Of a stretch of 64,000 nt of DNA, positions 1 through 64,000 are shown one piece after another. How positions within the stretch are numbered: the stretch's first letter is position 1; every line of letters starts with the position of its first letter. Location of the stretch: the IMG/VR virus record IMGVR_UViG_3300009370_000002; one strand, written 5' to 3'. This DNA is from a virus. Both the position numbers and the translations under genes were made by a program. Under the pieces are notes generated by a model. It was not told the origin of the DNA and ran no database searches. It was given only the letters and a program-made list of their open reading frames with translations.

Positions 1-42
1 TGCTGACATGGTTCTGAACTGATAAGTGATAACGTGCATGGA

Positions 43-216
43 TTATGCCTCTGCTGGGTTAGGGTGGGTTAGAACAGCTTGTAAGATAGTTGCTTCAACT
101 TGCTTTCTGATCTCTTCTGGTTGGTTAGCTGCTTCTTTCAGTGCGGCTTGCATTGTAACGAAGGCAACGAAGTTGACTGCAAAGGTTTGAGATTTGGTTA
201 TCTGAGTAGGTTCCAT
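43..216 (-). CDS. small hypothetical protein (57 aa, MEPTQITKSQ...)
   Basis: Manually translated. GGAGTTCAA-ATG RBS is identical to that of 309..614; lies downstream of a repeat promoter. Confidence 0.6.
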   Translation of the reverse strand: MEPTQITKSQTFAVNFVAFVTMQAALKEAANQPEEIRKQVEATILQAVLTHPNPAEA

Positions 217-247
217 TTGAACTCCAATGTGTTGAGGTGATATATAT

Positions 248-301
248 AATTTAACCGCTTGAGCCGATTTGTCAAGGGAAGGAACGGACAGAAAATGTCC
301 G
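248..301 (-). promoter_or_regulatory. repeat promoter module 1: TTGACA-N16-TAAATT with CGGACA-N5-TGTCCG palindrome 10 bp upstream
   Basis: Plus-strand tgtcaa 270-275; palindrome 285-301. Confidence 0.7.
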
Positions 302-308
302 CTTAGTC

Positions 309-614
309 TTAGCTGCGGAGTTCCGACATGTCCTTCCAGTAGAAGTCGCCATCATCATCGTAACCATTCCAGCAAGTCTCTGGATAGCTGGTATCCTCAT
401 AATCCCCCAGGTCGTAAGACTCTGGATAGATTGCATCAAACAGTCTGTCAGTGTCTTCGGAGCTAAGCTCCAGAAGCTCATCAAAGTTGGCAAGGAAAGC
501 ATGGAAGTGTTGCCACTCTGGAACCAGCTTCCTGATTTGCTGGATATGCCAATCAGATAGGCGAGTGATAGAAGGGTTAGAAGCTGAGCGAACTGGGCAA
601 GAAATGACATCCAT
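309..614 (-). CDS. acidic hypothetical protein (101 aa)
   Basis: GGAG RBS 5 nt before ATG; preferred over the overlapping 272..649 frame. Confidence 0.6.
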   Translation of the reverse strand: MDVISCPVRSASNPSITRLSDWHIQQIRKLVPEWQHFHAFLANFDELLELSSEDTDRLFDAIYPESYDLGDYEDTSYPETCWNGYDDDGDFYWKDMSELRS

Positions 615-666
615 TTGAACTCCGAAGGAAAAGGGAAAAGCGAAAACATTTTGTTCTCATGTATAT

Positions 667-711
667 AATGTATCCCGTTCTGAATGATTTGTCACGGACA
701 GAAAATGTCCG
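667..711 (-). promoter_or_regulatory. repeat promoter module 2: CGGACA-N5-TGTCC-GTGACA-N17-TACATT
   Basis: Palindrome 695-711 abuts a near-canonical -35 (690-695); 17-bp spacer; -10 at 667-672. Confidence 0.8.
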
Positions 712-756
712 CTTTGCATATTTCTCCAGCTTGCCAGGTCCAGCGTAGCTGGGCTT

Positions 757-894
757 AGTTATGTCAAGTATTTGAGCCTTCCTTAGTTATGTCAAGTTTT
801 GACATTTCCCTGACATTCTGAGTTATGTCAAGTATTTGCGTAACGAAGTTACGTTATGTTGTTACGAAGTAACAAGAATGTTACGAATTGATCA
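757..894. repeat. iteron-like direct repeats AGTTATGTCAAGT x3, inverted TGACAT half-sites and GTAAC/GTTAC(GAAG) repeats
   Basis: Copies at 757-769, 785-797, 821-833; TGACAT at 800-805 and 811-816; non-coding context. Confidence 0.75.
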
Positions 895-1438
895 CGGCAA
901 AGCCCCAGACTCTACCATCACATTAGGGGAGTCCGGAGCTATGTCTATATTGGTTTGAGTTTGAACCTGTCTTTTGTTACTCGGTTGCCTGTATCAGTAT
1001 TCGAGGGCTTTTCATCCTCCGGTCTTATGTGGCATTGCTTTATGCTGAGGTTGCGGAAACAAATGGCTTGTTCTCAAATACGTAGTCCGCACACACGGAA
1101 AACGCACATAACACACACGAATTATACTGTTTTTGGTTGTTTTATGGCTTTTTAACGCACTTTTAACAGTGTTTTGCTTGACTTTTTGGGAGAAAGGGTT
1201 TGATTGACTCTATCTGTGACATACTGACTGAATATCATAATAACTAACCTCATTATTCATTAGCAATACTACAGAACACTTTGAAACCCAACAACCAGAA
1301 CCTATGATTTGTTTGCTTAAATGCTTGAATTCACACGCTTTTGCACTGATACGGCTAAGGGGTGTACCCCCGTAGGGTAGGAGGGTAGGGTAGTAGGGCA
1401 TACAGGCAGTCAGGGGCAGGGTAGCAGGTAACAAAATA

Positions 1439-1693
1439 TTATTTAATGATACTAAGGTTTTCATTAAGAGATACGAAGTCAATGTATACATCATGCTCAT
1501 CAAGTTCAAACCAGAATACATCACCACTACCATCTATTACCTGTATCCTCCACCACTCATAGTATTCACCTCCTGTTCTACCTGTTTCTGATTCATGCTC
1601 CTTATCCAATACCGTTGCATATCCTCCGGTAAAGCCTTTGCATCTAAGGAGCATCCCTATCTCTATGTCCTCTCCTTTAGCTACCTTACTCAT
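1439..1693 (-). CDS. SH3-like small hypothetical protein
   Basis: IGMLL...GYATVL...W...V pattern resembles the mini-protein family; overlaps the next gene at TAATG. Confidence 0.55.
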   Translation of the reverse strand: MSKVAKGEDIEIGMLLRCKGFTGGYATVLDKEHESETGRTGGEYYEWWRIQVIDGSGDVFWFELDEHDVYIDFVSLNENLSIIK

Positions 1694-2022
1694 TAACGAT
1701 ACCCTCTATTCGCTTTCTCTCTATGCTTCATAAGAAATTTATTTTCTTGTGTCTCGGATGCAAGGTGTTCATGAATGGCATCAGTGGTTTTGCAATCCCA
1801 TACCTTGCAATGCCTAATGTTCCTTGCCAGCCTTCGGGCTATAGCTAACGGGAGGTTTGATGATATGAAGCGTCCGGTTTGGATATGGGTTACATTCCAG
1901 CTATATGAACCCTCTTTGCCTTTCCTTCGGTTAACCATCAATGGATAGTAATGCTCAAAGCTTCCCTCTTCTGGTTCCATTATGTTATTGTTACTCGCTA
2001 CCATGTAAAAGCCTTTCTTCAT
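1693..2022 (-). CDS. hypothetical protein (109 aa)
   Basis: TAATG-coupled to neighbours; AGAGG RBS. Confidence 0.6.
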   Translation of the reverse strand: MKKGFYMVASNNNIMEPEEGSFEHYYPLMVNRRKGKEGSYSWNVTHIQTGRFISSNLPLAIARRLARNIRHCKVWDCKTTDAIHEHLASETQENKFLMKHREKANRGYR

Positions 2023-2312
2023 TATCGCACCTCTTTCAGTTGGATTTTGGTTAGTTGCCTATCGGCTCGGTTGTAACGTCTGCAAGCTTCCCTTAATGCC
2101 TGCTGTCCTCTCGTTAAATACCTCTTCTCTGTCTTGGCTGTTATCAGTTCTGAATAGTGTTTATTTATTTTGCTCATGTAGTCTCCATTAGTAGCGTGGT
2201 GCATATCGTTGCCTTCGAGTGTAAGCCTCACTTGAACCCCAAGAAGCTGAAGCCCTTCGGTACTCATCTTTCCAGCTATCTTCTGGTTCCCAGCCATAGC
2301 CTTTATCGGCAT
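2022..2312 (-). CDS. basic hypothetical protein (<=96 aa)
   Basis: GAGGT RBS; stop overlaps the next start; exact start uncertain. Confidence 0.45.
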   Translation of the reverse strand: MPIKAMAGNQKIAGKMSTEGLQLLGVQVRLTLEGNDMHHATNGDYMSKINKHYSELITAKTEKRYLTRGQQALREACRRYNRADRQLTKIQLKEVR

Positions 2313-2820
2313 AGTTAACCTCTATCTGATCCGCATTAATCCAGTGAGCTATTCCATCCTCACCCTTGAAGCCGATTCGGTTATCTCGGATGTAGAAGAT
2401 GATTCCCTCGGTTCCCTTGGCTACCTTACGTCCTTTGATAGCTCGACAGGTTGCACCTTTGGTTGGGGCGCACAGAGTAGCTTTGAAGCCCTGCTCTGCT
2501 TTCTTTGCCCTGCGCTCGGCTTCCTTACGCTCGTTTTCACGCTCGATGTCCTCTTGGATAAGAAGATAGATGGCATAATCTTCAGCATACTCGCCAGTGG
2601 TGATGTCAGGAGCAATCACACCGTGGCTATCGCAGCCCATGTAATTGATGTTGACTTGAATCCACTTGGTGGTTTCTTCTTCTGGAAGCCAAACCAAAGC
2701 ATAGTCAGCAGTGGTATACACATCGCTCATAGCTCTGTATTCACGAGTTTCGGACTTGATAACGCAGCCAATGTGCTTGATTGAGAATTGCTTACCATTA
2801 GAAAGATAACGAATAGCCAT
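2188..2820 (-). CDS. hypothetical protein with C-terminal SH3-like segment (GRKVAKGTEGIIF...WINADQIEV)
   Basis: Start MAIRYL with GGAG RBS, directly downstream of module 3. Confidence 0.6.
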   Translation of the reverse strand: MAIRYLSNGKQFSIKHIGCVIKSETREYRAMSDVYTTADYALVWLPEEETTKWIQVNINYMGCDSHGVIAPDITTGEYAEDYAIYLLIQEDIERENERKEAERRAKKAEQGFKATLCAPTKGATCRAIKGRKVAKGTEGIIFYIRDNRIGFKGEDGIAHWINADQIEVNYADKGYGWEPEDSWKDEYRRASASWGSSEAYTRRQRYAPRY

Positions 2821-2883
2821 AATAAGGACTCCAAAAAGGGAAAGAAGAAAAAAGAAAAGTGAAAGTGTTTGTCTCATGTATAT

Positions 2884-2927
2884 AATGTATCCTACTCTGC
2901 TCTGATTGGGTAGGACAAAAAGTGTCC
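2884..2927 (-). promoter_or_regulatory. repeat promoter module 3 (GGACA-N5-TGTCC-TACCCA-N17-TACATT)
   Basis: -10 at 2884-89, -35 at 2907-12, palindrome 2913-27. Confidence 0.85.
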
Positions 2928-2931
2928 GATT

Positions 2932-3075
2932 TCAAAGTTCCTTGAAGTGAAGCTCACAACCTTGATAGATGAAACCGTTTGGATACATAACCATTATCTC
3001 ATTGAACTCATTGTAGCCAAGATAGATAACGTACTCACCTCTCTTTTCATCGAGCATCAAGCATCCTATTGCCAT
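2932..3075 (-). CDS. small hypothetical protein (47 aa, MAIGCLMLDEKRGEYV...)
   Basis: Manually translated; GAGGT RBS; weak resemblance to the SH3-like family. Confidence 0.45.
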   Translation of the reverse strand: MAIGCLMLDEKRGEYVIYLGYNEFNEIMVMYPNGFIYQGCELHFKEL

Positions 3076-3076
3076 C

Positions 3077-3292
3077 TTAGCTCACCTCTGTGATAAAGTC
3101 GAAGTCCACAAGATTTTCGTTAATCGATGTCAGGTTCTCCAACTGCTCTTCTGATACAATGTCATATTGCTCTTCCTCATTGTCATAGATGACAAACATA
3201 AGACGCTCAAGGTTCTTGGCTATGCGTTCTGCTCTTTTGATTGCTACGCTCTCGACTTTTCGCCACTGGTTGTTCTTGGTATTACTTGGCAT
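3077..3292 (-). CDS. hypothetical protein (71 aa)
   Basis: First gene after module 4; GGAG RBS. Confidence 0.6.
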   Translation of the reverse strand: MPSNTKNNQWRKVESVAIKRAERIAKNLERLMFVIYDNEEEQYDIVSEEQLENLTSINENLVDFDFITEVS

Positions 3293-3323
3293 ATTGAAGC
3301 TCCACTGTTTGGGTTATGCTTAT

Positions 3324-3367
3324 AATGTATGCTGTTCTGGTTCATTTGGGTAGGACAAATATTGTCC
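3324..3367 (-). promoter_or_regulatory. repeat promoter module 4
   Basis: -10 at 3324-29, -35 TACCCA at 3347-52, palindrome 3353-67. Confidence 0.85.
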
Positions 3368-3372
3368 GATTA

Positions 3373-3657
3373 TCATAAATCCTCTGTATCGTCGTCATAG
3401 CTCCAATAATCGCTACTGTAAAGCCATTCATCGATATTGGATAACACCTCTTCAAGGGTTATCCCCTTTGCTCCTCCTACCTCAGTGTAGCTGCTAACAT
3501 CACCTGTTGGTGATGCTCTGAATACCAGGGTCTCCTCTAAAAGGGTGTTCTCAGAGACTACATAGAATTCGCCCTTGTGATGAACAAGCTTCCTTCTCAG
3601 CTTGCCTCGGTTGCCTTCCATTTCATATACCTTTTCTGATCCGTCGATAATATTCAT
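3373..3657 (-). CDS. hypothetical protein (94 aa)
   Basis: ORF track; in operon with 3660..3953. Confidence 0.6.
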   Translation of the reverse strand: MNIIDGSEKVYEMEGNRGKLRRKLVHHKGEFYVVSENTLLEETLVFRASPTGDVSSYTEVGGAKGITLEEVLSNIDEWLYSSDYWSYDDDTEDL

Positions 3658-3659
3658 AG

Positions 3660-3953
3660 TTACACTCTCCTTATCAAGTCAGCTTCCTTAGCTGCATCGG
3701 GTGTCATGGTTAGGTTAGCTTCATAAGCTGCATAGCCCACATGGGTTGAAGTGGTTTGGCTTATGTAGTGTCCACCTTTGATTGAGCGATATTCCAAAGC
3801 TACCTTAGTGCCATCGTCAAGGGTGATTCCAATAAGCTGGCTGTAGCTGTACAAGTCTTCTCCATTGGTTGAAAGCTGCCCATTGTGGCTTTGTGCTCCT
3901 CTTCCAATTGACCATTTTCTGGCTACGTTTCGATTGGTTGTTCTGTTAGACAT
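3660..3953 (-). CDS. hypothetical protein (97 aa)
   Basis: AGGAG RBS downstream of module 5. Confidence 0.65.
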   Translation of the reverse strand: MSNRTTNRNVARKWSIGRGAQSHNGQLSTNGEDLYSYSQLIGITLDDGTKVALEYRSIKGGHYISQTTSTHVGYAAYEANLTMTPDAAKEADLIRRV

Positions 3954-3979
3954 GTTAGCTCCTTTGCTTGGGTGTCTTT

Positions 3980-4010
3980 AATGTATCTCGTTCGGGGGTA
4001 TCTGGGTAGG
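3980..4010 (-). promoter_or_regulatory. repeat promoter module 5 (TACCCA-N17-TACATT, palindrome absent)
   Basis: -10 at 3980-85, -35 at 4003-08; no GGACA/TGTCC upstream. Confidence 0.7.
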
Positions 4011-4280
4011 GTGGTTTCTTTTTTTCTTTCCCAGCTTGTGAATTGCTGCTTGTGTACCATTCACTATTCAGCCTGCTTCTTGTTATTCTTCTTCTGAGGA
4101 ATTTGCTCATGGTTTAAGTCTCCTTGGTTATCAGATGGACGGATGGGCTTTACCTTCCCATCCTGCATCCTCTTTTTGATTTGCTCCAATATCATTCGAT
4201 ATTGCATCCTTCCTATGTTTCCTATCATCATACATACCTCATAGCCGTCGAAAACGGCTCAAAATAGGGCTTTAAGCCCT

Positions 4281-5480
4281 TTAGGGTTCTATCACTATCA
4301 CTCGTTCGTTTGTAGTGAAATATTGGGCACCTTTGCCCTCTGTATCAGTCATCCACATTCTTTGGCACTTGGATGGGATAGGCTTTGGAGCACACATATC
4401 GGTTAGGATGATATGCCCGTCGAATTGACGTTCATTGACATACTTGGTTGGTGCATTGAAGCAGGTTCCACCGCAGAGCACTCTATCCCAAGTGATACGC
4501 TTGCCTTTTTTCCAAACATAAACATGTTCTTCACCTACCTCAGTATCGAAGGGAACCACGGTAAACTCTGCATACTTGGCAAGGCTACCAAGCTCGGTAA
4601 AGAAGGCAGCAAGCATCTTGTCAGATACAGAACCTGACTGGTCGATAGAGATAGCTATCTTGGCAGTTCTGGTTACCTTCTTTCCAGCATGGATATAGGG
4701 AAACCGCTTGTTAATTCGTCGAACGGTGCTACGCTTGTTGGACTTCTGAGAAGTCTTAATGAAGTAGCGAAGAACCTTTCTCCAATCGACTTTGGGATTA
4801 ATCATATCCATAATCTTCTTACGAGTAGCAGAAGACACGGATCCCCAAGAGCCTCGACTGGATGCTTCCTTAGCTGCATCTTCTACAGCCTGTCGAAGAC
4901 GTTCTTTAGCCATAGCCTTAGTCTCGGCATCAGCTTCACCCCATCCACTGTGGTCATCGAGAGGTTGAGGGTTACCGCTTCCACCCTGCCCATCGCCAGG
5001 ATCTCCACCTTCTCCACCTTCACCCTCACCATCGTTTGGTTGCATATCGGGATCCTTTTGAAGCTCCTCAAAATACCACTCAGCAGACTTGCCGGATGGA
5101 TACTTTGCAAACTTATCCTTTCCAGGGATTAAAGCACCTTCTGGAAGCTTATCAGAGATATGACTGTTGATGGATAAGTCTGTAGCTATATTCCATAGCA
5201 TGGACATACCCTCTGGGGGTAGTCTGCCTGTAACATGCTCAAAGATGATATGGTAGAATTCGTGCATCAGAACACCGGATAAGTGATTGTCCTCAAGTCC
5301 TGCCATAAACTCTGGGTTATACACCATCTCGAATTGAGCGGTATCTTTGTTGAGCTTCACACCTGCTGTAGGTATGGCATTGGTTGCCATCTTGGTTATC
5401 CTTCGAGAGAGAGCAGCAAAGAAAGGCTCTTGTCGAAGGAGAGCAAAAGTATGAGCATTTAAATCAAATGGTTTTGTCAT
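4281..5480 (-). CDS. VWA-like domain protein with N-terminal HExxH metallopeptidase-like domain (DUF2201-type)
   Basis: HEFYH motif; MIDAS-like DQSGS; Gly/Asp-rich linker; adjacent to a MoxR-type ATPase. Confidence 0.85.
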   Translation of the reverse strand: MTKPFDLNAHTFALLRQEPFFAALSRRITKMATNAIPTAGVKLNKDTAQFEMVYNPEFMAGLEDNHLSGVLMHEFYHIIFEHVTGRLPPEGMSMLWNIATDLSINSHISDKLPEGALIPGKDKFAKYPSGKSAEWYFEELQKDPDMQPNDGEGEGGEGGDPGDGQGGSGNPQPLDDHSGWGEADAETKAMAKERLRQAVEDAAKEASSRGSWGSVSSATRKKIMDMINPKVDWRKVLRYFIKTSQKSNKRSTVRRINKRFPYIHAGKKVTRTAKIAISIDQSGSVSDKMLAAFFTELGSLAKYAEFTVVPFDTEVGEEHVYVWKKGKRITWDRVLCGGTCFNAPTKYVNERQFDGHIILTDMCAPKPIPSKCQRMWMTDTEGKGAQYFTTNERVIVIEP

Positions 5481-5506
5481 TGGGATTACTCCTTGGTTGT
5501 GTCTAT

Positions 5507-5550
5507 AATATAGCTCATTGCTCAGAGGTTGGGTAGGACATTAAATGTCC
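5507..5550 (-). promoter_or_regulatory. repeat promoter module 6
   Basis: -10 TATATT at 5507-12, -35 at 5530-35, palindrome 5536-50. Confidence 0.85.
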
Positions 5551-5759
5551 GTTTTCACCCTTCCCCTACATGCCTTGCGATTAGCTTCCCTCTTCTTGTC
5601 TTTATGGCTACCAGAACCAGACTTGAAGTGTGCAGCCACTGCTATCCAGTTACGCTGCTTAGGTTTATCATTCTTTCGTTTCTTTGGCTTGTTAAACATA
5701 CCAACTCCTGTATAATAGCTTGAAGGTCTAGGGGTTACAAATGGTTTATTGTTATTCAT
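5541..5759 (-). CDS. small basic hypothetical protein (72 aa)
   Basis: GGAGGT RBS; stop codon lies inside the module 6 palindrome. Confidence 0.65.
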   Translation of the reverse strand: MNNNKPFVTPRPSSYYTGVGMFNKPKKRKNDKPKQRNWIAVAAHFKSGSGSHKDKKREANRKACRGRVKTDI

Positions 5760-5769
5760 AAGTCACCTC

Positions 5770-6822
5770 CTACTTACGGTTCATGAGTTGAACGATGTGC
5801 ATATTAACCTTAGTACCATCCTTAGTGGTTGTACCGTGGAAACCTGCGATGTTCTGTGAACACTTAGCCTTTCCGATATGAGTCCAGATAGTCATTGCAA
5901 TCTCACTTGGTAGAGATACGAAGTACTCTGCAAGGTTAGTTAGCTGATTCTTACTCATAGGCTCGGCAAACAAGTCAACAGCTTTCATCTTCTCGATAAG
6001 AGCAAGGTGGTCGTTGTTAGCGAAGTCCTTGATAAGCTCGAATTTGCCATCGTCGATGATGTCAGTGACATTGACTTGACGTTTGTAGTTCTTAATGAAG
6101 TCATTAAGGGCTACTGAAGCTTCCATACCAACGAAAGCATGGCTAAGGTGATACAGTGTAGTACCAGATTCGATTTTATTCAAGCCACGAAGTGCCTTGT
6201 CAAGGCGAACCCAAGAGCGACGAGAAGGATAAACCTTGTTAGGCTCATACTCATCCTTATGCTCAAGGTGGCTATGATTCTGGTTAATGAAATCCCAAAG
6301 CTCAACAGAGACTTTGCTCTTTGCCCATGATAGCCAGTCTTCGACTGTAGGCTCTACATCGAACACAGTGTAACGATCAAGCTCTGCTGGATCCATTTCA
6401 CCGACTTGATACTGAGCACCGTGATCTCCACCATTAACAGCAGCAAAGATAAGAGTATCTGGATGCAGGACTTGCCCTGCAATCTTACGGCTATCGCATA
6501 GCTCAAAGATACCTTGACGGACTTCCATCGTAGCTCTATCAACTTCATCAAGGAAGAGAAGCACTGGCTTAGTGCAAGCAGTGTGCAACCATTCTGGTGC
6601 AAGCCACTTAGTGACACCTTTCTCGACTTTTGGCAAGCCAAGCAAATCACCCTCTGTCATCTGTGAAGCTCGACGCTCGACAACAGGCAAACCTAAGTCT
6701 TTTGCAGTCTGATATACAAGCTCGGATTTACCGATACCGTGCCTACCACGAATAAGTACAGGGTACTTAGCAAAGATGATGTGAGAGATTACTGAGTTGA
6801 ATGTTTGAAAATCAATAGCCAT
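5770..6822 (-). CDS. MoxR-type AAA+ ATPase
   Basis: Walker A GRHGIGKS, Walker B LFLDE, MDPAELDRY, PSRRSW. Confidence 0.88.
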   Translation of the reverse strand: MAIDFQTFNSVISHIIFAKYPVLIRGRHGIGKSELVYQTAKDLGLPVVERRASQMTEGDLLGLPKVEKGVTKWLAPEWLHTACTKPVLLFLDEVDRATMEVRQGIFELCDSRKIAGQVLHPDTLIFAAVNGGDHGAQYQVGEMDPAELDRYTVFDVEPTVEDWLSWAKSKVSVELWDFINQNHSHLEHKDEYEPNKVYPSRRSWVRLDKALRGLNKIESGTTLYHLSHAFVGMEASVALNDFIKNYKRQVNVTDIIDDGKFELIKDFANNDHLALIEKMKAVDLFAEPMSKNQLTNLAEYFVSLPSEIAMTIWTHIGKAKCSQNIAGFHGTTTKDGTKVNMHIVQLMNRK

Positions 6823-6870
6823 GATAGGACTCCAAGATTGTGGTTAAGGTTTCTGTTTGTTTGTATCTAT

Positions 6871-6914
6871 AATGTAATTAGTTATGTTCTGTTTGGGTAG
6901 GACATTTTCTGTCC
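6871..6914 (-). promoter_or_regulatory. repeat promoter module 7
   Basis: -10 at 6871-76, -35 at 6894-99, palindrome 6900-14. Confidence 0.85.
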
Positions 6915-6919
6915 GTTTT

Positions 6920-7153
6920 TTATATCGCCTCTTTTTCCTCTTCAGAATCTTCATCCCATTCAGAGTCTTCACACTCTACATCGCCCATGACGATTTGTGT
7001 GCCATCTTCCTCCCCATAAAGTTCCGCTGGTTCTAAATCGTTTAGCATATCATATCCCTTTCTCTCTGCTTCATCATAAGACTCGGCTTCGACTTCGATT
7101 CGATAGTGACGCTCTATGTATCCATAAACTATGAAAGTTGTTTTCTTCGGCAT
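6920..7153 (-). CDS. small acidic protein (VEAESYDEA motif)
   Basis: GGAGG RBS downstream of module 8. Confidence 0.65.
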   Translation of the reverse strand: MPKKTTFIVYGYIERHYRIEVEAESYDEAERKGYDMLNDLEPAELYGEEDGTQIVMGDVECEDSEWDEDSEEEKEAI

Positions 7154-7175
7154 GTTGCCTCCTTGGTATGTTTAT

Positions 7176-7219
7176 AATATATGCTGTTTCAGTCTGTTTG
7201 GGTAGGACATTTTTTGTCC
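7176..7219 (-). promoter_or_regulatory. repeat promoter module 8
   Basis: -10 at 7176-81, -35 at 7199-7204, palindrome 7205-19. Confidence 0.85.
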
Positions 7220-7220
7220 G

Positions 7221-7397
7221 TTATGAGATTCTTTTGAAATATTCTGGTTCCATCCATTTTTTCTCTGATCTGAAGTAGCGTCCATCATTAAGGAAAACCA
7301 CCAGATACATAACTCCCTTTCCTTGGAAGTCTTCTATCCTTGTTATGATACCAGTGCGTTGGTAGAAGTTATCCTTTACTAAATCACCTACTTTCAT
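7221..7397 (-). CDS. SH3/KOW-like mini-protein (58 aa, MKVGDLVKDNFYQRTGII...)
   Basis: Manually translated; below the ORF-track cutoff; ATGA coupling. Confidence 0.75.
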   Translation of the reverse strand: MKVGDLVKDNFYQRTGIITRIEDFQGKGVMYLVVFLNDGRYFRSEKKWMEPEYFKRIS

Positions 7398-7570
7398 GAT
7401 ACTACCTCTAAGTTGTCAGGGAAATTCCACGTTACTTCACCGCTCTCAGCCCAATAAATATCGCAGCAATGGGTATCATCTTCAATGTATAGGTTCACCA
7501 CGATGCCGATGCCCTTGGTGAGAAGAAATACCTTATCCTCTCTCATTCTTACTAAGTCACCTATCTTCAT
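7394..7570 (-). CDS. SH3/KOW-like mini-protein (58 aa, MKIGDLVRM...NLEVVS)
   Basis: Manually translated; GAGGT RBS. Confidence 0.75.
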   Translation of the reverse strand: MKIGDLVRMREDKVFLLTKGIGIVVNLYIEDDTHCCDIYWAESGEVTWNFPDNLEVVS

Positions 7571-7769
7571 TGATCACCTCGATTTCATCACCCCACAAGT
7601 CATCGTTTAAGCCATTCGGCCACAGTACCTTGTACAGGGGTTGGCGAGTACCACTGATTTCAATGATTATTCCGTACTCTTCGGGGGAATCATCAAGCTC
7701 AGTGTCTTTCATCCAAGGGTTGACTTGAACCCAGTCACCCTTTAGCTTTACTAAATCACCTACTTGCAT
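7557..7769 (-). CDS. SH3/KOW-like mini-protein (70 aa, MQVGDLVKL...IEVINEDR)
   Basis: Start reassigned to MQVG, which has a GGAGGT RBS. Confidence 0.75.
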   Translation of the reverse strand: MQVGDLVKLKGDWVQVNPWMKDTELDDSPEEYGIIIEISGTRQPLYKVLWPNGLNDDLWGDEIEVINEDR

Positions 7770-7930
7770 GGTGCTACCTCCAGATTGGACATTAAGGAAC
7801 CGACGATTTTGCCAGTGTTCATGAGGGCTATCTTCACGCATCTGATTACGTTAGGCCCTTCCACCACGATGGCAAGCTCACCTCCATCCCTGCAATATCG
7901 CTTAATCCTTACTAAGTCTCCAACTTTCAT
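7760..7930 (-). CDS. SH3/KOW-like mini-protein (56 aa, MKVGDLVRI...NLEVAPCK)
   Basis: Manually translated; first gene after module 9. Confidence 0.75.
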   Translation of the reverse strand: MKVGDLVRIKRYCRDGGELAIVVEGPNVIRCVKIALMNTGKIVGSLMSNLEVAPCK

Positions 7931-7954
7931 GATGCTCTCCTTGGTTATGATAGT

Positions 7955-7998
7955 AATGTATCATACTCAGGGGTAGATGGGTAGGACAGATTATGTCC
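7955..7998 (-). promoter_or_regulatory. repeat promoter module 9
   Basis: -10 at 7955-60, -35 at 7978-83, palindrome 7984-98. Confidence 0.85.
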
Positions 7999-8668
7999 GT
8001 TTTTTCGTTTTGGGTACACGGTGCTTCTTTAGGGACTTCTCTATTACGGTTGTCACCATCGTTCCACCAACTTCCAAAAGCTCATATCGCTTGGTTCCAC
8101 CAAGCTTTTCGTTGTATACATGCGATTTGGTAATAGGCTTATTGCCGATGGTAATCACCATCCAAGAATCAACCTGTCGATGTCGAAAGCCGACATCAGC
8201 ATTAGCTCTGAGGCGAACCAAGTCACCTATAGCAAACTTGGGTTCTGCCTTATGGCTTTCCCATACGTTGTTGGCATACTCGTTGTCCATCATTCGTATG
8301 AAGTCTGAATAATCTGGTAGGTGGGTCTGCTTGCCTTCTATAAAAGCTTTGCAAAGGGTTGCTGTTGTTCGATAGTAGTGGGTATTAAGGTAGTAATCGC
8401 ATATCACTCGTACCTTTTCCCTGTACTCTTCGTCGTTAGCCAGCTTGACTTTCCAGTTGCGGAACCTCTCCATAGCTATGTCACCCAGAGAGTAGTATAT
8501 GGATGCTGCGAAGCTCTTCTGAGCCTGAGTTAGCTCTCTTTCTGTAGTCCTCTGAAATTCTATCATGCTTGTGAGTACCCTTGTATACTTTGGGTTACCC
8601 ATCTCCTCTGCTCTGCCCAGCATCACAGTCATTCTCTCTGGTGAGAAGTCAAAATCTGAAAGTTTCAT
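7991..8668 (-). CDS. hypothetical protein with fused C-terminal SH3/KOW-like domain (KFAIGDLVRL)
   Basis: Sole gene between modules 10 and 9; stop lies inside the palindrome. Confidence 0.75.
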   Translation of the reverse strand: MKLSDFDFSPERMTVMLGRAEEMGNPKYTRVLTSMIEFQRTTERELTQAQKSFAASIYYSLGDIAMERFRNWKVKLANDEEYREKVRVICDYYLNTHYYRTTATLCKAFIEGKQTHLPDYSDFIRMMDNEYANNVWESHKAEPKFAIGDLVRLRANADVGFRHRQVDSWMVITIGNKPITKSHVYNEKLGGTKRYELLEVGGTMVTTVIEKSLKKHRVPKTKKRT

Positions 8669-8693
8669 GATGTTTCTCCTTGGTTATGATAGT

Positions 8694-8737
8694 AATGTAT
8701 CATGCTCAGGGGTAGATGGGTAGGTCATTTTTTGTCC
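8694..8737 (-). promoter_or_regulatory. repeat promoter module 10 (TGACC half-site variant)
   Basis: -10 at 8694-99, -35 at 8717-22, palindrome 8723-37. Confidence 0.85.
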
Positions 8738-8940
8738 GATTTGAATTTTTTCAATTCTCTTCGATGGAATCTTGTGCTGCTTTCTTCTTTGCCATCTGCT
8801 CTGTACCAGTGGCATTGTATGGGATACTTGGAATAGTTTTCCCCTACCCAGACTACAAATCCCCAGCCTCCATAGCAAACATCGTTGTGCTGCCTTGACT
8901 TGCCATAAGCTGACAGTTGTACTAAATCACCTACTTTCAT
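8725..8940 (-). CDS. SH3/KOW-like mini-protein, LSxxGK subfamily
   Basis: MKVGDLVQLSAYGK...ELKKFKSDKK. Confidence 0.78.
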   Translation of the reverse strand: MKVGDLVQLSAYGKSRQHNDVCYGGWGFVVWVGENYSKYPIQCHWYRADGKEESSTRFHRRELKKFKSDKK

Positions 8941-9112
8941 CTTTACTCTCCTTCAAGTTTTCAATAAAGAATTTGCTTATCCATTCCTCTTCGCCCTCGT
9001 CTTTGTGTAGTGGGTCGTAATTCCAAACAACACAAACGCTGGTTCCACTCTCTTCTATAATAATGCCCACCGCCCCTGTTGGCTTGTGGGTTATAAGATC
9101 ACCTACTTGCAT
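8927..9112 (-). CDS. SH3/KOW-like mini-protein (61 aa)
   Basis: MQVGDLITH...GIII...V.W pattern. Confidence 0.78.
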   Translation of the reverse strand: MQVGDLITHKPTGAVGIIIEESGTSVCVVWNYDPLHKDEGEEEWISKFFIENLKESKDESR

Positions 9113-9270
9113 ACTACCTCCAGATACCTTTGGTGTTCCTCAAAGTAAACATGTCGTTCACCATCTATCCACTCGATTTCAACAGCATAGCCATCCTGCT
9201 CGGTATGCACAACTATGCCTGTGTATCCTTCGTCGGCATTGGTATATCTAACTAAGTCACCTACTTGCAT
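9103..9270 (-). CDS. SH3/KOW-like mini-protein (55 aa, MQVGDLVRY...YLEVVCK)
   Basis: Manually translated; first gene after module 11. Confidence 0.75.
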   Translation of the reverse strand: MQVGDLVRYTNADEGYTGIVVHTEQDGYAVEIEWIDGERHVYFEEHQRYLEVVCK

Positions 9271-9294
9271 TGTGTTCTCCTCGGTTATGTTAGT

Positions 9295-9338
9295 AATGTA
9301 TCATGGTGCAGGGGAGTTGGGTAGGACAAATTATGTCC
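9295..9338 (-). promoter_or_regulatory. repeat promoter module 11
   Basis: -10 at 9295-9300, -35 at 9318-23, palindrome 9324-38. Confidence 0.85.
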
Positions 9339-10197
9339 TATTTGCCCAATCCTCAATGTGACGAGATACCCTATCTTCATCCAACTTGTGGATACTGCGC
9401 TTCTTAACTAAGTAATCCCAAGCTTCACCGTATGAAGTCGTCCAGTTATCGGGCAAAGGAGCTTCAGACTTGCCAATGATTTTAGCAAGGTGCATACTGT
9501 TGTATCTACCACCCTTGTGTACGATAACCCTTTGAAGTTTGAAATCTTCTTTAACAAACTGATCAATAGAAATCTGCTGTTCTACTCCGTCAACCAAGGC
9601 ATTGATGGTGAAACGCTGTCCATATTTCTCATTCGTATCCCAGTTGCCGCTGAAGGCAGTGAATACGTTCACCGTATCCCAGTTGATGTGAGTAATCAAG
9701 CCGATATGATGTAGGGTTGTAGCATTTGCGCCCCAACCTTGCCTTTGAGTGACTTCGATGGCAGCACCAATGTCCAGCCCAAGCTCTTTGACAACGTATT
9801 TATGAACAGCCTTGCGATAGTTCTCATTAGCCTTCTTACAAAGCTTCAGAAACTTCTGCATTTCATCGCAGTTTCGACGATTGTGGCTTGGGTCACCGCA
9901 GAACCCACACTTAGGGGCAGAGCGTACCCTCTTGGTACCCTTCTTTGGAAGTGAGCTTTGATAGGCTACCAAATCCCTACACTTAGTGTACCATTCACCC
10001 CAATACTTAGGCTGCTTGAACCAGTGGCTTGAGGCAATACCTGTGGTATCGACTGGGATTTTCCGAACTGATAAGTATACCCAGTCCTCCTTGGCATGAG
10101 GGCAGTCTCTTCTATTGTGTCCAGACTTACGGCAATATCCACATGCTGATGTTCTTCTGCTGGAATATCCTGATTTACTGTTTTCAAAAATCTTCAT
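9331..10197 (-). CDS. double CCHC zinc-knuckle protein (288 aa)
   Basis: CGYCRKSGHNRRDC and CGFCGDPSHNRRNC (CX2CX4HX4C). Confidence 0.8.
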   Translation of the reverse strand: MKIFENSKSGYSSRRTSACGYCRKSGHNRRDCPHAKEDWVYLSVRKIPVDTTGIASSHWFKQPKYWGEWYTKCRDLVAYQSSLPKKGTKRVRSAPKCGFCGDPSHNRRNCDEMQKFLKLCKKANENYRKAVHKYVVKELGLDIGAAIEVTQRQGWGANATTLHHIGLITHINWDTVNVFTAFSGNWDTNEKYGQRFTINALVDGVEQQISIDQFVKEDFKLQRVIVHKGGRYNSMHLAKIIGKSEAPLPDNWTTSYGEAWDYLVKKRSIHKLDEDRVSRHIEDWANRT

Positions 10198-10226
10198 ATT
10201 TGTTCTCCGTTTGAGTTTGTACTTAT

Positions 10227-10270
10227 AATGTATCGGGTTAGGTACGAGTTGGGTAGGTCATTTTTTGTCC
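10227..10270 (-). promoter_or_regulatory. repeat promoter module 12
   Basis: -10 at 10227-32, -35 at 10250-55, palindrome 10256-70. Confidence 0.85.
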
Positions 10271-10485
10271 GGTTTGTATTTCTTCAATTCGTAGCGTTTG
10301 AATCTGCATGGGAAATTCTGAGTCATATCCGCTGACCACCACTCAACCAAGTAAGGGCTAAATCTTCTGCCGTATCTCGATCTTATCTCTTTGATGATGC
10401 CGAAGCCACCCATCACCCGTTGTCGCCAATTGGCACTCATCTTCTTTCCTGCTGCTGATAACTGTATTATATCACCTACTTTCAT
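10258..10485 (-). CDS. SH3/KOW-like mini-protein, LSxxGK subfamily
   Basis: MKVGDIIQLSAAGK...ELKKYKPDKK. Confidence 0.78.
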   Translation of the reverse strand: MKVGDIIQLSAAGKKMSANWRQRVMGGFGIIKEIRSRYGRRFSPYLVEWWSADMTQNFPCRFKRYELKKYKPDKK

Positions 10486-10562
10486 TAGACTTTCTCCTTA
10501 GTGCGCTGTGAATGAGACTTGCATAGATAAAGGTACACATCACCACCATAGTGGCGATGCCC

Positions 10563-10967
10563 TTAACTACCTCTCTTTTTCGCATATTCTTTCGCTTTGG
10601 CTTTTCTTGCTTCATCGATTTCACGCTCCTGTTGTATCATTTTGGATACCCAGCGGTTTCCATATTCGTTTTCATAGTCTGCAACGTACTCATTGTCCAT
10701 AACAAGTATCATCTTGCCTTGGAGGAACTTCTTACGAAGTCTGTACCCTGCTATGAGGAATTGCTCACCCACTGGTACGAGTTGATCATCGCTCATAAGA
10801 ACCTTGCAGATAGCATAAGGCATAGCCTTCCACTTTCGCTTGTACTCACCTGTCTTCTTGTCCAGACGAGGCTTTGTAAGGTACTTGCGAAACGCTACCT
10901 TTTCAACGATAGAGGTTACATTGCCTTGGGCAAAAAATACTGTTTGATCCTTTTTCAAATAAGCCAT
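10563..10967 (-). CDS. basic hypothetical protein (134 aa)
   Basis: AGGAG RBS after module 13. Confidence 0.7.
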   Translation of the reverse strand: MAYLKKDQTVFFAQGNVTSIVEKVAFRKYLTKPRLDKKTGEYKRKWKAMPYAICKVLMSDDQLVPVGEQFLIAGYRLRKKFLQGKMILVMDNEYVADYENEYGNRWVSKMIQQEREIDEARKAKAKEYAKKRGS

Positions 10968-10998
10968 GAGTTATCTCCTTGTCTCTGGTTATGTATAT

Positions 10999-11042
10999 AA
11001 TATATCCGGTTAGGTAGTGCCTGGGTAGGTCATTTTTTGTCC
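10999..11042 (-). promoter_or_regulatory. repeat promoter module 13
   Basis: -10 at 10999-11004, -35 at 11022-27, palindrome 11028-42. Confidence 0.85.
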
Positions 11043-11266
11043 GGTTTTTTGAATCTCTTTAGCTCATAAGCCTTGAAGGGCTGGCGGAAGTTCTCCATGT
11101 CCTCATTCCACCACTCACACTGGATGGGATAGGTTCTGCCATTTCTTTGGGGCTTTCTTCCAACTTTCTTCACAAAGCCAAATCCACCTCTGCACCTCCA
11201 ATTACCACTTCTCTTCTTACCTGCTGATGACAGCATTACCAAGTCTCCTTTCTTAAACTTTTTCAT
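11030..11266 (-). CDS. SH3/KOW-like mini-protein, LSxxGK subfamily (78 aa)
   Basis: MKKFKKGDLVMLSSAGK...ELKRFKKPDKK; start reassigned. Confidence 0.78.
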   Translation of the reverse strand: MKKFKKGDLVMLSSAGKKRSGNWRCRGGFGFVKKVGRKPQRNGRTYPIQCEWWNEDMENFRQPFKAYELKRFKKPDKK

Positions 11267-11418
11267 TGTATCACCTCCAATAGTTTTGTTTGAATCCATT
11301 CCCTTCGCCCATTAATCCAAAGCACGTTACAATAATGTTCATTGTGCTTCCTTATAATCGTGCCAAGAAGTCCATTAGGAGGATATGTTGCCTGCCTTAC
11401 TAAGTCACCTACTTGCAT
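11263..11418 (-). CDS. SH3/KOW-like mini-protein (51 aa)
   Basis: MQVGDLVRQ...LLEVIQ. Confidence 0.75.
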   Translation of the reverse strand: MQVGDLVRQATYPPNGLLGTIIRKHNEHYCNVLWINGRREWIQTKLLEVIQ

Positions 11419-11588
11419 ACTGCCTCCAAGTCTGCGCCCTTTAGATAATAATCTGTCTGATAGATGCGGAAATCGCCATTGTGCCAATGTACCGAAATTT
11501 CTCTGATGTTCTCACGGAGCCGGTATATCTTGGTGACAATCCCAAAATCTTTTCTGTCGGGGTGTGTTACTAAATCGCCAACTTTCAT
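11409..11588 (-). CDS. SH3/KOW-like mini-protein (59 aa, MKVGDLVTH...DLEAVCK)
   Basis: Manually translated; first gene after module 14. Confidence 0.75.
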   Translation of the reverse strand: MKVGDLVTHPDRKDFGIVTKIYRLRENIREISVHWHNGDFRIYQTDYYLKGADLEAVCK

Positions 11589-11613
11589 GGTGTTTCTCCT
11601 TGGTTGTGTCTAT

Positions 11614-11657
11614 AATATAGCACAGTCAGGGGTAGGTGGGTAGGTCATTTTTTGTCC
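11614..11657 (-). promoter_or_regulatory. repeat promoter module 14
   Basis: -10 at 11614-19, -35 at 11637-42, palindrome 11643-57. Confidence 0.85.
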
Positions 11658-11857
11658 GATTGGGAGGCATTGATCCATTCTGTGGATGAGCAATCCGGTT
11701 TCAGATGGGAAGGGTGAAAGACGGCTGTAACGTCCATCGCAGGGAAGTATATCTCAAATCTTCCTCCATGTTGTCCGATTATGATGCCATGTGAATCGTA
11801 TCCAAAGCCTTTCATTCTTATGGTTGGTTCTACCAAGTCTCCAATTTTAAACTTCAT
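11645..11857 (-). CDS. SH3/KOW-like mini-protein (70 aa)
   Basis: MKFKIGDLVE...SDKK; stop inside the palindrome. Confidence 0.75.
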   Translation of the reverse strand: MKFKIGDLVEPTIRMKGFGYDSHGIIIGQHGGRFEIYFPAMDVTAVFHPSHLKPDCSSTEWINASQSDKK

Positions 11858-12014
11858 TGATCACCTTCATGTCACTGCTATGACAATAACGACAACAGCC
11901 ACTGGTAAAAGCTACTAACCAACAAGTTCCGACTGTTGGTTGTGCTCGACTCTCTCTTATTATTATGCCTTTCTCTCTACTATCCCAATCATATATTAAA
12001 TCACCTATTTTCAT
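11847..12014 (-). CDS. SH3/KOW-like mini-protein (55 aa, MKIGDLIYD...MKVINEV)
   Basis: Manually translated. Confidence 0.72.
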   Translation of the reverse strand: MKIGDLIYDWDSREKGIIIRESRAQPTVGTCWLVAFTSGCCRYCHSSDMKVINEV

Positions 12015-12310
12015 TGTATCACCTCAAACCAATCGCCTATGGGGTGCCACAGGACAATATTCTCATTCGCTCGTAACATGTCGTCATTCCTTCTGAAAAG
12101 GCGACTAAAGCTTCCTGACAAACCTTCCCAGTCAGCACCAATTGCACGTTCGATTTTAGGCCCCACTTCGGGAAGCATCACCCACATAAGCTGAACGCAG
12201 TTATGTTCGTGTAAGGGAGATTTCGATCTATTGTCTAATCCGACAACCAAAGCCATAGACTTGTGCTTTTGTCCTGCCACATTGTAACAAACTAAATCAC
12301 CTATTTTCAT
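12011..12310 (-). CDS. SH3/KOW-like protein with insertion (99 aa)
   Basis: MKIGDLVCY...WFEVIQ. Confidence 0.75.
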   Translation of the reverse strand: MKIGDLVCYNVAGQKHKSMALVVGLDNRSKSPLHEHNCVQLMWVMLPEVGPKIERAIGADWEGLSGSFSRLFRRNDDMLRANENIVLWHPIGDWFEVIQ

Positions 12311-12334
12311 TGTGTTCTCCTTAGCTATGTTAGT

Positions 12335-12378
12335 AATGTATCATAGTAGGTAGTGGGTGGGTAGGTCATTTTTTGTCC
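12335..12378 (-). promoter_or_regulatory. repeat promoter module 15
   Basis: -10 at 12335-40, -35 at 12358-63, palindrome 12364-78. Confidence 0.85.
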
Positions 12379-12566
12379 GGCATCCACTCTTTCAAAGATT
12401 CCTCGTCAATCCATCGTTCATGAGCCTCATCGTCAAGCGTCCTGACAACATACACAAAACCTCCAAAGGTATGGTTTATAATCCTCACAACGATGGCTGG
12501 AAATGGACGTTTAAGTTTGCCGCTCCAGCCAATGGCAACCAAGTCACCTACTTCAAATTGCTGCAT
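12366..12566 (-). CDS. SH3/KOW-like mini-protein (66 aa)
   Basis: FEVGDLV...PDKK. Confidence 0.75.
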   Translation of the reverse strand: MQQFEVGDLVAIGWSGKLKRPFPAIVVRIINHTFGGFVYVVRTLDDEAHERWIDEESLKEWMPDKK

Positions 12567-12727
12567 ATTGCCTCCACTGCATCTTGGGTTACCTCTTCTC
12601 TGAAACCGTCAAGCCACTCCACAACAACAGTGTCACCCCAGTAGTCATCATAAGGTGGAACCTCAAGAACAATTCCAAATCGCTCAAGATTGATACCTCT
12701 AACCTTTACCAAATCACCGACTTTCAT
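12548..12727 (-). CDS. SH3/KOW-like mini-protein (59 aa, MKVGDLVKVRG...)
   Basis: Manually translated. Confidence 0.75.
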   Translation of the reverse strand: MKVGDLVKVRGINLERFGIVLEVPPYDDYWGDTVVVEWLDGFREEVTQDAVEAICSNLK

Positions 12728-12899
12728 TGATCACCTCGCACTCTTGTTCTACATAATCCTTCCCGAACCATGCGTCCATTCCATTATCAAAGCAATAAAG
12801 CCTATAAGGGTTTCTCTTTCGTCTGTCACCTATTTCAATAATAACAGCATAGCCATCCTCTGGCCATCTCTTGTCTCGTATTAAGTCACCTACTTTCAT
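12714..12899 (-). CDS. SH3/KOW-like mini-protein (61 aa)
   Basis: MKVGDLIRD...CEVINESR. Confidence 0.75.
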   Translation of the reverse strand: MKVGDLIRDKRWPEDGYAVIIEIGDRRKRNPYRLYCFDNGMDAWFGKDYVEQECEVINESR

Positions 12900-13039
12900 A
12901 CTGCCTCCACATACCATTTCAAGCACCATGAAGACTCCCCATCAGCCCAATAGCAAAATACTTGTGCTCTGCTGTTGTCAATCTCCATGATGATCCCGTG
13001 AGTTCCATCTCTGTAAATAACCAAATCACCTACTTGCAT
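12896..13039 (-). CDS. SH3/KOW-like mini-protein (47 aa)
   Basis: MQVGDLVIY...YVEAV. Confidence 0.72.
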   Translation of the reverse strand: MQVGDLVIYRDGTHGIIMEIDNSRAQVFCYWADGESSWCLKWYVEAV

Positions 13040-13182
13040 TTCAGCCTCCTTAGCCACTCTCTGGGGTATCCGGTTCTCAAATTGCCGCTGCTGGAAAATA
13101 ATATATTGCACCAGCCAGGCCCCATCTCTACAATAAGGACGATATTTCCTCTTACGGTTTCTGCTAAATCACCAACATTCAT
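13030..13182 (-). CDS. SH3/KOW-like mini-protein (50 aa, MNVGDLAET...)
   Basis: Manually translated; first gene after module 16. Confidence 0.72.
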   Translation of the reverse strand: MNVGDLAETVRGNIVLIVEMGPGWCNILFSSSGNLRTGYPREWLRRLKCK

Positions 13183-13206
13183 TGTGTTCTCCTCGGTTAT
13201 GTTAGT

Positions 13207-13250
13207 AATGTATCATGGGGGGCACTACTTGGGTAGGTCAAATTTTGTCC
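13207..13250 (-). promoter_or_regulatory. repeat promoter module 16
   Basis: -10 at 13207-12, -35 at 13230-35, palindrome 13236-50. Confidence 0.85.
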
Positions 13251-14025
13251 ACTTTTGAATTAACTCTTCCAGCATCTCAAAATCTTTGTTTTTCATTGAG
13301 ATATTGTCAAAAAACCATTCCATTGCGCTGTCATCGCCAATGGAGTACCACTCATCGGGGAGAGGGGCAGAGTCTCCATTAAGGCTCAGTACTTCATAAA
13401 ACTGCCACCCTGAGCGATTAGGTATCAAATCCTTTGACCAATCAGCTTTCAATCTGGAAACAATAACTTTGATAGCCTCTCCTTCTACCAATATTTCTAT
13501 CGCTGGAACACCTGAGAACAGCCCACCTTTAGCATACGAACAAAAGACATTTAGCTTGTTTTTATTAAAGCCCGACACTATTCCTACTGATGAACCCTCA
13601 CTGTACGGATAGGCACTCTCAATTAACCCAGAAGGTACACTAACGAGAGAACCAATGCCAAAACCATGTCTATTTGCTTCATTTACAAACTGTCTCCTCC
13701 AATTCTCGTTAGCTTTTTCAACCTTGGCTTTGAATTTTGTCAATTTCCGACACCGATTTCTCTTATGCTTCACAGAATTACAAAAAGAGCACCTTGCTTT
13801 GCGCCTTTTTTGCTTAGGCTTAGAAGCTTTCTTTTGCCTCCGAAGTGTTTCTTGCTTTGCTTTCCTCTCGGAATAAGTTGGAAAATAGTTTCCACCGTAC
13901 TTGGTAACCTGATCACAATACTTTTTGTACACTACATTAACAGCAGGGCAAGAAGTGATATTGTGACCATGAATCCCACAAAGGCCACACTTTACAGTGC
14001 CCTTTCCCCATTCATATCCCTTCAT
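13225..14025 (-). CDS. double CCHC zinc-knuckle protein (266 aa), paralog of 9331..10197
   Basis: CGLCGIHGHNITSC and CSFCNSVKHKRNRC; shared KANENxR..V......(D/G)IG segment. Confidence 0.8.
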   Translation of the reverse strand: MKGYEWGKGTVKCGLCGIHGHNITSCPAVNVVYKKYCDQVTKYGGNYFPTYSERKAKQETLRRQKKASKPKQKRRKARCSFCNSVKHKRNRCRKLTKFKAKVEKANENWRRQFVNEANRHGFGIGSLVSVPSGLIESAYPYSEGSSVGIVSGFNKNKLNVFCSYAKGGLFSGVPAIEILVEGEAIKVIVSRLKADWSKDLIPNRSGWQFYEVLSLNGDSAPLPDEWYSIGDDSAMEWFFDNISMKNKDFEMLEELIQKWTKFDLPK

Positions 14026-14267
14026 TTTATCACCCCTACAGACACAAGCTTGCCATCTGAAATAGTTCCGTACACCCCCTCTATCGGGGTAGGCTCTCCT
14101 CTGTTTTGAGCCTCTACGAGGTTCTTTATGTCTTGTTCTGTCACCTCTGCGCTGAGTGTGGCACTTACGAAATCGTCAGGAGTACCCTCCCAGTATAGTG
14201 CGTTGCCTATCCATGTCTCTCTTATAAAGAGAAGTGCTTCTCTGATTGCTTCTATCTTATTGTTCAT
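14022..14267 (-). CDS. hypothetical protein (81 aa)
   Basis: ATGA-coupled on both sides. Confidence 0.65.
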   Translation of the reverse strand: MNNKIEAIREALLFIRETWIGNALYWEGTPDDFVSATLSAEVTEQDIKNLVEAQNRGEPTPIEGVYGTISDGKLVSVGVIK

Positions 14268-14446
14268 GCTGCCTCCAATTCATCTATTGAATAAACGTAT
14301 TCTTCACCATCATTGCAAAGAACATCATATAAATCGTTGCCGTCAAAGTCCATGATAATGCCATAGTCATCACCAAAGGCGATATATGCCCCCTCGGGGC
14401 CACCCTCTTTATAGTGTCCTAACCTTACTAAGTCTCCTACTTGCAT
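14264..14446 (-). CDS. SH3/KOW-like mini-protein (60 aa)
   Basis: MQVGDLVRL...ELEAA. Confidence 0.75.
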   Translation of the reverse strand: MQVGDLVRLGHYKEGGPEGAYIAFGDDYGIIMDFDGNDLYDVLCNDGEEYVYSIDELEAA

Positions 14447-14613
14447 ACTACCTCCAGTTCCCAAGACTCTGTCCACATGTCGTCGCACATATCGCAGATC
14501 CAGCTAATGAAGTATATGGTTCTCTTTGTGAGAATGTCAGGTGCTACCTCGACTATCACACCCAGAACTTCATGAGGGTCGCCTTTTAGCTTTACTAAAT
14601 CGCTGACTTTCAT
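14437..14613 (-). CDS. SH3/KOW-like mini-protein (58 aa, MKVSDLVKL...ELEVVCK)
   Basis: Manually translated; first gene after module 17. Confidence 0.75.
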   Translation of the reverse strand: MKVSDLVKLKGDPHEVLGVIVEVAPDILTKRTIYFISWICDMCDDMWTESWELEVVCK

Positions 14614-14638
14614 AACGAATCTCCTTGGTTATGTAAGT

Positions 14639-14682
14639 AATGTATCCTATTCTGGCTTAGGTGGGTAGGACATTTTTTGTCC
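14639..14682 (-). promoter_or_regulatory. repeat promoter module 17
   Basis: -10 at 14639-44, -35 at 14662-67, palindrome 14668-82. Confidence 0.85.
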
Positions 14683-15003
14683 TCTTTTGGTTTTTGTCTT
14701 CTTATCCTTCTTTTTGTCACCCTTCTTATGCTCTGGTTTCGTTCGTTTTGGCTTTCGGGGTGGCTTCCTGCGCTTCGGGGGAGGACGCTTCATTCTTGGT
14801 GGAGCCTTCTTGTACCTTGGTGGGCGGTGCTTTATAATCACCCTCTTCTTTTCTCTCTTTATAATCACCTGTCTTATTATCACTGGCTCTGGATTAGGCT
14901 CAATATAGACATTCTGGTAGTCCTCCATAGGTATGGGAGTAGGACTAACAACTTTGATGACGCAACCTGTGCTTATCAGAGCAAGTATCATGATTCTTAT
15001 CAT
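14647..15003 (-). CDS. putative lipoprotein with Pro/Lys/Arg-rich tail
   Basis: MIRIMILALISTGC: signal peptide plus lipobox-like Cys. Confidence 0.6.
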   Translation of the reverse strand: MIRIMILALISTGCVIKVVSPTPIPMEDYQNVYIEPNPEPVIIRQVIIKREKKRVIIKHRPPRYKKAPPRMKRPPPKRRKPPRKPKRTKPEHKKGDKKKDKKTKTKRGQKMSYPPKPE

Positions 15004-15012
15004 TTGTTTCTC

Positions 15013-15186
15013 CTATTTGAAATTCTTTCTGAAATATTCGTATGCCTTTTGTGCTATCTGCTTCGTTTCATATAACATCAATGGTTGTTCTTTACGAACC
15101 TTAATGGCATACAGTCCAACATCACCTCGTTCAAGTTCGGGATATTCGGATAAATGATTTTTTGTTACTTTGAATGGTTTAAGCAT
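15013..15186 (-). CDS. small hypothetical protein (57 aa)
   Basis: GGAG RBS; start reassigned to MLKPF. Confidence 0.55.
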   Translation of the reverse strand: MLKPFKVTKNHLSEYPELERGDVGLYAIKVRKEQPLMLYETKQIAQKAYEYFRKNFK

Positions 15187-15472
15187 CTCCACTCTCCTTT
15201 GCAAGTATTATAGTGTCTATATAGTTTCTTGGAACGAATAATCTTATGACTCTCCACCCCATAAACTTGTCCGGTAGTTGTTTTTTCCATTTGAATTTTG
15301 ATGGATCGGCAGTGTGTTCTGTTTCAACAATGGCACAAAGGTGCGCCCCAGTACCATCGCTTTCAAATCTTGCGTAATACCTATTGTCAGTACACTCAAC
15401 AAGCTCTTTCATGAGAGCCTTAACTGCTTCCTCCTTTGGAGCTTTCGCTCCTGCCCAGTATATATTTGCCAT
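15179..15472 (-). CDS. hypothetical protein (97 aa)
   Basis: Start MANIYW with AAGGA RBS. Confidence 0.55.
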   Translation of the reverse strand: MANIYWAGAKAPKEEAVKALMKELVECTDNRYYARFESDGTGAHLCAIVETEHTADPSKFKWKKQLPDKFMGWRVIRLFVPRNYIDTIILAKESGDA

Positions 15473-15665
15473 GTTTGTATCCTTTGGTTGTGATAGTTGC
15501 AAGTTCATATTTATAATGTATGGTTGGCTGTACCTCTCCAACCCACTGTACGAGTACAAGGCCAGGATTACCTTCCAAGCCAGTTTCTGTAATGATGCCA
15601 TAGGTGTTAGCCCACTGAGGCATGGTTTCTTGGTCAGAGTAGACAACTAAATCTCCTTTTTTCAT
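15420..15665 (-). CDS. SH3/KOW-like mini-protein
   Basis: MKKGDLVVY...YGII...VQW. Confidence 0.72.
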   Translation of the reverse strand: MKKGDLVVYSDQETMPQWANTYGIITETGLEGNPGLVLVQWVGEVQPTIHYKYELATITTKGYKHGKYILGRSESSKGGSS

Positions 15666-15680
15666 TTGTGTTCTTCTCTT

Positions 15681-15724
15681 AATGTATTATGATGAGTACC
15701 ACTTGGGTAGGTCATTTTTTGTCC
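15681..15724 (-). promoter_or_regulatory. repeat promoter module 18
   Basis: -10 at 15681-86, -35 at 15704-09, palindrome 15710-24. Confidence 0.85.
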
Positions 15725-15900
15725 TCTGTTACTCTCAAAAGCATATCAATATCCATTGTATGAATATACCCTGTTTGAATCCATTGTACCGAACAACAAA
15801 AGGTTCCATACATGGGAGCAGAAGGTGTTAATACAATCCCATATCCTATTAAATCTTTATGAACTCTATGAGACACAAGATCGCCTATTTCTAATTCCAC
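15712..15900 (-). CDS. SH3/KOW-like mini-protein (62 aa)
   Basis: LEIGDLVSH...EDKK. Confidence 0.75.
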   Translation of the reverse strand: MELEIGDLVSHRVHKDLIGYGIVLTPSAPMYGTFCCSVQWIQTGYIHTMDIDMLLRVTEDKK

Positions 15901-16112
15901 TCTCCCTCCTTCTCAATTAAATATTGAGATAATGATTTAAGTGTTGCCTCTATGATGGTTTCAACTGTCTCCTTTTCCATGTCTGACATTTTTTCAACGT
16001 CAGCAAGGAGTTGTCTAATTTTTGAAATTGAACCAAGCATATCTGCATTTTCTGCGAATATTCTTATGTTTTCACGAGCTTGCTCAAAGGGTCCTTTTTT
16101 TATTTCGTCCAT
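15891..16112 (-). CDS. helical hypothetical protein (73 aa)
   Basis: GGAGG RBS; preceded by a sigma70-like promoter. Confidence 0.65.
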   Translation of the reverse strand: MDEIKKGPFEQARENIRIFAENADMLGSISKIRQLLADVEKMSDMEKETVETIIEATLKSLSQYLIEKEGEWN

Positions 16113-16138
16113 TTTTCCTCCACAGAGATTCTTTATAT

Positions 16139-16167
16139 AATATAACCCATTAGTAAATAGATGTCAA
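16139..16167 (-). promoter_or_regulatory. sigma70-like promoter TTGACA-N17-TATATT
   Basis: tgtcaa at 16162-67. Confidence 0.75.
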
Positions 16168-16168
16168 A

Positions 16169-16453
16169 TCAATCATTTATTATCTTTATATCGCCTCGCT
16201 CAACAAGTTTTATGAAAGTGGTTTCAGCTATTACTTGTACATCCCCATCGGTGTAAGATATTTCGTAGTTATTTCTCCACTTAATTGCGGATATTTCTGT
16301 GTCCATAGCCCCGTAGGGTAGTACCTTAGAAATAATCCCCACCTTCCCCATATCACTAATTAAAGTTCCTGCTGTCCATTTGTTTTTGAACCCATTACTT
16401 GCCTCCACACTTAAGCACCTCCCTAAGAAATCCTTTAGTGATAAAGTCGGCAC
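16169..16453 (-). CDS. hypothetical protein (94 aa), weak SH3-like pattern
   Basis: GKVGIISKV...YEISYTDG. Confidence 0.55.
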   Translation of the reverse strand: MPTLSLKDFLGRCLSVEASNGFKNKWTAGTLISDMGKVGIISKVLPYGAMDTEISAIKWRNNYEISYTDGDVQVIAETTFIKLVERGDIKIIND

Positions 16454-17102
16454 TTGCTACATATACCATATCTTCTTGCAAGTTAGGAAATGGGGAAAAT
16501 TGTGATTGATGAAGCATAACTGCCGACACCACCCCCAGTACCCTACCACGACTATCGAACACAACAGAGCCAGAAGACCCAGGCAGAGCAAACGACTGTA
16601 ATAAAATTTCTCCCTCCCGATGTGCAGATACCATGCCTCTAATTAGTACCTTTCCAAGTCCAGACGGATATCCACTGTAAGTTACTACCTCCCCCAGTAG
16701 ATTATCATCAACATTTACCTTCCACCTTTTAGCAGTAATGACGTTTAACTCCCTATCTGGTATAAGGATAGCTATATCTCTATCCTTATCTACAAAAACA
16801 AGAGTAGCTTTAACCTGCTCCTCTCCATCTAATAGCCTTAAGTCATACTCTGATAACGCAACATGTGCTGCTGTTACTATAAACCTATATTTCCCCATCT
16901 TGAAATAATTCCCAGAACCATGCCCAAGAACTTCACCGTCTGCTGTCATAGCAATTTTTAATGATGACTTCTGTGAACTGTCATCGACTGTTACCTCCGC
17001 CTTCAAGTTTACAGAATCTATCTGCAAGTTTAATTTATCCTTGTTGACATCCCCCGATACCAAACACCCCAATAAAAACAATAACATACCTAACCCCCCC
17101 AT
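16395..17102 (-). CDS. trypsin-like serine protease with N-terminal signal
   Basis: TAAHV (His), DIAIL (Asp), PGSSGS (Ser) triad motifs. Confidence 0.88.
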   Translation of the reverse strand: MGGLGMLLFLLGCLVSGDVNKDKLNLQIDSVNLKAEVTVDDSSQKSSLKIAMTADGEVLGHGSGNYFKMGKYRFIVTAAHVALSEYDLRLLDGEEQVKATLVFVDKDRDIAILIPDRELNVITAKRWKVNVDDNLLGEVVTYSGYPSGLGKVLIRGMVSAHREGEILLQSFALPGSSGSVVFDSRGRVLGVVSAVMLHQSQFSPFPNLQEDMVYVASADFITKGFLREVLKCGGK

Positions 17103-17151
17103 AAGTAACTATGGAGAGATAAACAAAAAAGCTGGCATTTTCAGGTTACAC

Positions 17152-17334
17152 TTAGTCTTCTACCTCGTCAACTGTCCTGATGCTTTCTGGTCTACATATT
17201 ACTTTCATTGCGTTTTCGTCAAGAAAAATTAAAAAATTACGATGTTTTTTGATGAAAACACACTTAGTTTTTTTGTAACCGTCCACCCATTCAATATCAT
17301 ATTTTTTTCCAGACTCTATCTTTTCTATCAGCAT
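17152..17334 (-). CDS. small hypothetical protein
   Basis: ORF track; coupled to the upstream gene. Confidence 0.5.
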   Translation of the reverse strand: MLIEKIESGKKYDIEWVDGYKKTKCVFIKKHRNFLIFLDENAMKVICRPESIRTVDEVED

Positions 17335-17963
17335 TGCTGTTTTTTTCCTTCGACATAGTAGACGTTAATATCATCAATAGTTCTTACAAAGTCATACTTC
17401 TCCCTTCGAGGGGAGAGAAGAATTCCTTCATTCTTTTCGAGCGGAACACCAACAGAAACCAAAAAGGCATCCTGGGGAGGTGTTTCAAAATACAAACTTG
17501 TGTTCTTTAAAAAATAAGAATCGAGATTTTCAATTATTTCAGATATGCGTGGTATATTATTTTCATCGTAATCGCAAAAATTACCAAACATATCGTTTGA
17601 CAAAGCATGGAGACATAACATAACATAAGAACAAACCGCAGGAGCCTCTTCAGTATAAAACCTCTCTTCAAAATATTCCAACAAACCATAGTCAAAACCA
17701 CTATTTAATTCTTGGTATATCGTCTTTGCAAGATATACATCGTGTTTAAGTATTTGATAATGTTTAAAATAACGTTCATTTGAAAAACACAAGGAAACAT
17801 TATTATGTTTACGCAAGGGGCTAAAATATTTGCCTATCTTATCATTATAAAAACAAACTTCTCTTTTTGATTTTCTAATCAAACCGGATAAGAAATAATG
17901 AATGTCTGTTATCTCTTGTTGGTAGTGCAATGGGTTAAACGTAGGAAATTCTTTCACGCTCAC
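17328..17963 (-). CDS. hypothetical protein (211 aa, AT-rich)
   Basis: ORF track; no motif recognised. Confidence 0.6.
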   Translation of the reverse strand: MSVKEFPTFNPLHYQQEITDIHYFLSGLIRKSKREVCFYNDKIGKYFSPLRKHNNVSLCFSNERYFKHYQILKHDVYLAKTIYQELNSGFDYGLLEYFEERFYTEEAPAVCSYVMLCLHALSNDMFGNFCDYDENNIPRISEIIENLDSYFLKNTSLYFETPPQDAFLVSVGVPLEKNEGILLSPRREKYDFVRTIDDINVYYVEGKKQQC

Positions 17964-18211
17964 TCTCCATTAAAATACTTTTGAAGATCACTAAATCCAC
18001 CAATAAATTCTTCATCACCTGTTGGTATATAAACTCGAACTATCATAGGAACAGTTAACCAATCATACTTTTGTTTAACATGAGAAAGAAGCTTCTTAGA
18101 CTCATCAAGACAACAAAACATAAATTGTTTATCGTTCTCCAACAAAAGCTCTTTCGCCTTCACACAATAGGGACAATCTGACCATACATATATTTTGAAA
18201 TATTCCTTCAT
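17960..18211 (-). CDS. glutaredoxin
   Basis: CPYC active site, TVP, FIGG motifs. Confidence 0.92.
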   Translation of the reverse strand: MKEYFKIYVWSDCPYCVKAKELLLENDKQFMFCCLDESKKLLSHVKQKYDWLTVPMIVRVYIPTGDEEFIGGFSDLQKYFNGE

Positions 18212-18213
18212 TT

Positions 18214-18495
18214 TTAATCCTTCAATAGCATCTTAGTGCCACGATATATTTTATTCTCTATTGTCCCGATAGAGCCAATAACGGATATAATAGAATATCC
18301 ATTTTTTGCGTTATTCATCATTATATCCGTAAATTCTGCTGTTGGGTTGATTCCCATGCCGATTCTGCCTTCTGTTAAAGCAGTCCTTAAACTTCGATTC
18401 TCTTTCATATAAGAAATATGAGAGATATTGAGGACAACTTCTGTTAAGTAAAAGCTGCCTTCGTCTTCGTGTATTCTATGCAGCTTTACAAACAT
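18214..18495 (-). CDS. hypothetical protein (93 aa)
   Basis: GGAGG RBS. Confidence 0.65.
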   Translation of the reverse strand: MFVKLHRIHEDEGSFYLTEVVLNISHISYMKENRSLRTALTEGRIGMGINPTAEFTDIMMNNAKNGYSIISVIGSIGTIENKIYRGTKMLLKD

Positions 18496-18698
18496 TCGTT
18501 ACCACCACACAGTTGCAAATCCTTAGTTTTAACTTCCCACACTACATTATCCAAAAGTACAACGCTTTTTTCCTTCCCACACTTCAATATTATAGCTATC
18601 TTTGGCTTCTGTAAAATCAAAGATTGCCAATTATCAGAATTGGAAGAAACAAGCTGCGAAGCCTGTGGTACCCTGACAAGATCACCCTTCGTCAGCAT
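18486..18698 (-). CDS. SH3/KOW-like mini-protein (70 aa, MLTKGDLVRVP...)
   Basis: Family motif; start reassigned. Confidence 0.6.
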   Translation of the reverse strand: MLTKGDLVRVPQASQLVSSNSDNWQSLILQKPKIAIILKCGKEKSVVLLDNVVWEVKTKDLQLCGGNECL

Positions 18699-19101
18699 CA
18701 GATTGCTCCATAAGTTTACTGATAAATTCAGACACCTCTGGCTCGTCGGGCTCTTCTGTCTCTGGCTCGTTGGTTTCTTCCGCTGTCGGGAAAGGTGTCT
18801 CAAAAACTGGTGAGGCGTGAGCTTCATTTTGAGAAGATATAGCACGATGATACCCACCCAATATTGCAGATATTTCTTTTAAGCCTTCATCCATCTCCGC
18901 AAGTCTATAGCGTACCTTATCTAAGTTTATTACCGCAACGGCAATACTCCCAGAAGTACCCAAGTCTTCACGCAACAATGCCTTAACTAAGTTGCACTTG
19001 TTAACTATATCATTAATAATAGCCTCATTAGGCTCCATCATCTTCAAAGCCTTAGACGGAACTTCGCCCAGGTCTAAAGAGTAACTAATCTTTACTTTCA
19101 T
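18682..19101 (-). CDS. hypothetical coiled-coil/acidic protein (139 aa)
   Basis: GGAGG RBS before MKVKISY. Confidence 0.65.
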   Translation of the reverse strand: MKVKISYSLDLGEVPSKALKMMEPNEAIINDIVNKCNLVKALLREDLGTSGSIAVAVINLDKVRYRLAEMDEGLKEISAILGGYHRAISSQNEAHASPVFETPFPTAEETNEPETEEPDEPEVSEFISKLMEQSDADEG

Positions 19102-19114
19102 ATTTCCTCCAAAA

Positions 19115-19384
19115 TTAAGATTCAATTATCATTTTATATATTGTTGTTGTCAATAATCCCATGACTGTCATTATAACACCCCATTGTATTTTAGACGTTG
19201 TTTCTTTCCACTGCTCTAAAGTCCGAAGCCTTGCATAAAGGCCAGAGTCAGGATTGTATATTGCAGTCTTAACGTCACGCATATCTCTAACCATTTCATT
19301 CTGCTTTTCTGCTATCCTTTCAATATCATTTTTTATTTCAAGAATACCAGTTGTTATTTGAGTCACTTGTTCGTCAGTCATCAT
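19115..19384 (-). CDS. coiled-coil protein with C-terminal TM helix (holin/XhlA-like architecture)
   Basis: RLRTLEQ followed by hydrophobic IQWGVIMTVMGLLTTTI. Confidence 0.55.
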   Translation of the reverse strand: MMTDEQVTQITTGILEIKNDIERIAEKQNEMVRDMRDVKTAIYNPDSGLYARLRTLEQWKETTSKIQWGVIMTVMGLLTTTIYKMIIES

Positions 19385-19410
19385 ATCCCCTCATTTGATA
19401 AATAGTACCA

Positions 19411-20976
19411 CTATGATACAATAGCATGACTCGTGGTAATCAAAGTGGAAGCAACAGACACTGCGTTTTGTAACGCACATCGAGTTACCTTTGCCGGATC
19501 AATAATGCCATTTTCAAGCATATTTACAAGCTCATCAGTCATGAAATTGTAGCCTGTCTCTTGGGATGAGTGTGTCACCCTATCTACAATAATATCGGGC
19601 GATTTTCCGGCATTCTTAGCCATCTGACGTAGTGGCTCTTCTACTGCTTCAACAATTATCTTCACACCAAGAGCTTGCTCTTCGGTATCTGTCTCAATGG
19701 ATAAGTTCTGGGTTGCTCTCAATAAGGCAACCCCACCACCCACTACGATGCCTTCTTCTTGTGCTGATCGTACAGCCTCCAAAGCATCGTCGATTCGATG
19801 TTTCTTTTCCAGCATTTCCACTTCAGTTGCAGCACCCACACGGATAACAGCAACACCAGAAGCAAGGCGAGTAATCCTCTCCTGTATTCTTTCGCAAGCT
19901 TTGATGTCATCGGTTTGTGATATTTCTGCTTTAAGCGATTCAATCGTTGTTTCAACTTGTTCCTCATTGCCTTTCCCCCCAACGATAGTTGTCCAACCCT
20001 TATTCATTGATATTGATTTAGACCTACCAAACATTGTCATGTTAACCTTTCTAAGGTTAAACCCTTTCTCTCTTGTGATGAACGTGGCACCAGTGGAGGA
20101 GCAGATATCTTTTAAAATATTTCTTCTCTCCTCTCCATACCTTGGTGGCTTAACAGCAACAATCTTCATAGTTCCTCTTACAGCATTAGCTATAACAGCA
20201 GCTAAAGCTTGCCCCTCCATGTCTCCAATTATCACTAAGGGGGTGTTATCTCTTGACGCAAGCTCAAGGGTGGGTAGTATCTGTTCAATAGTTTCAATCT
20301 TCTCGTCTGTTACCAGAATGAGAGGGCTGTCGTATTCAACAGTGCCATTTCGTTCGTTGTTAATAAAGGTGGAGGAAAGATAACCGGAGTCAAACCTAAA
20401 GCCTTCAATCAAATCGAGGGAGGTATTGATTGATCTTGCCTCTTCAACAAGAACAGAACCATCCTTGCCTGCTTTATCAACTGCTGTGGCTATCAAAGTA
20501 CCTATTGATACATCATTGTTAGCTGAAATCGTGGCAATATGTCGGATGTCTTCTTCCGAACGTATGGGGGTAGCCATCTCTTTCAAGCGTTCAACGATAA
20601 GGCTTGTGGCTTTATCCATGCCACGTTTGATTTCTATGGGGGATACCCCAGCAGTTAAATATTTCTGTGACTCTCTGAGTATTGCTCTTGTGAGTACAGT
20701 AGCAGTGGTGGTTCCATCACCAGCCTTAGAGGCAGACTGTTCAGCAGCCTGCTTTACGATTTGCGCTCCGACATTCTCAATGGGATCCTCAAACTCAACA
20801 AACTTTGCAACCGTTACTCCATCCTTTGTTACCACAGGAACGCCCTGCTTTCTATGAAATAGAATAACATTGCGCCCCTTAGGTCCGAGGGTGGTAGCTA
20901 CATTATCTGTCAACTTGTTGATTCCACTAAGAATCTTTGCACTAAGCTCTTGTCCATCGCTATAGTGTTTTGTCAT
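19411..20976 (-). CDS. groEL: chaperonin GroEL
   Basis: TLGPKGRNV, TKDGVTVAK, GDGTTTATV, RIDDAL, GIIDPAKVTR motifs. Confidence 0.98.
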   Translation of the reverse strand: MTKHYSDGQELSAKILSGINKLTDNVATTLGPKGRNVILFHRKQGVPVVTKDGVTVAKFVEFEDPIENVGAQIVKQAAEQSASKAGDGTTTATVLTRAILRESQKYLTAGVSPIEIKRGMDKATSLIVERLKEMATPIRSEEDIRHIATISANNDVSIGTLIATAVDKAGKDGSVLVEEARSINTSLDLIEGFRFDSGYLSSTFINNERNGTVEYDSPLILVTDEKIETIEQILPTLELASRDNTPLVIIGDMEGQALAAVIANAVRGTMKIVAVKPPRYGEERRNILKDICSSTGATFITREKGFNLRKVNMTMFGRSKSISMNKGWTTIVGGKGNEEQVETTIESLKAEISQTDDIKACERIQERITRLASGVAVIRVGAATEVEMLEKKHRIDDALEAVRSAQEEGIVVGGGVALLRATQNLSIETDTEEQALGVKIIVEAVEEPLRQMAKNAGKSPDIIVDRVTHSSQETGYNFMTDELVNMLENGIIDPAKVTRCALQNAVSVASTLITTSHAIVS

Positions 20977-20993
20977 CTTTCCTCCACGAAAAT

Positions 20994-22547
20994 TTATTGT
21001 CTATATAATATAACCCGTTCTATGAGTTTGTCAAGTGTTTGTTGCGTTAAATTTTGATTTTCTGTTACTTTTGTTGATAGTTCTTCTGCGCCTGAAATCT
21101 CTGGCTTGACACCTGTCTCGCCGCTTATACTGGTGTAAGCAACATTAACCTTGTTAACTAACTTAACCAAATAGTCAACGGATGATAAGCCGTTGCTATA
21201 GTCACCACCTTGCACATAAATATCCATATTCTTTCTTGCTAATGTGGCAAGCTTAAACATTTCCTCAACTTCTTTATTGATTGCGCTAAAGGAGCTATTG
21301 AAGTTTTTTGCATACCCTTCAAGTGTTGGAATTGTTATGGAAATGGGTGTTGCCCTCCAATAAGACTTATCGAATGAAAATTGAGCGTTGTTATTTGCAC
21401 CAGTATATTCAATTTTCAAAGGAGCAGGCTTAAATGATTTTCCATCAAATATGGTTAATTCAAATTCCTCTTTCAGACTTTTACTGTGCTTTCGAGTGCT
21501 ATATGATCTGCTTGATAAGCCTGGGGTTACCTTAACCCTCCTCAAGTCACCAATAAATACGTTTAAGGTTACGAAATTCAACCCACCTGTTCTTTTTCCT
21601 CCGGTGGATACCTTTTCGGAAAAAACATAACGTGCAAAATCACCCTCTTTGTAATGCAAGAAGTTTTTCACTGCTTGTTTTCCGAAGGTTGTTTGGTTTG
21701 ATTCATAAAGCTTTGCGCTTCCTTCTTTTGCACCGGAAGCATCAATCAAGCCGCCTATGGAAAAATCACCTGCTCCCATGCTTGCACCAATATCAGTACC
21801 GCCCATCAAAACTCCGTAAAACGCTTCGATCATCCATCCAGCAGCTTGTCCCGAACTGATTGAGCGAAGTATCCTTGACACTGCATCGAGTACAATCAGT
21901 GATGCCATTGCCTGCCCGGTATCACCGGGGGGTCGCTTGCCTTTCGAAACTGCTGCTCCTGTTTCAGCCAATGCCTCTAATCTTCCCTGCATCGTGCGCT
22001 CATGTGCAAAAGCCACGCTAAATGCGGTTGCAAACTCCGCTGGAAGTCCAGATATTCCGCTTTGACCAGGAGTTGAAAGTTCCAATGGGGCTTGGGATAT
22101 TGATAAGTCATCCTCCCTTGCCTTTGGATCAATCGGACGGGCTGAAGCTGTTTGAGTTTGTACTGCTTTTTGGAGGATGTTGTCGAGCAATTCGCTATTA
22201 GCCGAATATACCTCCAAATCTGCATCTTTTGCTTTCTGTATCAGATTTATTACCCTAACCAATGCCAATCGAGCTTTCGAGTAATCAAGTTCTGAATTCT
22301 CTTCAGGGTTTTGAAAATATTTTTCAAAATCATCAGTTTCAACCGTATTATTATCTGCTGTAGTTGCGGCTAAAGCCTTTAAGTCCTCATCTGACAATGG
22401 ACCGGCGAGAGCCTTGCTAAACAAAGACTGCTTTGGATCCTTTGGAGACTGGATTTGTGAAACTTTAGCCAAGTCATAAGTGTCTTCCTCAATCCTTTGC
22501 AAATCCTCGTTTATGAGTTGCGTTAGTAGTTCATCAGTCAGCTTCAT
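20994..22547 (-). CDS. large hypothetical protein (517 aa), possible virion protein
   Basis: N-terminal MKLTDELLTQLINE leader; no catalytic motif recognised. Confidence 0.7.
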   Translation of the reverse strand: MKLTDELLTQLINEDLQRIEEDTYDLAKVSQIQSPKDPKQSLFSKALAGPLSDEDLKALAATTADNNTVETDDFEKYFQNPEENSELDYSKARLALVRVINLIQKAKDADLEVYSANSELLDNILQKAVQTQTASARPIDPKAREDDLSISQAPLELSTPGQSGISGLPAEFATAFSVAFAHERTMQGRLEALAETGAAVSKGKRPPGDTGQAMASLIVLDAVSRILRSISSGQAAGWMIEAFYGVLMGGTDIGASMGAGDFSIGGLIDASGAKEGSAKLYESNQTTFGKQAVKNFLHYKEGDFARYVFSEKVSTGGKRTGGLNFVTLNVFIGDLRRVKVTPGLSSRSYSTRKHSKSLKEEFELTIFDGKSFKPAPLKIEYTGANNNAQFSFDKSYWRATPISITIPTLEGYAKNFNSSFSAINKEVEEMFKLATLARKNMDIYVQGGDYSNGLSSVDYLVKLVNKVNVAYTSISGETGVKPEISGAEELSTKVTENQNLTQQTLDKLIERVILYRQ

Positions 22548-23442
22548 TTTTGATTTCCTCCAAGAGCTTCTTGAGGTCCAAATTGGCACAGTCGATCTTC
22601 CGCTTAGTCAAATGGTAATGCGATAAGTACCCCGAGAACCTATTCTTTGATGCTTGAGCATCTACAGTATAACTAGTCTCTCCATTCTTGTCCAGAGGGC
22701 ATTCCAAAGGAATCCAAGGCATTGCTCCATGAACAGCTTTCATGAGTGCCTTGAGTGCCCCCACCTGGGTAGGGTAGAAGTCCATAAATGGCTTCATCGA
22801 TTTACCATGAACGTGAGCACCCTCAACCAATGGACGTTCTCCAAAGCCATGACGTTTATACCAAGATTGGTACTTCGGGTAATAGGCATTACTTATCTCA
22901 ACTCCAACCGAGGGAGTGTTGAATTTCCCACCAGCATGATAAGCTATATGGTTCATGTCAAGAAACTGGTATATGGTTCCGTCATTGTCGATGGCGAAGT
23001 GAACTGACAGCCCTCGACGTGTCAACACCTTATAGCATGACTCCGAGTTTAAGCAAACGTCCCAATGTGCCACGAAGAACTTGGGTTTTCGCTGTCTTGT
23101 CATCTTTTTATACCCTTTGGTTATCTTTAAGCCATTGGCATTAAATGGCAATACCACTTTGTCCCACTCAATAGGGTAGTACTCGTTGTTATAGATGATG
23201 TGGTTTGAAGAGCCAGTTCTTACTTCTCTTTGTTGGTAAGACTCAAGCTGGGCTTCTCTAACAGTGTGAATCCTTCTGTAGGTGTTTGGCCCGCAGAGCC
23301 CATCGGCTTTGAGGGAATGATTGCGTTGAAAGTTTCTAATCTTTCTCAACAAATCATCGTTAAAATCATATGCCCCAAACCACTCAGGCGCCCAACCCAA
23401 TTTGGCTGCGGATGCCTCGTTGTAAAATATCTTATCTACCAT
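22534..23442 (-). CDS. endolysin: N-acetylmuramoyl-L-alanine amidase (Amidase_2-type) with N-terminal peptidoglycan-binding domain
   Basis: FQRNHSLKADGLCGPNT; VAHW, SVHFAI, HAG, GVEI, SH...DC motifs. Confidence 0.88.
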   Translation of the reverse strand: MVDKIFYNEASAAKLGWAPEWFGAYDFNDDLLRKIRNFQRNHSLKADGLCGPNTYRRIHTVREAQLESYQQREVRTGSSNHIIYNNEYYPIEWDKVVLPFNANGLKITKGYKKMTRQRKPKFFVAHWDVCLNSESCYKVLTRRGLSVHFAIDNDGTIYQFLDMNHIAYHAGGKFNTPSVGVEISNAYYPKYQSWYKRHGFGERPLVEGAHVHGKSMKPFMDFYPTQVGALKALMKAVHGAMPWIPLECPLDKNGETSYTVDAQASKNRFSGYLSHYHLTKRKIDCANLDLKKLLEEIKNEAD

Positions 23443-23452
23443 GTGTGTTCTC

Positions 23453-24070
23453 CTATCCTATTATCTCGTCTGCAATACCGTACTCAACCGCTTCTTCTGC
23501 TGTTAGATAAACATTAATTTTCCTGTCTAACAGCTTTTGTATTGTTCTGGTTGTCATACTTGTTTCTCTTGATAACGCACTAATATATAGTTCTTGGATG
23601 TGCTTAATTGTCTTGACTTCATTTTCAATATCATGCAATTCGCCAGCCGAACCAGCAGCTACTGCGTGTATCATAACTCGGCAATGTTTTCCAATTTGTC
23701 TTTTGCCTTTGGTTCCTGCTGCAAGTAGGAGAGTTCCAGCGGACATAATCTTGCCCAGCCCGATTGTTTTGACTTCACACTTTGTTTTTGTTATCGTCAT
23801 CATATCGTATATAGAGAACATCTCGTCGGCAGAGCCACCATATGTTGAAAGGTAGAATGTAATTGGTTCATAAGGCGGCTCTTTGTCGGAAAAATCAGTA
23901 AGCATGAGAAGGCCCATACACAAATCTCCTGCCTTTTCCTCGTCCACATCTCCAAATAAAGCAATTGTTCTAATATCCTTTTGAGGAGCAGGCGACAGCA
24001 TTTCTATCAACTTTTCCTTATCTACCTCATCCCCCTCTCGCTTTTCAATCTTGTCTGTGATTTTAATCAT
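23453..24070 (-). CDS. clpP: ClpP-family protease subunit
   Basis: STYGGS, IMSAG (Ser), VMIH (His), YLTAEEAVEYGIAD. Confidence 0.92.
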   Translation of the reverse strand: MIKITDKIEKREGDEVDKEKLIEMLSPAPQKDIRTIALFGDVDEEKAGDLCMGLLMLTDFSDKEPPYEPITFYLSTYGGSADEMFSIYDMMTITKTKCEVKTIGLGKIMSAGTLLLAAGTKGKRQIGKHCRVMIHAVAAGSAGELHDIENEVKTIKHIQELYISALSRETSMTTRTIQKLLDRKINVYLTAEEAVEYGIADEIIG

Positions 24071-24450
24071 TTTTCCTCCTTAATGATTTTATCAATATAT
24101 TTTAACGCAGAAGCCCAATCACGAAATTCAATAAGGTGATTATACCTTGGCGGTACAGAGTTTATGAAATTTCTGATAACGGTATTTTGAAGAGATGTTA
24201 TCTCTCTCTTATCAACTGCTTTTTGGAATTCGATGTACTTTTCATCTCTTTCCATAAGTTTCCAGGCTTCTTGTTTAATGCTGTTTACTTCGTAAACCGA
24301 TTGTATGTTTTGTGCTAGCATCAATAAACAGTCTATCATTGTCTTTTTTATCATTATGATTGACGTTCCAAGGTTGACTAAGCGATTCCACATAATATGA
24401 AAGCAAAACCCACTTAAAAAAGCAACAAACAAACTTATATATCCTTCCAT
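24067..24450 (-). CDS. hypothetical protein with N-terminal TM segment
   Basis: ORF track; preceded by TTGACA-N17-TATGTT (24496-24524). Confidence 0.65.
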   Translation of the reverse strand: MEGYISLFVAFLSGFCFHIMWNRLVNLGTSIIMIKKTMIDCLLMLAQNIQSVYEVNSIKQEAWKLMERDEKYIEFQKAVDKREITSLQNTVIRNFINSVPPRYNHLIEFRDWASALKYIDKIIKEEK

Positions 24451-24467
24451 TCAATCTCCAAATAAGA

Positions 24468-24493
24468 AAGGACGGAATATTACCTCCGTCCTT
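24468..24493 (-). terminator. hairpin AAGGACGGA-N8-TCCGTCCTT, probable terminator of 24526..25089
   Basis: Perfect 9-bp stem with a T-rich tail on the minus strand. Confidence 0.6.
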
Positions 24494-24525
24494 AAAACAT
24501 AACACGCCCTTAAAGACTTGTCAAA

Positions 24526-25089
24526 TTATTTCTTTTTACGGCCAAGAGCTTCATCAAATTGTTTTTGTGCTGCTTTTGCTTTAAGCAGTCGTTTTGCAAC
24601 TCGTTTTGCAACTTCCTGTACAAGTTCATCTTCGTTAAGTTCAAGATTAATTCCGTCGAGGGCTTCCATCACCTCCTGGTCCTCTTCTTCGGGGGCTGCT
24701 TCTACAGGTTCCAACTCTGCTTCTCCTTCCGGAGCTACTTCGTCAGCAACTTCTTCTCCACCTTCAGCGGGAAGTTGAGCTTCTAGCGGAGCTAATAATT
24801 TTTCAACGGCATCTCTTGCATCTTTGATATCTTCAGGCGATAACTCAACCTCAGCATCCATAGCTGGTTCTTCCGAGGGCTCTTCGAGAGGCGCTTCAGC
24901 ATCCATAGCTGGCTCCTCAGGGGCTGCGTCCATGGGTTCTTCAACAGGCGCTTCTTCATCCGCAAGTGGCTCTTCTTCATACATTGTTGTCATCTCACTT
25001 ATGACGTTTGAGACTACATCGGCTCCAATGCCAGCAAGTCCCATAAAGCGTCTAACCACTGCTTCGCTTAAAAGTTTTTTCTTAGCCAT
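24526..25089 (-). CDS. acidic low-complexity protein, scaffold/internal-head-like
   Basis: E/A/P-rich centre, basic ends; CTATTTA motif upstream. Confidence 0.7.
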   Translation of the reverse strand: MAKKKLLSEAVVRRFMGLAGIGADVVSNVISEMTTMYEEEPLADEEAPVEEPMDAAPEEPAMDAEAPLEEPSEEPAMDAEVELSPEDIKDARDAVEKLLAPLEAQLPAEGGEEVADEVAPEGEAELEPVEAAPEEEDQEVMEALDGINLELNEDELVQEVAKRVAKRLLKAKAAQKQFDEALGRKKK

Positions 25090-25151
25090 TTAAAAATCTC
25101 CTTAAAATGTTTTCATAATAAATAGATAGCAAAAGAAGAAAACACTCAAAA

Positions 25152-25481
25152 TTATATTTCAGGGTTTGATTTTGCTATAATATCAAAAATATTCTCTAAT
25201 TCATCATCCTTTATTCCAAATTTGCCCAAAATATCCTCAGCTTCTTCTATATCTTTCTGGGTATATTTCATATTTCTTTGACTCATTTTGTTGTGTTTTT
25301 CCTTATATCGCTTAATAAAATCAAGAATGTGCTTATCGTTTTCCAAATATCCAGTTATAAACGAACGAAAGAATTCAGCTTGCGAGATACCATCATATTG
25401 AAGTCTTACTTTCAATTGTGCGTGTCTGACATCAGTGTCGCTGAATATTACCTTCTTTTTGTTATCTGTCTTGTCTTTCAT
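25152..25481 (-). CDS. putative ribbon-helix-helix DNA-binding protein
   Basis: KKVIFSD...LKVRLQYDGISQAEFFRSFI pattern. Confidence 0.5.
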   Translation of the reverse strand: MKDKTDNKKKVIFSDTDVRHAQLKVRLQYDGISQAEFFRSFITGYLENDKHILDFIKRYKEKHNKMSQRNMKYTQKDIEEAEDILGKFGIKDDELENIFDIIAKSNPEI

Positions 25482-25746
25482 CGGGCTTGATTCCAAGTTC
25501 AGCTAAAAGCTTTTGCGCTTTCGTCCAGCAAGTTGGACAGTATACCCTAACGATTCGCTCTTTCTCTCTAACAACCACACTCCAAGTCTGAACCATGCTT
25601 TTGTTTGACTTGTCGAAGCCTTTTTGACAAATCATACACTCATCTGGTATCAAGTCGAACAAGCCAAGTTTTTTGTCTAAATCTGACGTTTTTGCTTTAG
25701 AATTTTTAATGATTCTGTCTCTTTGTCTGCGTTGTTTTCTGTTCAT
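25462..25746 (-). CDS. small zinc-finger protein
   Basis: CMIC...CPTC. Confidence 0.7.
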   Translation of the reverse strand: MNRKQRRQRDRIIKNSKAKTSDLDKKLGLFDLIPDECMICQKGFDKSNKSMVQTWSVVVREKERIVRVYCPTCWTKAQKLLAELGIKPDERQDR

Positions 25747-26165
25747 GAACCAGTACTCCCAAACCCACCAGAGCCTCTGTCTGTAATAGATAGTTCGTCA
25801 GCTTCAATAAGTTCCACTTTAGGATAAGGAATTATCATCAACTGTCCTACTCTATCACCGACTTTATATGACTCGCTTATTGACGGAATCCTTCTATACT
25901 TCAGCATGATTTCGCCACGATAGCCACTATCAACAACGCCGACAGAATTGGCCAAAGCCAACGAAGTTTTCGAAACAGAACTTCTTGGGAATAATAAGCC
26001 AACAAATCCCATAGGAATCTCAAGACAAAGCCCAGTGTAGTAAACCAAGTTCCCATAATCATCAATCTCCTTATGTGCTGCGTATAAATCCATTGCTGCA
26101 TCTCCATCCTTTGCATAGGATGGCATTATCGCACTCTCTCTTGTTAACTTTGCTTTAACAATCAT
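25743..26165 (-). CDS. dut: trimeric dUTPase
   Basis: AAMDL, PRSS, GVVDSGYRGEI, GQL, RGSGGFGSTG. Confidence 0.96.
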   Translation of the reverse strand: MIVKAKLTRESAIMPSYAKDGDAAMDLYAAHKEIDDYGNLVYYTGLCLEIPMGFVGLLFPRSSVSKTSLALANSVGVVDSGYRGEIMLKYRRIPSISESYKVGDRVGQLMIIPYPKVELIEADELSITDRGSGGFGSTGS

Positions 26166-26166
26166 G

Positions 26167-27294
26167 TTAGTTATCCTCCTTTTTATGATCACCATTCATC
26201 TCCACTCGTTCTTTATACTTGCGAAGCTCCACAAGCTCGTCTTGCCATGTCACCATCATTTCCACTTTCTCTTTGTTCTTCAAGTCACTTATCTGCTTAT
26301 GGGATAACTTGCCATCAGATGTGATGGTGTCTCGACTTGTTATCGTCATGGTTTCATAACGGTTCTTGTAGCCCTCAGAATGCAGCTTTTTTGCGATTTC
26401 CATGCGTTCCCTAGCTATCCCACAGTACTTCTCCGAAATGTCGATTCCGAGCCATTGTCGCCCGTTTAAATGCGCCATTTTGGTTGTGGTTCCAGAGCCA
26501 ATGAATGGGTCGAGAACAACATCACCCTCTTCAGTCCAAGACAAGATGTGATCCTCAGCTAAAGACTCTGGGAAGATGGCAGGATGCTCGAATGCAATCC
26601 TGTCTTTAGTGGAGAACGACTTACCTGTGTTGTACTTCCAAATATTATTGCGAGGTGAAAACTCAGGTACAGGCTTCTGCTTGCGCTCAACAAGCTTACC
26701 ATCCTTACCACGCATCGAGCCAGTCTTGCCAAAGGTAGTCCAGCCACTCCACTTGTTCTTCTTGTCACAGATTAACTTAGCCTTCCCAGGCTTGCCTTTA
26801 GTGAAGACGAACATGTACTCAAAGATTTGAGAGTAGCGGTTGCCTGTTCTCCGAGCAGGGAATGAGCTTCCGTTCTTCTCATATATCATTGTGTCGTGAA
26901 GCTTGAACCCTATCTTCTGGAAGTAGAGGGCTTGCCGGAATGAGCTTCCAGTCTCTGATCCATTGACAACAGCATCACCCACAACCCACACAACAGTTCC
27001 CCCGTCCTTTGTTACCCGATAGAGTTCATCTGCTATCTGCTCAAAGGGAAACGAGTATCCGTTGTTGGCTTTGAGTTTCTCGTCTATCTTCTCTCTTTTG
27101 AATTTGGAGAGTGCTCTTTTGAAAGCCCTCTCGTCTTCAAAGTCATCCGCTGTCCTGTCGAACGCTGCCACAAAGCCATCCGAATAGTATCGGATGTCAT
27201 CATAGGGTGGTGACGTTACGGTTAAGTCGATGCACTTGTCATCATATCGTTTAAGAACGGTGGCTGCTCCACCATGGATTATCTTATTGAACAT
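26167..27294 (-). CDS. beta-class amino (N4-C/N6-A) DNA methyltransferase
   Basis: TSPPY (motif IV) precedes DPFIGSGTT (motif I); HPAIFP. Confidence 0.93.
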   Translation of the reverse strand: MFNKIIHGGAATVLKRYDDKCIDLTVTSPPYDDIRYYSDGFVAAFDRTADDFEDERAFKRALSKFKREKIDEKLKANNGYSFPFEQIADELYRVTKDGGTVVWVVGDAVVNGSETGSSFRQALYFQKIGFKLHDTMIYEKNGSSFPARRTGNRYSQIFEYMFVFTKGKPGKAKLICDKKNKWSGWTTFGKTGSMRGKDGKLVERKQKPVPEFSPRNNIWKYNTGKSFSTKDRIAFEHPAIFPESLAEDHILSWTEEGDVVLDPFIGSGTTTKMAHLNGRQWLGIDISEKYCGIARERMEIAKKLHSEGYKNRYETMTITSRDTITSDGKLSHKQISDLKNKEKVEMMVTWQDELVELRKYKERVEMNGDHKKEDN

Positions 27295-27295
27295 A

Positions 27296-28012
27296 TTACA
27301 CCTCCAAGATGCTTTGTTTGTTTCTGTGTTCATTTAGGGAGCTTCTTATCAATGACATCCACACTGAGTTTTTGTGTGTGTCTCCATACACCACGGTATA
27401 TCTGTTACCTATGTCTCTGGGTATTCTGGCAGTTGAAAAGCTATTGTTGTTTGATGCTTTTCCGTTCCAGGCAACATCACCCTCCATAATGGCGAAGTGA
27501 ACATCGGGTATAATCCCGTGGACAGCCGATGTATTCTCGCTTAAAGGAGGAAGAACGTAATCCCTATCTAAGCTATAATTGATAAAGACGTAATTGTTAA
27601 CTTTCCCACATTCATTTGCATGAGTTGCACCAGTAAAGCTGTTCTTCGAACGTGAAGTTTTCACTTCAAAGAATACCTCTTCGATATCCTTGCCATTCTT
27701 TACTCTGACTCCGAAGTCAGACTTTGCCTTTCCGGGAATAGTCTTCTTTACGAGGATTTCATATCTCCACTTTCGAAGGACATATTGTATTGCATTTTCA
27801 AACTCATACGCAAACCTTATTGTCAACCACACTGATTGTTGTCCTTTGTCTGATTCAACATATTCGAGATAATCTTGAACTGTTTTGATGTCAGTGTGAA
27901 GTCTCCTTAAAGACTTGAGATTATCTCCTGATATCTCCTCAACCTTCTTAAGGACTTGCAATGCAAATGTTTCGCTCTTAAGAGCAACCATCAATTGTTT
28001 CTTAGTCTTCAT
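27296..28012 (-). CDS. putative PD-(D/E)xK restriction-type endonuclease
   Basis: SDF...FEVKT motif; 1 bp from the methylase; own promoter at 28043-28070. Confidence 0.6.
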   Translation of the reverse strand: MKTKKQLMVALKSETFALQVLKKVEEISGDNLKSLRRLHTDIKTVQDYLEYVESDKGQQSVWLTIRFAYEFENAIQYVLRKWRYEILVKKTIPGKAKSDFGVRVKNGKDIEEVFFEVKTSRSKNSFTGATHANECGKVNNYVFINYSLDRDYVLPPLSENTSAVHGIIPDVHFAIMEGDVAWNGKASNNNSFSTARIPRDIGNRYTVVYGDTHKNSVWMSLIRSSLNEHRNKQSILEV

Positions 28013-28074
28013 GTTACCTCCAAGACTTGCGTTATGTTATTCAATTTAACACGTTTGGGAAGTTTGTCAAATTA

Positions 28075-31000
28075 TTAGCCCAACAAAAACCAAGAATTGT
28101 TGAGCATACCGTAGGTACTGAATCCCCAATCGGCACTGTACTTCGGCTTTATCATGTAAGGGCGGTTTATGTGGAGCTTGTCCTTTTCAGGGTTGACGCT
28201 CCAACACCTAATCTTGGTAACAACACTGTTGGAATCGATTACCTCAACCACATAAAAGTTGCGTCCGTTTCTGGACTTCTTAAGCGTCACGCTGCGAGGG
28301 ATACACCAAGCATAACCCAGATCATAATCGTATTCTGAGATTGGTGGCGCAACCCATTCGTCAATACGAGCAACAACATCTGGCGTTACCACCTTGGACA
28401 CCGGAAAGATGCCCGTTAAATCGGTTGTAAAGGTTATTTTTTCTTCTTCTGTGAAGGAGCCTTCGGGTGCATATGATTCAATGTTCTCTTCAAGGTTTTT
28501 GAGCTTCCTTGGGCGATCCACACATACTGCCGACCAAAAATGCTTGTCTCCTGTGAAGCGTTCATCAACCAAATCTCGTAAGGCTCCTGCTCTGCAAAGA
28601 ACATCGAATGCTCTTTTGTTGAGCTTGGAGTATACAATACCCTCATTGAAGATAAACTCTTCCACTGTCTTGAACGGGCGGTTGGCAAGGATCTGTTCGA
28701 TGGCTTTCTCACCTAATCCTTTTATGGTTGTTAGAGGAGCAACAAGGGTGTTTTTATCGAGTATCTCCCAGTACATGCCAGAGGTATTCACATCAACGTC
28801 CTTGATGGCAAAACCATGCTGTTTTGCGAGGTTTATCGCCTTTTCTTTTCTCGTTTCCGGTTCACGTTCGAGGAAGGCAGCGGTCCATTCTGCTTTGAAA
28901 TAATTGCAAAGCCAAGCGCACTGATAGCTAATAATAGAATAAGAAACGGCATGAGACTTATTAAAGCCATAGCCTGAAAAGTACTCAAAAGTTGCCCAGA
29001 GAGCGTTTGCTTGCTTTTCCGAAATCCGTTTAGTTCTACACCCTCGGATGAATTTGTCGCGTATCCGTTCTTTAACTTCATTACCTTTGCCGGTTCCTTT
29101 CTTCGTAAGTAGTTTACGAAGAAGGTTACCCTCATCTAAAGTCAGGTTTTCACCGAGCTTATGAGCTAGCATTGCTATCTGTTCTTGGAAGATTAAGTAA
29201 CCATATGTCTCTTTTGTAACCTCCTTGACAATCTTGTGAAGATATTTCACGGAGCCTGGATCCTCTTTGGATTCTACATATGACTTATCAACACCAGCCG
29301 ATAAAGGGCCGGGACGGTATATGCTAGTAATAGCAGATATATCGATAATGGATCTTGGTTTTGCTCTGGTAGCAAACTTCTGCGCTCCCTGTTCTGCGAA
29401 CTGGAAGATTCCAATCCACTTTCCTTTGTGGAATATATTTTCATAGACATTCTGGTCTCCTAGGTCTAACACATCGGGGTGTAGGTGGGTATCGTAGTAG
29501 TCCTTTATCTGTGCGAAGGTGGGCTCTGCAACGTCATGGTGACGCTGCAAGATAAGCTTGATGCAACCCTCAATCATTCGGAGTGTTGAGAGCCCAAGCA
29601 AGTCAAACTTAATGAAGCCCATAGGCTCAAGATGTCGAACGTTCTGTCCTTCGCTCCATGGAGTCTGTCTGACTCCCTTGGAAGATATGAGGGGCATGAA
29701 CTTGTCCAAGTCCTCTCCTATCACCACGCCACCTGCGTGACGGGAAACCTGTCGTACTTGTCCAACTAATCCTAAGACATGATCTTTAATCTTGGGGTAT
29801 TTGGAAAAAAATTTTTGGAGCGATTCGCTGAACTCGATAACTTCATCGAATGTCGGCATATACACTCCTGCCTTAATGCCATGCTTGGCTTTAGCTAATG
29901 GTGTAGCTTCAAACAGCATTTTGTTTGTTACTGCGTTTGTCTCTATGAACGGAACGTCATAGAACTTACTGATGTCTTTAATGAGCGATTTAAGCTGGAG
30001 GGTGCTGAAGTTTGATATTGGCACCACCACGTTGTTGCCCCATTCCTCGATAAGCTTCTCTTTCAATGCCATAGGCTCAGATACATCATAATCAATATCA
30101 GGATAATCAGTCGCATCCGCCCGTAGAAATCGGGAGAAAAGCAAGTCGTAACGAATTGGATCCACTTGAGTAATGCCAAGAGCATAAGCAACAAGAGAAC
30201 CAGCAGCAGAGCCTCGCCCAGGCCCAGAGATTTGAGTTTCATTTGTTTTATCCGCTATTGCTTTCATTGTTAAGAAATATTTTGAGAACCCCCTGTCTGC
30301 TATGACTTTGAGTTCCATGTCGAGTCGTTGTTTGTATTTGTCACCGGAACTCAAGCTATTGTTGAGCTTGAGCATACGAAATAAACCCTCGCTGGATATA
30401 CGTGCTAAATAATCGTCGGCAGTATAACCAGCAGGAACCACAAAATTAGGTAAACGAACGGTATCATCAGGATAGAATCTTTCAATACGCCCAAAAGCAA
30501 TAGCATGAGATTCTTCGATAGATTTAAGCACAAGTTCATCATCATATTCTACTCCGCACTCTTTCGAGTAATGTTTATAAGACTCCCACATCTGATCGCC
30601 ATTCTTGGGATACAATTCGTATTCAAGTTCTTGAATAGATTGTGGAAGATTCATGTCAAGCCACTCAGGTTTTCCCCTACCAAGCCAGCCTAACCTTTTA
30701 TATAGTTCTCTGTCTTCCCAAGCGACAGGTGTTGGGTAATGAGAATCACATGTCGATACAAGCTTTATGCCTGTTTCTTTTGCAATGTCAATAATGTATT
30801 GGTTGAGTTCATGCTGTTCTGGTACTTGGTTCCATTGGAGTTCCCCGTACCATCTGTCGCCAAGAATGCTGACCATTCGGCTTGTTGTTTCCCGCATAGC
30901 CTGTAGTACAGCTTCTTTGCCTTCTTCACGATGATTCCAGTAGCAACCAGCATATACACCGCCAAGACAAGCGGAAAGGCAAATAACGCCGCCGCTATAT

Positions 31001-31506
31001 TTGTTAAGTAATGCATAATCAATTCTAGGTTTCCTATAGAAGTAGTCTCCGGTGTAAGACTCAGAGACCATCTTGTAAATGTTATTGAGTCCTTCTTGGT
31101 TCATCGCAAGAAGAACGATGTGTCGAGAACGATTGAGAGCCGTTCCTTTGCTCTTGCTAGCGCCTTCAGCTTCGATGTTAGTGCCAGACTGTGTATTCGA
31201 AAGAGCACGGGCTTTCTTTTTGTCAGCCTTGTGCTCTTCGTAAGTCTTGCGCCACTCAACAACATCTGGGATGAAGTAAGCCTCCACACCATAAATAGGT
31301 TTGAAATCCTTACCTTGCTTTTCCATCTTCTTGCCATGGAGAACTTGATAAGCTGTTCCATTCATGCAACCATGATCGGTTAAGGCGAGTGCCTTGCATC
31401 CATTCTCGTATGCAAAGTCCATATGATCTTGTGGATAGCCGAAGCCATCGAATGGAGAACCAACTCCTGAATGAGCATGGAGCCCAACAAATTTAATGCT
31501 ACTCAT
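28075..31506 (-). CDS. dnaE: DNA polymerase III alpha subunit (family C)
   Basis: PHP motifs HAH, TDHG; GRGSAAGSLV; PDIDYD; KFDLLGL; GFNKSHA; OB tail. Confidence 0.97.
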   Translation of the reverse strand: MSSIKFVGLHAHSGVGSPFDGFGYPQDHMDFAYENGCKALALTDHGCMNGTAYQVLHGKKMEKQGKDFKPIYGVEAYFIPDVVEWRKTYEEHKADKKKARALSNTQSGTNIEAEGASKSKGTALNRSRHIVLLAMNQEGLNNIYKMVSESYTGDYFYRKPRIDYALLNKYSGGVICLSACLGGVYAGCYWNHREEGKEAVLQAMRETTSRMVSILGDRWYGELQWNQVPEQHELNQYIIDIAKETGIKLVSTCDSHYPTPVAWEDRELYKRLGWLGRGKPEWLDMNLPQSIQELEYELYPKNGDQMWESYKHYSKECGVEYDDELVLKSIEESHAIAFGRIERFYPDDTVRLPNFVVPAGYTADDYLARISSEGLFRMLKLNNSLSSGDKYKQRLDMELKVIADRGFSKYFLTMKAIADKTNETQISGPGRGSAAGSLVAYALGITQVDPIRYDLLFSRFLRADATDYPDIDYDVSEPMALKEKLIEEWGNNVVVPISNFSTLQLKSLIKDISKFYDVPFIETNAVTNKMLFEATPLAKAKHGIKAGVYMPTFDEVIEFSESLQKFFSKYPKIKDHVLGLVGQVRQVSRHAGGVVIGEDLDKFMPLISSKGVRQTPWSEGQNVRHLEPMGFIKFDLLGLSTLRMIEGCIKLILQRHHDVAEPTFAQIKDYYDTHLHPDVLDLGDQNVYENIFHKGKWIGIFQFAEQGAQKFATRAKPRSIIDISAITSIYRPGPLSAGVDKSYVESKEDPGSVKYLHKIVKEVTKETYGYLIFQEQIAMLAHKLGENLTLDEGNLLRKLLTKKGTGKGNEVKERIRDKFIRGCRTKRISEKQANALWATFEYFSGYGFNKSHAVSYSIISYQCAWLCNYFKAEWTAAFLEREPETRKEKAINLAKQHGFAIKDVDVNTSGMYWEILDKNTLVAPLTTIKGLGEKAIEQILANRPFKTVEEFIFNEGIVYSKLNKRAFDVLCRAGALRDLVDERFTGDKHFWSAVCVDRPRKLKNLEENIESYAPEGSFTEEEKITFTTDLTGIFPVSKVVTPDVVARIDEWVAPPISEYDYDLGYAWCIPRSVTLKKSRNGRNFYVVEVIDSNSVVTKIRCWSVNPEKDKLHINRPYMIKPKYSADWGFSTYGMLNNSWFLLG

Positions 31507-31542
31507 ATACGAACCTCCGAAGTTCTTTGTGATGATATATAT

Positions 31543-31571
31543 TATATAACCTATTCAATCTTGTTTGTCAA
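31543..31571 (-). promoter_or_regulatory. consensus sigma70 promoter TTGACA-N17-TATAAT upstream of dnaE
   Basis: tgtcaa at 31566-71; perfect consensus. Confidence 0.85.
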
Positions 31572-32235
31572 ATTTTTTAAGCCTTAGCTGTCCATCTTTT
31601 ATTATAACATAGGTACTATGCTCTACCCAGTCGCCACAATTGACATATGTTTTAAGATTCTCACTATCATCTAACCATATCACAACCTCAGGAACATGAG
31701 TATGGCCCATTATGAACACATCTGCTTCCTCATTCCACTTGAGTATATCCCATATCCTTTTAAGCTTCCTCTTCCTAAACTTCCAGTTGACATACCACGT
31801 TGCAAGGTTCCATCCAAATGCTCGTTCTGCCCAATCCTGAAGGACGGACAGAATCTTCATGAAAACTCTCCAAGTCACAACCCCTGTTTCAAACTGGTGT
31901 CCATGAACAATTTTGTACTTCCTGTTTGCATATTCAAATTCATACTTATGAACAAACTTGACACCCGCTATTGTCTTGCCGGCAAACTTACTTAGGCCAA
32001 TATCGTGGTTACCAATAACATATATAACCTTCTTTCCAAGTTTGTTTATTTTGTCGAAAATTGCCGCTGTTGTTTCTGTAAATGTTGGAACTCTTATGAA
32101 GTCTATTATGTCTCCTGCTAATATAAGCTCATCGAATTCAATACTGGAAATAAACTCTAAGAGGCTGGTTTCTTTGGAATTCAAACTTCCAAGATGCAAA
32201 TCAGATATAACCAATCTCACGTAATCACTATTCAT
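31555..32235 (-). CDS. calcineurin-like metallophosphoesterase (LpxH-like)
   Basis: SDLH, GDIID, GNHD, HGH, GHTH motifs. Confidence 0.9.
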   Translation of the reverse strand: MNSDYVRLVISDLHLGSLNSKETSLLEFISSIEFDELILAGDIIDFIRVPTFTETTAAIFDKINKLGKKVIYVIGNHDIGLSKFAGKTIAGVKFVHKYEFEYANRKYKIVHGHQFETGVVTWRVFMKILSVLQDWAERAFGWNLATWYVNWKFRKRKLKRIWDILKWNEEADVFIMGHTHVPEVVIWLDDSENLKTYVNCGDWVEHSTYVIIKDGQLRLKKFDKQD

Positions 32236-32504
32236 ACAAAATCCATAGTCTCTACGTCAAAATTATCAAGCAGTAAATCCGGAACCACCTCAACTGTCCC
32301 GTCATATACCCAATATACCTTTACGTCATATATTACCATTTCTTTGTTTTTGTGCTCAAAGGCGATGTCCTTTATCTCTATAATTTCAAGCACTATGCCC
32401 ACCTGATTTTCTATTGAAATCCATGCTCCATCTCCGTCATACCACGATCTATACTTTACCAATTGCCCTATTTCAAATTCACAAACACATTGCACATGAG
32501 GCAC
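32232..32504 (-). CDS. SH3/KOW-like protein
   Basis: FEIGQLVKY...VGIVLEI...VYW. Confidence 0.6.
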   Translation of the reverse strand: MPHVQCVCEFEIGQLVKYRSWYDGDGAWISIENQVGIVLEIIEIKDIAFEHKNKEMVIYDVKVYWVYDGTVEVVPDLLLDNFDVETMDFV

Positions 32505-32556
32505 CCCCCAATTTAAATAGGCGACATTCTCGCATATTTTTCAATGCCCACAACTA

Positions 32557-32700
32557 TCATTTATGATGATGGCATACCTTTGGTGGGTGTTTGCTCTCCA
32601 AAAGCCCAACCCTATATTCCAAATAATACATACAAACCAATATCACTATATTCATTCCTATGCCGAGCAGAACTCCGCTCCTAACTAATTTGTTTTCCAT
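32557..32700 (-). CDS. small membrane protein (47 aa)
   Basis: Manually translated; hydrophobic GVLLGIGMNIVILVCM. Confidence 0.45.
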   Translation of the reverse strand: MENKLVRSGVLLGIGMNIVILVCMYYLEYRVGLLESKHPPKVCHHHK

Positions 32701-32704
32701 TTTT

Positions 32705-32887
32705 TCACCTTATTGCCACAAAGCAATTCATTAATTTTTTTGATAACTTTATCTCTTGAACATTATATTTGCCAGTGCTATTGTGTAGATAAAAATATTC
32801 GTCATCTTCCCTAGTGCAATAATATTTATGCCCAAGAGTAAACACAAAAAATTCTTCTACACAAACTAACACCTGCCCTCTGTACAT
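32705..32887 (-). CDS. small hypothetical protein
   Basis: ORF track. Confidence 0.45.
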   Translation of the reverse strand: MYRGQVLVCVEEFFVFTLGHKYYCTREDDEYFYLHNSTGKYNVQEIKLSKKLMNCFVAIR

Positions 32888-32908
32888 TAGAAACCCTACC
32901 TGTAATAA

Positions 32909-33118
32909 CTATGCGTAGAGAGCTATTTCGTCCTCAAAAACATACAATTCATTGCCATTTATTACAATTTTGTAATCAAAATTTGTGAAAAAATGTTCCT
33001 CGGCTACCAATTCGTTCTCCACTATTATACCAACATCGCCTTTCTCGATTCGAGTACCGTCAATCAACTCTACCCCCACCAGCGATATCACCAATGTCCC
33101 CACTTCCATCTTCATCAT
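32909..33118 (-). CDS. SH3/KOW-like mini-protein
   Basis: MEVGTLV...GDVGIIV...VFEDEI. Confidence 0.55.
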   Translation of the reverse strand: MMKMEVGTLVISLVGVELIDGTRIEKGDVGIIVENELVAEEHFFTNFDYKIVINGNELYVFEDEIALYA

Positions 33119-34094
33119 TGAATCCGCACACCTCTAATCCATTGTGTCTTGCAATTTTAATTAGAACGCCTTCATCGTAAATGTGTGTAGCTTCAAGAAG
33201 AAATTTCAGTTCTGTTCTCATATCTCCGGTTGAGTATGGCTTATAGACATCGTGAATATTATCTGACCCAAGAGCTACCACCAAATCGTGTTCAAGCATT
33301 TCATCAACAGGGGTTACGGCATTATGTGTCGGAGTCAACTCCTCAGTCCTACGAGCATCTATCCACGCAGTTGGGCATGCCACAAAAGACAGCCCGGCAT
33401 CTTTCGCCATCTTGTAAACCTCTTTGCGATACCACTTAGGGTGACAAGCAAGGCTTATAGAGTGGATTGCTGTAACTCTGCCCTCCATCCCAGCGCTTAT
33501 TGTTTTTCTTGCTAACATTTCGGTTTCTTTCTCGGTTGCTGTGTTTAGTTGATCAACATGAACATGAACTCTCTTACTGTAGGCACTTCCCATAAGTAAC
33601 ATATACTCCATATGTTTCTCTTCATACCCCTTATCTGCGCCTGGTAATGAGCCAATGATATCAAACAAATCCTGTTCCATACTATCTGCTAGCATAACCT
33701 GACATTCGTAAGGGACAACCCCCTTTAATGTTTGGCATGCAATTTTGAAATTTATCCCAACAGACTTAGCATATTGTTTAGCTCGATGTGCTGCGTTGAC
33801 TGCCTTGTATCCCACGACTGGATCAATATCAATAAACGACATACAGTGGGTTGTAAGCTTGCTTTTTTGCTGAAGGAGTGCATTTCGGATGTTTTTGTAA
33901 AAATCATCTTCGGTGGCGTTTGCTTTATAATCATCAACGTACTTCCATTTTTGATGAAGGTGGTTGTATACCACATCTCTCATATTCATTGAAGTTACAG
34001 TGTACGCCCTATCGAAATGAGCATGAGCATTAACAAAACCGCCTGCTTGCCATATAGCATTGTTTAGGTTCTCTAGCGGATTATAATGTGTCAT
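33060..34094 (-). CDS. cytosine-deaminase-like amidohydrolase
   Basis: HAH, HVD, AIH, GSDN metal ligands in CodA order. Confidence 0.85.
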   Translation of the reverse strand: MTHYNPLENLNNAIWQAGGFVNAHAHFDRAYTVTSMNMRDVVYNHLHQKWKYVDDYKANATEDDFYKNIRNALLQQKSKLTTHCMSFIDIDPVVGYKAVNAAHRAKQYAKSVGINFKIACQTLKGVVPYECQVMLADSMEQDLFDIIGSLPGADKGYEEKHMEYMLLMGSAYSKRVHVHVDQLNTATEKETEMLARKTISAGMEGRVTAIHSISLACHPKWYRKEVYKMAKDAGLSFVACPTAWIDARRTEELTPTHNAVTPVDEMLEHDLVVALGSDNIHDVYKPYSTGDMRTELKFLLEATHIYDEGVLIKIARHNGLEVCGFNDEDGSGDIGDIAGGGRVD

Positions 34095-34290
34095 CTTTTG
34101 CCCCTTTTGTAAAATTCGGACTTTTCCAATCTTTGACTATTTTTTCCCAAGCTTTCATCGGTATTTTAATCTTGACGGAACTTCTCTTTTCATCAGACAA
34201 TTCCCAAAGCTCAAAACAGCACTCTGAAATGTCACTCATTTCAAGATAAACAGCCTTCTTGTCACTGGAAACTTTTATTTTCTTGCTCAT
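34081..34290 (-). CDS. small hypothetical protein
   Basis: GAGGT RBS. Confidence 0.6.
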   Translation of the reverse strand: MSKKIKVSSDKKAVYLEMSDISECCFELWELSDEKRSSVKIKIPMKAWEKIVKDWKSPNFTKGAKDDTL

Positions 34291-34302
34291 CTCATCACCT
34301 CG

Positions 34303-34986
34303 CTATATTCTTATGATTGTTGCCTCGACATCATACCCAAACAATTGTAGTAGAAAGTCCTTCATAAGAGAGTCTTTGCACTTCTTATCCTCTTCGCACT
34401 CAAAAAGTCTCCAACTAAAAGATTTCTTTTGTTCGTATGTCAAGTTGTTCAGCTTCAATATCTCTTGTCTAATTATTTCCATCACTTTCGTATATCTAGT
34501 AGGTAATATATCAAGTTTATCGCAAATGTCAAGAAATTTTCCCCACTTTTTATCATTATACGAAGAAGTAATCTCTTTAAACATTTCAATTTTCGCCAAT
34601 ACTTCAGGAGTTTGCTCAACATTGGAAAATTTGTCGGGATGAATTTTCACTGCTGCTGTTCTGTACATCTTTTGTAATGATTTATCAACTGGGGTGTCAT
34701 CGGTGTTGCCTTTGTTACATTTTACCAAGCCATCTTCATCTACTTCTTGTGTTTTTTTGGGATACACTTTATTAAGCATGTCTTTATTTTCACTATTCAG
34801 CTTCTCAATTGGGATACTGTATTCGGAACAAAACTTTTGATAAAAAATTTCAAATTCTACGTGGGCGTCCTTCAATGTATCCAGAACGTATTCATATTCT
34901 GAATTGGCAAACTCCAGTTCCTTAACCAGTCTCCTATATCTTTTTTCCATCAACGACATGCTATAATTAGTCTCTGTCTTGTCCAA
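34303..34986 (-). CDS. J-domain (DnaJ-like) protein
   Basis: LQKMYRTAAVKIHPDKF containing the HPD motif. Confidence 0.75.
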   Translation of the reverse strand: MDKTETNYSMSLMEKRYRRLVKELEFANSEYEYVLDTLKDAHVEFEIFYQKFCSEYSIPIEKLNSENKDMLNKVYPKKTQEVDEDGLVKCNKGNTDDTPVDKSLQKMYRTAAVKIHPDKFSNVEQTPEVLAKIEMFKEITSSYNDKKWGKFLDICDKLDILPTRYTKVMEIIRQEILKLNNLTYEQKKSFSWRLFECEEDKKCKDSLMKDFLLQLFGYDVEATIIRI

Positions 34987-35878
34987 TTCTGTTGAACTCG
35001 CGATAAGAAAACAGTTGTCTTGTTGGGCGTTGGGTATCTCTTGCCAAGTCAGACATCATGTATTCTCGATATGACTCCCAGGTATCAACATTGTAGAATG
35101 ACTCAGTTGAATGAAGATATCCATCATTGACATCAACACCGACAAAAACATCCTCTGGTTCGAAGAACCTTGCGCTCCATCGCTCTTCAATTGGCATCTT
35201 GCTCCTTGGTAACCCCCTCTCATCCACAACCTCTGTGGTATACATGCCGGTGCCTTTCCTCACATTGCGCCTGTAGATGATGAACTCTTCTCTGCCGAAG
35301 GTGAAGCTTGAGTACTGGTTGTCTTGTACTGTCTTTCCTTCGGAGACTACATAGAAATTCTTTTTGTTCTTTATCTGTCTCCGAACCTTCTGAAGCTCTC
35401 GGGGATCCATAATGCCATAAGGGAAGGACACATAGTACTTGTCTGGTATCATCCACTTGGATATCTGATCGGAAACCTTAAGGGCTGTGATTGCTCCATG
35501 AAGAACGCTCCAGGATAGACAGTCTCTCTTGTCTCTGTCCTTGGGATGCAGAGGAACCCAGAAGATTGGGATACGCTTTCGTCGTTCGGTTGGCAAGGCA
35601 TCGAACTTGTTGTAGAAGTGGATGGGGTCTTGGATGTAGTCTCCAACCCTGTACCTGACAAGAGGGGCGATGTCATCATTGCACACAATCCATATTGTGT
35701 CACACCCTGCAAACGCTGCCTCGATTACTGCTGCCTCTATCATCGTATAGTCTGGTGCTATTGGCAGCAGGCAATCTGGATATGGCATTCCATACTCTAA
35801 AGGTTGGCCGGCAAGCGGAATGACTCCTGCAAGATGGAAATTTGCTTGTGACGAAAAAGCTTTTTCGCTAACTTCCAT
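34967..35878 (-). CDS. divergent nucleotidyltransferase-fold (sugar-NTP transferase-like) protein
   Basis: AGVIPLAG...DCLLPI...MIEAAV...AGCDTIWIV; GxGTR loop missing. Confidence 0.65.
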   Translation of the reverse strand: MEVSEKAFSSQANFHLAGVIPLAGQPLEYGMPYPDCLLPIAPDYTMIEAAVIEAAFAGCDTIWIVCNDDIAPLVRYRVGDYIQDPIHFYNKFDALPTERRKRIPIFWVPLHPKDRDKRDCLSWSVLHGAITALKVSDQISKWMIPDKYYVSFPYGIMDPRELQKVRRQIKNKKNFYVVSEGKTVQDNQYSSFTFGREEFIIYRRNVRKGTGMYTTEVVDERGLPRSKMPIEERWSARFFEPEDVFVGVDVNDGYLHSTESFYNVDTWESYREYMMSDLARDTQRPTRQLFSYREFNRIGQDRD

Positions 35879-36639
35879 GATTTGCCCTCCTTGTTCCTGT
35901 TCGTTATAATCTCATCGAATGTTCGCTTTGGTTTGTAATCGTGTATCGTCTCTCTGTAAGCGTGTTCTATCTTAAGGGAGTAGTGGTTGTGTTTGCCGTT
36001 AGGAGCATAGCCGTTCTTAAGCCCTCTTATTCCAGCGTGTTGCATCATTTTAAGCGTCTTCAGTCGAGCCATACCTTCGGTACAGTGAGGGCTCGAAAGC
36101 TCGTTTTTGAGCAAGCGTGAGGCGGCACAGACATCCTTCTTGGCACTACTTGAGCCAATGCGAGTTGGTTGATAAAAGTGCAGAGTGTGAACGAAATCGT
36201 AATCAGGATCTATGATGGTGTTGTGCTGGTGATTGTTACCAGAGCGAACATGAAACCAGTCATAGACATTTGCAGTCTCATAGTCTACCTCTTCAAAGAT
36301 AACAGCTTCATCATACGAGATGTTTATTCTCTTGTTGTGTTCTGTTATCAGAGTAATCTTGTTCTTGTCTTTGCGATTAGTTATAACGATGTTAGGCATA
36401 ATGATTTGTCCTGTCATTGACATCAGGAAGGTGAGCCTATCCCACATCTCCGACTTGTATATCTTCCTCTTGTTGTCATAGCCCAGGAACTTTATCTCCT
36501 CTTCATATTCAACCGTTGATAGCTGAAACGGATAGAGAGATTCCACAAGAAGAACCTGCTCATCGTTAAGAAAGCTATGTAGAAGACACTCCAATGAGCC
36601 GCCAAAGTTTAACTTTTCAAAGTGGTAGTCTGTCTTCAC
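35797..36639 (-). CDS. hypothetical protein, degenerate Rossmann-like N-terminus
   Basis: NFGGSLECLL; weak support. Confidence 0.45.
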   Translation of the reverse strand: MKTDYHFEKLNFGGSLECLLHSFLNDEQVLLVESLYPFQLSTVEYEEEIKFLGYDNKRKIYKSEMWDRLTFLMSMTGQIIMPNIVITNRKDKNKITLITEHNKRINISYDEAVIFEEVDYETANVYDWFHVRSGNNHQHNTIIDPDYDFVHTLHFYQPTRIGSSSAKKDVCAASRLLKNELSSPHCTEGMARLKTLKMMQHAGIRGLKNGYAPNGKHNHYSLKIEHAYRETIHDYKPKRTFDEIITNRNKEGKSWKLAKKLFRHKQISILQESFRLPANL

Positions 36640-37241
36640 TTCTTCCTCTTGTTTTTAAGCCACATGTCCTTATTCATTTGAATCAGCTTCTCTGGTGACC
36701 ATGCCATTTGCGAAGCAAACTTGCCTGACTTTTTGTCAGCAAGGGGAGCGCTAGCTGCATGGTAATTGGGCTTGATATAATAGATGTAAACCTCCTCGAT
36801 GTCTGCATCGGAAGGGATGCTCTGTTCCATTTGGAAATCCAAGTCCTGGAGGACTGCGTCTATCTTTTCAACTGGTGAGCCTGTTACCTTTGGAGAGTTA
36901 TCAAAAATAACTCCCGTTCTAACATTATCGGTGTCCATTATTTCATAAGGTGTCCTGCCCATGTAAATATACCTCATCACATGTAAGTCCTTTACTGCTC
37001 TGGCTTTTTCATCGTCCGATAGTTTCGCTACGAAACTTTCCATCTGCCCAAAGGCTTGGCTGCTGTACATAAAATTCTTCAGCACTGATTTGAAAGTCGA
37101 ACGCATATCTTTCTGGCGTAGATTATCAGGAGTAGCTCTATCGTGTGGGTTGTTCCTTCGGTATTCAGGTTGGCCAGCCCACTTTTCAGTCGGTGCTGTC
37201 TCCATTATCCACTTCTTCCATTCTTGTATTATCTTCTTCAT
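36636..37241 (-). CDS. hypothetical protein (201 aa)
   Basis: MKKIIQEWKKWIME leader. Confidence 0.65.
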   Translation of the reverse strand: MKKIIQEWKKWIMETAPTEKWAGQPEYRRNNPHDRATPDNLRQKDMRSTFKSVLKNFMYSSQAFGQMESFVAKLSDDEKARAVKDLHVMRYIYMGRTPYEIMDTDNVRTGVIFDNSPKVTGSPVEKIDAVLQDLDFQMEQSIPSDADIEEVYIYYIKPNYHAASAPLADKKSGKFASQMAWSPEKLIQMNKDMWLKNKRKK

Positions 37242-37461
37242 CGTTTGTCATCCTTCTTAAGAACTCTGCTGGAACTTTTCTCATTGTTTCATCACCTATC
37301 AAAATATCATAGGCTATGTAATAAGTAGTTACTTCATCACCTGTTTTGATTGATAAATCATATGGTCCTGCCAATATCATCCCCACGTCCGTATCCATCT
37401 CTCCCGTTATCAGTTTTCCAAATTCGCTAAGAACCACCAAGTCGCCCTTCTTATAGTCCAC
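37186..37461 (-). CDS. SH3/KOW-like protein (LSEFGK)
   Basis: YKKGDLVVLSEFGK...VGMIL. Confidence 0.6.
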   Translation of the reverse strand: MDYKKGDLVVLSEFGKLITGEMDTDVGMILAGPYDLSIKTGDEVTTYYIAYDILIGDETMRKVPAEFLRRMTNDEEDNTRMEEVDNGDSTD

Positions 37462-38176
37462 CTCGAATTTTCCTGTAGGAGTTAACTGCTACTGGCCACA
37501 AGTCTGTGGCAATTTCCAAGACAGCTTGGGCAGCTTGTTGTATTTCCCATTGTGCTCCTTCATGCGTCCTAAGACTAACAAACTTAAGAAGGTTATTGAG
37601 ATTAACAGTGCCGTAATACTCTGTATATAGGTTCTGCGGTAGTACTCCTCTAGCTTGCTCTCGGCATACACCGTTTTTTATCAATCTGTTGTATAGTTTG
37701 AGGCTATTCTTGTGGTGCCATAATACCTCGTCAGAAGCATATGAACAACTAGGCGGTATTAAAGTTGCGCCATAGCCTTCCGAAAGGTTCGGGTTAATCA
37801 ACTCGCTCGGGTTTGATGCTTGCCTGTTTGATTCATGCTGTGTTCTGAAGGCTTCTGGTTCATAAAACTGCAAATCTTTGTCCGTATACCTACGAGAGAT
37901 TTCGTTATAGCTCCACGTTCGGTGGCGGTGATGCTGAGAACGAACAAAAAGAGGAACAATAAATTTAAAGGTAACAAGATTATGTTCCAAGGTGCTGGTA
38001 TGCTTATGTTTGATAAGGTAGTTAATAAGTCGCTTGTCGCTCCCATCCAAACTAGACTTTTCGACACCAAAGCTAACCCTTGCACTATTGACGATGGTAA
38101 TGTCACTGCCCATATGCTGAACATAAGCCACGCTACCGACATTATCATCATATATCTTAATTTCTCTCTCATACAT
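37451..38176 (-). CDS. thyX: flavin-dependent thymidylate synthase
   Basis: RHRTWSYNEISRR signature; HTSTLEH; REQARGVLP; AQWEI. Confidence 0.97.
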   Translation of the reverse strand: MYEREIKIYDDNVGSVAYVQHMGSDITIVNSARVSFGVEKSSLDGSDKRLINYLIKHKHTSTLEHNLVTFKFIVPLFVRSQHHRHRTWSYNEISRRYTDKDLQFYEPEAFRTQHESNRQASNPSELINPNLSEGYGATLIPPSCSYASDEVLWHHKNSLKLYNRLIKNGVCREQARGVLPQNLYTEYYGTVNLNNLLKFVSLRTHEGAQWEIQQAAQAVLEIATDLWPVAVNSYRKIRGGL

Positions 38177-38862
38177 TACTTCATTTCCGTTGGATCAACG
38201 GGATTAGGAGGCAAACCTTGAGGCACTTCGTGCTCTTCGCCACCAATGTTCTTAGAATCATCAAAAAAGGGAATATAAAATTTCTTCCCCCCAGCTTGTG
38301 AGAACATATCTGTTCTTTTTTGTATTTCTGCGTTTTTGAAAATGGACGTTCTATAGTCTGTGATTTCATAACCTGCCATCTCATAGGAGTCGTCATATCT
38401 CATTTCGACAAAATAATAGTGTACATGCTTATCGTCACCAACACTATCTTTCTTGCCGAAGATAAAAGAGTGTTGTGGCCAGTCTTTGTGACTAGAGTAT
38501 GTTGCCATTGCGCGTATATCAACATCCGAAATTACCAATGAATTCTCTTCATTGTTAAAGAATTTGCCCTTTACCTCCTCAAAGGACTTCCCATCCCCTT
38601 TAAGCATATCCTTAAGTTGTATCATCCTTCTTTCATTATCGAAAGAAGATGATTGTTGCCCTAAGGGGTTTTCAGCAGACATCACTCCAAAACCTTTAGT
38701 GGACTCATCAGAAGGTCCTAATATTTGCATGACTCTTTTGAATTTCCCTGGGTTTTGTCCTTTACCTCTCCCTTCTTCAACTGAAGGCTCTTCAATTATC
38801 ACGGATGTTTTCTCCATTTGTTCCACTATCAGTTGCCTAAGAACCTCTTTATTCAATTTCAT
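38176..38862 (-). CDS. hypothetical protein (SAENP motif, DUF3293-like)
   Basis: FGVMSAENP...N..R...L..ML...G..EENS; MKLNKEVLRQLIVE leader. Confidence 0.6.
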   Translation of the reverse strand: MKLNKEVLRQLIVEQMEKTSVIIEEPSVEEGRGKGQNPGKFKRVMQILGPSDESTKGFGVMSAENPLGQQSSSFDNERRMIQLKDMLKGDGKSFEEVKGKFFNNEENSLVISDVDIRAMATYSSHKDWPQHSFIFGKKDSVGDDKHVHYYFVEMRYDDSYEMAGYEITDYRTSIFKNAEIQKRTDMFSQAGGKKFYIPFFDDSKNIGGEEHEVPQGLPPNPVDPTEMK

Positions 38863-39139
38863 TGCTAATTCTCCCATAAATATAATTTTCTAACACTAAA
38901 TAGGTAGTTTCTCCATCTAAATCAATTGTCAACATCATTCTTCTTTCAATAATTATCTCACTTCCCTGTTTGAGGAGGTGGAGGTATTTTGATTCAGATG
39001 ATATAGATAACACCTCACATTTGAGGAATGGGTTAACTGGTTTGGAATAATTGTCCGGCAAAACGATGGCAAGATCGCTTCCCTCTTCGGGTTCTTCTAT
39101 TGGTTTCACGCTAATATAGCGATTAAAGGGTTGTAACAT
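38849..39139 (-). CDS. groES: divergent co-chaperonin GroES
   Basis: LQPFNRYISVKP, IVLPD, EVLSI, LKQG..II, IDLDGE.YLV.E..I.G align with cpn10; 96 aa. Confidence 0.8.
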   Translation of the reverse strand: MLQPFNRYISVKPIEEPEEGSDLAIVLPDNYSKPVNPFLKCEVLSISSESKYLHLLKQGSEIIIERRMMLTIDLDGETTYLVLENYIYGRISNEIE

Positions 39140-39207
39140 GCTTCCTCCAAAAAAATATTCAACATGCTATAATATAACACGTTGAAAGTGAAAAGTCAAG
39201 TTATTTT

Positions 39208-41067
39208 TCAAAACATAATTTCGCAAGCACCAGCGGCACATGCAATTTCGCCTTTTAAATCGGTATTGTCCTCATTCTCCGTTACCTTTTTCAGATTAAT
39301 TGTCTCTAGTGATTTAAACATCTCATTGTATTTAGCTTCATCACAATCCTCAAAGGGTGCCTGTTTATATGTGTGGTCAGAGTGAGGTAAAATTGCTAAA
39401 CCATTATAATACTTACGATTTTCCCACATCCATTTGCCAACCTCATCCCACTCATGAGGCTTAACGGTAATGGTGGCTGAAACATTATTGGTGTTCTGTC
39501 CCTTTCTGTGTCCGTTTGTTACCCAATCAGTATGAACCACCTTAACCCTTGACAGTAAATCAATTGCTGATTCTTTTCTTGTGATAGCTCCGCTGGGTGC
39601 CTTTTGGGGCACTGATATGACTGCCGTATCGTGGGCTCGAAAGAACTCATCCTCAACCAAATCTGAATGGGATTGGACGAGGTAATTGTATATTGCCTCA
39701 TTTTTTCCAACCCGGATTCTGCGGATGTAATGCTCGTTATGCCACGCATGAATGCCGCTAGACGTGCCAAGGACAAGAGACGTGGTTCCTGCTGGTTTTG
39801 TTGTAGTGCAACGGGCGGCTGGGCCGATATCAATAAGACTTGCTACTCTTTCGTTTTCTTCCTTAACTGCTTGGGCAGCAGAAGCCATATCAAGCCTTAG
39901 CACATTCCCAGATGCTATCCCAGTCATCGAAACACCGATTAAATAATCTTTTTCTGTGTTGCGTTGCCACACAGGGCGCAAGTAGTGGAAGTCTGTATAT
40001 GAGGCTTGTAGGGTGCCTATAAGCGATGCTGCACGGGCTCTTGTTTCATATTCCTCTTGGGTATCAATATCACTTACGTTGATTTCTGTTAGATTGCAGA
40101 ATTGGTAAGGACGGAGGCTTATCTCGCAACAGGGATTACAACCATACTCCTTATCATTGGTAAAGTAGATGCCTGGCTCTCCTGCTCCGGATGCCTTGAT
40201 TCGTTCCCAGAGCTTAAGGAATTCTTTTTTCTTTATTCTGTGTCTCATGATGACTACGGAATTGTTGGCTCTGCCTCGTTGTGGGTTTGTCTCCCACCAA
40301 TTGCCTGCCTTAGCAGCAATCATCTCTTCATCGTCAATTGAAAAAAGAGATATGAGCGCAGCCCTACGAATTCCACCAGCAAGAACCGCATCTGCAACAT
40401 AGCACACCATATCGTGAACTTCAATTGGTGCCAATTTGTCTCCATTCTCTTTGTGTTCCAAGAGCCCTTCAATTTTCATGAGACACTCCTTGAGGGGCTG
40501 TGGCCCTGGGGCTTTGCCTCCGCTTGTAACAAGGCGCTCACCCTTCGCCCTGATATCTGAAAAGTCAAAACGAAGCTTCGATGTGCCCTTGAAATATGAC
40601 TTAATGAGCGCACTTACTGCATCTGCCCATCCCTCAATTGAATCGCCAATTAGAAATCGCCTAGTACGCTTGGCATTAGGCTTAAGAATTGGAGGCAACT
40701 TCTCAACATGGTGAGACTGAACTGAATATCCGACACCGGTTCCACCAAGCAACAACAACATTATCTCCCCAAAGACGCGCATGTCATCTATCGGAGCATA
40801 GGCGCAATTAAAAATCCTGTTTGGACTAATTTCAATTGGCTTACCAGCGAACTGCATAGATCTCATAGATGGTAGAACCTTTTTATCATATACCAAAGTA
40901 TACGCCTCTTCTATCTCTTTTTTGAGATGTGGAAATTTCTTAATGTGCATTTTCTTATTCCTTGTCACCAACTCTGCCCATGTTTCTCGTCGATTTTTGT
41001 CTGGTAGGTAACGTGCATACTTCATATGCACGGTAATATCTGATAAGATTTTGTTTGCTTTGTTCAT
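39208..41067 (-). CDS. nrdJ: class II (AdoCbl-dependent) ribonucleotide reductase, monomeric RTPR-like
   Basis: FNCAY, GGTGVG, NPCCEI, TKPAGT, C-terminal CAAGAC; no beta subunit gene. Confidence 0.93.
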   Translation of the reverse strand: MNKANKILSDITVHMKYARYLPDKNRRETWAELVTRNKKMHIKKFPHLKKEIEEAYTLVYDKKVLPSMRSMQFAGKPIEISPNRIFNCAYAPIDDMRVFGEIMLLLLGGTGVGYSVQSHHVEKLPPILKPNAKRTRRFLIGDSIEGWADAVSALIKSYFKGTSKLRFDFSDIRAKGERLVTSGGKAPGPQPLKECLMKIEGLLEHKENGDKLAPIEVHDMVCYVADAVLAGGIRRAALISLFSIDDEEMIAAKAGNWWETNPQRGRANNSVVIMRHRIKKKEFLKLWERIKASGAGEPGIYFTNDKEYGCNPCCEISLRPYQFCNLTEINVSDIDTQEEYETRARAASLIGTLQASYTDFHYLRPVWQRNTEKDYLIGVSMTGIASGNVLRLDMASAAQAVKEENERVASLIDIGPAARCTTTKPAGTTSLVLGTSSGIHAWHNEHYIRRIRVGKNEAIYNYLVQSHSDLVEDEFFRAHDTAVISVPQKAPSGAITRKESAIDLLSRVKVVHTDWVTNGHRKGQNTNNVSATITVKPHEWDEVGKWMWENRKYYNGLAILPHSDHTYKQAPFEDCDEAKYNEMFKSLETINLKKVTENEDNTDLKGEIACAAGACEIMF

Positions 41068-41072
41068 TCCTG

Positions 41073-42428
41073 TTATCCCCTCGCTTCTGCGTATTTATTT
41101 CTTAAGTAAGTCAAATTATCCTTTTGTGACATTTGAGGCTTTTCCGAGTCTGCCTCATCACGCTCCAATACCTTTATTGATACATTTGAAGTATCCATGA
41201 ATATTGGAAAAACCAATCCGTCTGGTCCGTTCCTGTTCTTGGCAATAAAGAATCTTCCGGTATTTGCTTGTTTGTCTTGTGGTGTTCTCGATAGCGAGAA
41301 GATAAAATCAGCCACAAAACACTTGTTGAACGCTTCAGAGATTGACTCCATAGTGATAACCTCTGCATTTAATCCACCCCGATTAGTTTGAGAACATGTC
41401 CAGACTGGACATTCGTGCGTTTGTGCGATTGAGCGAAGCTCTTCATAAATACCTTCTAAGTCGTGCCGCTTTTCTCCGTAGCTCTTTACTGGCTTGAGCA
41501 AATCAGCATAGTCTACTATTATTGTATCGGGTTTAATTCCTCGTTTTTTGAGGCGCTCAAGGTGACTCTTAAGTGTTTGAGTGCTAGCTGATTTTGTTGG
41601 ATACTCCTTTATAATTAGGTGCCCCTTTATATCTTTTACTTGCTCTACGATATTAAATTTGTTTCTCAAATGATCGTTAAGTTTAACGCCAGTCAAACAA
41701 CAGTCAAATCGTTGTCCAACAACAGTGTCTGCAAGCTCCAAGGTGTAATAAACAACGGTTTTGCCTTCCCTGAGGGCTGCGGCTCCAAGATGTACCATTA
41801 ACATGGATTTGCCTGCTCCAGTCGGGGCTATGGCGACACCAAGCTCTGATTTACCCAAACCGCCCTGAGTTATTTCGTCGAGCCTTTTCCAGCCTGTTGT
41901 GACTGGATCTCGGCTCTTAAGACGAAATCTTTCATCTATATCCATATGCCAATCATGCCCAAAATCCACATTAGTTCCAAGTTTCATGGCATCTTCAATA
42001 ACAGATTGTATTTCTTCGAATGAAGAAGATTTCAAAAGCTTAACCGACTGTATCATTGCTTTTTTAAGGACTTGCTTTCGACAAAAATCGATAGCATTAT
42101 CCTTAATAAATTCTGCTCCATTAACCTCATGCTCCTGTATAACCTTAGAATAAAACTGCCTGAGTTGCTTTTGGCATGCCTCAGTATACGAACCAATGCC
42201 AGAAGTAATATTAGACGCCATTATTTCATAAGACGGATGTTGTCTATATTTTGTTCTGTAATCGAGTAGCATTTGCACAAACACCTTGAGATGTTCATAT
42301 TGAAGAAATTCAACATCAAGAACCTCACTGATTTGATCGCAAAATGTTCTATCCTGAATCATTAAATGACACAGATTCTCTTGAAATGATTTTCCAAACT
42401 TCTGGAATGTTTCCTGTTTTAACTCCAT
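41073..42428 (-). CDS. dnaB: replicative DNA helicase
   Basis: APTGAGKS, TLE, IVDYAD, SQTNR, AKNRNG. Confidence 0.93.
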   Translation of the reverse strand: MELKQETFQKFGKSFQENLCHLMIQDRTFCDQISEVLDVEFLQYEHLKVFVQMLLDYRTKYRQHPSYEIMASNITSGIGSYTEACQKQLRQFYSKVIQEHEVNGAEFIKDNAIDFCRKQVLKKAMIQSVKLLKSSSFEEIQSVIEDAMKLGTNVDFGHDWHMDIDERFRLKSRDPVTTGWKRLDEITQGGLGKSELGVAIAPTGAGKSMLMVHLGAAALREGKTVVYYTLELADTVVGQRFDCCLTGVKLNDHLRNKFNIVEQVKDIKGHLIIKEYPTKSASTQTLKSHLERLKKRGIKPDTIIVDYADLLKPVKSYGEKRHDLEGIYEELRSIAQTHECPVWTCSQTNRGGLNAEVITMESISEAFNKCFVADFIFSLSRTPQDKQANTGRFFIAKNRNGPDGLVFPIFMDTSNVSIKVLERDEADSEKPQMSQKDNLTYLRNKYAEARG

Positions 42429-42449
42429 TTTATCCTCCGAGTGTTATAA

Positions 42450-43430
42450 CTATAATATGGTTTTCCTAAAAGCAACCCACAAGTCCCCTAAATGAAGGGA
42501 GCCTTGCCCATCTTGCATGAGCATTTTGGTAATATTCAGCTTAGATAACAAGGGGTTAAAGTTATCCAAAGCAAAGTCAATTTTTTGTTTTCCTTGATGT
42601 GAAATATTTGGCTCATATAATTGCATAATTCTGTAATTACTCTTAACATGTTCTTTGTATTCTAGCAACCTTTTGTGTGCAACTTTTTTATCAATTGTCA
42701 TAAAACAGTGCGTCATAAGCTCATCACAAGAATATGCCCTTTCTTCCTCCAAGAAAGGAAAATACTTCACCATAGTCTTTATCCCAATCCGAGGAACGCC
42801 CTTGAGATTATCTGATGAATCTCCCTCAATTGCCCTAACAAGAGCAAAATTATTTGGATGAACGCCAAACTTCATCCTAAGCATTGTTCCATTAATCAAT
42901 TCTTTTTGGATTGGTCTCCAGATGAACGTATTCTCATTTCCACATAACTGATAGAAGTCTTTGTCTGAGGATACAATCACCTTTGTGTAATCACTGTATT
43001 TCTTGTGTTCATTGACATATGCTACAACATCATCAGCTTCAACATAATCCAGCATCAATTGAATAACAGGCATCTCATTAAGGTACTCGTGAAGTCTAAG
43101 TTGTTGATCTGCCCTATTCTTATAAACTTCATCTTCAGACAATTCAATCATTCTGCGGTTGAATCTAACGGGGCGTCTACCTTGTTTGTAATTCTTATTC
43201 ATAAGCCTCTTCTTCTCTGAGCCTCCATGCCCATCCCAGCATATAACAACCTCATGAGGACGAAAATCCCGACAAAGCTTCTGTAGTGATTTCATGAATC
43301 CGATGGTTCCACCATTTGGTAAGCCCTGTGCGTTCATACTCGGTATGATTGTGTAACTTCTGAGAAACATATTTAGAGCATCAATAATCAATACTCGTTT
43401 TTTATTGTCTGCCTCGATTGCTGGTCGCAT
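42450..43430 (-). CDS. 5'-3' exonuclease/flap endonuclease (T4 RNase H/PolI N-domain family)
   Basis: IIDALN, CWDG, EADD, SSDKDFYQL, GDSSDNLKGV; own promoter at 43449-43477. Confidence 0.93.
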   Translation of the reverse strand: MRPAIEADNKKRVLIIDALNMFLRSYTIIPSMNAQGLPNGGTIGFMKSLQKLCRDFRPHEVVICWDGHGGSEKKRLMNKNYKQGRRPVRFNRRMIELSEDEVYKNRADQQLRLHEYLNEMPVIQLMLDYVEADDVVAYVNEHKKYSDYTKVIVSSDKDFYQLCGNENTFIWRPIQKELINGTMLRMKFGVHPNNFALVRAIEGDSSDNLKGVPRIGIKTMVKYFPFLEEERAYSCDELMTHCFMTIDKKVAHKRLLEYKEHVKSNYRIMQLYEPNISHQGKQKIDFALDNFNPLLSKLNITKMLMQDGQGSLHLGDLWVAFRKTIL

Positions 43431-43476
43431 ATTACCTCCGTTGCTTATAACGTAATTCGTTCCTACTCTTTTGTCA

Positions 43477-43515
43477 AGAAAAAAAATGCCCCCGGCCATA
43501 AAAACCGAGAGCACC
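43477..43515 (-). terminator. rho-independent terminator after recA
   Basis: GTGCTCTCGG-loop-CCGGGGGCAT followed by a T-tract on the minus strand. Confidence 0.75.
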
Positions 43516-43537
43516 CAAGGAGAAAAACAAATGCAAA

Positions 43538-44623
43538 CTATTGTTTGTATTTATCTATAAGGACTTCATTCATAATAGCTATCACGCTGTCTCTGAACTC
43601 TTCCTCATTTAACTTGTTAAGCCATTGTTTTGCTTGAAATTTCGCCGTTTTTCCGCTTTGCAGTGTAAGGGTATACCAAGCACCGGAAAGCGTTAATTTC
43701 GGCGTTTTTGCAAGCTTAAGAACCTCAAGCCAAGACTCTTTATCTTGAATGCAGACGTTATTATTCGCCCACATAATCTTGAAGTTACAATCCCTCCCTT
43801 CGGAACCAAATCGAGACTTCTTGAGGAAGCAACGAACATGAGAACCGACACGAACACCATCTTCATCAATGGCAAATGAAGCTTTCGCTTTGCGCTTGGT
43901 TAACCAAATACGCAAAGATGAAAAATACTCAATAGCCTTTCCTCCGGGAGCTATATATGGCTCCACAAGCATTTCTGCTGGACGAGAGGATATGTTTGTC
44001 TTGAGTTGGTTAATCAACAACAAGGTTGATTCGGTATTCGCAAGAGGAATCGTAAGTTTGGGAAATGCTTTCGAAAAAATTCTTGGCTTCACAGCCATTG
44101 AGGACTGAGGGTTGTAGTCTCCTTCCACATCCTTTTCCGAAGGCGTTGCAGCAATGGAGTCCCATATAAACAAGACACGCTGATCTGCGTATTCATTCAT
44201 GATATATTCCATTGTTTCTAATGTTTTCTCAACACTAACTGCTTGAATGTAGAGCATTCCCTCCTTAGAGCAGCCTGCTCTCTCTAAGAACTCTACATCA
44301 ATCGCTGACTCTGCATCGAAGTAAACAACAAACATGCCTTTCTTCTGTGCGTTCGCTGCTATCTGTACTGCCATGAATGACTTCCCAGCACCTGATAATC
44401 CAGCTAGTTCAGTGATTTTGCCAACAGGTATCCCGGCTTCTTCACCAGGCTTAATAATACAATCAAGCCATCGTGAACCTGTTGGTATCCAGTCTCGAAC
44501 ATTCACAGGGTTCGACTGGTTCAAATCATGGGCCATCTCAAGCCCAATCTTCTTATTAATCTTCTTGGCTAAATCGCCAACGTTTATCTTGCCGGGTTGT
44601 TTCATTTGTACTACCTTGCCCAT
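43538..44623 (-). CDS. recA: RecA/UvsX recombinase
   Basis: IPTGS, GLSGAGKS, WDSIAA, INQL, APGGKA. Confidence 0.95.
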   Translation of the reverse strand: MGKVVQMKQPGKINVGDLAKKINKKIGLEMAHDLNQSNPVNVRDWIPTGSRWLDCIIKPGEEAGIPVGKITELAGLSGAGKSFMAVQIAANAQKKGMFVVYFDAESAIDVEFLERAGCSKEGMLYIQAVSVEKTLETMEYIMNEYADQRVLFIWDSIAATPSEKDVEGDYNPQSSMAVKPRIFSKAFPKLTIPLANTESTLLLINQLKTNISSRPAEMLVEPYIAPGGKAIEYFSSLRIWLTKRKAKASFAIDEDGVRVGSHVRCFLKKSRFGSEGRDCNFKIMWANNNVCIQDKESWLEVLKLAKTPKLTLSGAWYTLTLQSGKTAKFQAKQWLNKLNEEEFRDSVIAIMNEVLIDKYKQ

Positions 44624-44624
44624 G

Positions 44625-44948
44625 CTAAATAGTCCCTTTAGTTGAATTAACAAACTCAAGAATTTGTTGTTCATTACCAGCACCTGTTTGTCTGTTTACC
44701 ACTTTTCCATCTTTGATAACAATCAAGGTTGGGATGCTTCGAACACCAAACTTCTGGGCTACATTAGGGCTCTCATCAATATTAATCTTTGCTACTGTCA
44801 CTTTGCCTTCCAGAGTCTGCGATAGAGAATCCAGAACAGGAGATAACCTCTTACAGGGCATACACCAATCGGCATAAAAATCAACTAGCGTTGTACCAGT
44901 TGACGTTTCAGTATCAAAATTGCTTTCATTTAGCCTTTTTACGCTCAT
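44625..44948 (-). CDS. trxA: thioredoxin
   Basis: DFYADWCMPCK; GVRSIPTL. Confidence 0.96.
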   Translation of the reverse strand: MSVKRLNESNFDTETSTGTTLVDFYADWCMPCKRLSPVLDSLSQTLEGKVTVAKINIDESPNVAQKFGVRSIPTLIVIKDGKVVNRQTGAGNEQQILEFVNSTKGTI

Positions 44949-44957
44949 ATTACCTCC

Positions 44958-45068
44958 TTAATGATATCGAACGGTTGCTTCCACTTCTTCGACTGCTGTA
45001 TCATCTGATCCAGAGTCTACTTCTTCATCTTCGCCACATGCGAACATTGTTAATATAAATATTATCAC
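44958..45068 (-). CDS. small acidic lipoprotein (36 aa, GTG start)
   Basis: Manually translated MIIFILTMFAC-GEDEEVDSGSDD; GGAGG RBS. Confidence 0.6.
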   Translation of the reverse strand: MIIFILTMFACGEDEEVDSGSDDTAVEEVEATVRYH

Positions 45069-45090
45069 TATTCCTCCGTTTAAAAATTAA

Positions 45091-45175
45091 GGCATCTGTA
45101 AACCCATGCCTTCCTGCGGTGGGGGTTAAAAGATGGTGCCCTATTTACTAAGAAGCGCCGGGCTACCAAGGCGCT
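45091..45175 (-). other. two-hairpin structured intergenic element
   Basis: Long imperfect stem 45091-45140; AGCGCC/GGCGCT stem 45154-45175. Confidence 0.55.
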
Positions 45176-45189
45176 CATCACTAAACCTT

Positions 45190-45951
45190 CTAGCCGTTTT
45201 GGTTCATGAAGTTTTTTAACGCTCCATCAACAGCATCCTTCGCACTATACATCTGCTTTTCAGACGAGGCATTCTCGGAGGTAATATCGGAGGATAAATA
45301 ATCATCCAACAGCGCTTGTACTTCGGAGGTAGTCTGGCGTTGGAATAATGTCTCAATGTCTGGAACAGAATTAATAAGTTCATCACAATTTTCCACATCT
45401 TCACATAAAAGCGAAGGACGCCGACGAGGTTTTAATGATGTTTTCGGAAACGACCCTGGGGTACCCGGAATTGTATAAGTCATAACAATATCAGTACCTG
45501 TTTCCTCATGGGTTAAGTCCCCATAGTCGGGATCAAGAACATAAGACAAAAGTGTCTCATATGCAGTCTTACCATAAGACCACACTCTTACGCCCTTAGA
45601 TTCCTCTCCACGAACCAAAATTGGAGAGAAGTATCGTTTACGAGCAAAGAGTTTCTTTGCTTCTCGTTTAGCTGTATCATCATTGTTTTCTACACCTTCG
45701 CGCCACAGCTTTGACGCAAAGTCACAAATTGGACACTCTTCTCCATGATTACGCTTTGGACAAAGAATGCCAGGATTTCTTCCCACATTATAGTGGAAAT
45801 GAAATTCTTTGAAAGGGTCACCATCAGATGCTGGCATCAGCCGGATAGTTTGATCACCCTCAGATGGTCGCCATTTGTTATTATCTTGTTTTTTGCCACC
45901 GTTACGTGACGCTTCGAGCTTAGCTCTCATAGCTTCTAAATTAATAGCCAT
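45190..45951 (-). CDS. T4 gp32-like single-stranded DNA-binding protein
   Basis: IRLMP...FHY, CPK...ECPIC, RYF..ILVR, YGK, acidic tail. Confidence 0.85.
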   Translation of the reverse strand: MAINLEAMRAKLEASRNGGKKQDNNKWRPSEGDQTIRLMPASDGDPFKEFHFHYNVGRNPGILCPKRNHGEECPICDFASKLWREGVENNDDTAKREAKKLFARKRYFSPILVRGEESKGVRVWSYGKTAYETLLSYVLDPDYGDLTHEETGTDIVMTYTIPGTPGSFPKTSLKPRRRPSLLCEDVENCDELINSVPDIETLFQRQTTSEVQALLDDYLSSDITSENASSEKQMYSAKDAVDGALKNFMNQNG

Positions 45952-46000
45952 AGTGTTTTACCTCTTGTTAGTTAAGTTTTTTGTCCTTAAGGACTAAGGT

Positions 46001-46021
46001 CGGGGGGATTTTAACCCCCCG
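46001..46021. other. GC hairpin CGGGGGG-N7-CCCCCCG in the ssb leader
   Basis: Perfect 7-bp stem. Confidence 0.65.
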
Positions 46022-46064
46022 CCATATTTATATATCCCAAATTACATAGATTCCACAAAGCAAA

Positions 46065-46310
46065 TTAGGATTTTGGGAATGAATAATTCACACTTCTTGA
46101 ATTCACAGAACCTACGATACGACTTCGATTAAAAGTTCGAAATCCATGCTTATCAGTATCCCAAACAGTCCGCATGTCGCCAGAGCTTTCTTTACGTTGT
46201 TTAGAAGAAAACTGTGAACTTGGTAAGTCAGAAACTTGAATATAATTCATAGTTCGTGTAGTTCCATCAGTCTTAGTAAAGGTTCCGGTGTATTGTGTAA
46301 ATGTGCTCAT
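46065..46310 (-). CDS. WYL_2/DUF2693-like small beta-barrel protein
   Basis: F.K.DG..R.M...V.D....FRTFN. Confidence 0.65.
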   Translation of the reverse strand: MSTFTQYTGTFTKTDGTTRTMNYIQVSDLPSSQFSSKQRKESSGDMRTVWDTDKHGFRTFNRSRIVGSVNSRSVNYSFPKS

Positions 46311-46451
46311 GTTTACCTCCAGTGATTTATGAGTTAAGTTGCGAAATTAAAAGATATTTATTGTTCATGAGTTAAGTTGCGGCATTTGGGTTGTGATATA
46401 TGCCGACAAGGACTCAATACTTAATAAGATTTTTCTTTTTCCTTCTCTTAT

Positions 46452-46480
46452 ATTATAACCGATCGGTTATGATTTGTCAA
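46452..46480 (-). promoter_or_regulatory. consensus sigma70 promoter TTGACA-N17-TATAAT
   Basis: tgtcaa at 46475-80. Confidence 0.85.
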
Positions 46481-46721
46481 ATTGTTTTTTGATATATTTT
46501 GAAGAAAGTTTGCCAACCAATGTACCGTGATTGAATCTGCGGATTCCTTTCACATTAACATCGTAAACAACTTCCATTTTGCCATCAGAGCTAATATGGT
46601 TTTCGCGCATTTCATTAGAAACCATATGTTTTGGCAAGTCAAGAATTTTAATATAATTCATTAGTCGATTGACACCATTCCTTTTGCGAAATATGCCAGT
46701 GTATTGTGTGTATGTACTCAT
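46467..46721 (-). CDS. WYL_2/DUF2693-like protein, paralog of 46065..46310
   Basis: MSTYTQYTGIFRKRNG..R.MNY...FN. Confidence 0.65.
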   Translation of the reverse strand: MSTYTQYTGIFRKRNGVNRLMNYIKILDLPKHMVSNEMRENHISSDGKMEVVYDVNVKGIRRFNHGTLVGKLSSKYIKKQFDKS

Positions 46722-46722
46722 A

Positions 46723-47526
46723 TTACCTCCAATCTTGAATATGATGAGTATATTTGAGAGAATAAAAGAATGATTGCTTATGCTCGGACGGGTAGACTGC
46801 GAACGAAGATGTTATTTTGTTTTTCTCATCGTCAGTGACACGGCTCTTGATAAGTTTTAGCAAGTCTTTGTTACTCTCCAGTTGTTGTTTGCTTATACTG
46901 TAAATGTATCCTGTTTCAGTGATATTGTCAAGAAAAAACATTAAGTTTTCTTCTTTTTTCTTGAGAACCCCCGTTGAAACTGTACTAATTCGAGACACCT
47001 CTTTCGGTATATGCTGGGAGCCTAAAACGGGCTGTTGTGTTCTAAACCACTCTATTGTCTCTATTGTGTTTGCAATCTGTTTGTTTATCATGTCGAACAT
47101 CTTCGTTATGGATTGATCACCAATTATGTTCAATATATCTTTGTTTGAGAATACGGTGAGCCTGTTCAATAATCCTGACCTTGCATATTCCTGTAGTACG
47201 TTGAATACCACCTTGTGTCTCTTAGCTACTTGTGGAGATGCCCACTCTAAGTCGGGGAATACATATCCAACATTAATCTTTTTATTCTTTATAGTCTCCA
47301 ACAGACGCAATGTAGCGGAAGAGCATTTGCTTCCACCGCAAAGGAAGAACCAACACTCGCCTTCGGCAAACTTCAGTTTCTTGAATTTTGGACAATGCAT
47401 CTCGAAATCTTCTTCAATTTTGCACTTCTTTGGAAAGTCAGACTCAACTATCGTCACCTTTTTGTACAAATCAGAGAAGTGATTTGCGATTCCTGCTCCT
47501 GCTGAACCTAATCCTATGACAACCAT
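46723..47526 (-). CDS. divergent tubulin/FtsZ-like GTPase
   Basis: VVIGLGSAGAGIAN (T1 loop); CGGSKCSS at the GGGTGSG position; VFP...E. Confidence 0.7.
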   Translation of the reverse strand: MVVIGLGSAGAGIANHFSDLYKKVTIVESDFPKKCKIEEDFEMHCPKFKKLKFAEGECWFFLCGGSKCSSATLRLLETIKNKKINVGYVFPDLEWASPQVAKRHKVVFNVLQEYARSGLLNRLTVFSNKDILNIIGDQSITKMFDMINKQIANTIETIEWFRTQQPVLGSQHIPKEVSRISTVSTGVLKKKEENLMFFLDNITETGYIYSISKQQLESNKDLLKLIKSRVTDDEKNKITSSFAVYPSEHKQSFFYSLKYTHHIQDWR

Positions 47527-48707
47527 AATACCTCCTCCATATCTCTAAGGTTTCTTCCTGCTGTTGCTGAAGATTTGAACCAACCGAGTTGAGTATCTTC
47601 AAATATCTCTTGGATTTGGGGAAGCATATGCCTATCATCAAACGCCAAATCAATTGTTATTGAGTCATGAACGACAGAATGAACAAACGACTTTGTATTC
47701 TGAACAAATTTGTTTATTTTAACCGCTTGTTTCATACAATTGTCTGAAGATGAAGACTGCAAGAGATAGTTCAGAGCATGAAAGTCATCAGCTTCAATGT
47801 GTCTGCCGAATGGGGTGGAGACAACACCATCAGTATAATATTTATTTAACAGTAGTCTCCTATCATAGTGCTCTGAGTCTATAGCGTCAGAGTTGGGGTT
47901 GTAGAGCCACGCTAAGAACTTCGTCTTGGCTGTCTTTCTATCGTACTTGCCATCGAAGAGGTGTTCCATATTCCACTCATGTATGTCTACACGGGGGTGG
48001 GTACCAGTAGATAAAGAGATGAAGGCTCGAACCTCCGCTCCGTTCAAATCAAAGGAGACGAATATATCATTCTTCGGCACAACACAGTTGGCAATTTCCT
48101 TCTTGAGATTCATTATCGGAAAGGAACCTTTCTTCGTTGTCAATCGTCCAGTTTTTGAACCCCACACATCGTACAGAATCGGCTTGTTTTTGCCGTTTAG
48201 TGAACTAAGCAGCACCCTTGCCTTGTTATCCGTCTTGGATGCTTTTTTGAGGGTACCTTGAGCGATTAACACATCATTTTGGGATATGTCGTGAGCCATT
48301 TCAAACATGTCAACCAAGAAGCCATGATTCTGAGGTTTATCATGGTTGGAGAACACATGTTCACATATCTCATTCTTTACTTCACAATAGTGCATAAGAT
48401 GTTGTTCTGGGACCAAATCAAACATGCAAAGTTCACCAAGCTTAAGTTTGGCATTTGCTGCTGAGTTGATGAATGCTCTTATCTTCTTTTCTCTCTTTTC
48501 AAGTCGAGACTTAAGATGCTCGGGGCATACTTCCTCTAACGACTTTCCGTTAACATAAACGCTAGCATAATCAACAGGAACACCATTGAGACGGCTATGC
48601 CAGTTCCATGTTCGATTAGAAGTTGTAGGTATTCTATCATAAATAAACTCTCCATTACTGTAAATGCCAAAGCATTCTTTTCTATCATCCAATATCTGAA
48701 ATATCAT
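47514..48707 (-). CDS. minimal family A DNA polymerase-like protein
   Basis: TGRLT, FDLNGAEVR (A), RKTAK.KF..LY (B), TPFGR, ALNYLLQS..SD, VHDS (C). Confidence 0.8.
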   Translation of the reverse strand: MIFQILDDRKECFGIYSNGEFIYDRIPTTSNRTWNWHSRLNGVPVDYASVYVNGKSLEEVCPEHLKSRLEKREKKIRAFINSAANAKLKLGELCMFDLVPEQHLMHYCEVKNEICEHVFSNHDKPQNHGFLVDMFEMAHDISQNDVLIAQGTLKKASKTDNKARVLLSSLNGKNKPILYDVWGSKTGRLTTKKGSFPIMNLKKEIANCVVPKNDIFVSFDLNGAEVRAFISLSTGTHPRVDIHEWNMEHLFDGKYDRKTAKTKFLAWLYNPNSDAIDSEHYDRRLLLNKYYTDGVVSTPFGRHIEADDFHALNYLLQSSSSDNCMKQAVKINKFVQNTKSFVHSVVHDSITIDLAFDDRHMLPQIQEIFEDTQLGWFKSSATAGRNLRDMEEVLWLS

Positions 48708-49981
48708 TAATAACCTCCGCCAGAACCTCCGGATTTTTTGTTTGTAGTCGAAGGTTGATTTGGTACATCGCTCAATAAAACTCTTCTTCGCTCTAGTCTC
48801 TTAGTCCAACCACTCAATCCGAACGGCTTTGAGAATAGCTTATTTCTGAAGATGTCATTAATGTAACCTGCTTTGCCTGCTTTGTCAAGAAATTTGTTTG
48901 AGTTTGTTATTATTTGCCTTAGGACTGGTTTTGTGAATTCATTATTATTTTCAATGTTTCTTAATTCTGCATAAATTGATACCCAATGTCTAGAAAATCG
49001 ATAGTTTGTGTTGTATTCGTCTAAAAGTTGTCTTCTAAAAGTATTAACTCTAGTTTTATTGTTACAAGATACTGATATTGTTCTTTTTTCTTCATTAAAG
49101 ATTACAAAATCATTATAATATTTAATTATATAATTAATTAATAAATTAATATCATTTACATCTGTTCTATAATAATTCTGACTGAATAGTCCTAATATGT
49201 TTCGAGTGGCGGTTTTATCACCAGGGAAAAACTTACTGGCTGCTGGTGAGGACAAGTCAGCAACCAATACCCATGGAGCTTGTTTAATTATGGAAAACCC
49301 TTTGTTCAAGGCAATTTTCTTATAGTAAGGATAGGCTGGACTGTTGATAAAATTTACGCTTTGTTCATCGTTTCCGCCTTTGAAATTTTCTATTGCAAAT
49401 GCCAAACCAGTAGAGAAAATCGAATTATATTTCGACGTATACCACCCAGTATATGTAATTGGATCACCAGGGTTTTGTTCTCTGAAATATACCATTAAAT
49501 ACTTGACATACATATCAAAAGAGGTTATTTTTTTGATATCACTATCTGATAAATAATCCGTATTAAACCTCATTAAGATACCTCTTAAGTAATCTATATA
49601 CTTAAACGTTGGATTTTCCCATGCTCTCACAGGCTCCAACAGCGCAATGCTTCTAGTTGCCGGGCTTAACACACCAGACATAATTTTCAAGCTGATATTC
49701 ATTCTCATTTCATTATACATCTCGTTGACAAGTGGCAATATTTGAAATTGAGAAGAAGAATCACTCGCTGGTGCCGTTTGCATTGTTGTCATTGCGGTGT
49801 CTTTGGGTTGCACCACCACTCCGTTTGTATTAATTCTTCCGTAATAATTGAATTCAGCAAAGTTTAAGTCCTTTATAACCTTGGAGCCCTGTCCACCGTT
49901 TTCCGGATGGGCTTTCGCTTGGTACATAGACCTTAACGTTGCAATCTCTGCTGCTGAATTTATATTGTTTTTACCCCACAT
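48707..49981 (-). CDS. hypothetical virion-associated protein (424 aa)
   Basis: Directly downstream of the baseplate hub gene; function not recognised. Confidence 0.65.
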   Translation of the reverse strand: MWGKNNINSAAEIATLRSMYQAKAHPENGGQGSKVIKDLNFAEFNYYGRINTNGVVVQPKDTAMTTMQTAPASDSSSQFQILPLVNEMYNEMRMNISLKIMSGVLSPATRSIALLEPVRAWENPTFKYIDYLRGILMRFNTDYLSDSDIKKITSFDMYVKYLMVYFREQNPGDPITYTGWYTSKYNSIFSTGLAFAIENFKGGNDEQSVNFINSPAYPYYKKIALNKGFSIIKQAPWVLVADLSSPAASKFFPGDKTATRNILGLFSQNYYRTDVNDINLLINYIIKYYNDFVIFNEEKRTISVSCNNKTRVNTFRRQLLDEYNTNYRFSRHWVSIYAELRNIENNNEFTKPVLRQIITNSNKFLDKAGKAGYINDIFRNKLFSKPFGLSGWTKRLERRRVLLSDVPNQPSTTNKKSGGSGGGY

Positions 49982-49984
49982 TTA

Positions 49985-52900
49985 TCATTGTACTCCTTTT
50001 TCGTAATCTTCCTCGTCGTTGATTTTCATATCGGTTGTATAAAACTCGACCCTCTTGTCCTTCGGATTATACACTGCCATAACCCACAACCCATTAGATA
50101 TCAATACATATACGGTATTACCATTATGGTCCGTTGCATTTCTATCCCAGCCCATCCAATCATTCTCTGTTGGTTTTACGTTGCTCCTCCAATGGACAAA
50201 ATCGTTACCACTTCCCCCCTCAATCTGTATCCCCAATGTTCTATAGCCCTTCAGATCTGGGAACGTGGATATGCTCCCATACTCGTATTTACTATATTCA
50301 TCCTTTCCTCGCATTTCAAAATCTTTTGAAAGCGTAATTGTGTCCAACTCGCCTTCTTTGGCAATCTTCCCCTCAAAATTTATTGTATCTCCTGCCCTGA
50401 GTCCTACGGTGGAGGATGTCAAAGCCGGGGGCACCGTCTTTTTCGGAACAGAGCCACCAGATGAGCCACCAGATGAACCACCGCCACCACCTATTTTTGG
50501 ATTCTTCTTTGTGTTATGTGAACCAGCCCCTTGCAACGCCTTTAATGCTGCTGCCTGCCCTTTCCATGGCCCACTGAAGTTGGAATTGCAATTTGCAACT
50601 TTTTGATTAACCTTTGTCTTCTTTTTTGGTAATCTGAACCTGTCTACTCCTGCGTTGTTCGCTTTATCTTCGGATTTCAGTCCGTAATTTACCCAAGCAG
50701 CCTCAACCGTAGTGGTACATAGTGGTGATTTACCACCAGAAAATTTCATTTTATGATTAACTGATATAATTTGATAATACCCACCAATACCCAAATGGAA
50801 TGCCATCGAATTCAATTTGTTTGGGGCATCACCGAGTCCACCATCTACCCAACACAACTGCCCAGGATAAAGAAAAAAGCAAGCCCCTCCCATTTCAATT
50901 TTCACGTTATAAACTCCTGCGATTTGTGCAAGATTTCCTTGATTTGATGCAAAAAACTTTACTTCTCTTCTGTATGGGGCGTCTTTCTTTGAGAAAGACA
51001 TTTTGCTTATTAGTGAACCAACCCCCAATTCGTCATCACCGTTAACAAGAATCTCATCCACAATAGTTCTGTACTTAAATTCTGGAATGCCGTTTTGGTG
51101 GGCACTCGAATCTCCCTGTGCTGATTGAAATTCAAACGATCTTGCATTTGCTGGGTATAATATTAAATAATTATAATATTCATCGCGATATCGCATAGAG
51201 TTTTTCTTTAATAAGGGGAATTTCTTTACTGACTTGGTATCACTATACTTGTACTCTAGCACCCCATTTACTAATCTCTTGCTTATACGAGCAGCAGAAT
51301 AGCTATCAAGGATATTTTCAAAACACATTAACTTACCCCTTATTGCCTCTTTTCTTTTTGTCCCAACCAAACCAATATCCATTGATGCTCTAAATAATAC
51401 TTTATTTTCTGAGGCGATATCAAAGCACACCTCACCCATAAGCCTTGTTATAATATTTTGAGCAAGAGACTTTAAAAATGTTGCAACTGGATAGTAGCTA
51501 AGTTTTTTGTTTATAATTTCTTTGCGGAACCAATCTGCAAACCACTCTAAGTGAATTGGTACATCTGCCAAATTACTATCCATCTCCTCATACACACCAT
51601 CATTATTTGGTAAATACCACCGAAAAGAAGGAAGAATGACTTTTGTTCGTGGGGGTGAATAATAATATCCACCTAAAGATTTAGACAGCTTTCTGTCTCT
51701 GACTGGGTGGGGAAATGAAAATGTTTTATCAGCCTCCAGAGTTTGTCTTAATGACCTTCTATCAACATCCGTTTTCTTTCCACCCTGAGTCAGCCACATA
51801 TTCTCATGCATTCCATCCAACAAAACATCCACCAAATCCCCAAAAAAGAAGAATTGAATATCGGAAAAATCTTGCTTTTTGATAGGTGGCGGCTTGGTTT
51901 TGCCTTTATAACTAGAATCCTGCCCGGATGTGGTAAATTCCTGCCGCCATTTCGCATTAAAATCAGATGCTATCCCTGTGTCTGCGTTTAAAGATTTGTA
52001 CTTTTCAAGTATTTTTGTTCCATGCGGAAGAACGCCTTTAATCCATCCCTTTTCTTTAGTCAACTGCCTATACAGGAATATTTGTTTTGCCAAATTTGCA
52101 AAGTTGTGAGTTTTTTGTAAATGTTCTGTTATTTCTTTTGGTTTTATTATTGAAGTTCCAAGGGTAGATAATGCACTTGTCACAACTTTATTTTGAATTC
52201 CGACTGTAAAAAGTCTATCGCTATCGTTAAGTGCCGATATAATCCTAGGTAATGTTTCAAAAGTATCCGTATGTGCGTTATTTCTTAAAGAGCGAATTTT
52301 ATCTTGAATCTTTTTTGGATTGCAGCCCTGCATCATTGCGCCTCTTAAGTTCATTTCTCTTCCTATCCTGTCCTTCACAGTTTTTTGTCCTGCAAGTGCA
52401 TCCATTGAGGGGTCCGTTAAGACAGAATCAACATATCCCCTATACTCTACTGTTACTGTGGTTTTGTTGGTTTTTTCATCTTTCTTTATTTCATGATCCA
52501 CAACAGCGATATCCAATGCCAATGGAACGTTTGATAACATTTTGTTCATCGCCTTATAATGAGCAGGAGAGTATGAATCGTCTTCCCCCGGATCATGATA
52601 AACATAACTTTTCAATAATAATCGATTATAATCGGGGTGGTATTGGTTCCGAAACGCACTAGAAAAGCCCGTTGGGTTTGAATTATTTGTATAGGTTATT
52701 AAATCCAAAAAAGAAAACTCGTATTTGACATCTTGCATTTTCCCATCCCATCCTTCAATTTCATATTCATATTCAAAAACTTGCTCTAAAAGCCTTATGT
52801 CCGGTAAATGAAAGTCGATTTTAACAGTGACATCAGATTTTGCCGTTGCCGTGTTTCCACCCTTAAAGTTGATGTCAATAGAATTCATGGTTATTATGTC

Positions 52901-55015
52901 ACCACGATATAAATCTTTTATATCTTTTCGAAATGCCTTTTCAATGAAAATTTCTTTTGCAACATTTGTGCCGCTACCGTCTTCTATCAGTCTAGAAAAC
53001 GGAAACAACATTGGCAATTCAACTTCTTCTCCATTGTTTATCAATTTGCCATTCTTATCAGTATAATTTTTAACAATTTTTGATAACCTTACAAAGGTAC
53101 GAACACCACGAGTAAAATATTCTGAACAATTCAAATAATCATTAATGCTTACTGTCGCATCTCCTTCCGAAGTCATAGGGGGAAGCGTTAGTGCATTAAT
53201 GAAATTTTGATATGGCTTTATCGACAATGGGATAACTCTCCCCCCATATGGCAAATGTGCATCATCTGCTGGGATTTTAATTGTGGTACCAGCAGCGATT
53301 TCCCCTCGGATTGCACCACCACTTTTATCTTGATATGTTCTTAACATAATGGATAAGTTTTCCAATTCCGACATACCAGCCAACAAAACACATTGTTTGA
53401 TATTTTTTCTCAATTCTTCCTTTTTTTGTTTTATTTTATGAGCAGTGCTTTTTGATCTTGGACTCATTTTGGCTGAGACATCATTTATGCCTTGGAGCAT
53501 TTTTTTCAAAGCGGCAGTTTTAGCCTTTTCTGCATCTGCCCACTGTGAGGTGGCGAAATCATCTTGTTGTGGGTATTCTGGGAGTACGCCTATCATTAAA
53601 CTTTCTGCGAGGTAATTGGGGTGATGATGCACAACCGGCGTCTTTCTATTCTGCATCACGGCCCAGTCAAACGCATCTCTCATCTCCTGAGTCCAATTAA
53701 GGGTTTCTTCCATGGTTTTGAGGTGCGAATCTATAATAACTTTGCTTGCCTCATCAAACCCTTTCACCGTGCCCGTCTGAGTAGTGGTTGTCGTGTTCGT
53801 AATGTGATCGTGTTGCATGGTGACGTCCGCCCCACCATGGACTTCCATGGCATTATATTGGGCTTCGAGGGATTGCCAATATCTTAAAGCAGCCCCCCAT
53901 TTCAGCCCCTGCACAAAATCAGCCTTGGTAAGTTCGCTTACTCTTTTGTAATACATCTCGTCAGTAGAAAAAGTGAAAATATGAGACGAATCTTCATCGT
54001 TAGGATCCGTTGGCGCAAATTGAAAGTATTGATTCTTCTGATTTTTTACGGTGTTCTGCTTAACAACACCAGTCGGCATACTATCACGAGCCGTAGCACC
54101 AACAAGGCCAAGGTAAACAAGACATATCACATCAGTGAAAGCTTTATCTACCCAAGAAGGCTGATACTTCTTACCTGTATGGCCAGATTGTACGGAATGC
54201 ATAAGTCCATCCCCCTCAATCTTTCCGAAATCCTCATAGGCTTTGTTTTTTGCCTCTATCTCTTTTGGGGTGTCTTCTGGCATTGCGGCTATTTTATCTT
54301 CACCGCCCTCAAATATTTTCACAATTGCTGCCTGGAAATCACTTTTCATATCCTCACTTTCATTGCTGAGTGCGCCACCGTAATATTCTGAAGCTTCGTA
54401 TTGTACGTGGGTATCGGGCGAAGCCTTCCCCTTATAAAACTGTTCTGTTTTCTTTTTATTCGCAAGTTGGGGTTTTTTCGCAGCCTTGCCAGTGTATTCG
54501 CCCGCTCCCCTTGCCTGTTGTGAAAAAGTGCCACCCACATTTTGCCAAATTGGAGACATTATTTCTGTTACCATCACAGCAGTATCTTCAGCCAAACCTG
54601 ACCTTGTAACACCGGGAACTGCCTTCCGTATTACCCATTCTACCAAAGCTGCGGATGATGTCCTATTATCATCCGCCTTGTGAAGTTTGTCGGGCTTACT
54701 GATGAGCAATTTGTGTAGGATATAAATAAGAGCTTTTTCGCCACCACCATCCGACGTCAGCGCAGAAGTTGTATTGAGATACCCTCCTGCTCCCTCTAAG
54801 CAGTTCATTAGACATTCATCCCCAGTCCACTTTATGCCTCCGGGGGTTTTCCGTCCTTCAATATCAAACTTAGGCTGACTCTGAAGTAATGACCACTCTG
54901 CTACAAGTTCAAGATCATCGGCATATCCGAGTTGGGTTGTCCAGTGATCTTTTGCATCTTCAAAGGTTATTGTCGGGATTGCCGTCAAACGTCCACTATA
55001 ATTTTGTCCGCTCAT
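49985..55015 (-). CDS. large baseplate hub-like protein (1676 aa)
   Basis: gp27/GPD-like C-terminal pattern G...LYPGQ...GGYYQI.SV.H; position after TMP and LysM genes. Confidence 0.7.
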   Translation of the reverse strand: MSGQNYSGRLTAIPTITFEDAKDHWTTQLGYADDLELVAEWSLLQSQPKFDIEGRKTPGGIKWTGDECLMNCLEGAGGYLNTTSALTSDGGGEKALIYILHKLLISKPDKLHKADDNRTSSAALVEWVIRKAVPGVTRSGLAEDTAVMVTEIMSPIWQNVGGTFSQQARGAGEYTGKAAKKPQLANKKKTEQFYKGKASPDTHVQYEASEYYGGALSNESEDMKSDFQAAIVKIFEGGEDKIAAMPEDTPKEIEAKNKAYEDFGKIEGDGLMHSVQSGHTGKKYQPSWVDKAFTDVICLVYLGLVGATARDSMPTGVVKQNTVKNQKNQYFQFAPTDPNDEDSSHIFTFSTDEMYYKRVSELTKADFVQGLKWGAALRYWQSLEAQYNAMEVHGGADVTMQHDHITNTTTTTQTGTVKGFDEASKVIIDSHLKTMEETLNWTQEMRDAFDWAVMQNRKTPVVHHHPNYLAESLMIGVLPEYPQQDDFATSQWADAEKAKTAALKKMLQGINDVSAKMSPRSKSTAHKIKQKKEELRKNIKQCVLLAGMSELENLSIMLRTYQDKSGGAIRGEIAAGTTIKIPADDAHLPYGGRVIPLSIKPYQNFINALTLPPMTSEGDATVSINDYLNCSEYFTRGVRTFVRLSKIVKNYTDKNGKLINNGEEVELPMLFPFSRLIEDGSGTNVAKEIFIEKAFRKDIKDLYRGDIITMNSIDINFKGGNTATAKSDVTVKIDFHLPDIRLLEQVFEYEYEIEGWDGKMQDVKYEFSFLDLITYTNNSNPTGFSSAFRNQYHPDYNRLLLKSYVYHDPGEDDSYSPAHYKAMNKMLSNVPLALDIAVVDHEIKKDEKTNKTTVTVEYRGYVDSVLTDPSMDALAGQKTVKDRIGREMNLRGAMMQGCNPKKIQDKIRSLRNNAHTDTFETLPRIISALNDSDRLFTVGIQNKVVTSALSTLGTSIIKPKEITEHLQKTHNFANLAKQIFLYRQLTKEKGWIKGVLPHGTKILEKYKSLNADTGIASDFNAKWRQEFTTSGQDSSYKGKTKPPPIKKQDFSDIQFFFFGDLVDVLLDGMHENMWLTQGGKKTDVDRRSLRQTLEADKTFSFPHPVRDRKLSKSLGGYYYSPPRTKVILPSFRWYLPNNDGVYEEMDSNLADVPIHLEWFADWFRKEIINKKLSYYPVATFLKSLAQNIITRLMGEVCFDIASENKVLFRASMDIGLVGTKRKEAIRGKLMCFENILDSYSAARISKRLVNGVLEYKYSDTKSVKKFPLLKKNSMRYRDEYYNYLILYPANARSFEFQSAQGDSSAHQNGIPEFKYRTIVDEILVNGDDELGVGSLISKMSFSKKDAPYRREVKFFASNQGNLAQIAGVYNVKIEMGGACFFLYPGQLCWVDGGLGDAPNKLNSMAFHLGIGGYYQIISVNHKMKFSGGKSPLCTTTVEAAWVNYGLKSEDKANNAGVDRFRLPKKKTKVNQKVANCNSNFSGPWKGQAAALKALQGAGSHNTKKNPKIGGGGGSSGGSSGGSVPKKTVPPALTSSTVGLRAGDTINFEGKIAKEGELDTITLSKDFEMRGKDEYSKYEYGSISTFPDLKGYRTLGIQIEGGSGNDFVHWRSNVKPTENDWMGWDRNATDHNGNTVYVLISNGLWVMAVYNPKDKRVEFYTTDMKINDEEDYEKGVQ

Positions 55016-55019
55016 TTTG

Positions 55020-55349
55020 TCAACCCACCAATTCTCTATAAATTTCTAATGCTGGATACGGAATTTCTATAACATCTCCGTAATTATAGTGGGCATCTGT
55101 TGGTTTGTCATTCCATAATGCAATTATCCACCAATATTCAACACTATCATAATATATATTTGCTAACTTGAAAAGCCTATCACCTTTTGCCCAAACGTGC
55201 TCTCTTGTTGCAAAAGCTCCTTTGAAATATCTCCTATTAAAGAAAAAGGTAGCATATTGATCTATATTTTGAAGTCCCCTATTATCAAACCACTCTTTGT
55301 AGCTGTCATCGTCATTTAAAACGACTTTTCTATCTGTATATTTAGGCAT
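55020..55349 (-). CDS. LysM/tail-X (gp53-like) baseplate protein
   Basis: GDRL..LA..YY....WWIIA..N...GD.I.IP. Confidence 0.85.
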   Translation of the reverse strand: MPKYTDRKVVLNDDDSYKEWFDNRGLQNIDQYATFFFNRRYFKGAFATREHVWAKGDRLFKLANIYYDSVEYWWIIALWNDKPTDAHYNYGDVIEIPYPALEIYRELVG

Positions 55350-55362
55350 ACTTTTTCCTCAT

Positions 55363-56946
55363 TTAATTTTTAAACCCCATATCATTAACTTCTAGTGAGA
55401 ATGACAAATCAAAAGATTTCATGAAAAGCATCCCTTTGTCTTCGAAATAACCAAGCTCAGGATTTGGTTTAACCGACAACTTAGTACACACGCACCTTAC
55501 AAATTCGCCTTCATTTTCATATATTTGCCCGTTACTTATTAAATTTGCAAATTTGACAGACATTTCCGCCGTAGATGTTGTTGTTCCGCCTTCTGCTGGC
55601 ATTATCATCCTCATTAGCTTTTGCAACTGTAGGTGGTGAAATCTTGCTTGGGCAAGATTATGAGAAGCCACAGTAAAGCCCAAATTATAAATTGGCATTT
55701 TGGCATCAAAAACCAGCCTGTTTTTTCCCGTTAAGTGTCTAAATTCTTGAATATTTTTGTTGTCTATCTTCCTTTCTATAGAAAAAGATTTTAACAACGG
55801 AAGATATTCTATGTTAACACCCCACTTTTTAAACTTGATAGTACCATTATTTTGTTTAGTGTATCTGTCCTCAAACCCAGGAACATCTTTTGCACTCGAA
55901 ACACCAAAAGGCCACGTCTTGATATCATTTTGGTGGTATGGCCCACGAGAATAGCCCCCACCGGCAGTTCCAGCATCACCTTTTCCAAGATTCCCAAACC
56001 CAAGTATGTTTGATTTAACACCTGTTAAATCACTGTTGATTAAGTGTAAATCAAATGTCAGTGTATGTGCTTTTGGGTACAACTCCCCGTTGCTTTCAAA
56101 GAATCCCATATCCAAGTTTACATCGTCCTTTGCATTCGTCATAAAGCATCTTAAACCATATGTTGACATGTGTTTGTGAGTTTTCTTACTACTTGAATTC
56201 ATAATTTGATGAAGTTCGGTGTATCTCCCACTTTGTATTAGGTTTGCAAAACTAACTAGCAACACAATTTGCTTCCCTGTGAATGATGGCGAATATCCGC
56301 TCCCAATCGCTTTTTTGAGCTTTTGAACGTCTATTACAATATTCTTTTCTGACTTTTTCTCTTCTGCTTTCTTTCCATTTGCTTTTGTCACTCCACCGGG
56401 GCCACTGTCCACGGGTGGATTTTTTGTTTTTTTTCCTTTGCCATATGCTGACATACACCGCTTTATTTTAGCTAATCTGGCAGCGGACAGCTTACTTTCA
56501 TCAATTTGTTTTCCTGATCCTTTTGTGGGGACTTTGCTAATAGCCGCTTTACACCATTCCATTGAAGGGGCGTTCTTCTTCTTAGTGGCTTCATTATATT
56601 TTTTCGGCCGAAGCCACCCCATTAATGTTCTGATTTTTCCGGCATTAGCAATAGATTCATTCACGCTTACTGCCGGCATTTCCATTGAAACTTTTATCAT
56701 CAAATCAACACCAGTTATAGCTTGGGCTGGATTGGCATTTTGGATGGAAGATATAATATCTTCTGTTTTGACATTAAGGCTGTAAGTCATATCTTTGATA
56801 AATGGCTTAAATGCTAGCAATTCCCCCGATAATCCTTCCTTTGCTATATAAAAGTAGGCGTTCTTATTTTGAACATATCTAGCAGAAAAGTCATCCCCAA
56901 GATCCAAAGTGCTATCGAAGCTATTTAAGTCATTCCACCACGCCAT
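55363..56946 (-). CDS. tail tube initiator-like baseplate protein with a duplicated domain
   Basis: Two similar FxP.lK....(L/M).P...F.NLI units; position. Confidence 0.6.
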   Translation of the reverse strand: MAWWNDLNSFDSTLDLGDDFSARYVQNKNAYFYIAKEGLSGELLAFKPFIKDMTYSLNVKTEDIISSIQNANPAQAITGVDLMIKVSMEMPAVSVNESIANAGKIRTLMGWLRPKKYNEATKKKNAPSMEWCKAAISKVPTKGSGKQIDESKLSAARLAKIKRCMSAYGKGKKTKNPPVDSGPGGVTKANGKKAEEKKSEKNIVIDVQKLKKAIGSGYSPSFTGKQIVLLVSFANLIQSGRYTELHQIMNSSSKKTHKHMSTYGLRCFMTNAKDDVNLDMGFFESNGELYPKAHTLTFDLHLINSDLTGVKSNILGFGNLGKGDAGTAGGGYSRGPYHQNDIKTWPFGVSSAKDVPGFEDRYTKQNNGTIKFKKWGVNIEYLPLLKSFSIERKIDNKNIQEFRHLTGKNRLVFDAKMPIYNLGFTVASHNLAQARFHHLQLQKLMRMIMPAEGGTTTSTAEMSVKFANLISNGQIYENEGEFVRCVCTKLSVKPNPELGYFEDKGMLFMKSFDLSFSLEVNDMGFKN

Positions 56947-59646
56947 TTATCTATTCTCCACTATCATTTCTGATATCAAGTGCCTCAGTTCTTCCCCGTC
57001 TAAGACAACAGTAACATTAACCTCGGGGGCAGAAATTTTTGCCTCATCCATATTAACATCGACTGTGATATTGTTTGGCATCATCATGAACATTCCGCCT
57101 TGCCCAGCAACAACAGTTGTCATCGTCCCATCAGATTGAATCATTAAACTTCCATCTCCCATTGCGCTCCTTATTCCACTAGCTGCTGTTCCCAATCCAG
57201 ATAGTCCTGCTCTAAGGTTTTTGATTCCTTCTCCCATAGCCCCGACAGCTTGCCCTATAGATATCAAATCTGCAAAGCTTGTTCCGCTAAGCGCCATTGA
57301 CGCCCTAAGAGCAAACAGAGCAATTGTACCAGCGGCGATGCCCAATGTTGCCATTAAAGCCATCTTGCCCAAGAAAAAGAACCCAGCCCCAATAGCCACG
57401 AGTGCCCCAGCCATAGCAAACATTGGGCCTACTGCGGATATCACTGTTTCCAGAAGCCCAGATATTGCATCTATCAAAGGCGGCAAGACATAGAATATCC
57501 CAACAAGCCCTGCCATAATCACGATAAGAGCAGGTAGAGCAGCCATCATAGCCGGTCCGGCGAAGTAAAACGCTGCACCAAGAGCAATAATTCCAATAGC
57601 CATTATTGCTCCCATTTCCCACAAAGCAGGAGAACCAGACAAAAGAAAAGCTGCCATGAGGCCTATTAATACAGCCGCCAAGACAATTCCAGCACTAACT
57701 GCAAACCACGAAGCACTTCCAAAAGCAAATTTTGATGCTGTTGCTGCCTGTTCCAGCGTCATACCAGATGCCAGTGCTGCCATATAACTAGCTTGATGGA
57801 CAGTATATGCTAATTGTGCCAATTTTAATCCGACATAAGCGAATGTTACTTTGCCGATATTGTTTCCCATCCAGCCAAATATCGAAGCCAGTTTTTCAGC
57901 CAAGTTAAGCAATGTTGGGGTGGCTGCGATTAATGCTTCCAGGACTTTCTCGAACCCACCACCCTTCATCATCGCTTCTTTGAATTTATTCATCAACTGT
58001 GTTAGAGCCGGTACCATATCCATTACATTACCTTGTAACTCTGCTAGAGATTCTGCGTGAGCTTTCTGTTTTGCAATTGCTTCCTCGTCAACCTCAACAC
58101 CGTGCTCCAAATATCCCTGAAGTAACTGAACATTGTCTCCAAACCCAAGTATTTCAGCAGCAGCCAATCTTTGGTGCTTTGTCATCGCTTCATAGCCACC
58201 AGTAGCATTTATCAGAGACATCCTCATCTCTTCGTTAATCTCGCTAGCAGTCATGGACTGCATAGAAATTGCACTAATGCTTGTTCCAAATACTGCGTTC
58301 ATCTGAGCAGCTTTATCTGCACCAGTGCTGAACTTATTGAACGCTTTTGCAACGTTAAGCATTTGAGTTATCGATACACCAGTCTTTTGGGATGCCTTGC
58401 CCAAATTCAAGATTTCGGTTTTTGCATCTCCACCCATACTCATTACGGTTCCTGCGAAGCTTTCAAAATCAGAAGCAGCCTGTTGAGCATCCAAACCCAT
58501 ATTTCGAGCAGTTGCTATGAATTGAACCATTGCCTTATTACCAGCTTCAGCGCCCTTCTTGACGCCTCCGAACTCATAAGACATCATCCTAGTGAGTTTT
58601 GCGGTTTTCTTCTCGGAGATACCCAGCTTGGCAACAAGGGTATTTGTTTTCGTAATGCTATCACGGACACTTTCATCCTGCTCGGCAAATCCTGCTAATT
58701 CCAGCCTTGCTGCCGTATACGCCTTGCCCATGTCTTTAACTGAGATGTTGTATTTCCCCAATTGTTCGCTCTGTGCTGCAACCAAGATTCCTTGCATTTC
58801 ATCTCTTGCTGCACCGGTGGCTTTGGTTAGCGCTATCGTCGCTTCTTCAATTGCGAAAAACTGTTCAACCATTATAGTTGCCACGTTACCCAAGATATTC
58901 ATTGGAGAGAACAACGACATAACCCCACCAGCCAGCAATTTGGTTGCGCCCCAAGCGTCATTCCTAAACGCCATCGCAACATTGGAAGCACCTTGAACCA
59001 TTTTCCCAAGTGTAGTATCTGAGGCTTTCGCTGTGATTCCCAGTTTCTTTGACATGAAATTGAAGGCATTGTTGACATCATCAGCGGCATTCTCTACATG
59101 ATCAAGGTCCCCTTTCATTTTTCCTAAACCGGCTGACGCACTATCGAGCTTTTCATTGTCCAAAATATCAGTATCTGACATTTCTTGCAATTGTTTTGCA
59201 ATTCTTGGAGGCAGATTTCCCATCTCAACAAGCTTTTTCATCATATCGGTTAAAGCTTTCCCGTGTTCCTCTGCTGCTCCTTTTGCTGCTATGAGTCTTT
59301 TTCCTGCTATTATTGCTTCTCTTGAATCATCCCCCTTTTCTTGTTGGACTTTTGCAAGTGCCTTTTCAGCATTGATTTTCTCTTGATTTAGCTGCTTCTG
59401 TTTATCAGTCATTTTGCTTATAGCATCAACTTCAAGCTTTTGCATCTTTATGGTGTTTTTGTATGCTGCGATTCTATCATCCATTACAGCATTGATTCTT
59501 TGCTCAATTCGTTCTTGTTCTTTACGTCTTTCCAATTCGGCTTTTTGAAAATCCGCAATTTCAGCAGCAGTTAGTCCGCCTGAACCACCGCCACCATCAT
59601 CACCGCCGCCACCTTCATCGTCTGCTGGACCTTCCCATTCCCACAT
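56947..59646 (-). CDS. tape measure protein
   Basis: 899 aa, Ala/Gly-rich helical, hydrophobic C-terminal third; follows the chaperone genes. Confidence 0.88.
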   Translation of the reverse strand: MWEWEGPADDEGGGGDDGGGGSGGLTAAEIADFQKAELERRKEQERIEQRINAVMDDRIAAYKNTIKMQKLEVDAISKMTDKQKQLNQEKINAEKALAKVQQEKGDDSREAIIAGKRLIAAKGAAEEHGKALTDMMKKLVEMGNLPPRIAKQLQEMSDTDILDNEKLDSASAGLGKMKGDLDHVENAADDVNNAFNFMSKKLGITAKASDTTLGKMVQGASNVAMAFRNDAWGATKLLAGGVMSLFSPMNILGNVATIMVEQFFAIEEATIALTKATGAARDEMQGILVAAQSEQLGKYNISVKDMGKAYTAARLELAGFAEQDESVRDSITKTNTLVAKLGISEKKTAKLTRMMSYEFGGVKKGAEAGNKAMVQFIATARNMGLDAQQAASDFESFAGTVMSMGGDAKTEILNLGKASQKTGVSITQMLNVAKAFNKFSTGADKAAQMNAVFGTSISAISMQSMTASEINEEMRMSLINATGGYEAMTKHQRLAAAEILGFGDNVQLLQGYLEHGVEVDEEAIAKQKAHAESLAELQGNVMDMVPALTQLMNKFKEAMMKGGGFEKVLEALIAATPTLLNLAEKLASIFGWMGNNIGKVTFAYVGLKLAQLAYTVHQASYMAALASGMTLEQAATASKFAFGSASWFAVSAGIVLAAVLIGLMAAFLLSGSPALWEMGAIMAIGIIALGAAFYFAGPAMMAALPALIVIMAGLVGIFYVLPPLIDAISGLLETVISAVGPMFAMAGALVAIGAGFFFLGKMALMATLGIAAGTIALFALRASMALSGTSFADLISIGQAVGAMGEGIKNLRAGLSGLGTAASGIRSAMGDGSLMIQSDGTMTTVVAGQGGMFMMMPNNITVDVNMDEAKISAPEVNVTVVLDGEELRHLISEMIVENR

Positions 59647-59681
59647 TTAGTGTACCTCTTTAATGATAATTAGTTATAGAG

Positions 59682-59711
59682 AAAAATACCCGGTTTATTC
59701 CGGGTATTTTT
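59682..59711. terminator. bidirectional-type terminator AAAAATACCCGG-N6-CCGGGTATTTTT
   Basis: Perfect 12-bp inverted repeat with A/T tracts. Confidence 0.85.
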
Positions 59712-59875
59712 TATCTTCTCATAGCTTTTTTCTGCTGTTCTGCTTCTTTCTCATATTCTTTCATTGTTCTCTTTATCCACCATGACCGCAACCCTATGGG
59801 CAATGAGTACATTTCAGACAGAGACCAACCACCATAATGCTTTAAAATGAAAAAAGACTCATAGACTTGTTCCAT
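59711..59875 (-). CDS. tail assembly chaperone C-terminal part (gp51/gpT-like)
   Basis: YESFFILKHYGGWSLSE.Y.LP...R.WW; open frame extends back over a T7 run; no clear RBS. Confidence 0.75.
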   Translation of the reverse strand: MEQVYESFFILKHYGGWSLSEMYSLPIGLRSWWIKRTMKEYEKEAEQQKKAMRR

Positions 59876-59879
59876 GTAT

Positions 59880-60722
59880 TCATCGTTCAGGCCAAAAAAA
59901 GTCTGTCCCCAAGGACACCTCCATCTCCTGCTCATATCCGCACTCATCACACTCAAAATCTCGTGTGATACGGATACTAGGAGTCAGCCGTTCGTAAGCG
60001 TCCCGAAGGTACCTACTTTGCGCTGAGGGTATATTTTCAACAAAATGTTTAATAACATTACGCTGACTGTGCCCTTCTACGGACACAATGAACATCATCA
60101 TCTGCTTGGTTATGAGGGTGGAATCCTTCTTCTTGTTATTTAACATCTTGAAGATTTCCGATTCGTCAGAGCCCTTAAGAAGTCTGACTTCCACATTAAA
60201 TCCAGAAACCGGCAACACAATCGAGTAATTACCGTTATCCAAAGCTTCGACTTGATAATCTTCCCACTCATCACCATGATAAACGGATGCGTCTTCCAAG
60301 TCAAATGCTTTCTTTGCAACCACAGAACAGTTAGGACAAGTAACCTTTGTGTTATATTCATTACCATATCCTGTTGCACGAGCAGAAATAATAATTGCAT
60401 TTCTATCGCAGAGAAGCATTTCAGATGATTTGACGTTTCCATCACAAATTAAACTTGAAATTAGCTTCTCTAGTGCTTTACCACTCTTCAACAAAGAGCG
60501 AGAGGATAAGATATCTTCATGCTTTGCTGTCATATGTTTTATTTCAATTGTGTCTTGTCCATTGAGTGGGTGCCCATTTGGGTACCCTATGCCCCTCGAC
60601 GGCAAATCTATGTACTCTGTTGGTGTGACAAACTGCAATATGCTTTCTGCATCAGAGGTTTGTGGTGCTTCATCTGATGAGTTTCCTCTTGGACCAAATC
60701 GATCCTCGTTTTTCCTTACCAT
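59880..60722 (-). CDS. tail/baseplate assembly chaperone (T4 gp26-like)
   Basis: TE.IDLPS.G..Y, MTAK.EDIL, CPNC...CDEC, FFWP end. Confidence 0.85.
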   Translation of the reverse strand: MVRKNEDRFGPRGNSSDEAPQTSDAESILQFVTPTEYIDLPSRGIGYPNGHPLNGQDTIEIKHMTAKHEDILSSRSLLKSGKALEKLISSLICDGNVKSSEMLLCDRNAIIISARATGYGNEYNTKVTCPNCSVVAKKAFDLEDASVYHGDEWEDYQVEALDNGNYSIVLPVSGFNVEVRLLKGSDESEIFKMLNNKKKDSTLITKQMMMFIVSVEGHSQRNVIKHFVENIPSAQSRYLRDAYERLTPSIRITRDFECDECGYEQEMEVSLGTDFFWPER

Positions 60723-60774
60723 TATTTCTCCTGTTTAAATATAATTAGATTGTTAGAAAATTACTCTAAGTCCC

Positions 60775-61749
60775 TTACGTGCCTGGAATTTTATACGTAC
60801 CACCATAAGTCGGCCAAATTTTATCCTTTTGCTCCTTTTCTCGCTGAGCCTTTTCTTTGGCCGCCTTGTCCGCCGCCGCCTTGTCCGCCGCCGCCTTTAA
60901 CTCGGCCATAACGTCTCGTGCCGGGGGTTCTGGTGGGCCCATTGGTGTTTCTGACTTTGAAGTTGGTGAACCACCAGACTTTGTGTTTGTATTCGGTTTG
61001 TTGCTCTTTCTCCTGCTTCGTTTCTTTTTGTTTGATTTTTTCCTTTTATTGGCATTGTCGTTAGCAGAACCACCCTTATTATCACCAGCAACATATGTGC
61101 TCGTTCCTGGTGGCTCCCCAGACTCGAAGCCATTAGCCTTGTTAATCTCTTGAATTCTTTTGTTTTTTGCTTCAAGATATAAATGTTCATCAGTAACAAA
61201 CCCTTCTTGTCCTGCTTTTTTGCCTTTATTCATGGATTTTGCCTTCGCTGACATTCCCATTAAATCCTTCTTACTAAGGCCGGATGGATATTCTTTGCCG
61301 TCAAATGTCCACAAATATTGCTTCTTCTTGCCTTTGCCTCTGGTTATTAATTCAACGTCTTTGCCCTTAGCGTCTTTTATAATCTTATTTCGATACGCTA
61401 TTTTCTCTGGCTTGTCCCTCGCGGCTTTCGCTCTGGCGTTTGCGGCGGCATTCTTGGCAGCTTGAATTCGCTGCTGTTCTAGCCTTATTTCTTCTGGTGT
61501 TTTCTCAGAAAACTCATGATTGCCGCCCTTATCATAACGGAAAAACTTTATCTTTTTCTCTTCATCTGTCTCCTTACCAATCATATCCAAATCGGAAGAA
61601 CTACCTTTGGAAGTAGCAGTTCCTTTTTCATCAATATTTAAAGTAAAATTCTGCCACAAATTGCCAATTGTGGAACTCTGTAGTCCTTGTTTTGGAAAGT
61701 TAGTGTAGTGCAGTGATATCTTTGGTTTAGTCAAGTTTTTTTTAGCCAT
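60775..61749 (-). CDS. Lys-rich low-complexity hypothetical protein
   Basis: AAADK tandem repeat (15-bp unit x2 at 60861-60890); KKSNKKKRSRRK. Confidence 0.6.
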   Translation of the reverse strand: MAKKNLTKPKISLHYTNFPKQGLQSSTIGNLWQNFTLNIDEKGTATSKGSSSDLDMIGKETDEEKKIKFFRYDKGGNHEFSEKTPEEIRLEQQRIQAAKNAAANARAKAARDKPEKIAYRNKIIKDAKGKDVELITRGKGKKKQYLWTFDGKEYPSGLSKKDLMGMSAKAKSMNKGKKAGQEGFVTDEHLYLEAKNKRIQEINKANGFESGEPPGTSTYVAGDNKGGSANDNANKRKKSNKKKRSRRKSNKPNTNTKSGGSPTSKSETPMGPPEPPARDVMAELKAAADKAAADKAAKEKAQREKEQKDKIWPTYGGTYKIPGT

Positions 61750-62351
61750 TATCCTTCACCGAGTACTGCGAAATCATATATTATTTCCATAGTATATTCA
61801 ACCGCCTCATCACTGTCGTATGCTAACTCACCAAATTTAATAGACTTAATCAGCGGATTCGCCAATGTCCATGACTCATTAACTTCACCAGATGGAGATA
61901 ACATTTGAATTTTAACATTTTGCTTTTGGTATGCGGCGGCAGTATTATCTTTGGAACCAGCAAGCCCACCACCAAAAGCGTTAGCAATAGTGGAAGATTT
62001 CTCAGGCGAAGAAATTTGACTTGCTCCACCTCCCTTTGTGGCTATGTTGTGTCCACCCATCGACGGATTTGCATAGCCAGTGTTATTTAACATTTGCATC
62101 AAGAAACCTGCTGTATCAAATTGATCACCATTGGCATTAAAATCAATAAAAGTGATTGTTATTGGATTCCACTTTGCTATGCCTGGGTAATTAAACACAT
62201 GATTTAATAATTTGAAATCTTTTGTTACAATATCTACACTTGGCTTTGTAACTGATTTAACATTTGGGAGATAAAAATCATTAGCAAAAGAAACAATAAA
62301 CTTGCTCTTTTGCTTTAATTCAAATTTGCCTTGGATACCCCAAAAAGACAC
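61749..62351 (-). CDS. tail tube protein 2 (gp19-like), GTG start
   Basis: V.KPS...YPG..KW..ITITF.D...W.L.NP.IK.I.FGEL.Y.SD. Confidence 0.85.
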   Translation of the reverse strand: MSFWGIQGKFELKQKSKFIVSFANDFYLPNVKSVTKPSVDIVTKDFKLLNHVFNYPGIAKWNPITITFIDFNANGDQFDTAGFLMQMLNNTGYANPSMGGHNIATKGGGASQISSPEKSSTIANAFGGGLAGSKDNTAAAYQKQNVKIQMLSPSGEVNESWTLANPLIKSIKFGELAYDSDEAVEYTMEIIYDFAVLGEG

Positions 62352-62362
62352 TATTTACCTTC

Positions 62363-62938
62363 CTATGCTGCTGGTCCAGCCAAGCCAGCATCAAAATGAA
62401 CACCAACGGAATCGCTAGAGCCACACACTGCCCAATCATAACGAAGCTCTACTTCAAACTGTGTTAGTTCATCATTTTCATAATCCAATTCGCCATAAGA
62501 GATTTTTTTGATCCATGGATTATGTAAAGTCCAATACTCTATTGGCTGTCCAGCAGAATCGAGTTGCACAATATTAACAGGTCCTAACCCCGTAGCAGCA
62601 GATGCTTTACTTTGAGTAACTAATTCATCAGCTTTTGATGGAGGCCTGTAACCTGACTCCTGAAATATCTTATTTAATCTTTGGACTGTTCCATCGGCAG
62701 TGGTTTGAATATCTACTGGATCCACAAAAGTGATTGTTATTGTTTGCCACTCCACCCTTCCAGGCCAGTAATAAGTGTGATTCAAATAAGAATGCTTGGA
62801 CTCTGCAACTGTAAAATTGGGCTTGGTTGCTTTTTTTGCCCACCATATAGTTCCACTATCATCGCCGATTCCGCCAATCATCACTTTAAATCTAAAATTT
62901 CTCTTTGGGTCTTTCCCAGCAGTATTCCAAAATCCCAT
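62363..62938 (-). CDS. tail tube protein 1 (gp19-like)
   Basis: KP.F...H.YLN..YY.PGR.EW..I.ITF.D; GELDY..D.L. Confidence 0.9.
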   Translation of the reverse strand: MGFWNTAGKDPKRNFRFKVMIGGIGDDSGTIWWAKKATKPNFTVAESKHSYLNHTYYWPGRVEWQTITITFVDPVDIQTTADGTVQRLNKIFQESGYRPPSKADELVTQSKASAATGLGPVNIVQLDSAGQPIEYWTLHNPWIKKISYGELDYENDELTQFEVELRYDWAVCGSSDSVGVHFDAGLAGPAA

Positions 62939-62972
62939 TTAATAAAATCTCCTATATATTTTAAATAGTTTC

Positions 62973-64000
62973 CTATGCAAAAGATGCACCTGTTCTTGTT
63001 ACCATAAAGTCAATCGCTATATATTCAATCGCTCTCGCAGGCTTTAAGTATACTTGAGCGTACAGAATATTTTGATCTATCATCGCGGCTGTTGTCGTAG
63101 TTGTGTCTAAAACCAACTTAAAGTCTGTTAGTCCAAATCTTGCTTTCACATCATCCAAAATAGGAGTAGCCTCTGAGATAAATCTTGCCCATGTTGAATC
63201 AACATTCTGATCAAAAAGAATATTTTTTGCAACATGCGATATTTTTTCCTTAAGGAACAAGAGCAACCTTCTAACATTAATCCTACTAAGAGCAGAATTG
63301 ATACCAGGCGATTGTAGTGTTTTTTGTCCGAAAATCACAACACCTTCATTCGGAAATGTAGCGATAGGATTAATATGCATTTCGTATAGTTCATCCCTTT
63401 CGTCCGAATCCAGCCTCATTCTTGCTTGAGTTACCATTGGCCCAGTAGGACCACCTAAAGCTCCAAGCCCACCTCTATTAAACCCAGCAGGCGCAAACCA
63501 AGCAGCCGATAAGGCTTCAGATTGTGCCATTCCACCAAGACCAGCAATCGATGAAGGTAACCAAACACGGTTGTTATTGTTCATTCTATCGATAGCCTGT
63601 ACGGCTGGGTAGAAAGTACACGCGAATGTTGAGTTAAACATCCTAGTATTCTCAGCATGATCTACAACAGTTGCAACAGAACCTTGTCGTGTCGCGGCAT
63701 CATCTTCACTTTCATATTCTGAAAGATAGTCTCCAACCAAATCCACAATAGCTAGCATATCTTGTCTATCATCTGCTAGTGAAATAATTCTATCAGTTAT
63801 TGTTGCATCCTGAATACCTGGAGCAAGAATAAGATTAGCAGGAACAACTTCTGGATCCTTAACAGTCTCAACTGCCTTTAGCAAGGTGTGTCTGAGGTAG
63901 TTTGTGGATTCTGATGCTCCCAAGTCGCCAATCAGAGGATTCCTGAATGGTTCAGCTTGAGTAATATCAAGTCCGTGTCTTCCGCCAAACATTGGCATGA
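62973..64000 (-). CDS. tail sheath protein, C-terminal part (truncated by window end)
   Basis: WFAPAGFNRG, RDELYE..INPIA.FP, FGQKTL, RINVRRLL, PAR.IE.I. Confidence 0.95.
   Translation of the reverse strand, partial: MPMFGGRHGLDITQAEPFRNPLIGDLGASESTNYLRHTLLKAVETVKDPEVVPANLILAPGIQDATITDRIISLADDRQDMLAIVDLVGDYLSEYESEDDAATRQGSVATVVDHAENTRMFNSTFACTFYPAVQAIDRMNNNNRVWLPSSIAGLGGMAQSEALSAAWFAPAGFNRGGLGALGGPTGPMVTQARMRLDSDERDELYEMHINPIATFPNEGVVIFGQKTLQSPGINSALSRINVRRLLLFLKEKISHVAKNILFDQNVDSTWARFISEATPILDDVKARFGLTDFKLVLDTTTTTAAMIDQNILYAQVYLKPARAIEYIAIDFMVTRTGASFA

Follow-up and report, generated by a model that had tools for sequence, protein, structure and literature searches.

Dyad-TACCCA promoter-like modules head accessory operons in an uncultured marine T4-like myovirus

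An array of modules in the accessory region

Positions 248 to 15724 of the window, the 64-kb stretch of viral DNA analyzed here, come from an uncultured marine T4-like myovirus and make up its hyperplastic (accessory) region. The phage has no close isolate: megablast against 50,697 phage records returned no match, and the best match to its DnaE is at most 32% identical. The pattern TACCCA-N17-TAYATT occurs in the 64-kb window at 16 exact sites, all on the minus strand, versus 0.01 expected from shuffles, and there are 27 strand-matches to the palindrome GGACA-N5-TGWCC, spread over 17 places (0.13 expected). Of the 16 sites, only 3980-4008 lacks this dyad; in the other 15, it adjoins TACCCA directly. 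Both the sites and their abutting palindromes had been reported in a first-pass annotation and are confirmed here. A weight matrix made from the 16 sites scores 17 places at 37 to 74 bits, with nothing above 12 in the rest of the 64 kb and a shuffle maximum of 4.8; the same scan of the window found no module copies above 15.7 kb, and the array thus spans 0.2 to 15.7 kb. The array is far above chance expectation.

All of the modules lie on the minus strand. Module 1 (15681..15724), consisting of the dyad GGACAAAAAATGACC and TACCCA-N17-TACATT, stands before an MKKGDLV gene (15665-15420), and the next, with the dyad and the same TACCCA-N17-TACATT (14639..14682), precedes gene 14613-14437 and genes downstream of it. 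Further modules precede 13182-13030 and four more mini-genes (13207..13250) and 12310-12011 with its downstream genes (12335..12378); in the latter, gene 12566-12366 uses the TGA of the proximal half-site as its stop codon. The module at 11614..11657, which has a TG-extended -10 of the form TATATT, is followed by gene 11588-11409, that at 10999..11042 by 10967-10563 (134 amino acids [aa]; in relative G001, the cassette is found at another place), and that at 10227..10270 by 10197-9331 (288 aa, with an N-terminal CCHC knuckle). Gene 9270-9103 and downstream genes follow the module at 9295..9338, and the copy with the top matrix score (73.6 bits; 8694..8737) precedes gene 8668-7991 (225 aa). Four MKVGDLV mini-genes (7930-7221) stand behind 7955..7998, and gene 7153-6920 (77 aa) stands behind 7176..7219, which has an orthologous module in G001. 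The two modules that follow head a MoxR-like AAA_5 ATPase gene (6822-5770; module 6871..6914, with a 42-nt leader) and a DUF2201 metallopeptidase/VWA gene (5480-4281; module 5507..5550). Toward the end of the array are modules before 3292-3077 (3324..3367) and, with a C- and T-rich leader of about 57 nt, before 2820-2188 (2884..2927). MKVGDLV paralogous genes sit behind 7 of the 17 modules, and those modules have spacer sequence in common. The copies are therefore not all independent, a point missing from the first-pass annotation, and tandem duplication accounts for part of their number.

The dyad-less site, TACCCA-N17-TACATT at 3980..4008 (minus strand), precedes gene 3953-3660 and lies inside or adjoining a small open reading frame (4110-3955). 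Two hybrid minus-strand copies, at 248 and 667, had been annotated as keeping the palindrome beside a different -35 element. At 667..710, before gene 614-309 (101 aa, acidic), this description applies: the dyad abuts GTGACA-N17-TACATT in the same geometry as in the modules, with a 46-nt leader. At 248..300, before gene 216-43 (57 aa), it has to be amended, since the dyad (286-300) does not abut TTGACA-N16-TAAATT (248-275) but lies 10 bp upstream. This second architecture, dyad-N10-TTGACA, has three occurrences in G001. Beside a canonical -35, the dyad either abuts or sits exactly 10 bp upstream.

Directly upstream of the array, a canonical TTGACA-N17-TATATT promoter without the dyad (16139..16167, minus strand) marks the boundary between the TACCCA and canonical promoter classes. 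Above 15.8 kb, the intergenic gaps contain TTGAC(A/T)-N16-18-TAnnnT promoters without the dyad, 17 on the minus and 5 on the plus strand (7.6 expected in total), as the annotation had indicated for the region above 16 kb. They stand before DnaE, RNR, helicase, GroEL, and SSB-region genes and have the same G-n-TAtATT -10 region as the modules. Given these canonical TTGACA promoters in the same genome, TACCCA marks a separate promoter class.

Anatomy of the module

From upstream to downstream, each module has the dyad (-50 to -36), TACCCA (-35 to -30), a spacer of 17 bp, the -10 region (T)G-n-TAYATT (-15 to -7), and a start at a C/T-A step, followed about 18 nt on by a Shine-Dalgarno sequence and ATG. 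TACCCA matches TTGACA at three of six positions. The dyad centre falls, by arithmetic, at -43, and the vicinity of -43 is the usual seat of class II-type activators. All 17 modules aim at a Shine-Dalgarno sequence and start codon, typically 16 to 28 nt past the predicted start (three leaders are 42 to 57 nt). Each site appears to be a promoter-like module heading a short operon, promoter activity being predicted from this layout.

Among 216 nonredundant copies pooled from all loci, G stands at -14 in 87%, the pair TG at -15/-14 in 51%, and a C/T-A step marks the start in 93%. T-12, A-11, and T-7 were imposed by the search pattern in the pooled copies; in the divergent relatives G003 and G004, where the search set no condition on the -10, the boxes are TAGATT, TACTAT, TATAAT, and TAGAAT, all of the form TAnnnT. 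In many copies, the upstream gene runs into the dyad with its 3' end, stop codon included, so that coding constraints add some of the dyad's conservation. Neither this overlap nor the extended -10 had been described in the first-pass annotation.

Conservation in relatives and marine metagenomes

A search of related phage contigs, which that annotation had suggested, located the module in four related IMG/VR contigs, and it is also present in 108 marine metagenome stretches; the copies, window included, number 281 distinct and 216 nonredundant. A search that put no constraint on the -35 hexamer shows TACCCA in 235 of the 281 distinct copies, and most of the others are one base off. At least 97% of copies have C at -33, -32, and -31, and 194 of the 196 distinct copies with both dyad and TACCCA have a spacer of 17 bp between TACCCA and the -10, although the metagenome copies were gathered by the motif itself, which inflates the apparent invariance at pattern positions. 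When TACCCA-N17-TAYAYT sites were gathered from all loci regardless of the dyad, 215 of the 216 distinct ones proved to have it, with no more than one mismatch over its eight fixed positions; the sole dyad-less case is 3980..4008. In G003 and G004, the spacers and flanks drift to unrelated A/T-rich sequence, and the dyad, TACCCA, and 17-bp spacing are kept.

Modules are confined to 151 to 165 kb in a 185.6-kb relative, which, together with the window, bears out the proposal of a separate promoter class restricted to the accessory region. The order of cassettes is ABCDEFGHIJ in the window and ABGJECFHDI in G001, with flanks that remain colinear, and modules also head unrelated genes. The repeated cassettes look like possible joints for the duplication of operons and their reshuffling between related phages.

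The dyad as a probable protein site

About 45% of copies have a noncomplementary central pair in the dyad (-48/-38), and covariation is not significant (Fisher P = 0.18); it is because of this unpaired centre that we regard the dyad as conserved for its sequence rather than as a hairpin. The TGACC variants fold at -0.6 and -1.1 kcal/mol, no better than shuffles; perfect copies reach about -7 kcal/mol. The centre of the dyad is strictly A/T, most commonly AAAAA. With its centre often unpaired and, on the coding strand, no T-run behind it, the repeat does not qualify as a terminator. Together, these sequence features support a dyad that acts like a protein site.

We considered whether the modules might merely be left over from tandem duplication, or whether the dyad might be an RNA or DNA hairpin (a terminator, attenuator, or processing site). 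Seven modules with common spacers before paralogous genes, the folding energy of perfect dyads, and the resemblance of some copies, read on the opposite strand, to weak terminators would all suit that explanation, and the stem-loops of the promoter-early stem-loop (PeSL) cassettes of T4-type phages are terminators (PMC2839356). It is nevertheless largely refuted, and we give it very little weight: conservation among the 216 nonredundant copies, drawn from divergent genomes, is block-wise with free spacers, the genes behind the modules include unrelated ones, nearly half of the dyads do not fold, and the coding strand lacks the T-run.

Candidate readers of the module

The -10 region suggests that the downstream half of the module, (T)G-n-TAYATT with its 17-bp spacer and C/T-A start, would be read by host RNA polymerase carrying the primary sigma factor. 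The invariant TACCCA fills the -35 position, abutted by the dyad GGWCA-n-WWW-n-TGWCC centred at -43, and this 21-bp upstream element may be read by one or more sequence-specific factors. Most likely, a phage-specified dimer on the dyad would substitute for sigma region 4 and -35 recognition, in the manner of class II activators or of sigma appropriation. Some 55 accessory genes would then be one co-regulated class, apart from the replication genes with canonical TTGACA promoters. We put the probability of this reading, in which the region is transcribed from 17 to 18 lineage-specific cassettes of the PeSL/PmSL kind, at roughly 0.6. The annotation had likewise read the palindrome as the site of a dimeric factor; its protein-site behaviour and its centre at -43 agree, while the existence of a phage factor and its activating role are what we infer. 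A factor-dependent "temporal switch" is plausible. However, about half of the copies are TG-extended and could fire without -35 contact, which leaves room for repression or tuning, instead of activation, as the role of the upstream element.

As an alternative, the modules could be ordinary PeSL-type early promoters: unmodified host polymerase would fire them at once through the extended -10 and an A-rich, UP-like dyad centre, and the dyad and TACCCA, instead of activating, would be an operator at which a repressor later shuts them off or the target of recombination proteins. The frequencies of TG at -15/-14 and of G at -14 fit such promoters, as does the commonest centre, AAAAA, which resembles the proximal subsite of the generally known UP consensus, and the hybrids keep the dyad beside a near-canonical -35, where an activator would be unneeded. 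In RB49/phi1, T4/PST, and nt-1/KVP40, PeSLs serve as early promoters and stand ahead of ORFans in hyperplastic regions, and the -35 consensus differs by lineage (PMC2839356, PMC4122927). However, TACCCA, with its nearly fixed C residues at -33 to -31, is too invariant for a dispensable -35, and the TG of the extended -10 is missing in about half of the copies. Repressors usually act at core promoter elements, and the dyad lies outside them. The consensus TTGACA promoters of the genome, moreover, would capture host polymerase first. We consider this explanation unlikely.

The dyad might instead be bound by a host transcription factor, with accessory expression tracking the physiological state of the host. 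Its 5-bp half-sites, one helical turn apart and centred near -43, have the geometry used by host dimers of the CRP/FNR type and similar ones, and the searches for a phage regulator came up empty. However, outside two unrelated chance matches, 185,579 prokaryote species genomes lack the composite element (the query being dyad plus TACCCA rather than the dyad alone), and GGWCA-N5-TGWCC is not known to match any host-factor consensus. A host factor therefore seems improbable.

The very strong conservation of both blocks and of their spacing, typical of alternative-sigma promoters, could also point to a phage sigma factor or RNA polymerase that takes TACCCA for its -35 and recognizes the entire module; the annotation had raised the sigma option. 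The -10, however, is the same TAnnnT or G-n-TAtATT as in the canonical class and of the host sigma70 type, implying the same sigma domain 2, and the late sigma factor of T4-type phages, gp55, recognizes a -10-like box only (PMC1524935). A 92%-complete relative shows no Sigma70_r2 or Sigma70_r4 domain, no phage RNA polymerase, and no RNA polymerase beta domain. These results weaken the option to the point that we judge it highly improbable. The sole PF00940 match in that relative is the terminase gene.

Returning to a phage-specified dimer, MotA, AsiA, Mor, and sigma region 2 or 4 had no match at E ≤ 1 in the relatives, the 92%-complete one included. Among 40 small window proteins (Pfam, E ≤ 0.05), known DNA-binding regulator families account for none of the 25 families listed of 32, and a sub-threshold zinc knuckle is the one match of a nucleic-acid type. 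The cassettes probably depend on a regulator, and the RHH-like 25152..25481, which the first-pass annotation named as one candidate, is still a possible one.

Comparison with known phage promoters

In class II-type activation at the Mor/C-dependent middle and late promoters of Mu, such as Pm, and by lambda cI at PRM, the dimer binds next to or partly over a poor -35, its site being centred at about -42 to -43.5. The modules are similar in having a dimer-type site beside a poor -35, centred at -43, but no Mor/C family protein was detected in the searches above, the half-sites are unrelated, and there are about 18 cassette copies per genome.

T4 middle promoters, which use MotA/AsiA sigma appropriation, share with the modules a sigma70-type -10, often extended (TGn), and a phage-specific box at a fixed distance that replaces the -35, and they form a class apart from the sigma70-consensus promoters of the phage (PMC1524935). 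They differ in that the box is (a/t)3TGCTTtA with N11-13, compared with TACCCA at -35 to -30 and a 17-bp spacer; the modules also have an extra abutting dyad, and neither the relatives nor the small window proteins include a motA/asiA homologue. T4-type early promoters are likewise many, near-identical, strong, and placed before small novel open reading frames, and their A-rich stretch at -40 to -44 recalls the conservation of the modules beyond the -35, A-rich at -45 to -41 (PMC1524935). However, the T4 early -35, GTTTAC (PMC1524935), matches TTGACA at five of six positions in our own alignment, compared with three for the modules, the A/T tract of the modules is flanked by G/C-rich dyad arms, and T4 early promoters work with host polymerase alone.

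The closest known elements are the PeSL and PmSL cassettes of T4-type phages (Arbiol et al. 2010, PMC2839356; Comeau et al. 2014, PMC4122927), a precedent that the first-pass annotation had missed. Like them, the modules occur in a hyperplastic region of a T4-like genome, before ORFan operons, as units of about 90 bp with an upstream stop codon, inverted repeat, promoter (N17, TAnnnT), Shine-Dalgarno sequence, and ATG; they too have a lineage-specific consensus and a cassette order shuffled between relatives. In PmSLs, an activator box can even take the place of the -35 (PMC2839356, PMC4122927). Unlike those cassettes, the modules have a -35, TACCCA, that is neither sigma70-like (TTGACA, TTTACW, TTGYVH) nor a Mot box, their repeat is only 5 + 5 bp at one fixed position and is conserved in sequence with a frequently unpaired centre, and a repeat-less canonical promoter class coexists in the genome. 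The cassette is an undescribed, lineage-specific variant of a kind already known from T4-type phages.

Genome context and extent of the promoter module

All of the large ORFs in the window lie on the minus strand. They include genes for a DnaE-type polymerase, GroEL, a ribonucleotide reductase subunit, a DnaB-like helicase, a RecA/UvsX-like protein, a tail sheath, and a T4 baseplate protein, the replicase being of the DnaE type rather than gp43; no tRNA gene was found in the window. Megablast of the window against 50,697 phage records gave no match, and the best match to DnaE in that collection had at most 32% identity. A search of IMG/VR for the dyad plus TACCCA, with no -10 required, returned four related contigs: G001 (185.6 kb, 92% complete) and the fragments G002, G003, and G004. 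Their conserved genes are about 70 to 78% identical to those of the window. Because G001, which is syntenic with the window, encodes a T4-like portal (gp20 family) and a T4-type large terminase, we assign the phage on gene content to the uncultured marine “far-T4” myoviruses. The composite motif had only two matches in 185,579 species genomes scanned for hosts and prophages, both without homology to the phage, and thus gave no clue to the host.

The 16 minus-strand sites reading TACCCA-N17-TAYATT that the first-pass annotation had listed were all recovered in place, where 0.01 would be expected from dinucleotide-preserving shuffles. The inverted repeat GGACA-N5-TGWCC (the dyad) occurs at 17 places in the window (0.13 matches expected). 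Its direct abutment on TACCCA in 15 of the 16 sites was also confirmed, the exception being the site at 3980-4008, which is without a dyad. A weight matrix built from the 16 sites added a single copy, at 667-710, and no score above 12 bits was found in the rest of the 64-kb window (shuffle maximum, 4.8). Two extra copies had been claimed: that at 667-710 consists of the dyad, GTGACA, N17, and TACATT, and that at 248-300 has a different layout, its dyad lying 10 bp upstream of TTGACA-N16-TAAATT rather than abutting it. Overall, 17 to 18 copies lie within 0.2 to 15.7 kb and none elsewhere in the 64 kb, and modules and dyads in G001 are found only in 151.3 to 165.3 kb of its 185.6 kb. Most of the genes downstream of modules are small and have no Pfam match.

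Behind the GTGACA hybrid promoter lies a gene (309-614, minus strand) for a 101-amino-acid (aa) protein with a strongly acidic C-terminal half and an orthologue of 79% identity in one of the other collected loci (L074); this protein might mimic DNA or bind the polymerase. A gap of about 490 bp (720-1210, minus strand) without a convincing gene separates the array from the two hybrid promoters. It holds three copies of ACTTGACATAACT(C/A)AG, 33 to 38 bp apart, and a cluster of TTCGTAAC, ACGTAAC, and TTCGTTACG repeats, which could be origin iterons, a promoter cluster, or binding sites of another protein.

Anatomy of the module

The layout was obtained by aligning the 16 window copies and 216 non-redundant copies on the minus strand and is numbered from a predicted start, a conserved C/T-A at -1/+1 (93% of copies). 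An AAA at -55 to -53 and a C at -51 precede the dyad, GGWCA-n-WWW-n-TGWCC, at -50 to -36 (center, -43). TACCCA follows at -35 to -30, matching TTGACA at three of six positions; then come the 17-bp spacer, with G at -14 in 87% of copies, the often TG-extended -10 (TAYATT, -12 to -7), and an A at -6. Downstream of the start are AACCAAGGAG and an ATG about 18 nucleotides (nt) after it.

The modules fill intergenic gaps of about 55 to 65 bp, so that the dyad mostly overlaps the end of the upstream gene. Across all loci, 79 of 116 TGACC variants have a proximal (promoter-side) half-site whose TGA terminates an upstream ORF with an open frame of 40 codons or more; in the window, these stop codons are at 8725-8727, 10258-10260, 11030-11032, 11645-11647, 12366-12368, and 15712-15714. 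The upstream stop codon is instead a TAA within the dyad's A/T center in 42 TGTCC copies. Much of the T/A polymorphism at -38 is therefore explained by the dual use of the dyad as a stop codon. Three modules have leaders of 42 to 57 nt rather than the usual ~18 nt (2820-2877, 614-660, and 6822-6864, minus strand), two of which are rich in C and T, and these may represent leader-based control. The hybrid promoters of G001 have a common start, ATATACATGA(A/G)AACAAAC.

Conservation beyond tandem duplication

Seven of the 17 modules front paralogous “MKVGDLV” mini-genes and have a common spacer sequence, indicating that tandem duplication contributed to the copy number. There are about 21 such mini-genes at 7221-15900, encoding 47 to 99 aa that start with M(K/Q)(V/I)GDLV; they mostly overlap one another by 4 to 14 nt in operons, and seven are the first gene after a module. 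Unrelated genes also lie behind modules, namely those for a MoxR-like AAA_5 ATPase, a DUF2201 metallopeptidase/VWA protein, and proteins with a CCHC-type-knuckle N terminus. The ATPase (350 aa) and the DUF2201 protein (399 aa) form a conserved pair (4281-6822, minus strand) that has one module per gene and is colinear with G001. Of two module-driven ORFs on the minus strand, that at 9331-10197 encodes a 288-aa protein with an N-terminal CCHC-type zinc-knuckle motif, CGYCRKSGHNRRDCPH, and the 266-aa reading at 13225-14025 has a sub-threshold Pfam zf-CCHC_2 match at residues 12 to 27.

The four relatives contain 31 further modules. In the distant contigs G003 and G004, the spacers are unrelated and A/T rich and the -10 varies within TAnnnT (TAGATT, TACTAT, TATAAT, and TAGAAT), and the dyad, TACCCA, and the 17-bp spacing are retained. 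Because of this block-wise conservation in divergent relatives, we rejected a pure relic of duplication. A metagenome scan gave 108 marine stretches with the module. When the -35 hexamer was left free, TACCCA was found in 235 of 281 distinct copies from all loci, most others being one base off. The dyad was present with at most one mismatch in 215 of 216 distinct TACCCA-N17-TAYAYT sites from all loci and the 17-bp spacer in 194 of 196 dyad-plus-TACCCA copies, an invariance at pattern positions that is partly built in because the metagenome loci were gathered with the motif itself (the IMG/VR loci required the dyad and TACCCA only). The module is a real and strongly selected cassette, predicted to act as a promoter.

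Protein-binding site versus hairpin

An inverted repeat next to a promoter could also be read as a hairpin or terminator. Copies with a perfect dyad fold at about -7 kcal/mol, and terminator-like matches occur on the plus strand; the latter are the same dyads read backwards, on the noncoding strand. The stem is 5 bp. At its central pair, -48/-38, 107 copies have A-T and 10 have T-A, against 89 with A·A and 5 with T·T, a mismatch rate of about 45%; covariation at these positions is not significant (Fisher P = 0.18). The folding energies of TGACC copies, -0.6 and -1.1 kcal/mol, do not surpass those of shuffles, and the coding strand after the dyad has no T-run. We rejected the hairpin or terminator reading because of the missing covariation, the unfolded imperfect copies, and the absent coding-strand T-run. 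Positions -44 to -42 at the dyad center are A or T in 214 to 216 of 216 copies. Two conserved arms of 5 bp, separated by one turn of the helix and with A/T between them, form a sequence pattern that is consistent with the site of a dimeric DNA-binding protein and unlike a terminator.

Two promoter classes and placement of the dyad

Above 15.8 kb, the gaps preceding a number of genes contain TTGAC(A/T)-N16-18-TAnnnT without the dyad, in agreement with the palindrome-free canonical promoters that had been reported for the higher part of the window. Such promoters are found before the gene at 16112 (promoter 16139-16167), before GroEL (21007-21034), before genes 24450 and 28012, before DnaE, before genes 39139 and 43430, and in the WYL_2/SSB region (46452-46480). 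This pattern matches 17 times on the minus strand and 5 times on the plus strand; for both strands together, 7.6 matches would be expected. TTGACA is evidently read by the host polymerase. The -10 region of the canonical class is often the same G-n-TAtATT-ATA as in the modules, which suggests that both classes use the same sigma domain 2. At 46903-46931 (minus strand), the spacer and -10 of a canonical TTGACA promoter, CACTGAAACAGGATACATT, nearly match those of a module subfamily, GACTGAAACAGCATATATT, which may point to an exchange of promoter heads over a shared chassis. Another minus-strand gene in this part of the window (19115-19384) encodes an 89-aa protein with a C-terminal hydrophobic helix and 83 to 91% identity across the relatives, versus 45 to 65% for its neighbors; for a small protein without an assigned function, this constraint is unusually strong.

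The dyad abuts a -35 hexamer in about 270 distinct contexts, nearly all TACCCA, with three GTGACA or TTGTCA. In an alternative layout, exactly 10 bp separate the dyad from a downstream TTGACA or TCGACA with N16; the window has this layout at 300, G001 has three cases, and further contigs have it as well. The few matches at offsets of 3 and 5 bp are poorer, two of them being the same dyad on the opposite strand, and look like chance. The dyad centers of the two layouts, -43 and about -52, fall on the same helix face relative to the -35 hexamer. This phasing suggests a protein touching RNA polymerase.

Candidate factors and proposed mechanism

The first-pass annotation had proposed that a phage dimer on the palindrome redirects RNA polymerase, or a phage sigma, to TACCCA promoters and had seen no clear cognate regulator in the window. 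The sigma option found no support: Sigma70_r2 (PF04542) had no match at an E value of ≤1 in the 92%-complete G001, and Sigma70_r4 (PF04545) had none in G001 to G004. MotCF (PF09158), AsiA (PF09010), and Mor (PF08765) also had no match at this threshold in the four contigs, nor did the RNA polymerase beta domain (PF00562) in G001. The single G001 match to phage RNA polymerase (PF00940; E = 0.0012) is the large terminase gene. Pfam searches with 40 small window proteins (E ≤ 0.05) gave no known DNA-binding regulator among the 25 families listed of 32; MotCF and AsiA are absent from these 25, and a zinc knuckle below threshold is the only nucleic-acid-type match among them. The further matches from PHROGs were limited to thioredoxin, GroES, a baseplate wedge subunit, and one unnamed family, so that neither Pfam (as listed) nor PHROGs gave a DNA-binding regulator family for these small proteins.

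The ribbon-helix-helix (RHH)-like candidate previously named, at 25152-25481, has an N-terminal pattern compatible with that fold by eye on the alignment. It occurs in all four relatives, which is uninformative because of synteny. Its AlphaFold model is unusable (pLDDT 46), a PDB profile search gave no match, and the Atlas leads to RHH are weak (0.90 to 0.91). A protein of 73 aa, encoded behind the canonical promoter at 16139-16167, gave no more than faint HU-like matches (E = 0.07) and was not found in the stretches of G001 to G003 examined.

We consider it most likely (a probability of roughly 60%) that host polymerase with its primary sigma would act together with one or more dedicated factors, probably phage encoded and dimeric, whose target is the dyad and the TACCCA box. 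In the main rival reading, which we regard as unlikely, the modules would use the extended -10 to fire as early promoters, and the upstream element would be an operator or a recombination target. The TG at -15/-14 is present in 51% of copies. Under the reading with dedicated factors, TACCCA and the dyad might be the target of a previously unknown activator that works by sigma appropriation or in the class II manner, without relation to MotA/AsiA or Mor, and that would give the accessory genes of this clade a distinct temporal class; we hold this possible but not likely.

MotA and AsiA are missing from most T4-like phages outside the T-even group, where the separation of transcription classes is poorly understood (PMC1524935). 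This marine clade has two sharply different promoter heads on one -10 chassis: TTGACA for replication and TACCCA with the dyad for accessory genes. If the proposal is true, the clade, which is widespread, would have solved “middle-mode” transcription without motA in a second and independent way among T4-like phages. With its clean signature over more than 200 copies, the element can serve as an exact DNA bait in the search for a regulator of T4-like phages other than MotA and as a marker of the accessory-gene cassettes of the clade in marine metagenomes.

Comparison with known systems

The module also resembles Mor- or cI-type class II sites, which are centered near -43. The Mu Mor/C sites resemble the module in having a dyad centered near -43.5 beside a poor -35, compared with -43 from the predicted start here, but G001 to G004 have no Mor/C family match (E ≤ 1). 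Promoters of alternative sigma factors differ in that G001 lacks sigma regions 2 and 4 at the same threshold. N4-type hairpin promoters and those of single-subunit RNA polymerases differ as well, since G001 gave no phage RNA polymerase match apart from the terminase gene and the hairpin is not conserved. In function, the module looks more like T4 middle promoters and the promoter-middle stem-loops (PmSLs) of T4-type phages, in which a factor box stands in for the -35 beside a sigma70 -10 that is often extended (PMC1524935). However, the Mot box of the MotA/AsiA system is TGCTT, centered at -30 and 11 to 13 bp from the -10, whereas the module has TACCCA and a 17-bp spacer, and G001 to G004 have no motA or asiA match (E ≤ 1).

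The closest known elements are the promoter-early stem-loops (PeSLs), which are composite early-promoter and stem-loop cassettes, repeated as intergenic motifs of about 100 bp before ORFans in hyperplastic regions of T4-type phages (PMC2839356, PMC4122927). Their promoter and stem-loop consensus is lineage specific (TTGACA in RB49/phi1, TTTACW in T4/PST, and TTGYVH in nt-1/KVP40); the stem-loop of PST and nt-1 is just upstream of the promoter, and nt-1 also has PmSLs built on the Mot box (PMC2839356, PMC4122927). The genome described here is likewise that of a T4-type myovirus (T4 baseplate and tail sheath; portal and terminase in G001), with a repeated intergenic motif upstream of ORFans in a hyperplastic region, and the modules agree with PeSLs in position, size, and neighborhood. 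PeSL-PeSL recombination shuffles the flanked ORFans (PMC2839356, PMC4122927). The cassette order is ABCDEFGHIJ in the window versus ABGJECFHDI in G001, with colinear flanking genes, and one homology block between the two begins 10 bp upstream of the dyad. The module differs from PeSLs in that its -35, TACCCA, is not sigma70-like, although the -10 fits, and in that its inverted repeat forms no stable terminator or attenuator stem-loop. Literature searches on the literal motifs TACCCA and GGACA/TGTCC returned nothing relevant; as far as these searches reach, the module cassette is undescribed, while the general phenomenon is already known. The module would extend the PeSL idea to a cassette that has a sequence-specific site, not a terminator, as its “stem-loop” part and whose proximal half-site is also the stop codon of the upstream gene.

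Follow-up and report, generated by a model that had tools for sequence, protein, structure and literature searches.

The window, i.e., the whole 64,000-nucleotide stretch of DNA analysed here, comes from an IMG/VR record (IMGVR_UViG_3300009370_000002) of an uncultured marine tailed phage of ~195 kb, whose polymerase is of the DnaE type and which has no close cultured relative. Between positions 7,221 and 15,900, it carries an array of 23 back-to-back genes, all on the minus strand, whose single-domain products measure 47-99 aa (Table 1). The start codon is ATG in 22 of them and GTG in one, and each is preceded by a GGAGG/AAGGAG-type Shine-Dalgarno (SD) site, 6-10 nt upstream. An earlier note on this DNA had listed 23 small ORFs, and all are present where it placed them, on the minus strand, each with its start and SD. 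Its remark that the ORF track lacks nine of them agrees with there being nine members below 60 aa, and the wrong starts that it reported fit six ORFs where the first start codon in frame comes before the ATG that has an SD. The array also contains two zinc-knuckle proteins, and a small membrane-like ORF (10472-10624) overlaps the downstream member 10258-10485 by 14 nt.

Table 1. Genes and repeat modules of the array, with the dispersed members.
Position	Strand	Feature	Length (aa)	Evidence and remarks
15712..15900	-	Family member, GTG start	62	Leave-one-out E 9e-8; C-terminus TEDKK falls inside next promoter module
15671..15724	-	Stem-loop + promoter-like module, repeat family D1		GGACA-N5-TG(A/T)CC, TACCCA, ~17 nt, TACATT
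15420..15665	-	Family member, heads its operon	81	Leave-one-out E 1e-5
14629..14682	-	Stem-loop + promoter-like module		
14437..14613	-	Family member, LEVVCK end	58	dN/dS 0.20 vs L087; overlaps next gene by 10 nt
14264..14446	-	Family member, net charge -13	60	Leave-one-out
13197..13250	-	Stem-loop + promoter-like module		
13030..13182	-	Probable family member	50	N-terminal motif; leave-one-out negative; orthologues in 6 loci; dN/dS 0.20
12896..13039	-	Family member	47	Leave-one-out E 5e-12; dN/dS 0.16
12714..12899	-	Family member, EVINESR end	61	Leave-one-out E 1.5e-13; 14-nt overlap with next gene; cluster found in 9 loci
12548..12727	-	Family member	59	Leave-one-out; dN/dS 0.09
12366..12566	-	Probable family member, DKK end	66	Leave-one-out negative; dN/dS 0.22
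12325..12378	-	Stem-loop + promoter-like module		
12011..12310	-	Family member	99	Leave-one-out E 1e-5; 40-aa insertion, strands 3/4
11847..12014	-	Family member	55	Leave-one-out E 1.5e-5
11645..11857	-	Family member, DKK end	70	Weakest leave-one-out recovery, E 1e-3
11604..11657	-	Stem-loop + promoter-like module		
11409..11588	-	Family member	59	Leave-one-out
11263..11418	-	Family member	51	Leave-one-out; dN/dS 0.08
11030..11266	-	Basic DKK-type member, net charge +15	78	Leave-one-out; counterparts in 6 of 8 tabulated loci, 35-42% identity
10989..11042	-	Stem-loop + promoter-like module		
10258..10485	-	Basic DKK-type member, net charge +11.5	75	Leave-one-out
10217..10270	-	Stem-loop + promoter-like module		
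9285..9338	-	Stem-loop + promoter-like module		
9103..9270	-	Family member, structure-modelled	55	pLDDT 93; dN/dS 0.08-0.51
8927..9112	-	Family member	61	Leave-one-out; 89% identity in L001; dN/dS 0.18
8725..8940	-	Basic DKK-type member	71	Leave-one-out E 2e-12
8684..8737	-	Stem-loop + promoter-like module		
7991..8668	-	Fused protein, predicted helical 1-140 + barrel 150-215	225	Model pLDDT 88
7945..7998	-	Stem-loop + promoter-like module		
7760..7930	-	Family member	56	Leave-one-out
7557..7769	-	Family member, net charge -10.5	70	Leave-one-out; long loop, strands 1/2
7394..7570	-	Family member	58	Leave-one-out
7221..7397	-	Family member, ends its operon	58	Leave-one-out; weak DsrB match, 21.8 bits vs cut-off 25
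7166..7219	-	Stem-loop + promoter-like module		
32232..32540	-	Dispersed family member, outside array		726-member profile E 2e-6
32909..33133	-	Dispersed probable family member		726-member profile E 4e-4

The alignment of the 23 sequences (A1) gives the pattern MxVGDLV ... GI(I/V)(I/V) ... VxW ... G ... LEV. The N-terminal M-x-V-G-D-L-V, proposed earlier as the common motif, occurs in all 23, with G-D-(L/I)-(V/I) at residues 4-7 (6-9 in four members), and the central G(I/F)(I/V)(I/V) and V-x-W strands are both borne out by the alignment. The sequences form one family profile, leave-one-out searches recovering 21 of the 23 members (E 1e-13 to 1e-3; the exceptions are 12366-12566 and 13030-13182). 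On the opposite strand, the A1 profile had no significant match at E <= 0.01 in 80 loci and the window, and its best E in a window-only search was 3.9 (not significant). No array member reaches a Pfam cut-off, and no signal peptide or membrane segment was seen in the sequences inspected. Beyond the array, the five dispersed copies and the fused copy that had been claimed were compared with a profile built from 726 clade members: 32232 and 32909 pass, whereas 18486 (E 0.046) and 37186 (E 0.45) fail and 1439 gives no match. The fused protein 7991-8668, with homologues in 46 loci, has no significant match to the profile at the sequence level (E 0.13), but its model has a C-terminal five-strand barrel starting at GDLV, with structural matches to HspQ, YorP, Tudor, and PWWP, so that the claim of a shared domain stands for the predicted fold only.

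The array genes are grouped into eight mini-operons, each headed by a conserved module in which a short stem-loop is combined with a promoter-like site of the sigma-70 type. The window has about 15 such modules, every one on the same strand as the genes, in agreement with the shared promoters that the note postulated. In relatives, the same position reads CTTGACA followed, after 16-17 nt, by TACATTA/TATATTA, whereas the window modules have TACCCA in place of TTGACA at the -35 position; a generic sigma-70 scan misses them. No U-run was found downstream of the stem-loop on the gene strand, and a terminator role is therefore doubtful. Within operons, genes are chained by stereotyped overlaps of stop and start, 4, 10, or 14 nt long: 267 of 650 consecutive pairs overlap (-14 in 172 pairs, -4 in 45, -10 in 35), and SESR and NESR are the commonest C-termini. 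At such joints, the SD of the next gene (GGAGGT/GAGGTG) is at the same time the L-E-V codons in the last strand of the preceding one. Indeed, the LEV, EVINESR, and EVVCK C-termini are largely dictated by what overlaps them in the next gene, namely its SD, its ATG, and its MxVGD codons, while DKK C-termini sit within the promoter module. Hence, the C-terminal (L/I)E(V/A) described earlier is a true motif of the alignment, but one partly explained by dual coding. Because the overlaps are chained, with each SD inside the preceding gene, translation of these genes is probably coupled.

The model of 9103-9270 (pLDDT 93) is a five-strand SH3/Tudor/KOW-like barrel. Foldseek places it close to PHF1/PHF19 Tudor, Spt5 KOW, and a designed SH3 (TM 0.70-0.76), and VIA close to myosin/RecD2 SH3, Spt5/NusG KOW, UvrD/PcrA Tudor, and CarD (Z 8.0-6.7). 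This model of one member, on which both searches agree, supports the proposal that the array proteins are SH3/KOW/Tudor-like beta-barrels. The A1 profile also remotely matches the NusG KOW domain (E 0.003) and Rv2302 (E 0.024). The latter belongs to the closest named sequence family, DUF1918 (PF08940; Rv2302 structure 2a7y), whose cut-off is reached by P0140 and P0196, tandem-repeat relatives that A1 picked up, P0141 being just under at 20.3 bits, and which no window member matches at E <= 1. The NusG/Spt5, uL24, CarD, and UvrD/PcrA domains share the five-strand barrel and its G-D-x-V ... G-x-V start, and cellular KOW/Tudor-like domains have been solved bound to an RNA polymerase lobe or to UvrB, as their entry titles state. 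Unlike them, the phage barrels stand alone with unconserved surfaces, and none in the array reaches the KOW cut-off (best 12.6 bits vs 22.3). Across the 726 copies, the strand-1 residues G, D, L, and V show 89-99% conservation; columns in the loops hold less than 0.5 bit, with insertions up to 20-37 aa.

The flanking MoxR gene has 230 relatives, on contigs of 183-205 kb. Copy number across relatives, a comparison that the earlier note had called for, ranges from 1 to 25 in the 76 of 80 related IMG/VR loci that have the family, always on the coding strand. Grouped at 50% identity, the 726 copies form 474 clusters, and a whole-database search (1.84 billion representatives) gave 2,050 clusters. 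Among orthologous family members, dN/dS was 0.08-0.51 in 11 pairs; pooled over 147 pairs, it came to 0.15 in the core and 0.21 in the loops. Selecting pairs at >= 60% identity pulls the pooled values down, and dS is near saturation in many of the pairs. Since dN/dS in orthologous pairs stays at 0.08-0.51, the array mini-ORFs are genuine genes, kept by purifying selection. As the note held, a conserved scaffold bears variable loops, but the loop dN/dS that it had suggested measuring points to purifying selection rather than ongoing hypermutation: the "hypervariable" loops are the product of old divergence and gene turnover.

This turnover can be seen between strains, as whole-gene replacement, loss, and reordering beside modules and joints. 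Mosaic blocks of 90-91% nucleotide identity directly abut blocks of 71-74%, between a promoter module and a joint a 50-aa family gene takes the place of a 288-aa gene, and the array gene order differs in locus L082; the breakpoints, drawn from BLAST blocks on a few short strain contigs, are coarser than base resolution. The only DNA repeats are the joints (~31-42 nt) and the promoter modules (~54-96 nt), and their position suggests that both may serve as homologous-recombination sites for cassette exchange.

We consider it somewhat probable that the locus is an accessory array of diverged barrel binders, made early, shuffled as cassettes, and directed to host takeover or counter-defence. In this reading, the region is the plastic accessory part of the phage genome, and the 23 genes and two others elsewhere in the window encode deeply diverged SH3/KOW/Tudor-like barrel proteins. 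Judging from the promoter-like modules, host RNA polymerase would make them early in infection. Their barrel core is constant, and copies differ in their loops, surface, and charge (-13 to +15 across the array). They may act as small binding modules against assorted macromolecules of the host or of competitors, and the basic DKK-type subfamily probably binds nucleic acid. The role in host takeover or anti-defence is the one that the earlier note had put forward, and we too infer it; no binding partner was found for the array proteins, and purifying selection gives no sign of the ongoing arms race that counter-defence might predict.

A first alternative, which we regard as unlikely though deserving of attention, is that the proteins do not bind host proteins but mainly modulate gene expression by binding nucleic acids, as small barrels of the KOW, LSm-like, or Sso7d type do, through RNA stability, transcription-translation coupling, or DNA compaction. 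The profile is remotely similar to the NusG and uL24 KOW domains, and structural neighbours of the barrel include, besides NusG/Spt5 KOW, a PWWP domain solved with ssDNA. Three members of the window have K/R-rich tails (charge +6 to +15) and belong to the basic DKK-type subfamily, the most widely conserved of the mini-proteins; roughly one in three of the 726 copies has a pI above 8, and the zinc-knuckle proteins lie inside the array. However, ~40% of the copies are acidic (pI 4-6), some strongly, and outside the core the 726 share no conserved basic or aromatic position at the surface. T4 GoF, MotB.1, and Frd.2, an "LSm-like fold" family (Kim et al. 2025, PMC12152347), are likewise small early phage proteins with a predicted small beta-barrel, and have been proposed to act in RNA metabolism. 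Nevertheless, they number three, measure 119-141 aa, and have additional C-terminal parts, against at least 23 single-domain copies here, and the family profile picks up no similarity in GoF or MotB.1 (~0 bits, sequences only being compared).

It is improbable that the mini-genes are for the most part passengers, selfish or nearly neutral, spread by joints and modules with little benefit to the phage. Such a spread would suit the 333 singletons among the 474 clusters, the repeats on both sides of every gene, the variation of gene order and content by strain, and the nearest relative (MoxR 79% identical), where BLAST detects counterparts for 9 of the 23 genes and none for 14. Against it, every orthologous pair has a dN/dS far under 1, loops included, 12-25 profile matches are kept in each of the five relatives that are 92-100% complete (CheckV), the ribosome-binding sites are strong, and the domain is modelled with confidence. 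We likewise give little credit to a role in phage-phage competition (superinfection exclusion or co-infection interference) instead of host takeover. The location suggesting early expression, the content varying between strains, and the membrane-like ORF, probably coupled in translation to a family member, would be compatible with it, but the family members have no signal peptide or membrane segment, and Pfam/PHROGs gave no match to a known exclusion protein. Finally, hypermutation of the diversity-generating-retroelement type, which the conserved scaffold and very variable loops superficially recall, is contradicted by the purifying selection on loops and by DNA repeats that include no template/variable pair, and no reverse transcriptase was seen among the window proteins scanned, making it extremely improbable.

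Seen as an array of shuffled binders, the locus can be compared with further known systems. The SPO1 host-takeover module is made up of short operons of small early genes, many in number and each having its strong early promoter and ribosome-binding site, and the array likewise has small genes in short operons behind promoter-like modules; SPO1 genes are, to our knowledge, mutually unrelated, have no standard overlap joint, and are not known to be shuffled. The closest known analogue is the PeSL (promoter-early stem-loop) cassettes that T4-type phages carry in their hyperplastic regions (Arbiol et al. 2010, PMC2839356; Comeau et al. 2014, PMC4122927). There too, a short stem-loop with a sigma-70-type early promoter immediately after it is repeated many times on one strand, in a plastic region with small orphan genes, its consensus varies by phage lineage, and the elements coincide with insertions, deletions, and replacements between near relatives. 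However, PeSL regions contain unrelated orphan genes, whereas nearly all of the array is of one predicted fold, and its units are marked by a second repeat, the dual-coding stop/start joint. The array phage also departs from T4-type phages by its DnaE-type polymerase and its distance from cultured relatives, and its modules from PeSL by the -35 TACCCA.

All 23 small ORFs proposed in the earlier note are present on the minus strand, and they share one coding anatomy. When the M of the M-x-V-G-D motif is taken as the start, 22 of them begin with ATG and one with GTG, and each start has an SD site (GGAGG, AAGGAG or GAGGTG) 6-10 nt to its 5' side; the products measure 47-99 aa. Scanning the window for the G/S-D-[LIV]-[VIA] motif gave 39 minus-strand and 7 plus-strand sites, with the N-terminal sites clustering at 7.2-15.9 kb. 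The alignment of the 23 proteins (A1), whose pairwise identity is 17-40%, reads MxVGDLV ... G-I-(I/V)-(I/V) ... V-x-W ... G ... L-E-V and reproduces the shared pattern that had been claimed. Since scoring sequences against their own profile is circular, we used leave-one-out profiles, and these recovered 21 of the 23 members (E 1e-13 to 1e-3). The two without a match, 12366-12566 and 13030-13182, were kept as probable members, since each of them has conserved orthologues of the same layout. Neither the window nor any of 80 related loci gave a significant A1 match on the opposite strand. The gaps and wrong starts that had been ascribed to the ORF track are accounted for by nine members shorter than 60 aa and by six with an in-frame start further upstream. 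We rejected the idea that the ORFs are untranslated in view of the SD-preceded starts, this lack of significant opposite-strand matches, and dN/dS values of 0.08-0.51 in orthologous pairs of family members, values that the choice of pairs biases downward and that come with dS near saturation. We hold the anatomy of the array, as described, to be very likely, and its genes are functional.

The predicted structure of the family was obtained from the 55-aa member 9103-9270, modelled with A1 (pLDDT 93). The model has five antiparallel strands within about 50-60 residues, as do small barrels of the SH3/Tudor/KOW class, and the expected SH3 fold was thus recovered: Foldseek against the PDB returned PHF1/PHF19 Tudor domains, Spt5 KOW and a designed SH3 at TM 0.70-0.76. 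VIA-align against 48,161 chains returned myosin and RecD2 SH3, Spt5/NusG KOW, UvrD/PcrA Tudor, CarD, NdhS and PsaE (Z 8.0-6.0; 47-55 residues aligned at 1.4-2.8 A), Z values that lie in the "common" range of the tool and therefore show the fold class only. In BFVD, the matches were runs of unnamed viral proteins of 50-70 aa with adjacent accession numbers. None of the 23 members reached any Pfam cut-off, the weak matches being DsrB, DUF2187, KOW and MSSS; hence the model supports the SH3/Tudor/KOW-like fold, and no support was obtained for placing the family in KOW, DUF1918 or DsrB. Indeed, KOW (PF00467, gathering cut-off 22.3 bits) matched two of the 23 weakly, at best with 12.6 bits (E 0.13), and none of the 23 matched DUF1918 (PF08940, cut-off 24 bits) at E <= 1. 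DsrB (PF10781, cut-off 25 bits) was approached by a single member, 7221-7397, at 21.8 bits; in the Atlas feature search, a DsrB cluster appears at 0.90. PHROGs gave marginal matches only (phrog_9237 and phrog_11307). Against PDB sequences, the A1 profile matched NusG KOW (E 0.003 for the whole sequence, 0.64 for the domain), Rv2302 (E 0.024) and uL24 (E 0.09), and a remote kinship with NusG KOW is possible.

Conservation along this barrel was measured on 726 copies from related loci, aligned to the family profile. It is highest in strand 1 (G 0.99, D 0.96, L 0.93, V 0.89) and at the G preceding strand 2 (0.88), and lower in the V-x-W of strand 3 (0.65 each), the turn G (0.56) and the L-E of strand 5 (0.56 and 0.52). 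Loop columns stay below 0.5 bit and tolerate insertions of up to 16-37 residues. The net charge of the window members runs from -13 to +15, and pI is bimodal over the clade copies. A single scaffold with a variable surface describes the family fairly. The same domain had also been placed outside the run of small genes, which held in part. With the 726-member profile, built from the family copies of related phages, two of the dispersed copies were recovered and the others were not (see the table). The fusion within 7991-8668 (225 aa) fails by sequence (profile E 0.13) and is supported at the level of the fold only: in the model (pLDDT 88), a helical domain precedes a barrel of five strands, which begins at GDLV and matches HspQ, YorP, PWWP and Tudor chains. 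In proteins from other sources (P0140, P0141, P0142 and P0196, found by database search), 3-10 related barrels stand in tandem within a single polypeptide, and many repeats of P0140 and P0141 retain an M-K-F/Y-K-V-G-D start, as though an array had fused. Two of these distant relatives, P0140 and P0196, score high enough for DUF1918 (59 and 31 bits), and P0141 falls slightly under its cut-off.

The array is divided by a repeated promoter-like module, which consists of the stem-loop cGGACA-N5-TG(T/A)CC, TACCCA, about 17 nt and (TG)aTACATT. About 15 copies lie on the minus strand at about 2.9-15.7 kb, and the plus strand of the window has none. Eleven of them, within the array region, split it into operons, eight of which hold family genes. 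The nearest relative (L001) has the same module in 15 copies; at the same position, more distant relatives carry CTTGACA, 16-17 nt and TACATTA or TATATTA behind an A/T-rich hairpin, and another (L006) carries TGTCC-TCGACA. Because relatives have homologous CTTGACA-type sites at this position, we read the module as a putative early sigma-70-type promoter; a generic promoter scan gave the TACCCA modules no sigma-70 score. At the -35 position, TACCCA stands in place of the TTGACA or TCGACA of related phages; only the nearest relative has this form too, which suggests that promoter recognition changed within this lineage. The module hairpin has a T-run on the antisense strand only, and may stop antisense, not sense, transcription. 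Read in the antisense direction, four such hairpins score as terminator-like (see the table).

The closest described system is that of the PeSL (promoter-early stem-loop) cassettes of T4-type hyperplastic regions (PMC2839356; PMC4122927). As in these cassettes, a stem-loop stands directly upstream of a -35/-10 pair with a spacing of about 17 nt, and the arrangement is repeated on the gene strand. Four differences separate the present array from them, i.e., its single-fold content, its second repeat (the joint), its copy number and the phage group. The array is a real and well-defined variation on a known system. The LSm-like family of T4 GoF, MotB.1 and Frd.2 (PMC12152347) is a looser analogue; with scores of about 0-1.5 bits from either family profile, GoF and MotB.1 show no sequence link. 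Our literature search found no description of an SH3-like phage paralogue family, of such arrays or of this phage group.

The second repeat, the joint, is a stop/start overlap between consecutive genes. In CTGGAGGTAGTATGCAAGTAGG, the upstream gene ends L-E-V-V-C-K-stop and the downstream gene contributes its SD site and M-Q-V-G, with an overlap of 10 nt; in GAGGTGATCAATGAAAGTCGGTGA, the upstream end E-V-I-N-E-S-R-stop overlaps the SD site and M-K-V-G-D of the next gene by 14 nt; and in GAGGTGATACAATGA, E-V-I-Q-stop overlaps the SD site and start by 4 nt. Overlaps occur in 267 of the 650 consecutive family pairs of the clade, mainly in the classes -14 (n=172), -4 (n=45) and -10 (n=35), and the most frequent C-termini are SESR and NESR. 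The L-E-V-V segment forms the final strand in the 9103-9270 model and shares its DNA with the joint, so that a strand, the RBS of the following gene and the beginning of its product are all specified by the same DNA. What the earlier note lists as a C-terminal LEV motif is partly a product of this dual coding. At operon ends, the "DKK" termini of the last genes fall within the following promoter module (GAC AAA AAA TGA CC TACCCA). The anatomy of the joints suggests that translation would be coupled across them. More generally, where phage genes overlap, a conserved C-terminal motif can owe its shape to the downstream RBS, and the joint is a clear example. A 14-nt joint is also used by a non-family ORF (10472-10624), whose product has the C-terminus ...NESR and which overlaps the family gene that follows. 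In a related array (L081, 382-558), a gene for a helical DUF7417 protein (58 bits) is inserted; it was rejected as a family member, being unrelated, and joints therefore carry non-family cassettes too.

Features of the array and its surroundings, with coordinates in the window
Feature	Coordinates	Strand	Observation
Promoter-like modules	2866-15724	minus	about 15 copies
Operon with family genes	start 15665	minus	
Operon with family genes	starts 14613, 14446	minus	
Operon with family genes	starts 13182, 13039, 12899, 12727, 12566	minus	
Operon with family genes	starts 12310, 12014, 11857	minus	
Operon with family genes	starts 11588, 11418, 11266	minus	
Operon with family genes	start 10485	minus	behind the 134-aa gene
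Operon with family genes	starts 9270, 9112, 8940	minus	
Operon with family genes	starts 7930, 7769, 7570, 7397	minus	
Antisense reading of module hairpin	6894-6915, 7984-7998, 11021-11044, 14667-14683	plus	terminator-like score
Basic DKK-type members	8725-8940, 10258-10485, 11030-11266	minus	most conserved subfamily
Dispersed copy	32232-32540		E 2e-6
Dispersed copy	32909-33133		E 4e-4
Dispersed copy	18486		E 0.046
Dispersed copy	37186		E 0.45
Dispersed copy	1439		no match
Non-family ORF at joint	10472-10624	minus	small, lysine/arginine-rich, hydrophobic segment, membrane-like; called as a 47-aa gene on strain contig L087 (3903-4046)
Paralogous genes within array	9331-10197, 13225-14025	minus	24% identity, E 7e-15; two C-x2-C-x4-H-x4-C zinc-knuckle motifs each (Pfam zf-CCHC_2 weak, 16.4 bits); kept in 39-58 related loci
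134-aa protein gene	10563-10967	minus	no known family; amino acids 100% identical to strain variant at dS 0.15
118-aa ORF	14647-15003	minus	hydrophobic N-terminus, long Pro/Lys/Arg-rich tail, no family match
Trypsin-like serine peptidase gene	16395-17102	minus	hydrophobic N-terminus; directly upstream of array

All large ORFs of the window are on the minus strand, and they encode a DnaE-type polymerase, GroEL, a class II ribonucleotide reductase, a DnaB-like helicase, RecA, a tail sheath and a MoxR-type AAA ATPase with a VWA/metallopeptidase partner; the window has no tRNAs. Two stretches of 9-10 kb gave no megablast match among cultured phages, nor did tblastn find a cultured relative with two family members and the 1,676-aa protein; the polymerase shows no more than 32% identity to that of any cultured phage. 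According to cluster records, the proteins of the window belong to a contig of 195,150 bp, and relatives of the family are present in marine samples, those of Tara among them. Related loci were gathered via the flanking MoxR gene, A1 lacking a stretch conserved enough for a locus search; this gene has 230 IMG/VR relatives, of which many lie on 183-205 kb contigs, and one such contig has terminal repeats. Given the marine samples, the 183-205 kb relatives and the lack of a close cultured phage, the window belongs to a widespread group of large, uncultured marine tailed phages. GroEL is uninformative on the host, as it is only 44-48% identical to those of very diverse bacteria.

Within the window, BLAST finds another member for only 5 of the 23, with a top identity of 52%, and the paralogues are old. 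In the nearest relative, whose MoxR is 79% identical, 9 of the 23 have a BLAST-detectable counterpart, at 38-89% identity. Larger genes embedded in the array are retained in 20-58 loci, unlike the fast-turnover family members. The 726 copies fall into 474 clusters at 50% identity, 333 of them singletons, and a search of 1.84 billion representatives gave 2,050 clusters at E <= 0.001. On short strain-level contigs, nucleotide-identity blocks of 90-91% adjoin blocks of 71-74%, the 288-aa gene of the window, flanked by a promoter module and a joint, gives way to a family gene of 50 aa, and gene order is altered in one case (L082). In L087, L088 and L082, the edges of BLAST blocks and one gene replacement coincide with modules and joints, on few short contigs and at coarser than base resolution. 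The genome layout seems built for swapping family genes.

The loops had been described as hypervariable; an ongoing process of this kind did not survive the dN/dS check, since the pooled values over 147 pairs, with dual-coded ends left out, indicate purifying selection in the loops (0.21) as in the core (0.15), with the same bias and saturation as the pairwise estimates. Hypermutation was likewise rejected on this loop value and on the DNA repeats of the array region, which are the promoter module and the joint only. We found no template/variable repeat pair, and no reverse transcriptase among the proteins scanned, as would mark a diversity-generating retroelement target, and a diversifier of this type was rejected. 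The diversity stems from old divergence together with whole-gene gain, loss and exchange, and variants, once present, are conserved. On function, one main rival reading is that the family genes are near-neutral mobile passengers.

As to function, we propose that the family members are small accessory binders for host takeover or counter-defence, a class to which we give slightly less than an even chance, because early-type promoter-like modules, strong RBS, purifying selection, strain-level turnover and a wide charge range fit it. The basic DKK-type members look suited to nucleic-acid binding. Another main rival is that the family members are mainly RNA- or DNA-binding regulators. Building on the accessory-binder proposal, a more speculative and rather unlikely extension is that the array is a population-level library shuffled by recombination. 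Co-infecting phages would trade single barrel genes at joint and module exchange sites, and each strain would have a set of its own, some 20-35 specific inhibitors or modulators taken out of a pool that counts thousands and matched to the defence and physiology of local hosts. Such a library would be the phage counterpart of cassette-based variable gene families. The third main rival has the array serve phage-phage competition instead. If the accessory-binder role is true, a widespread group of large marine phages spends about 5% of its genome on one small foldable scaffold, which, diversified into thousands of variants, would form a natural library of compact binders. It would also offer a tractable model of how phages build and exchange accessory repertoires, and a source of numerous candidates for inhibiting bacterial machinery or defence systems.

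Among the neighbouring genes, the 134-aa protein is under a constraint far exceeding that of its neighbours. In two whole relatives, a second, smaller family cluster lies far from the main array, at ~65.7-66.3 kb in G001 and at ~65.1-65.5 and 81.0-81.7 kb in G004.
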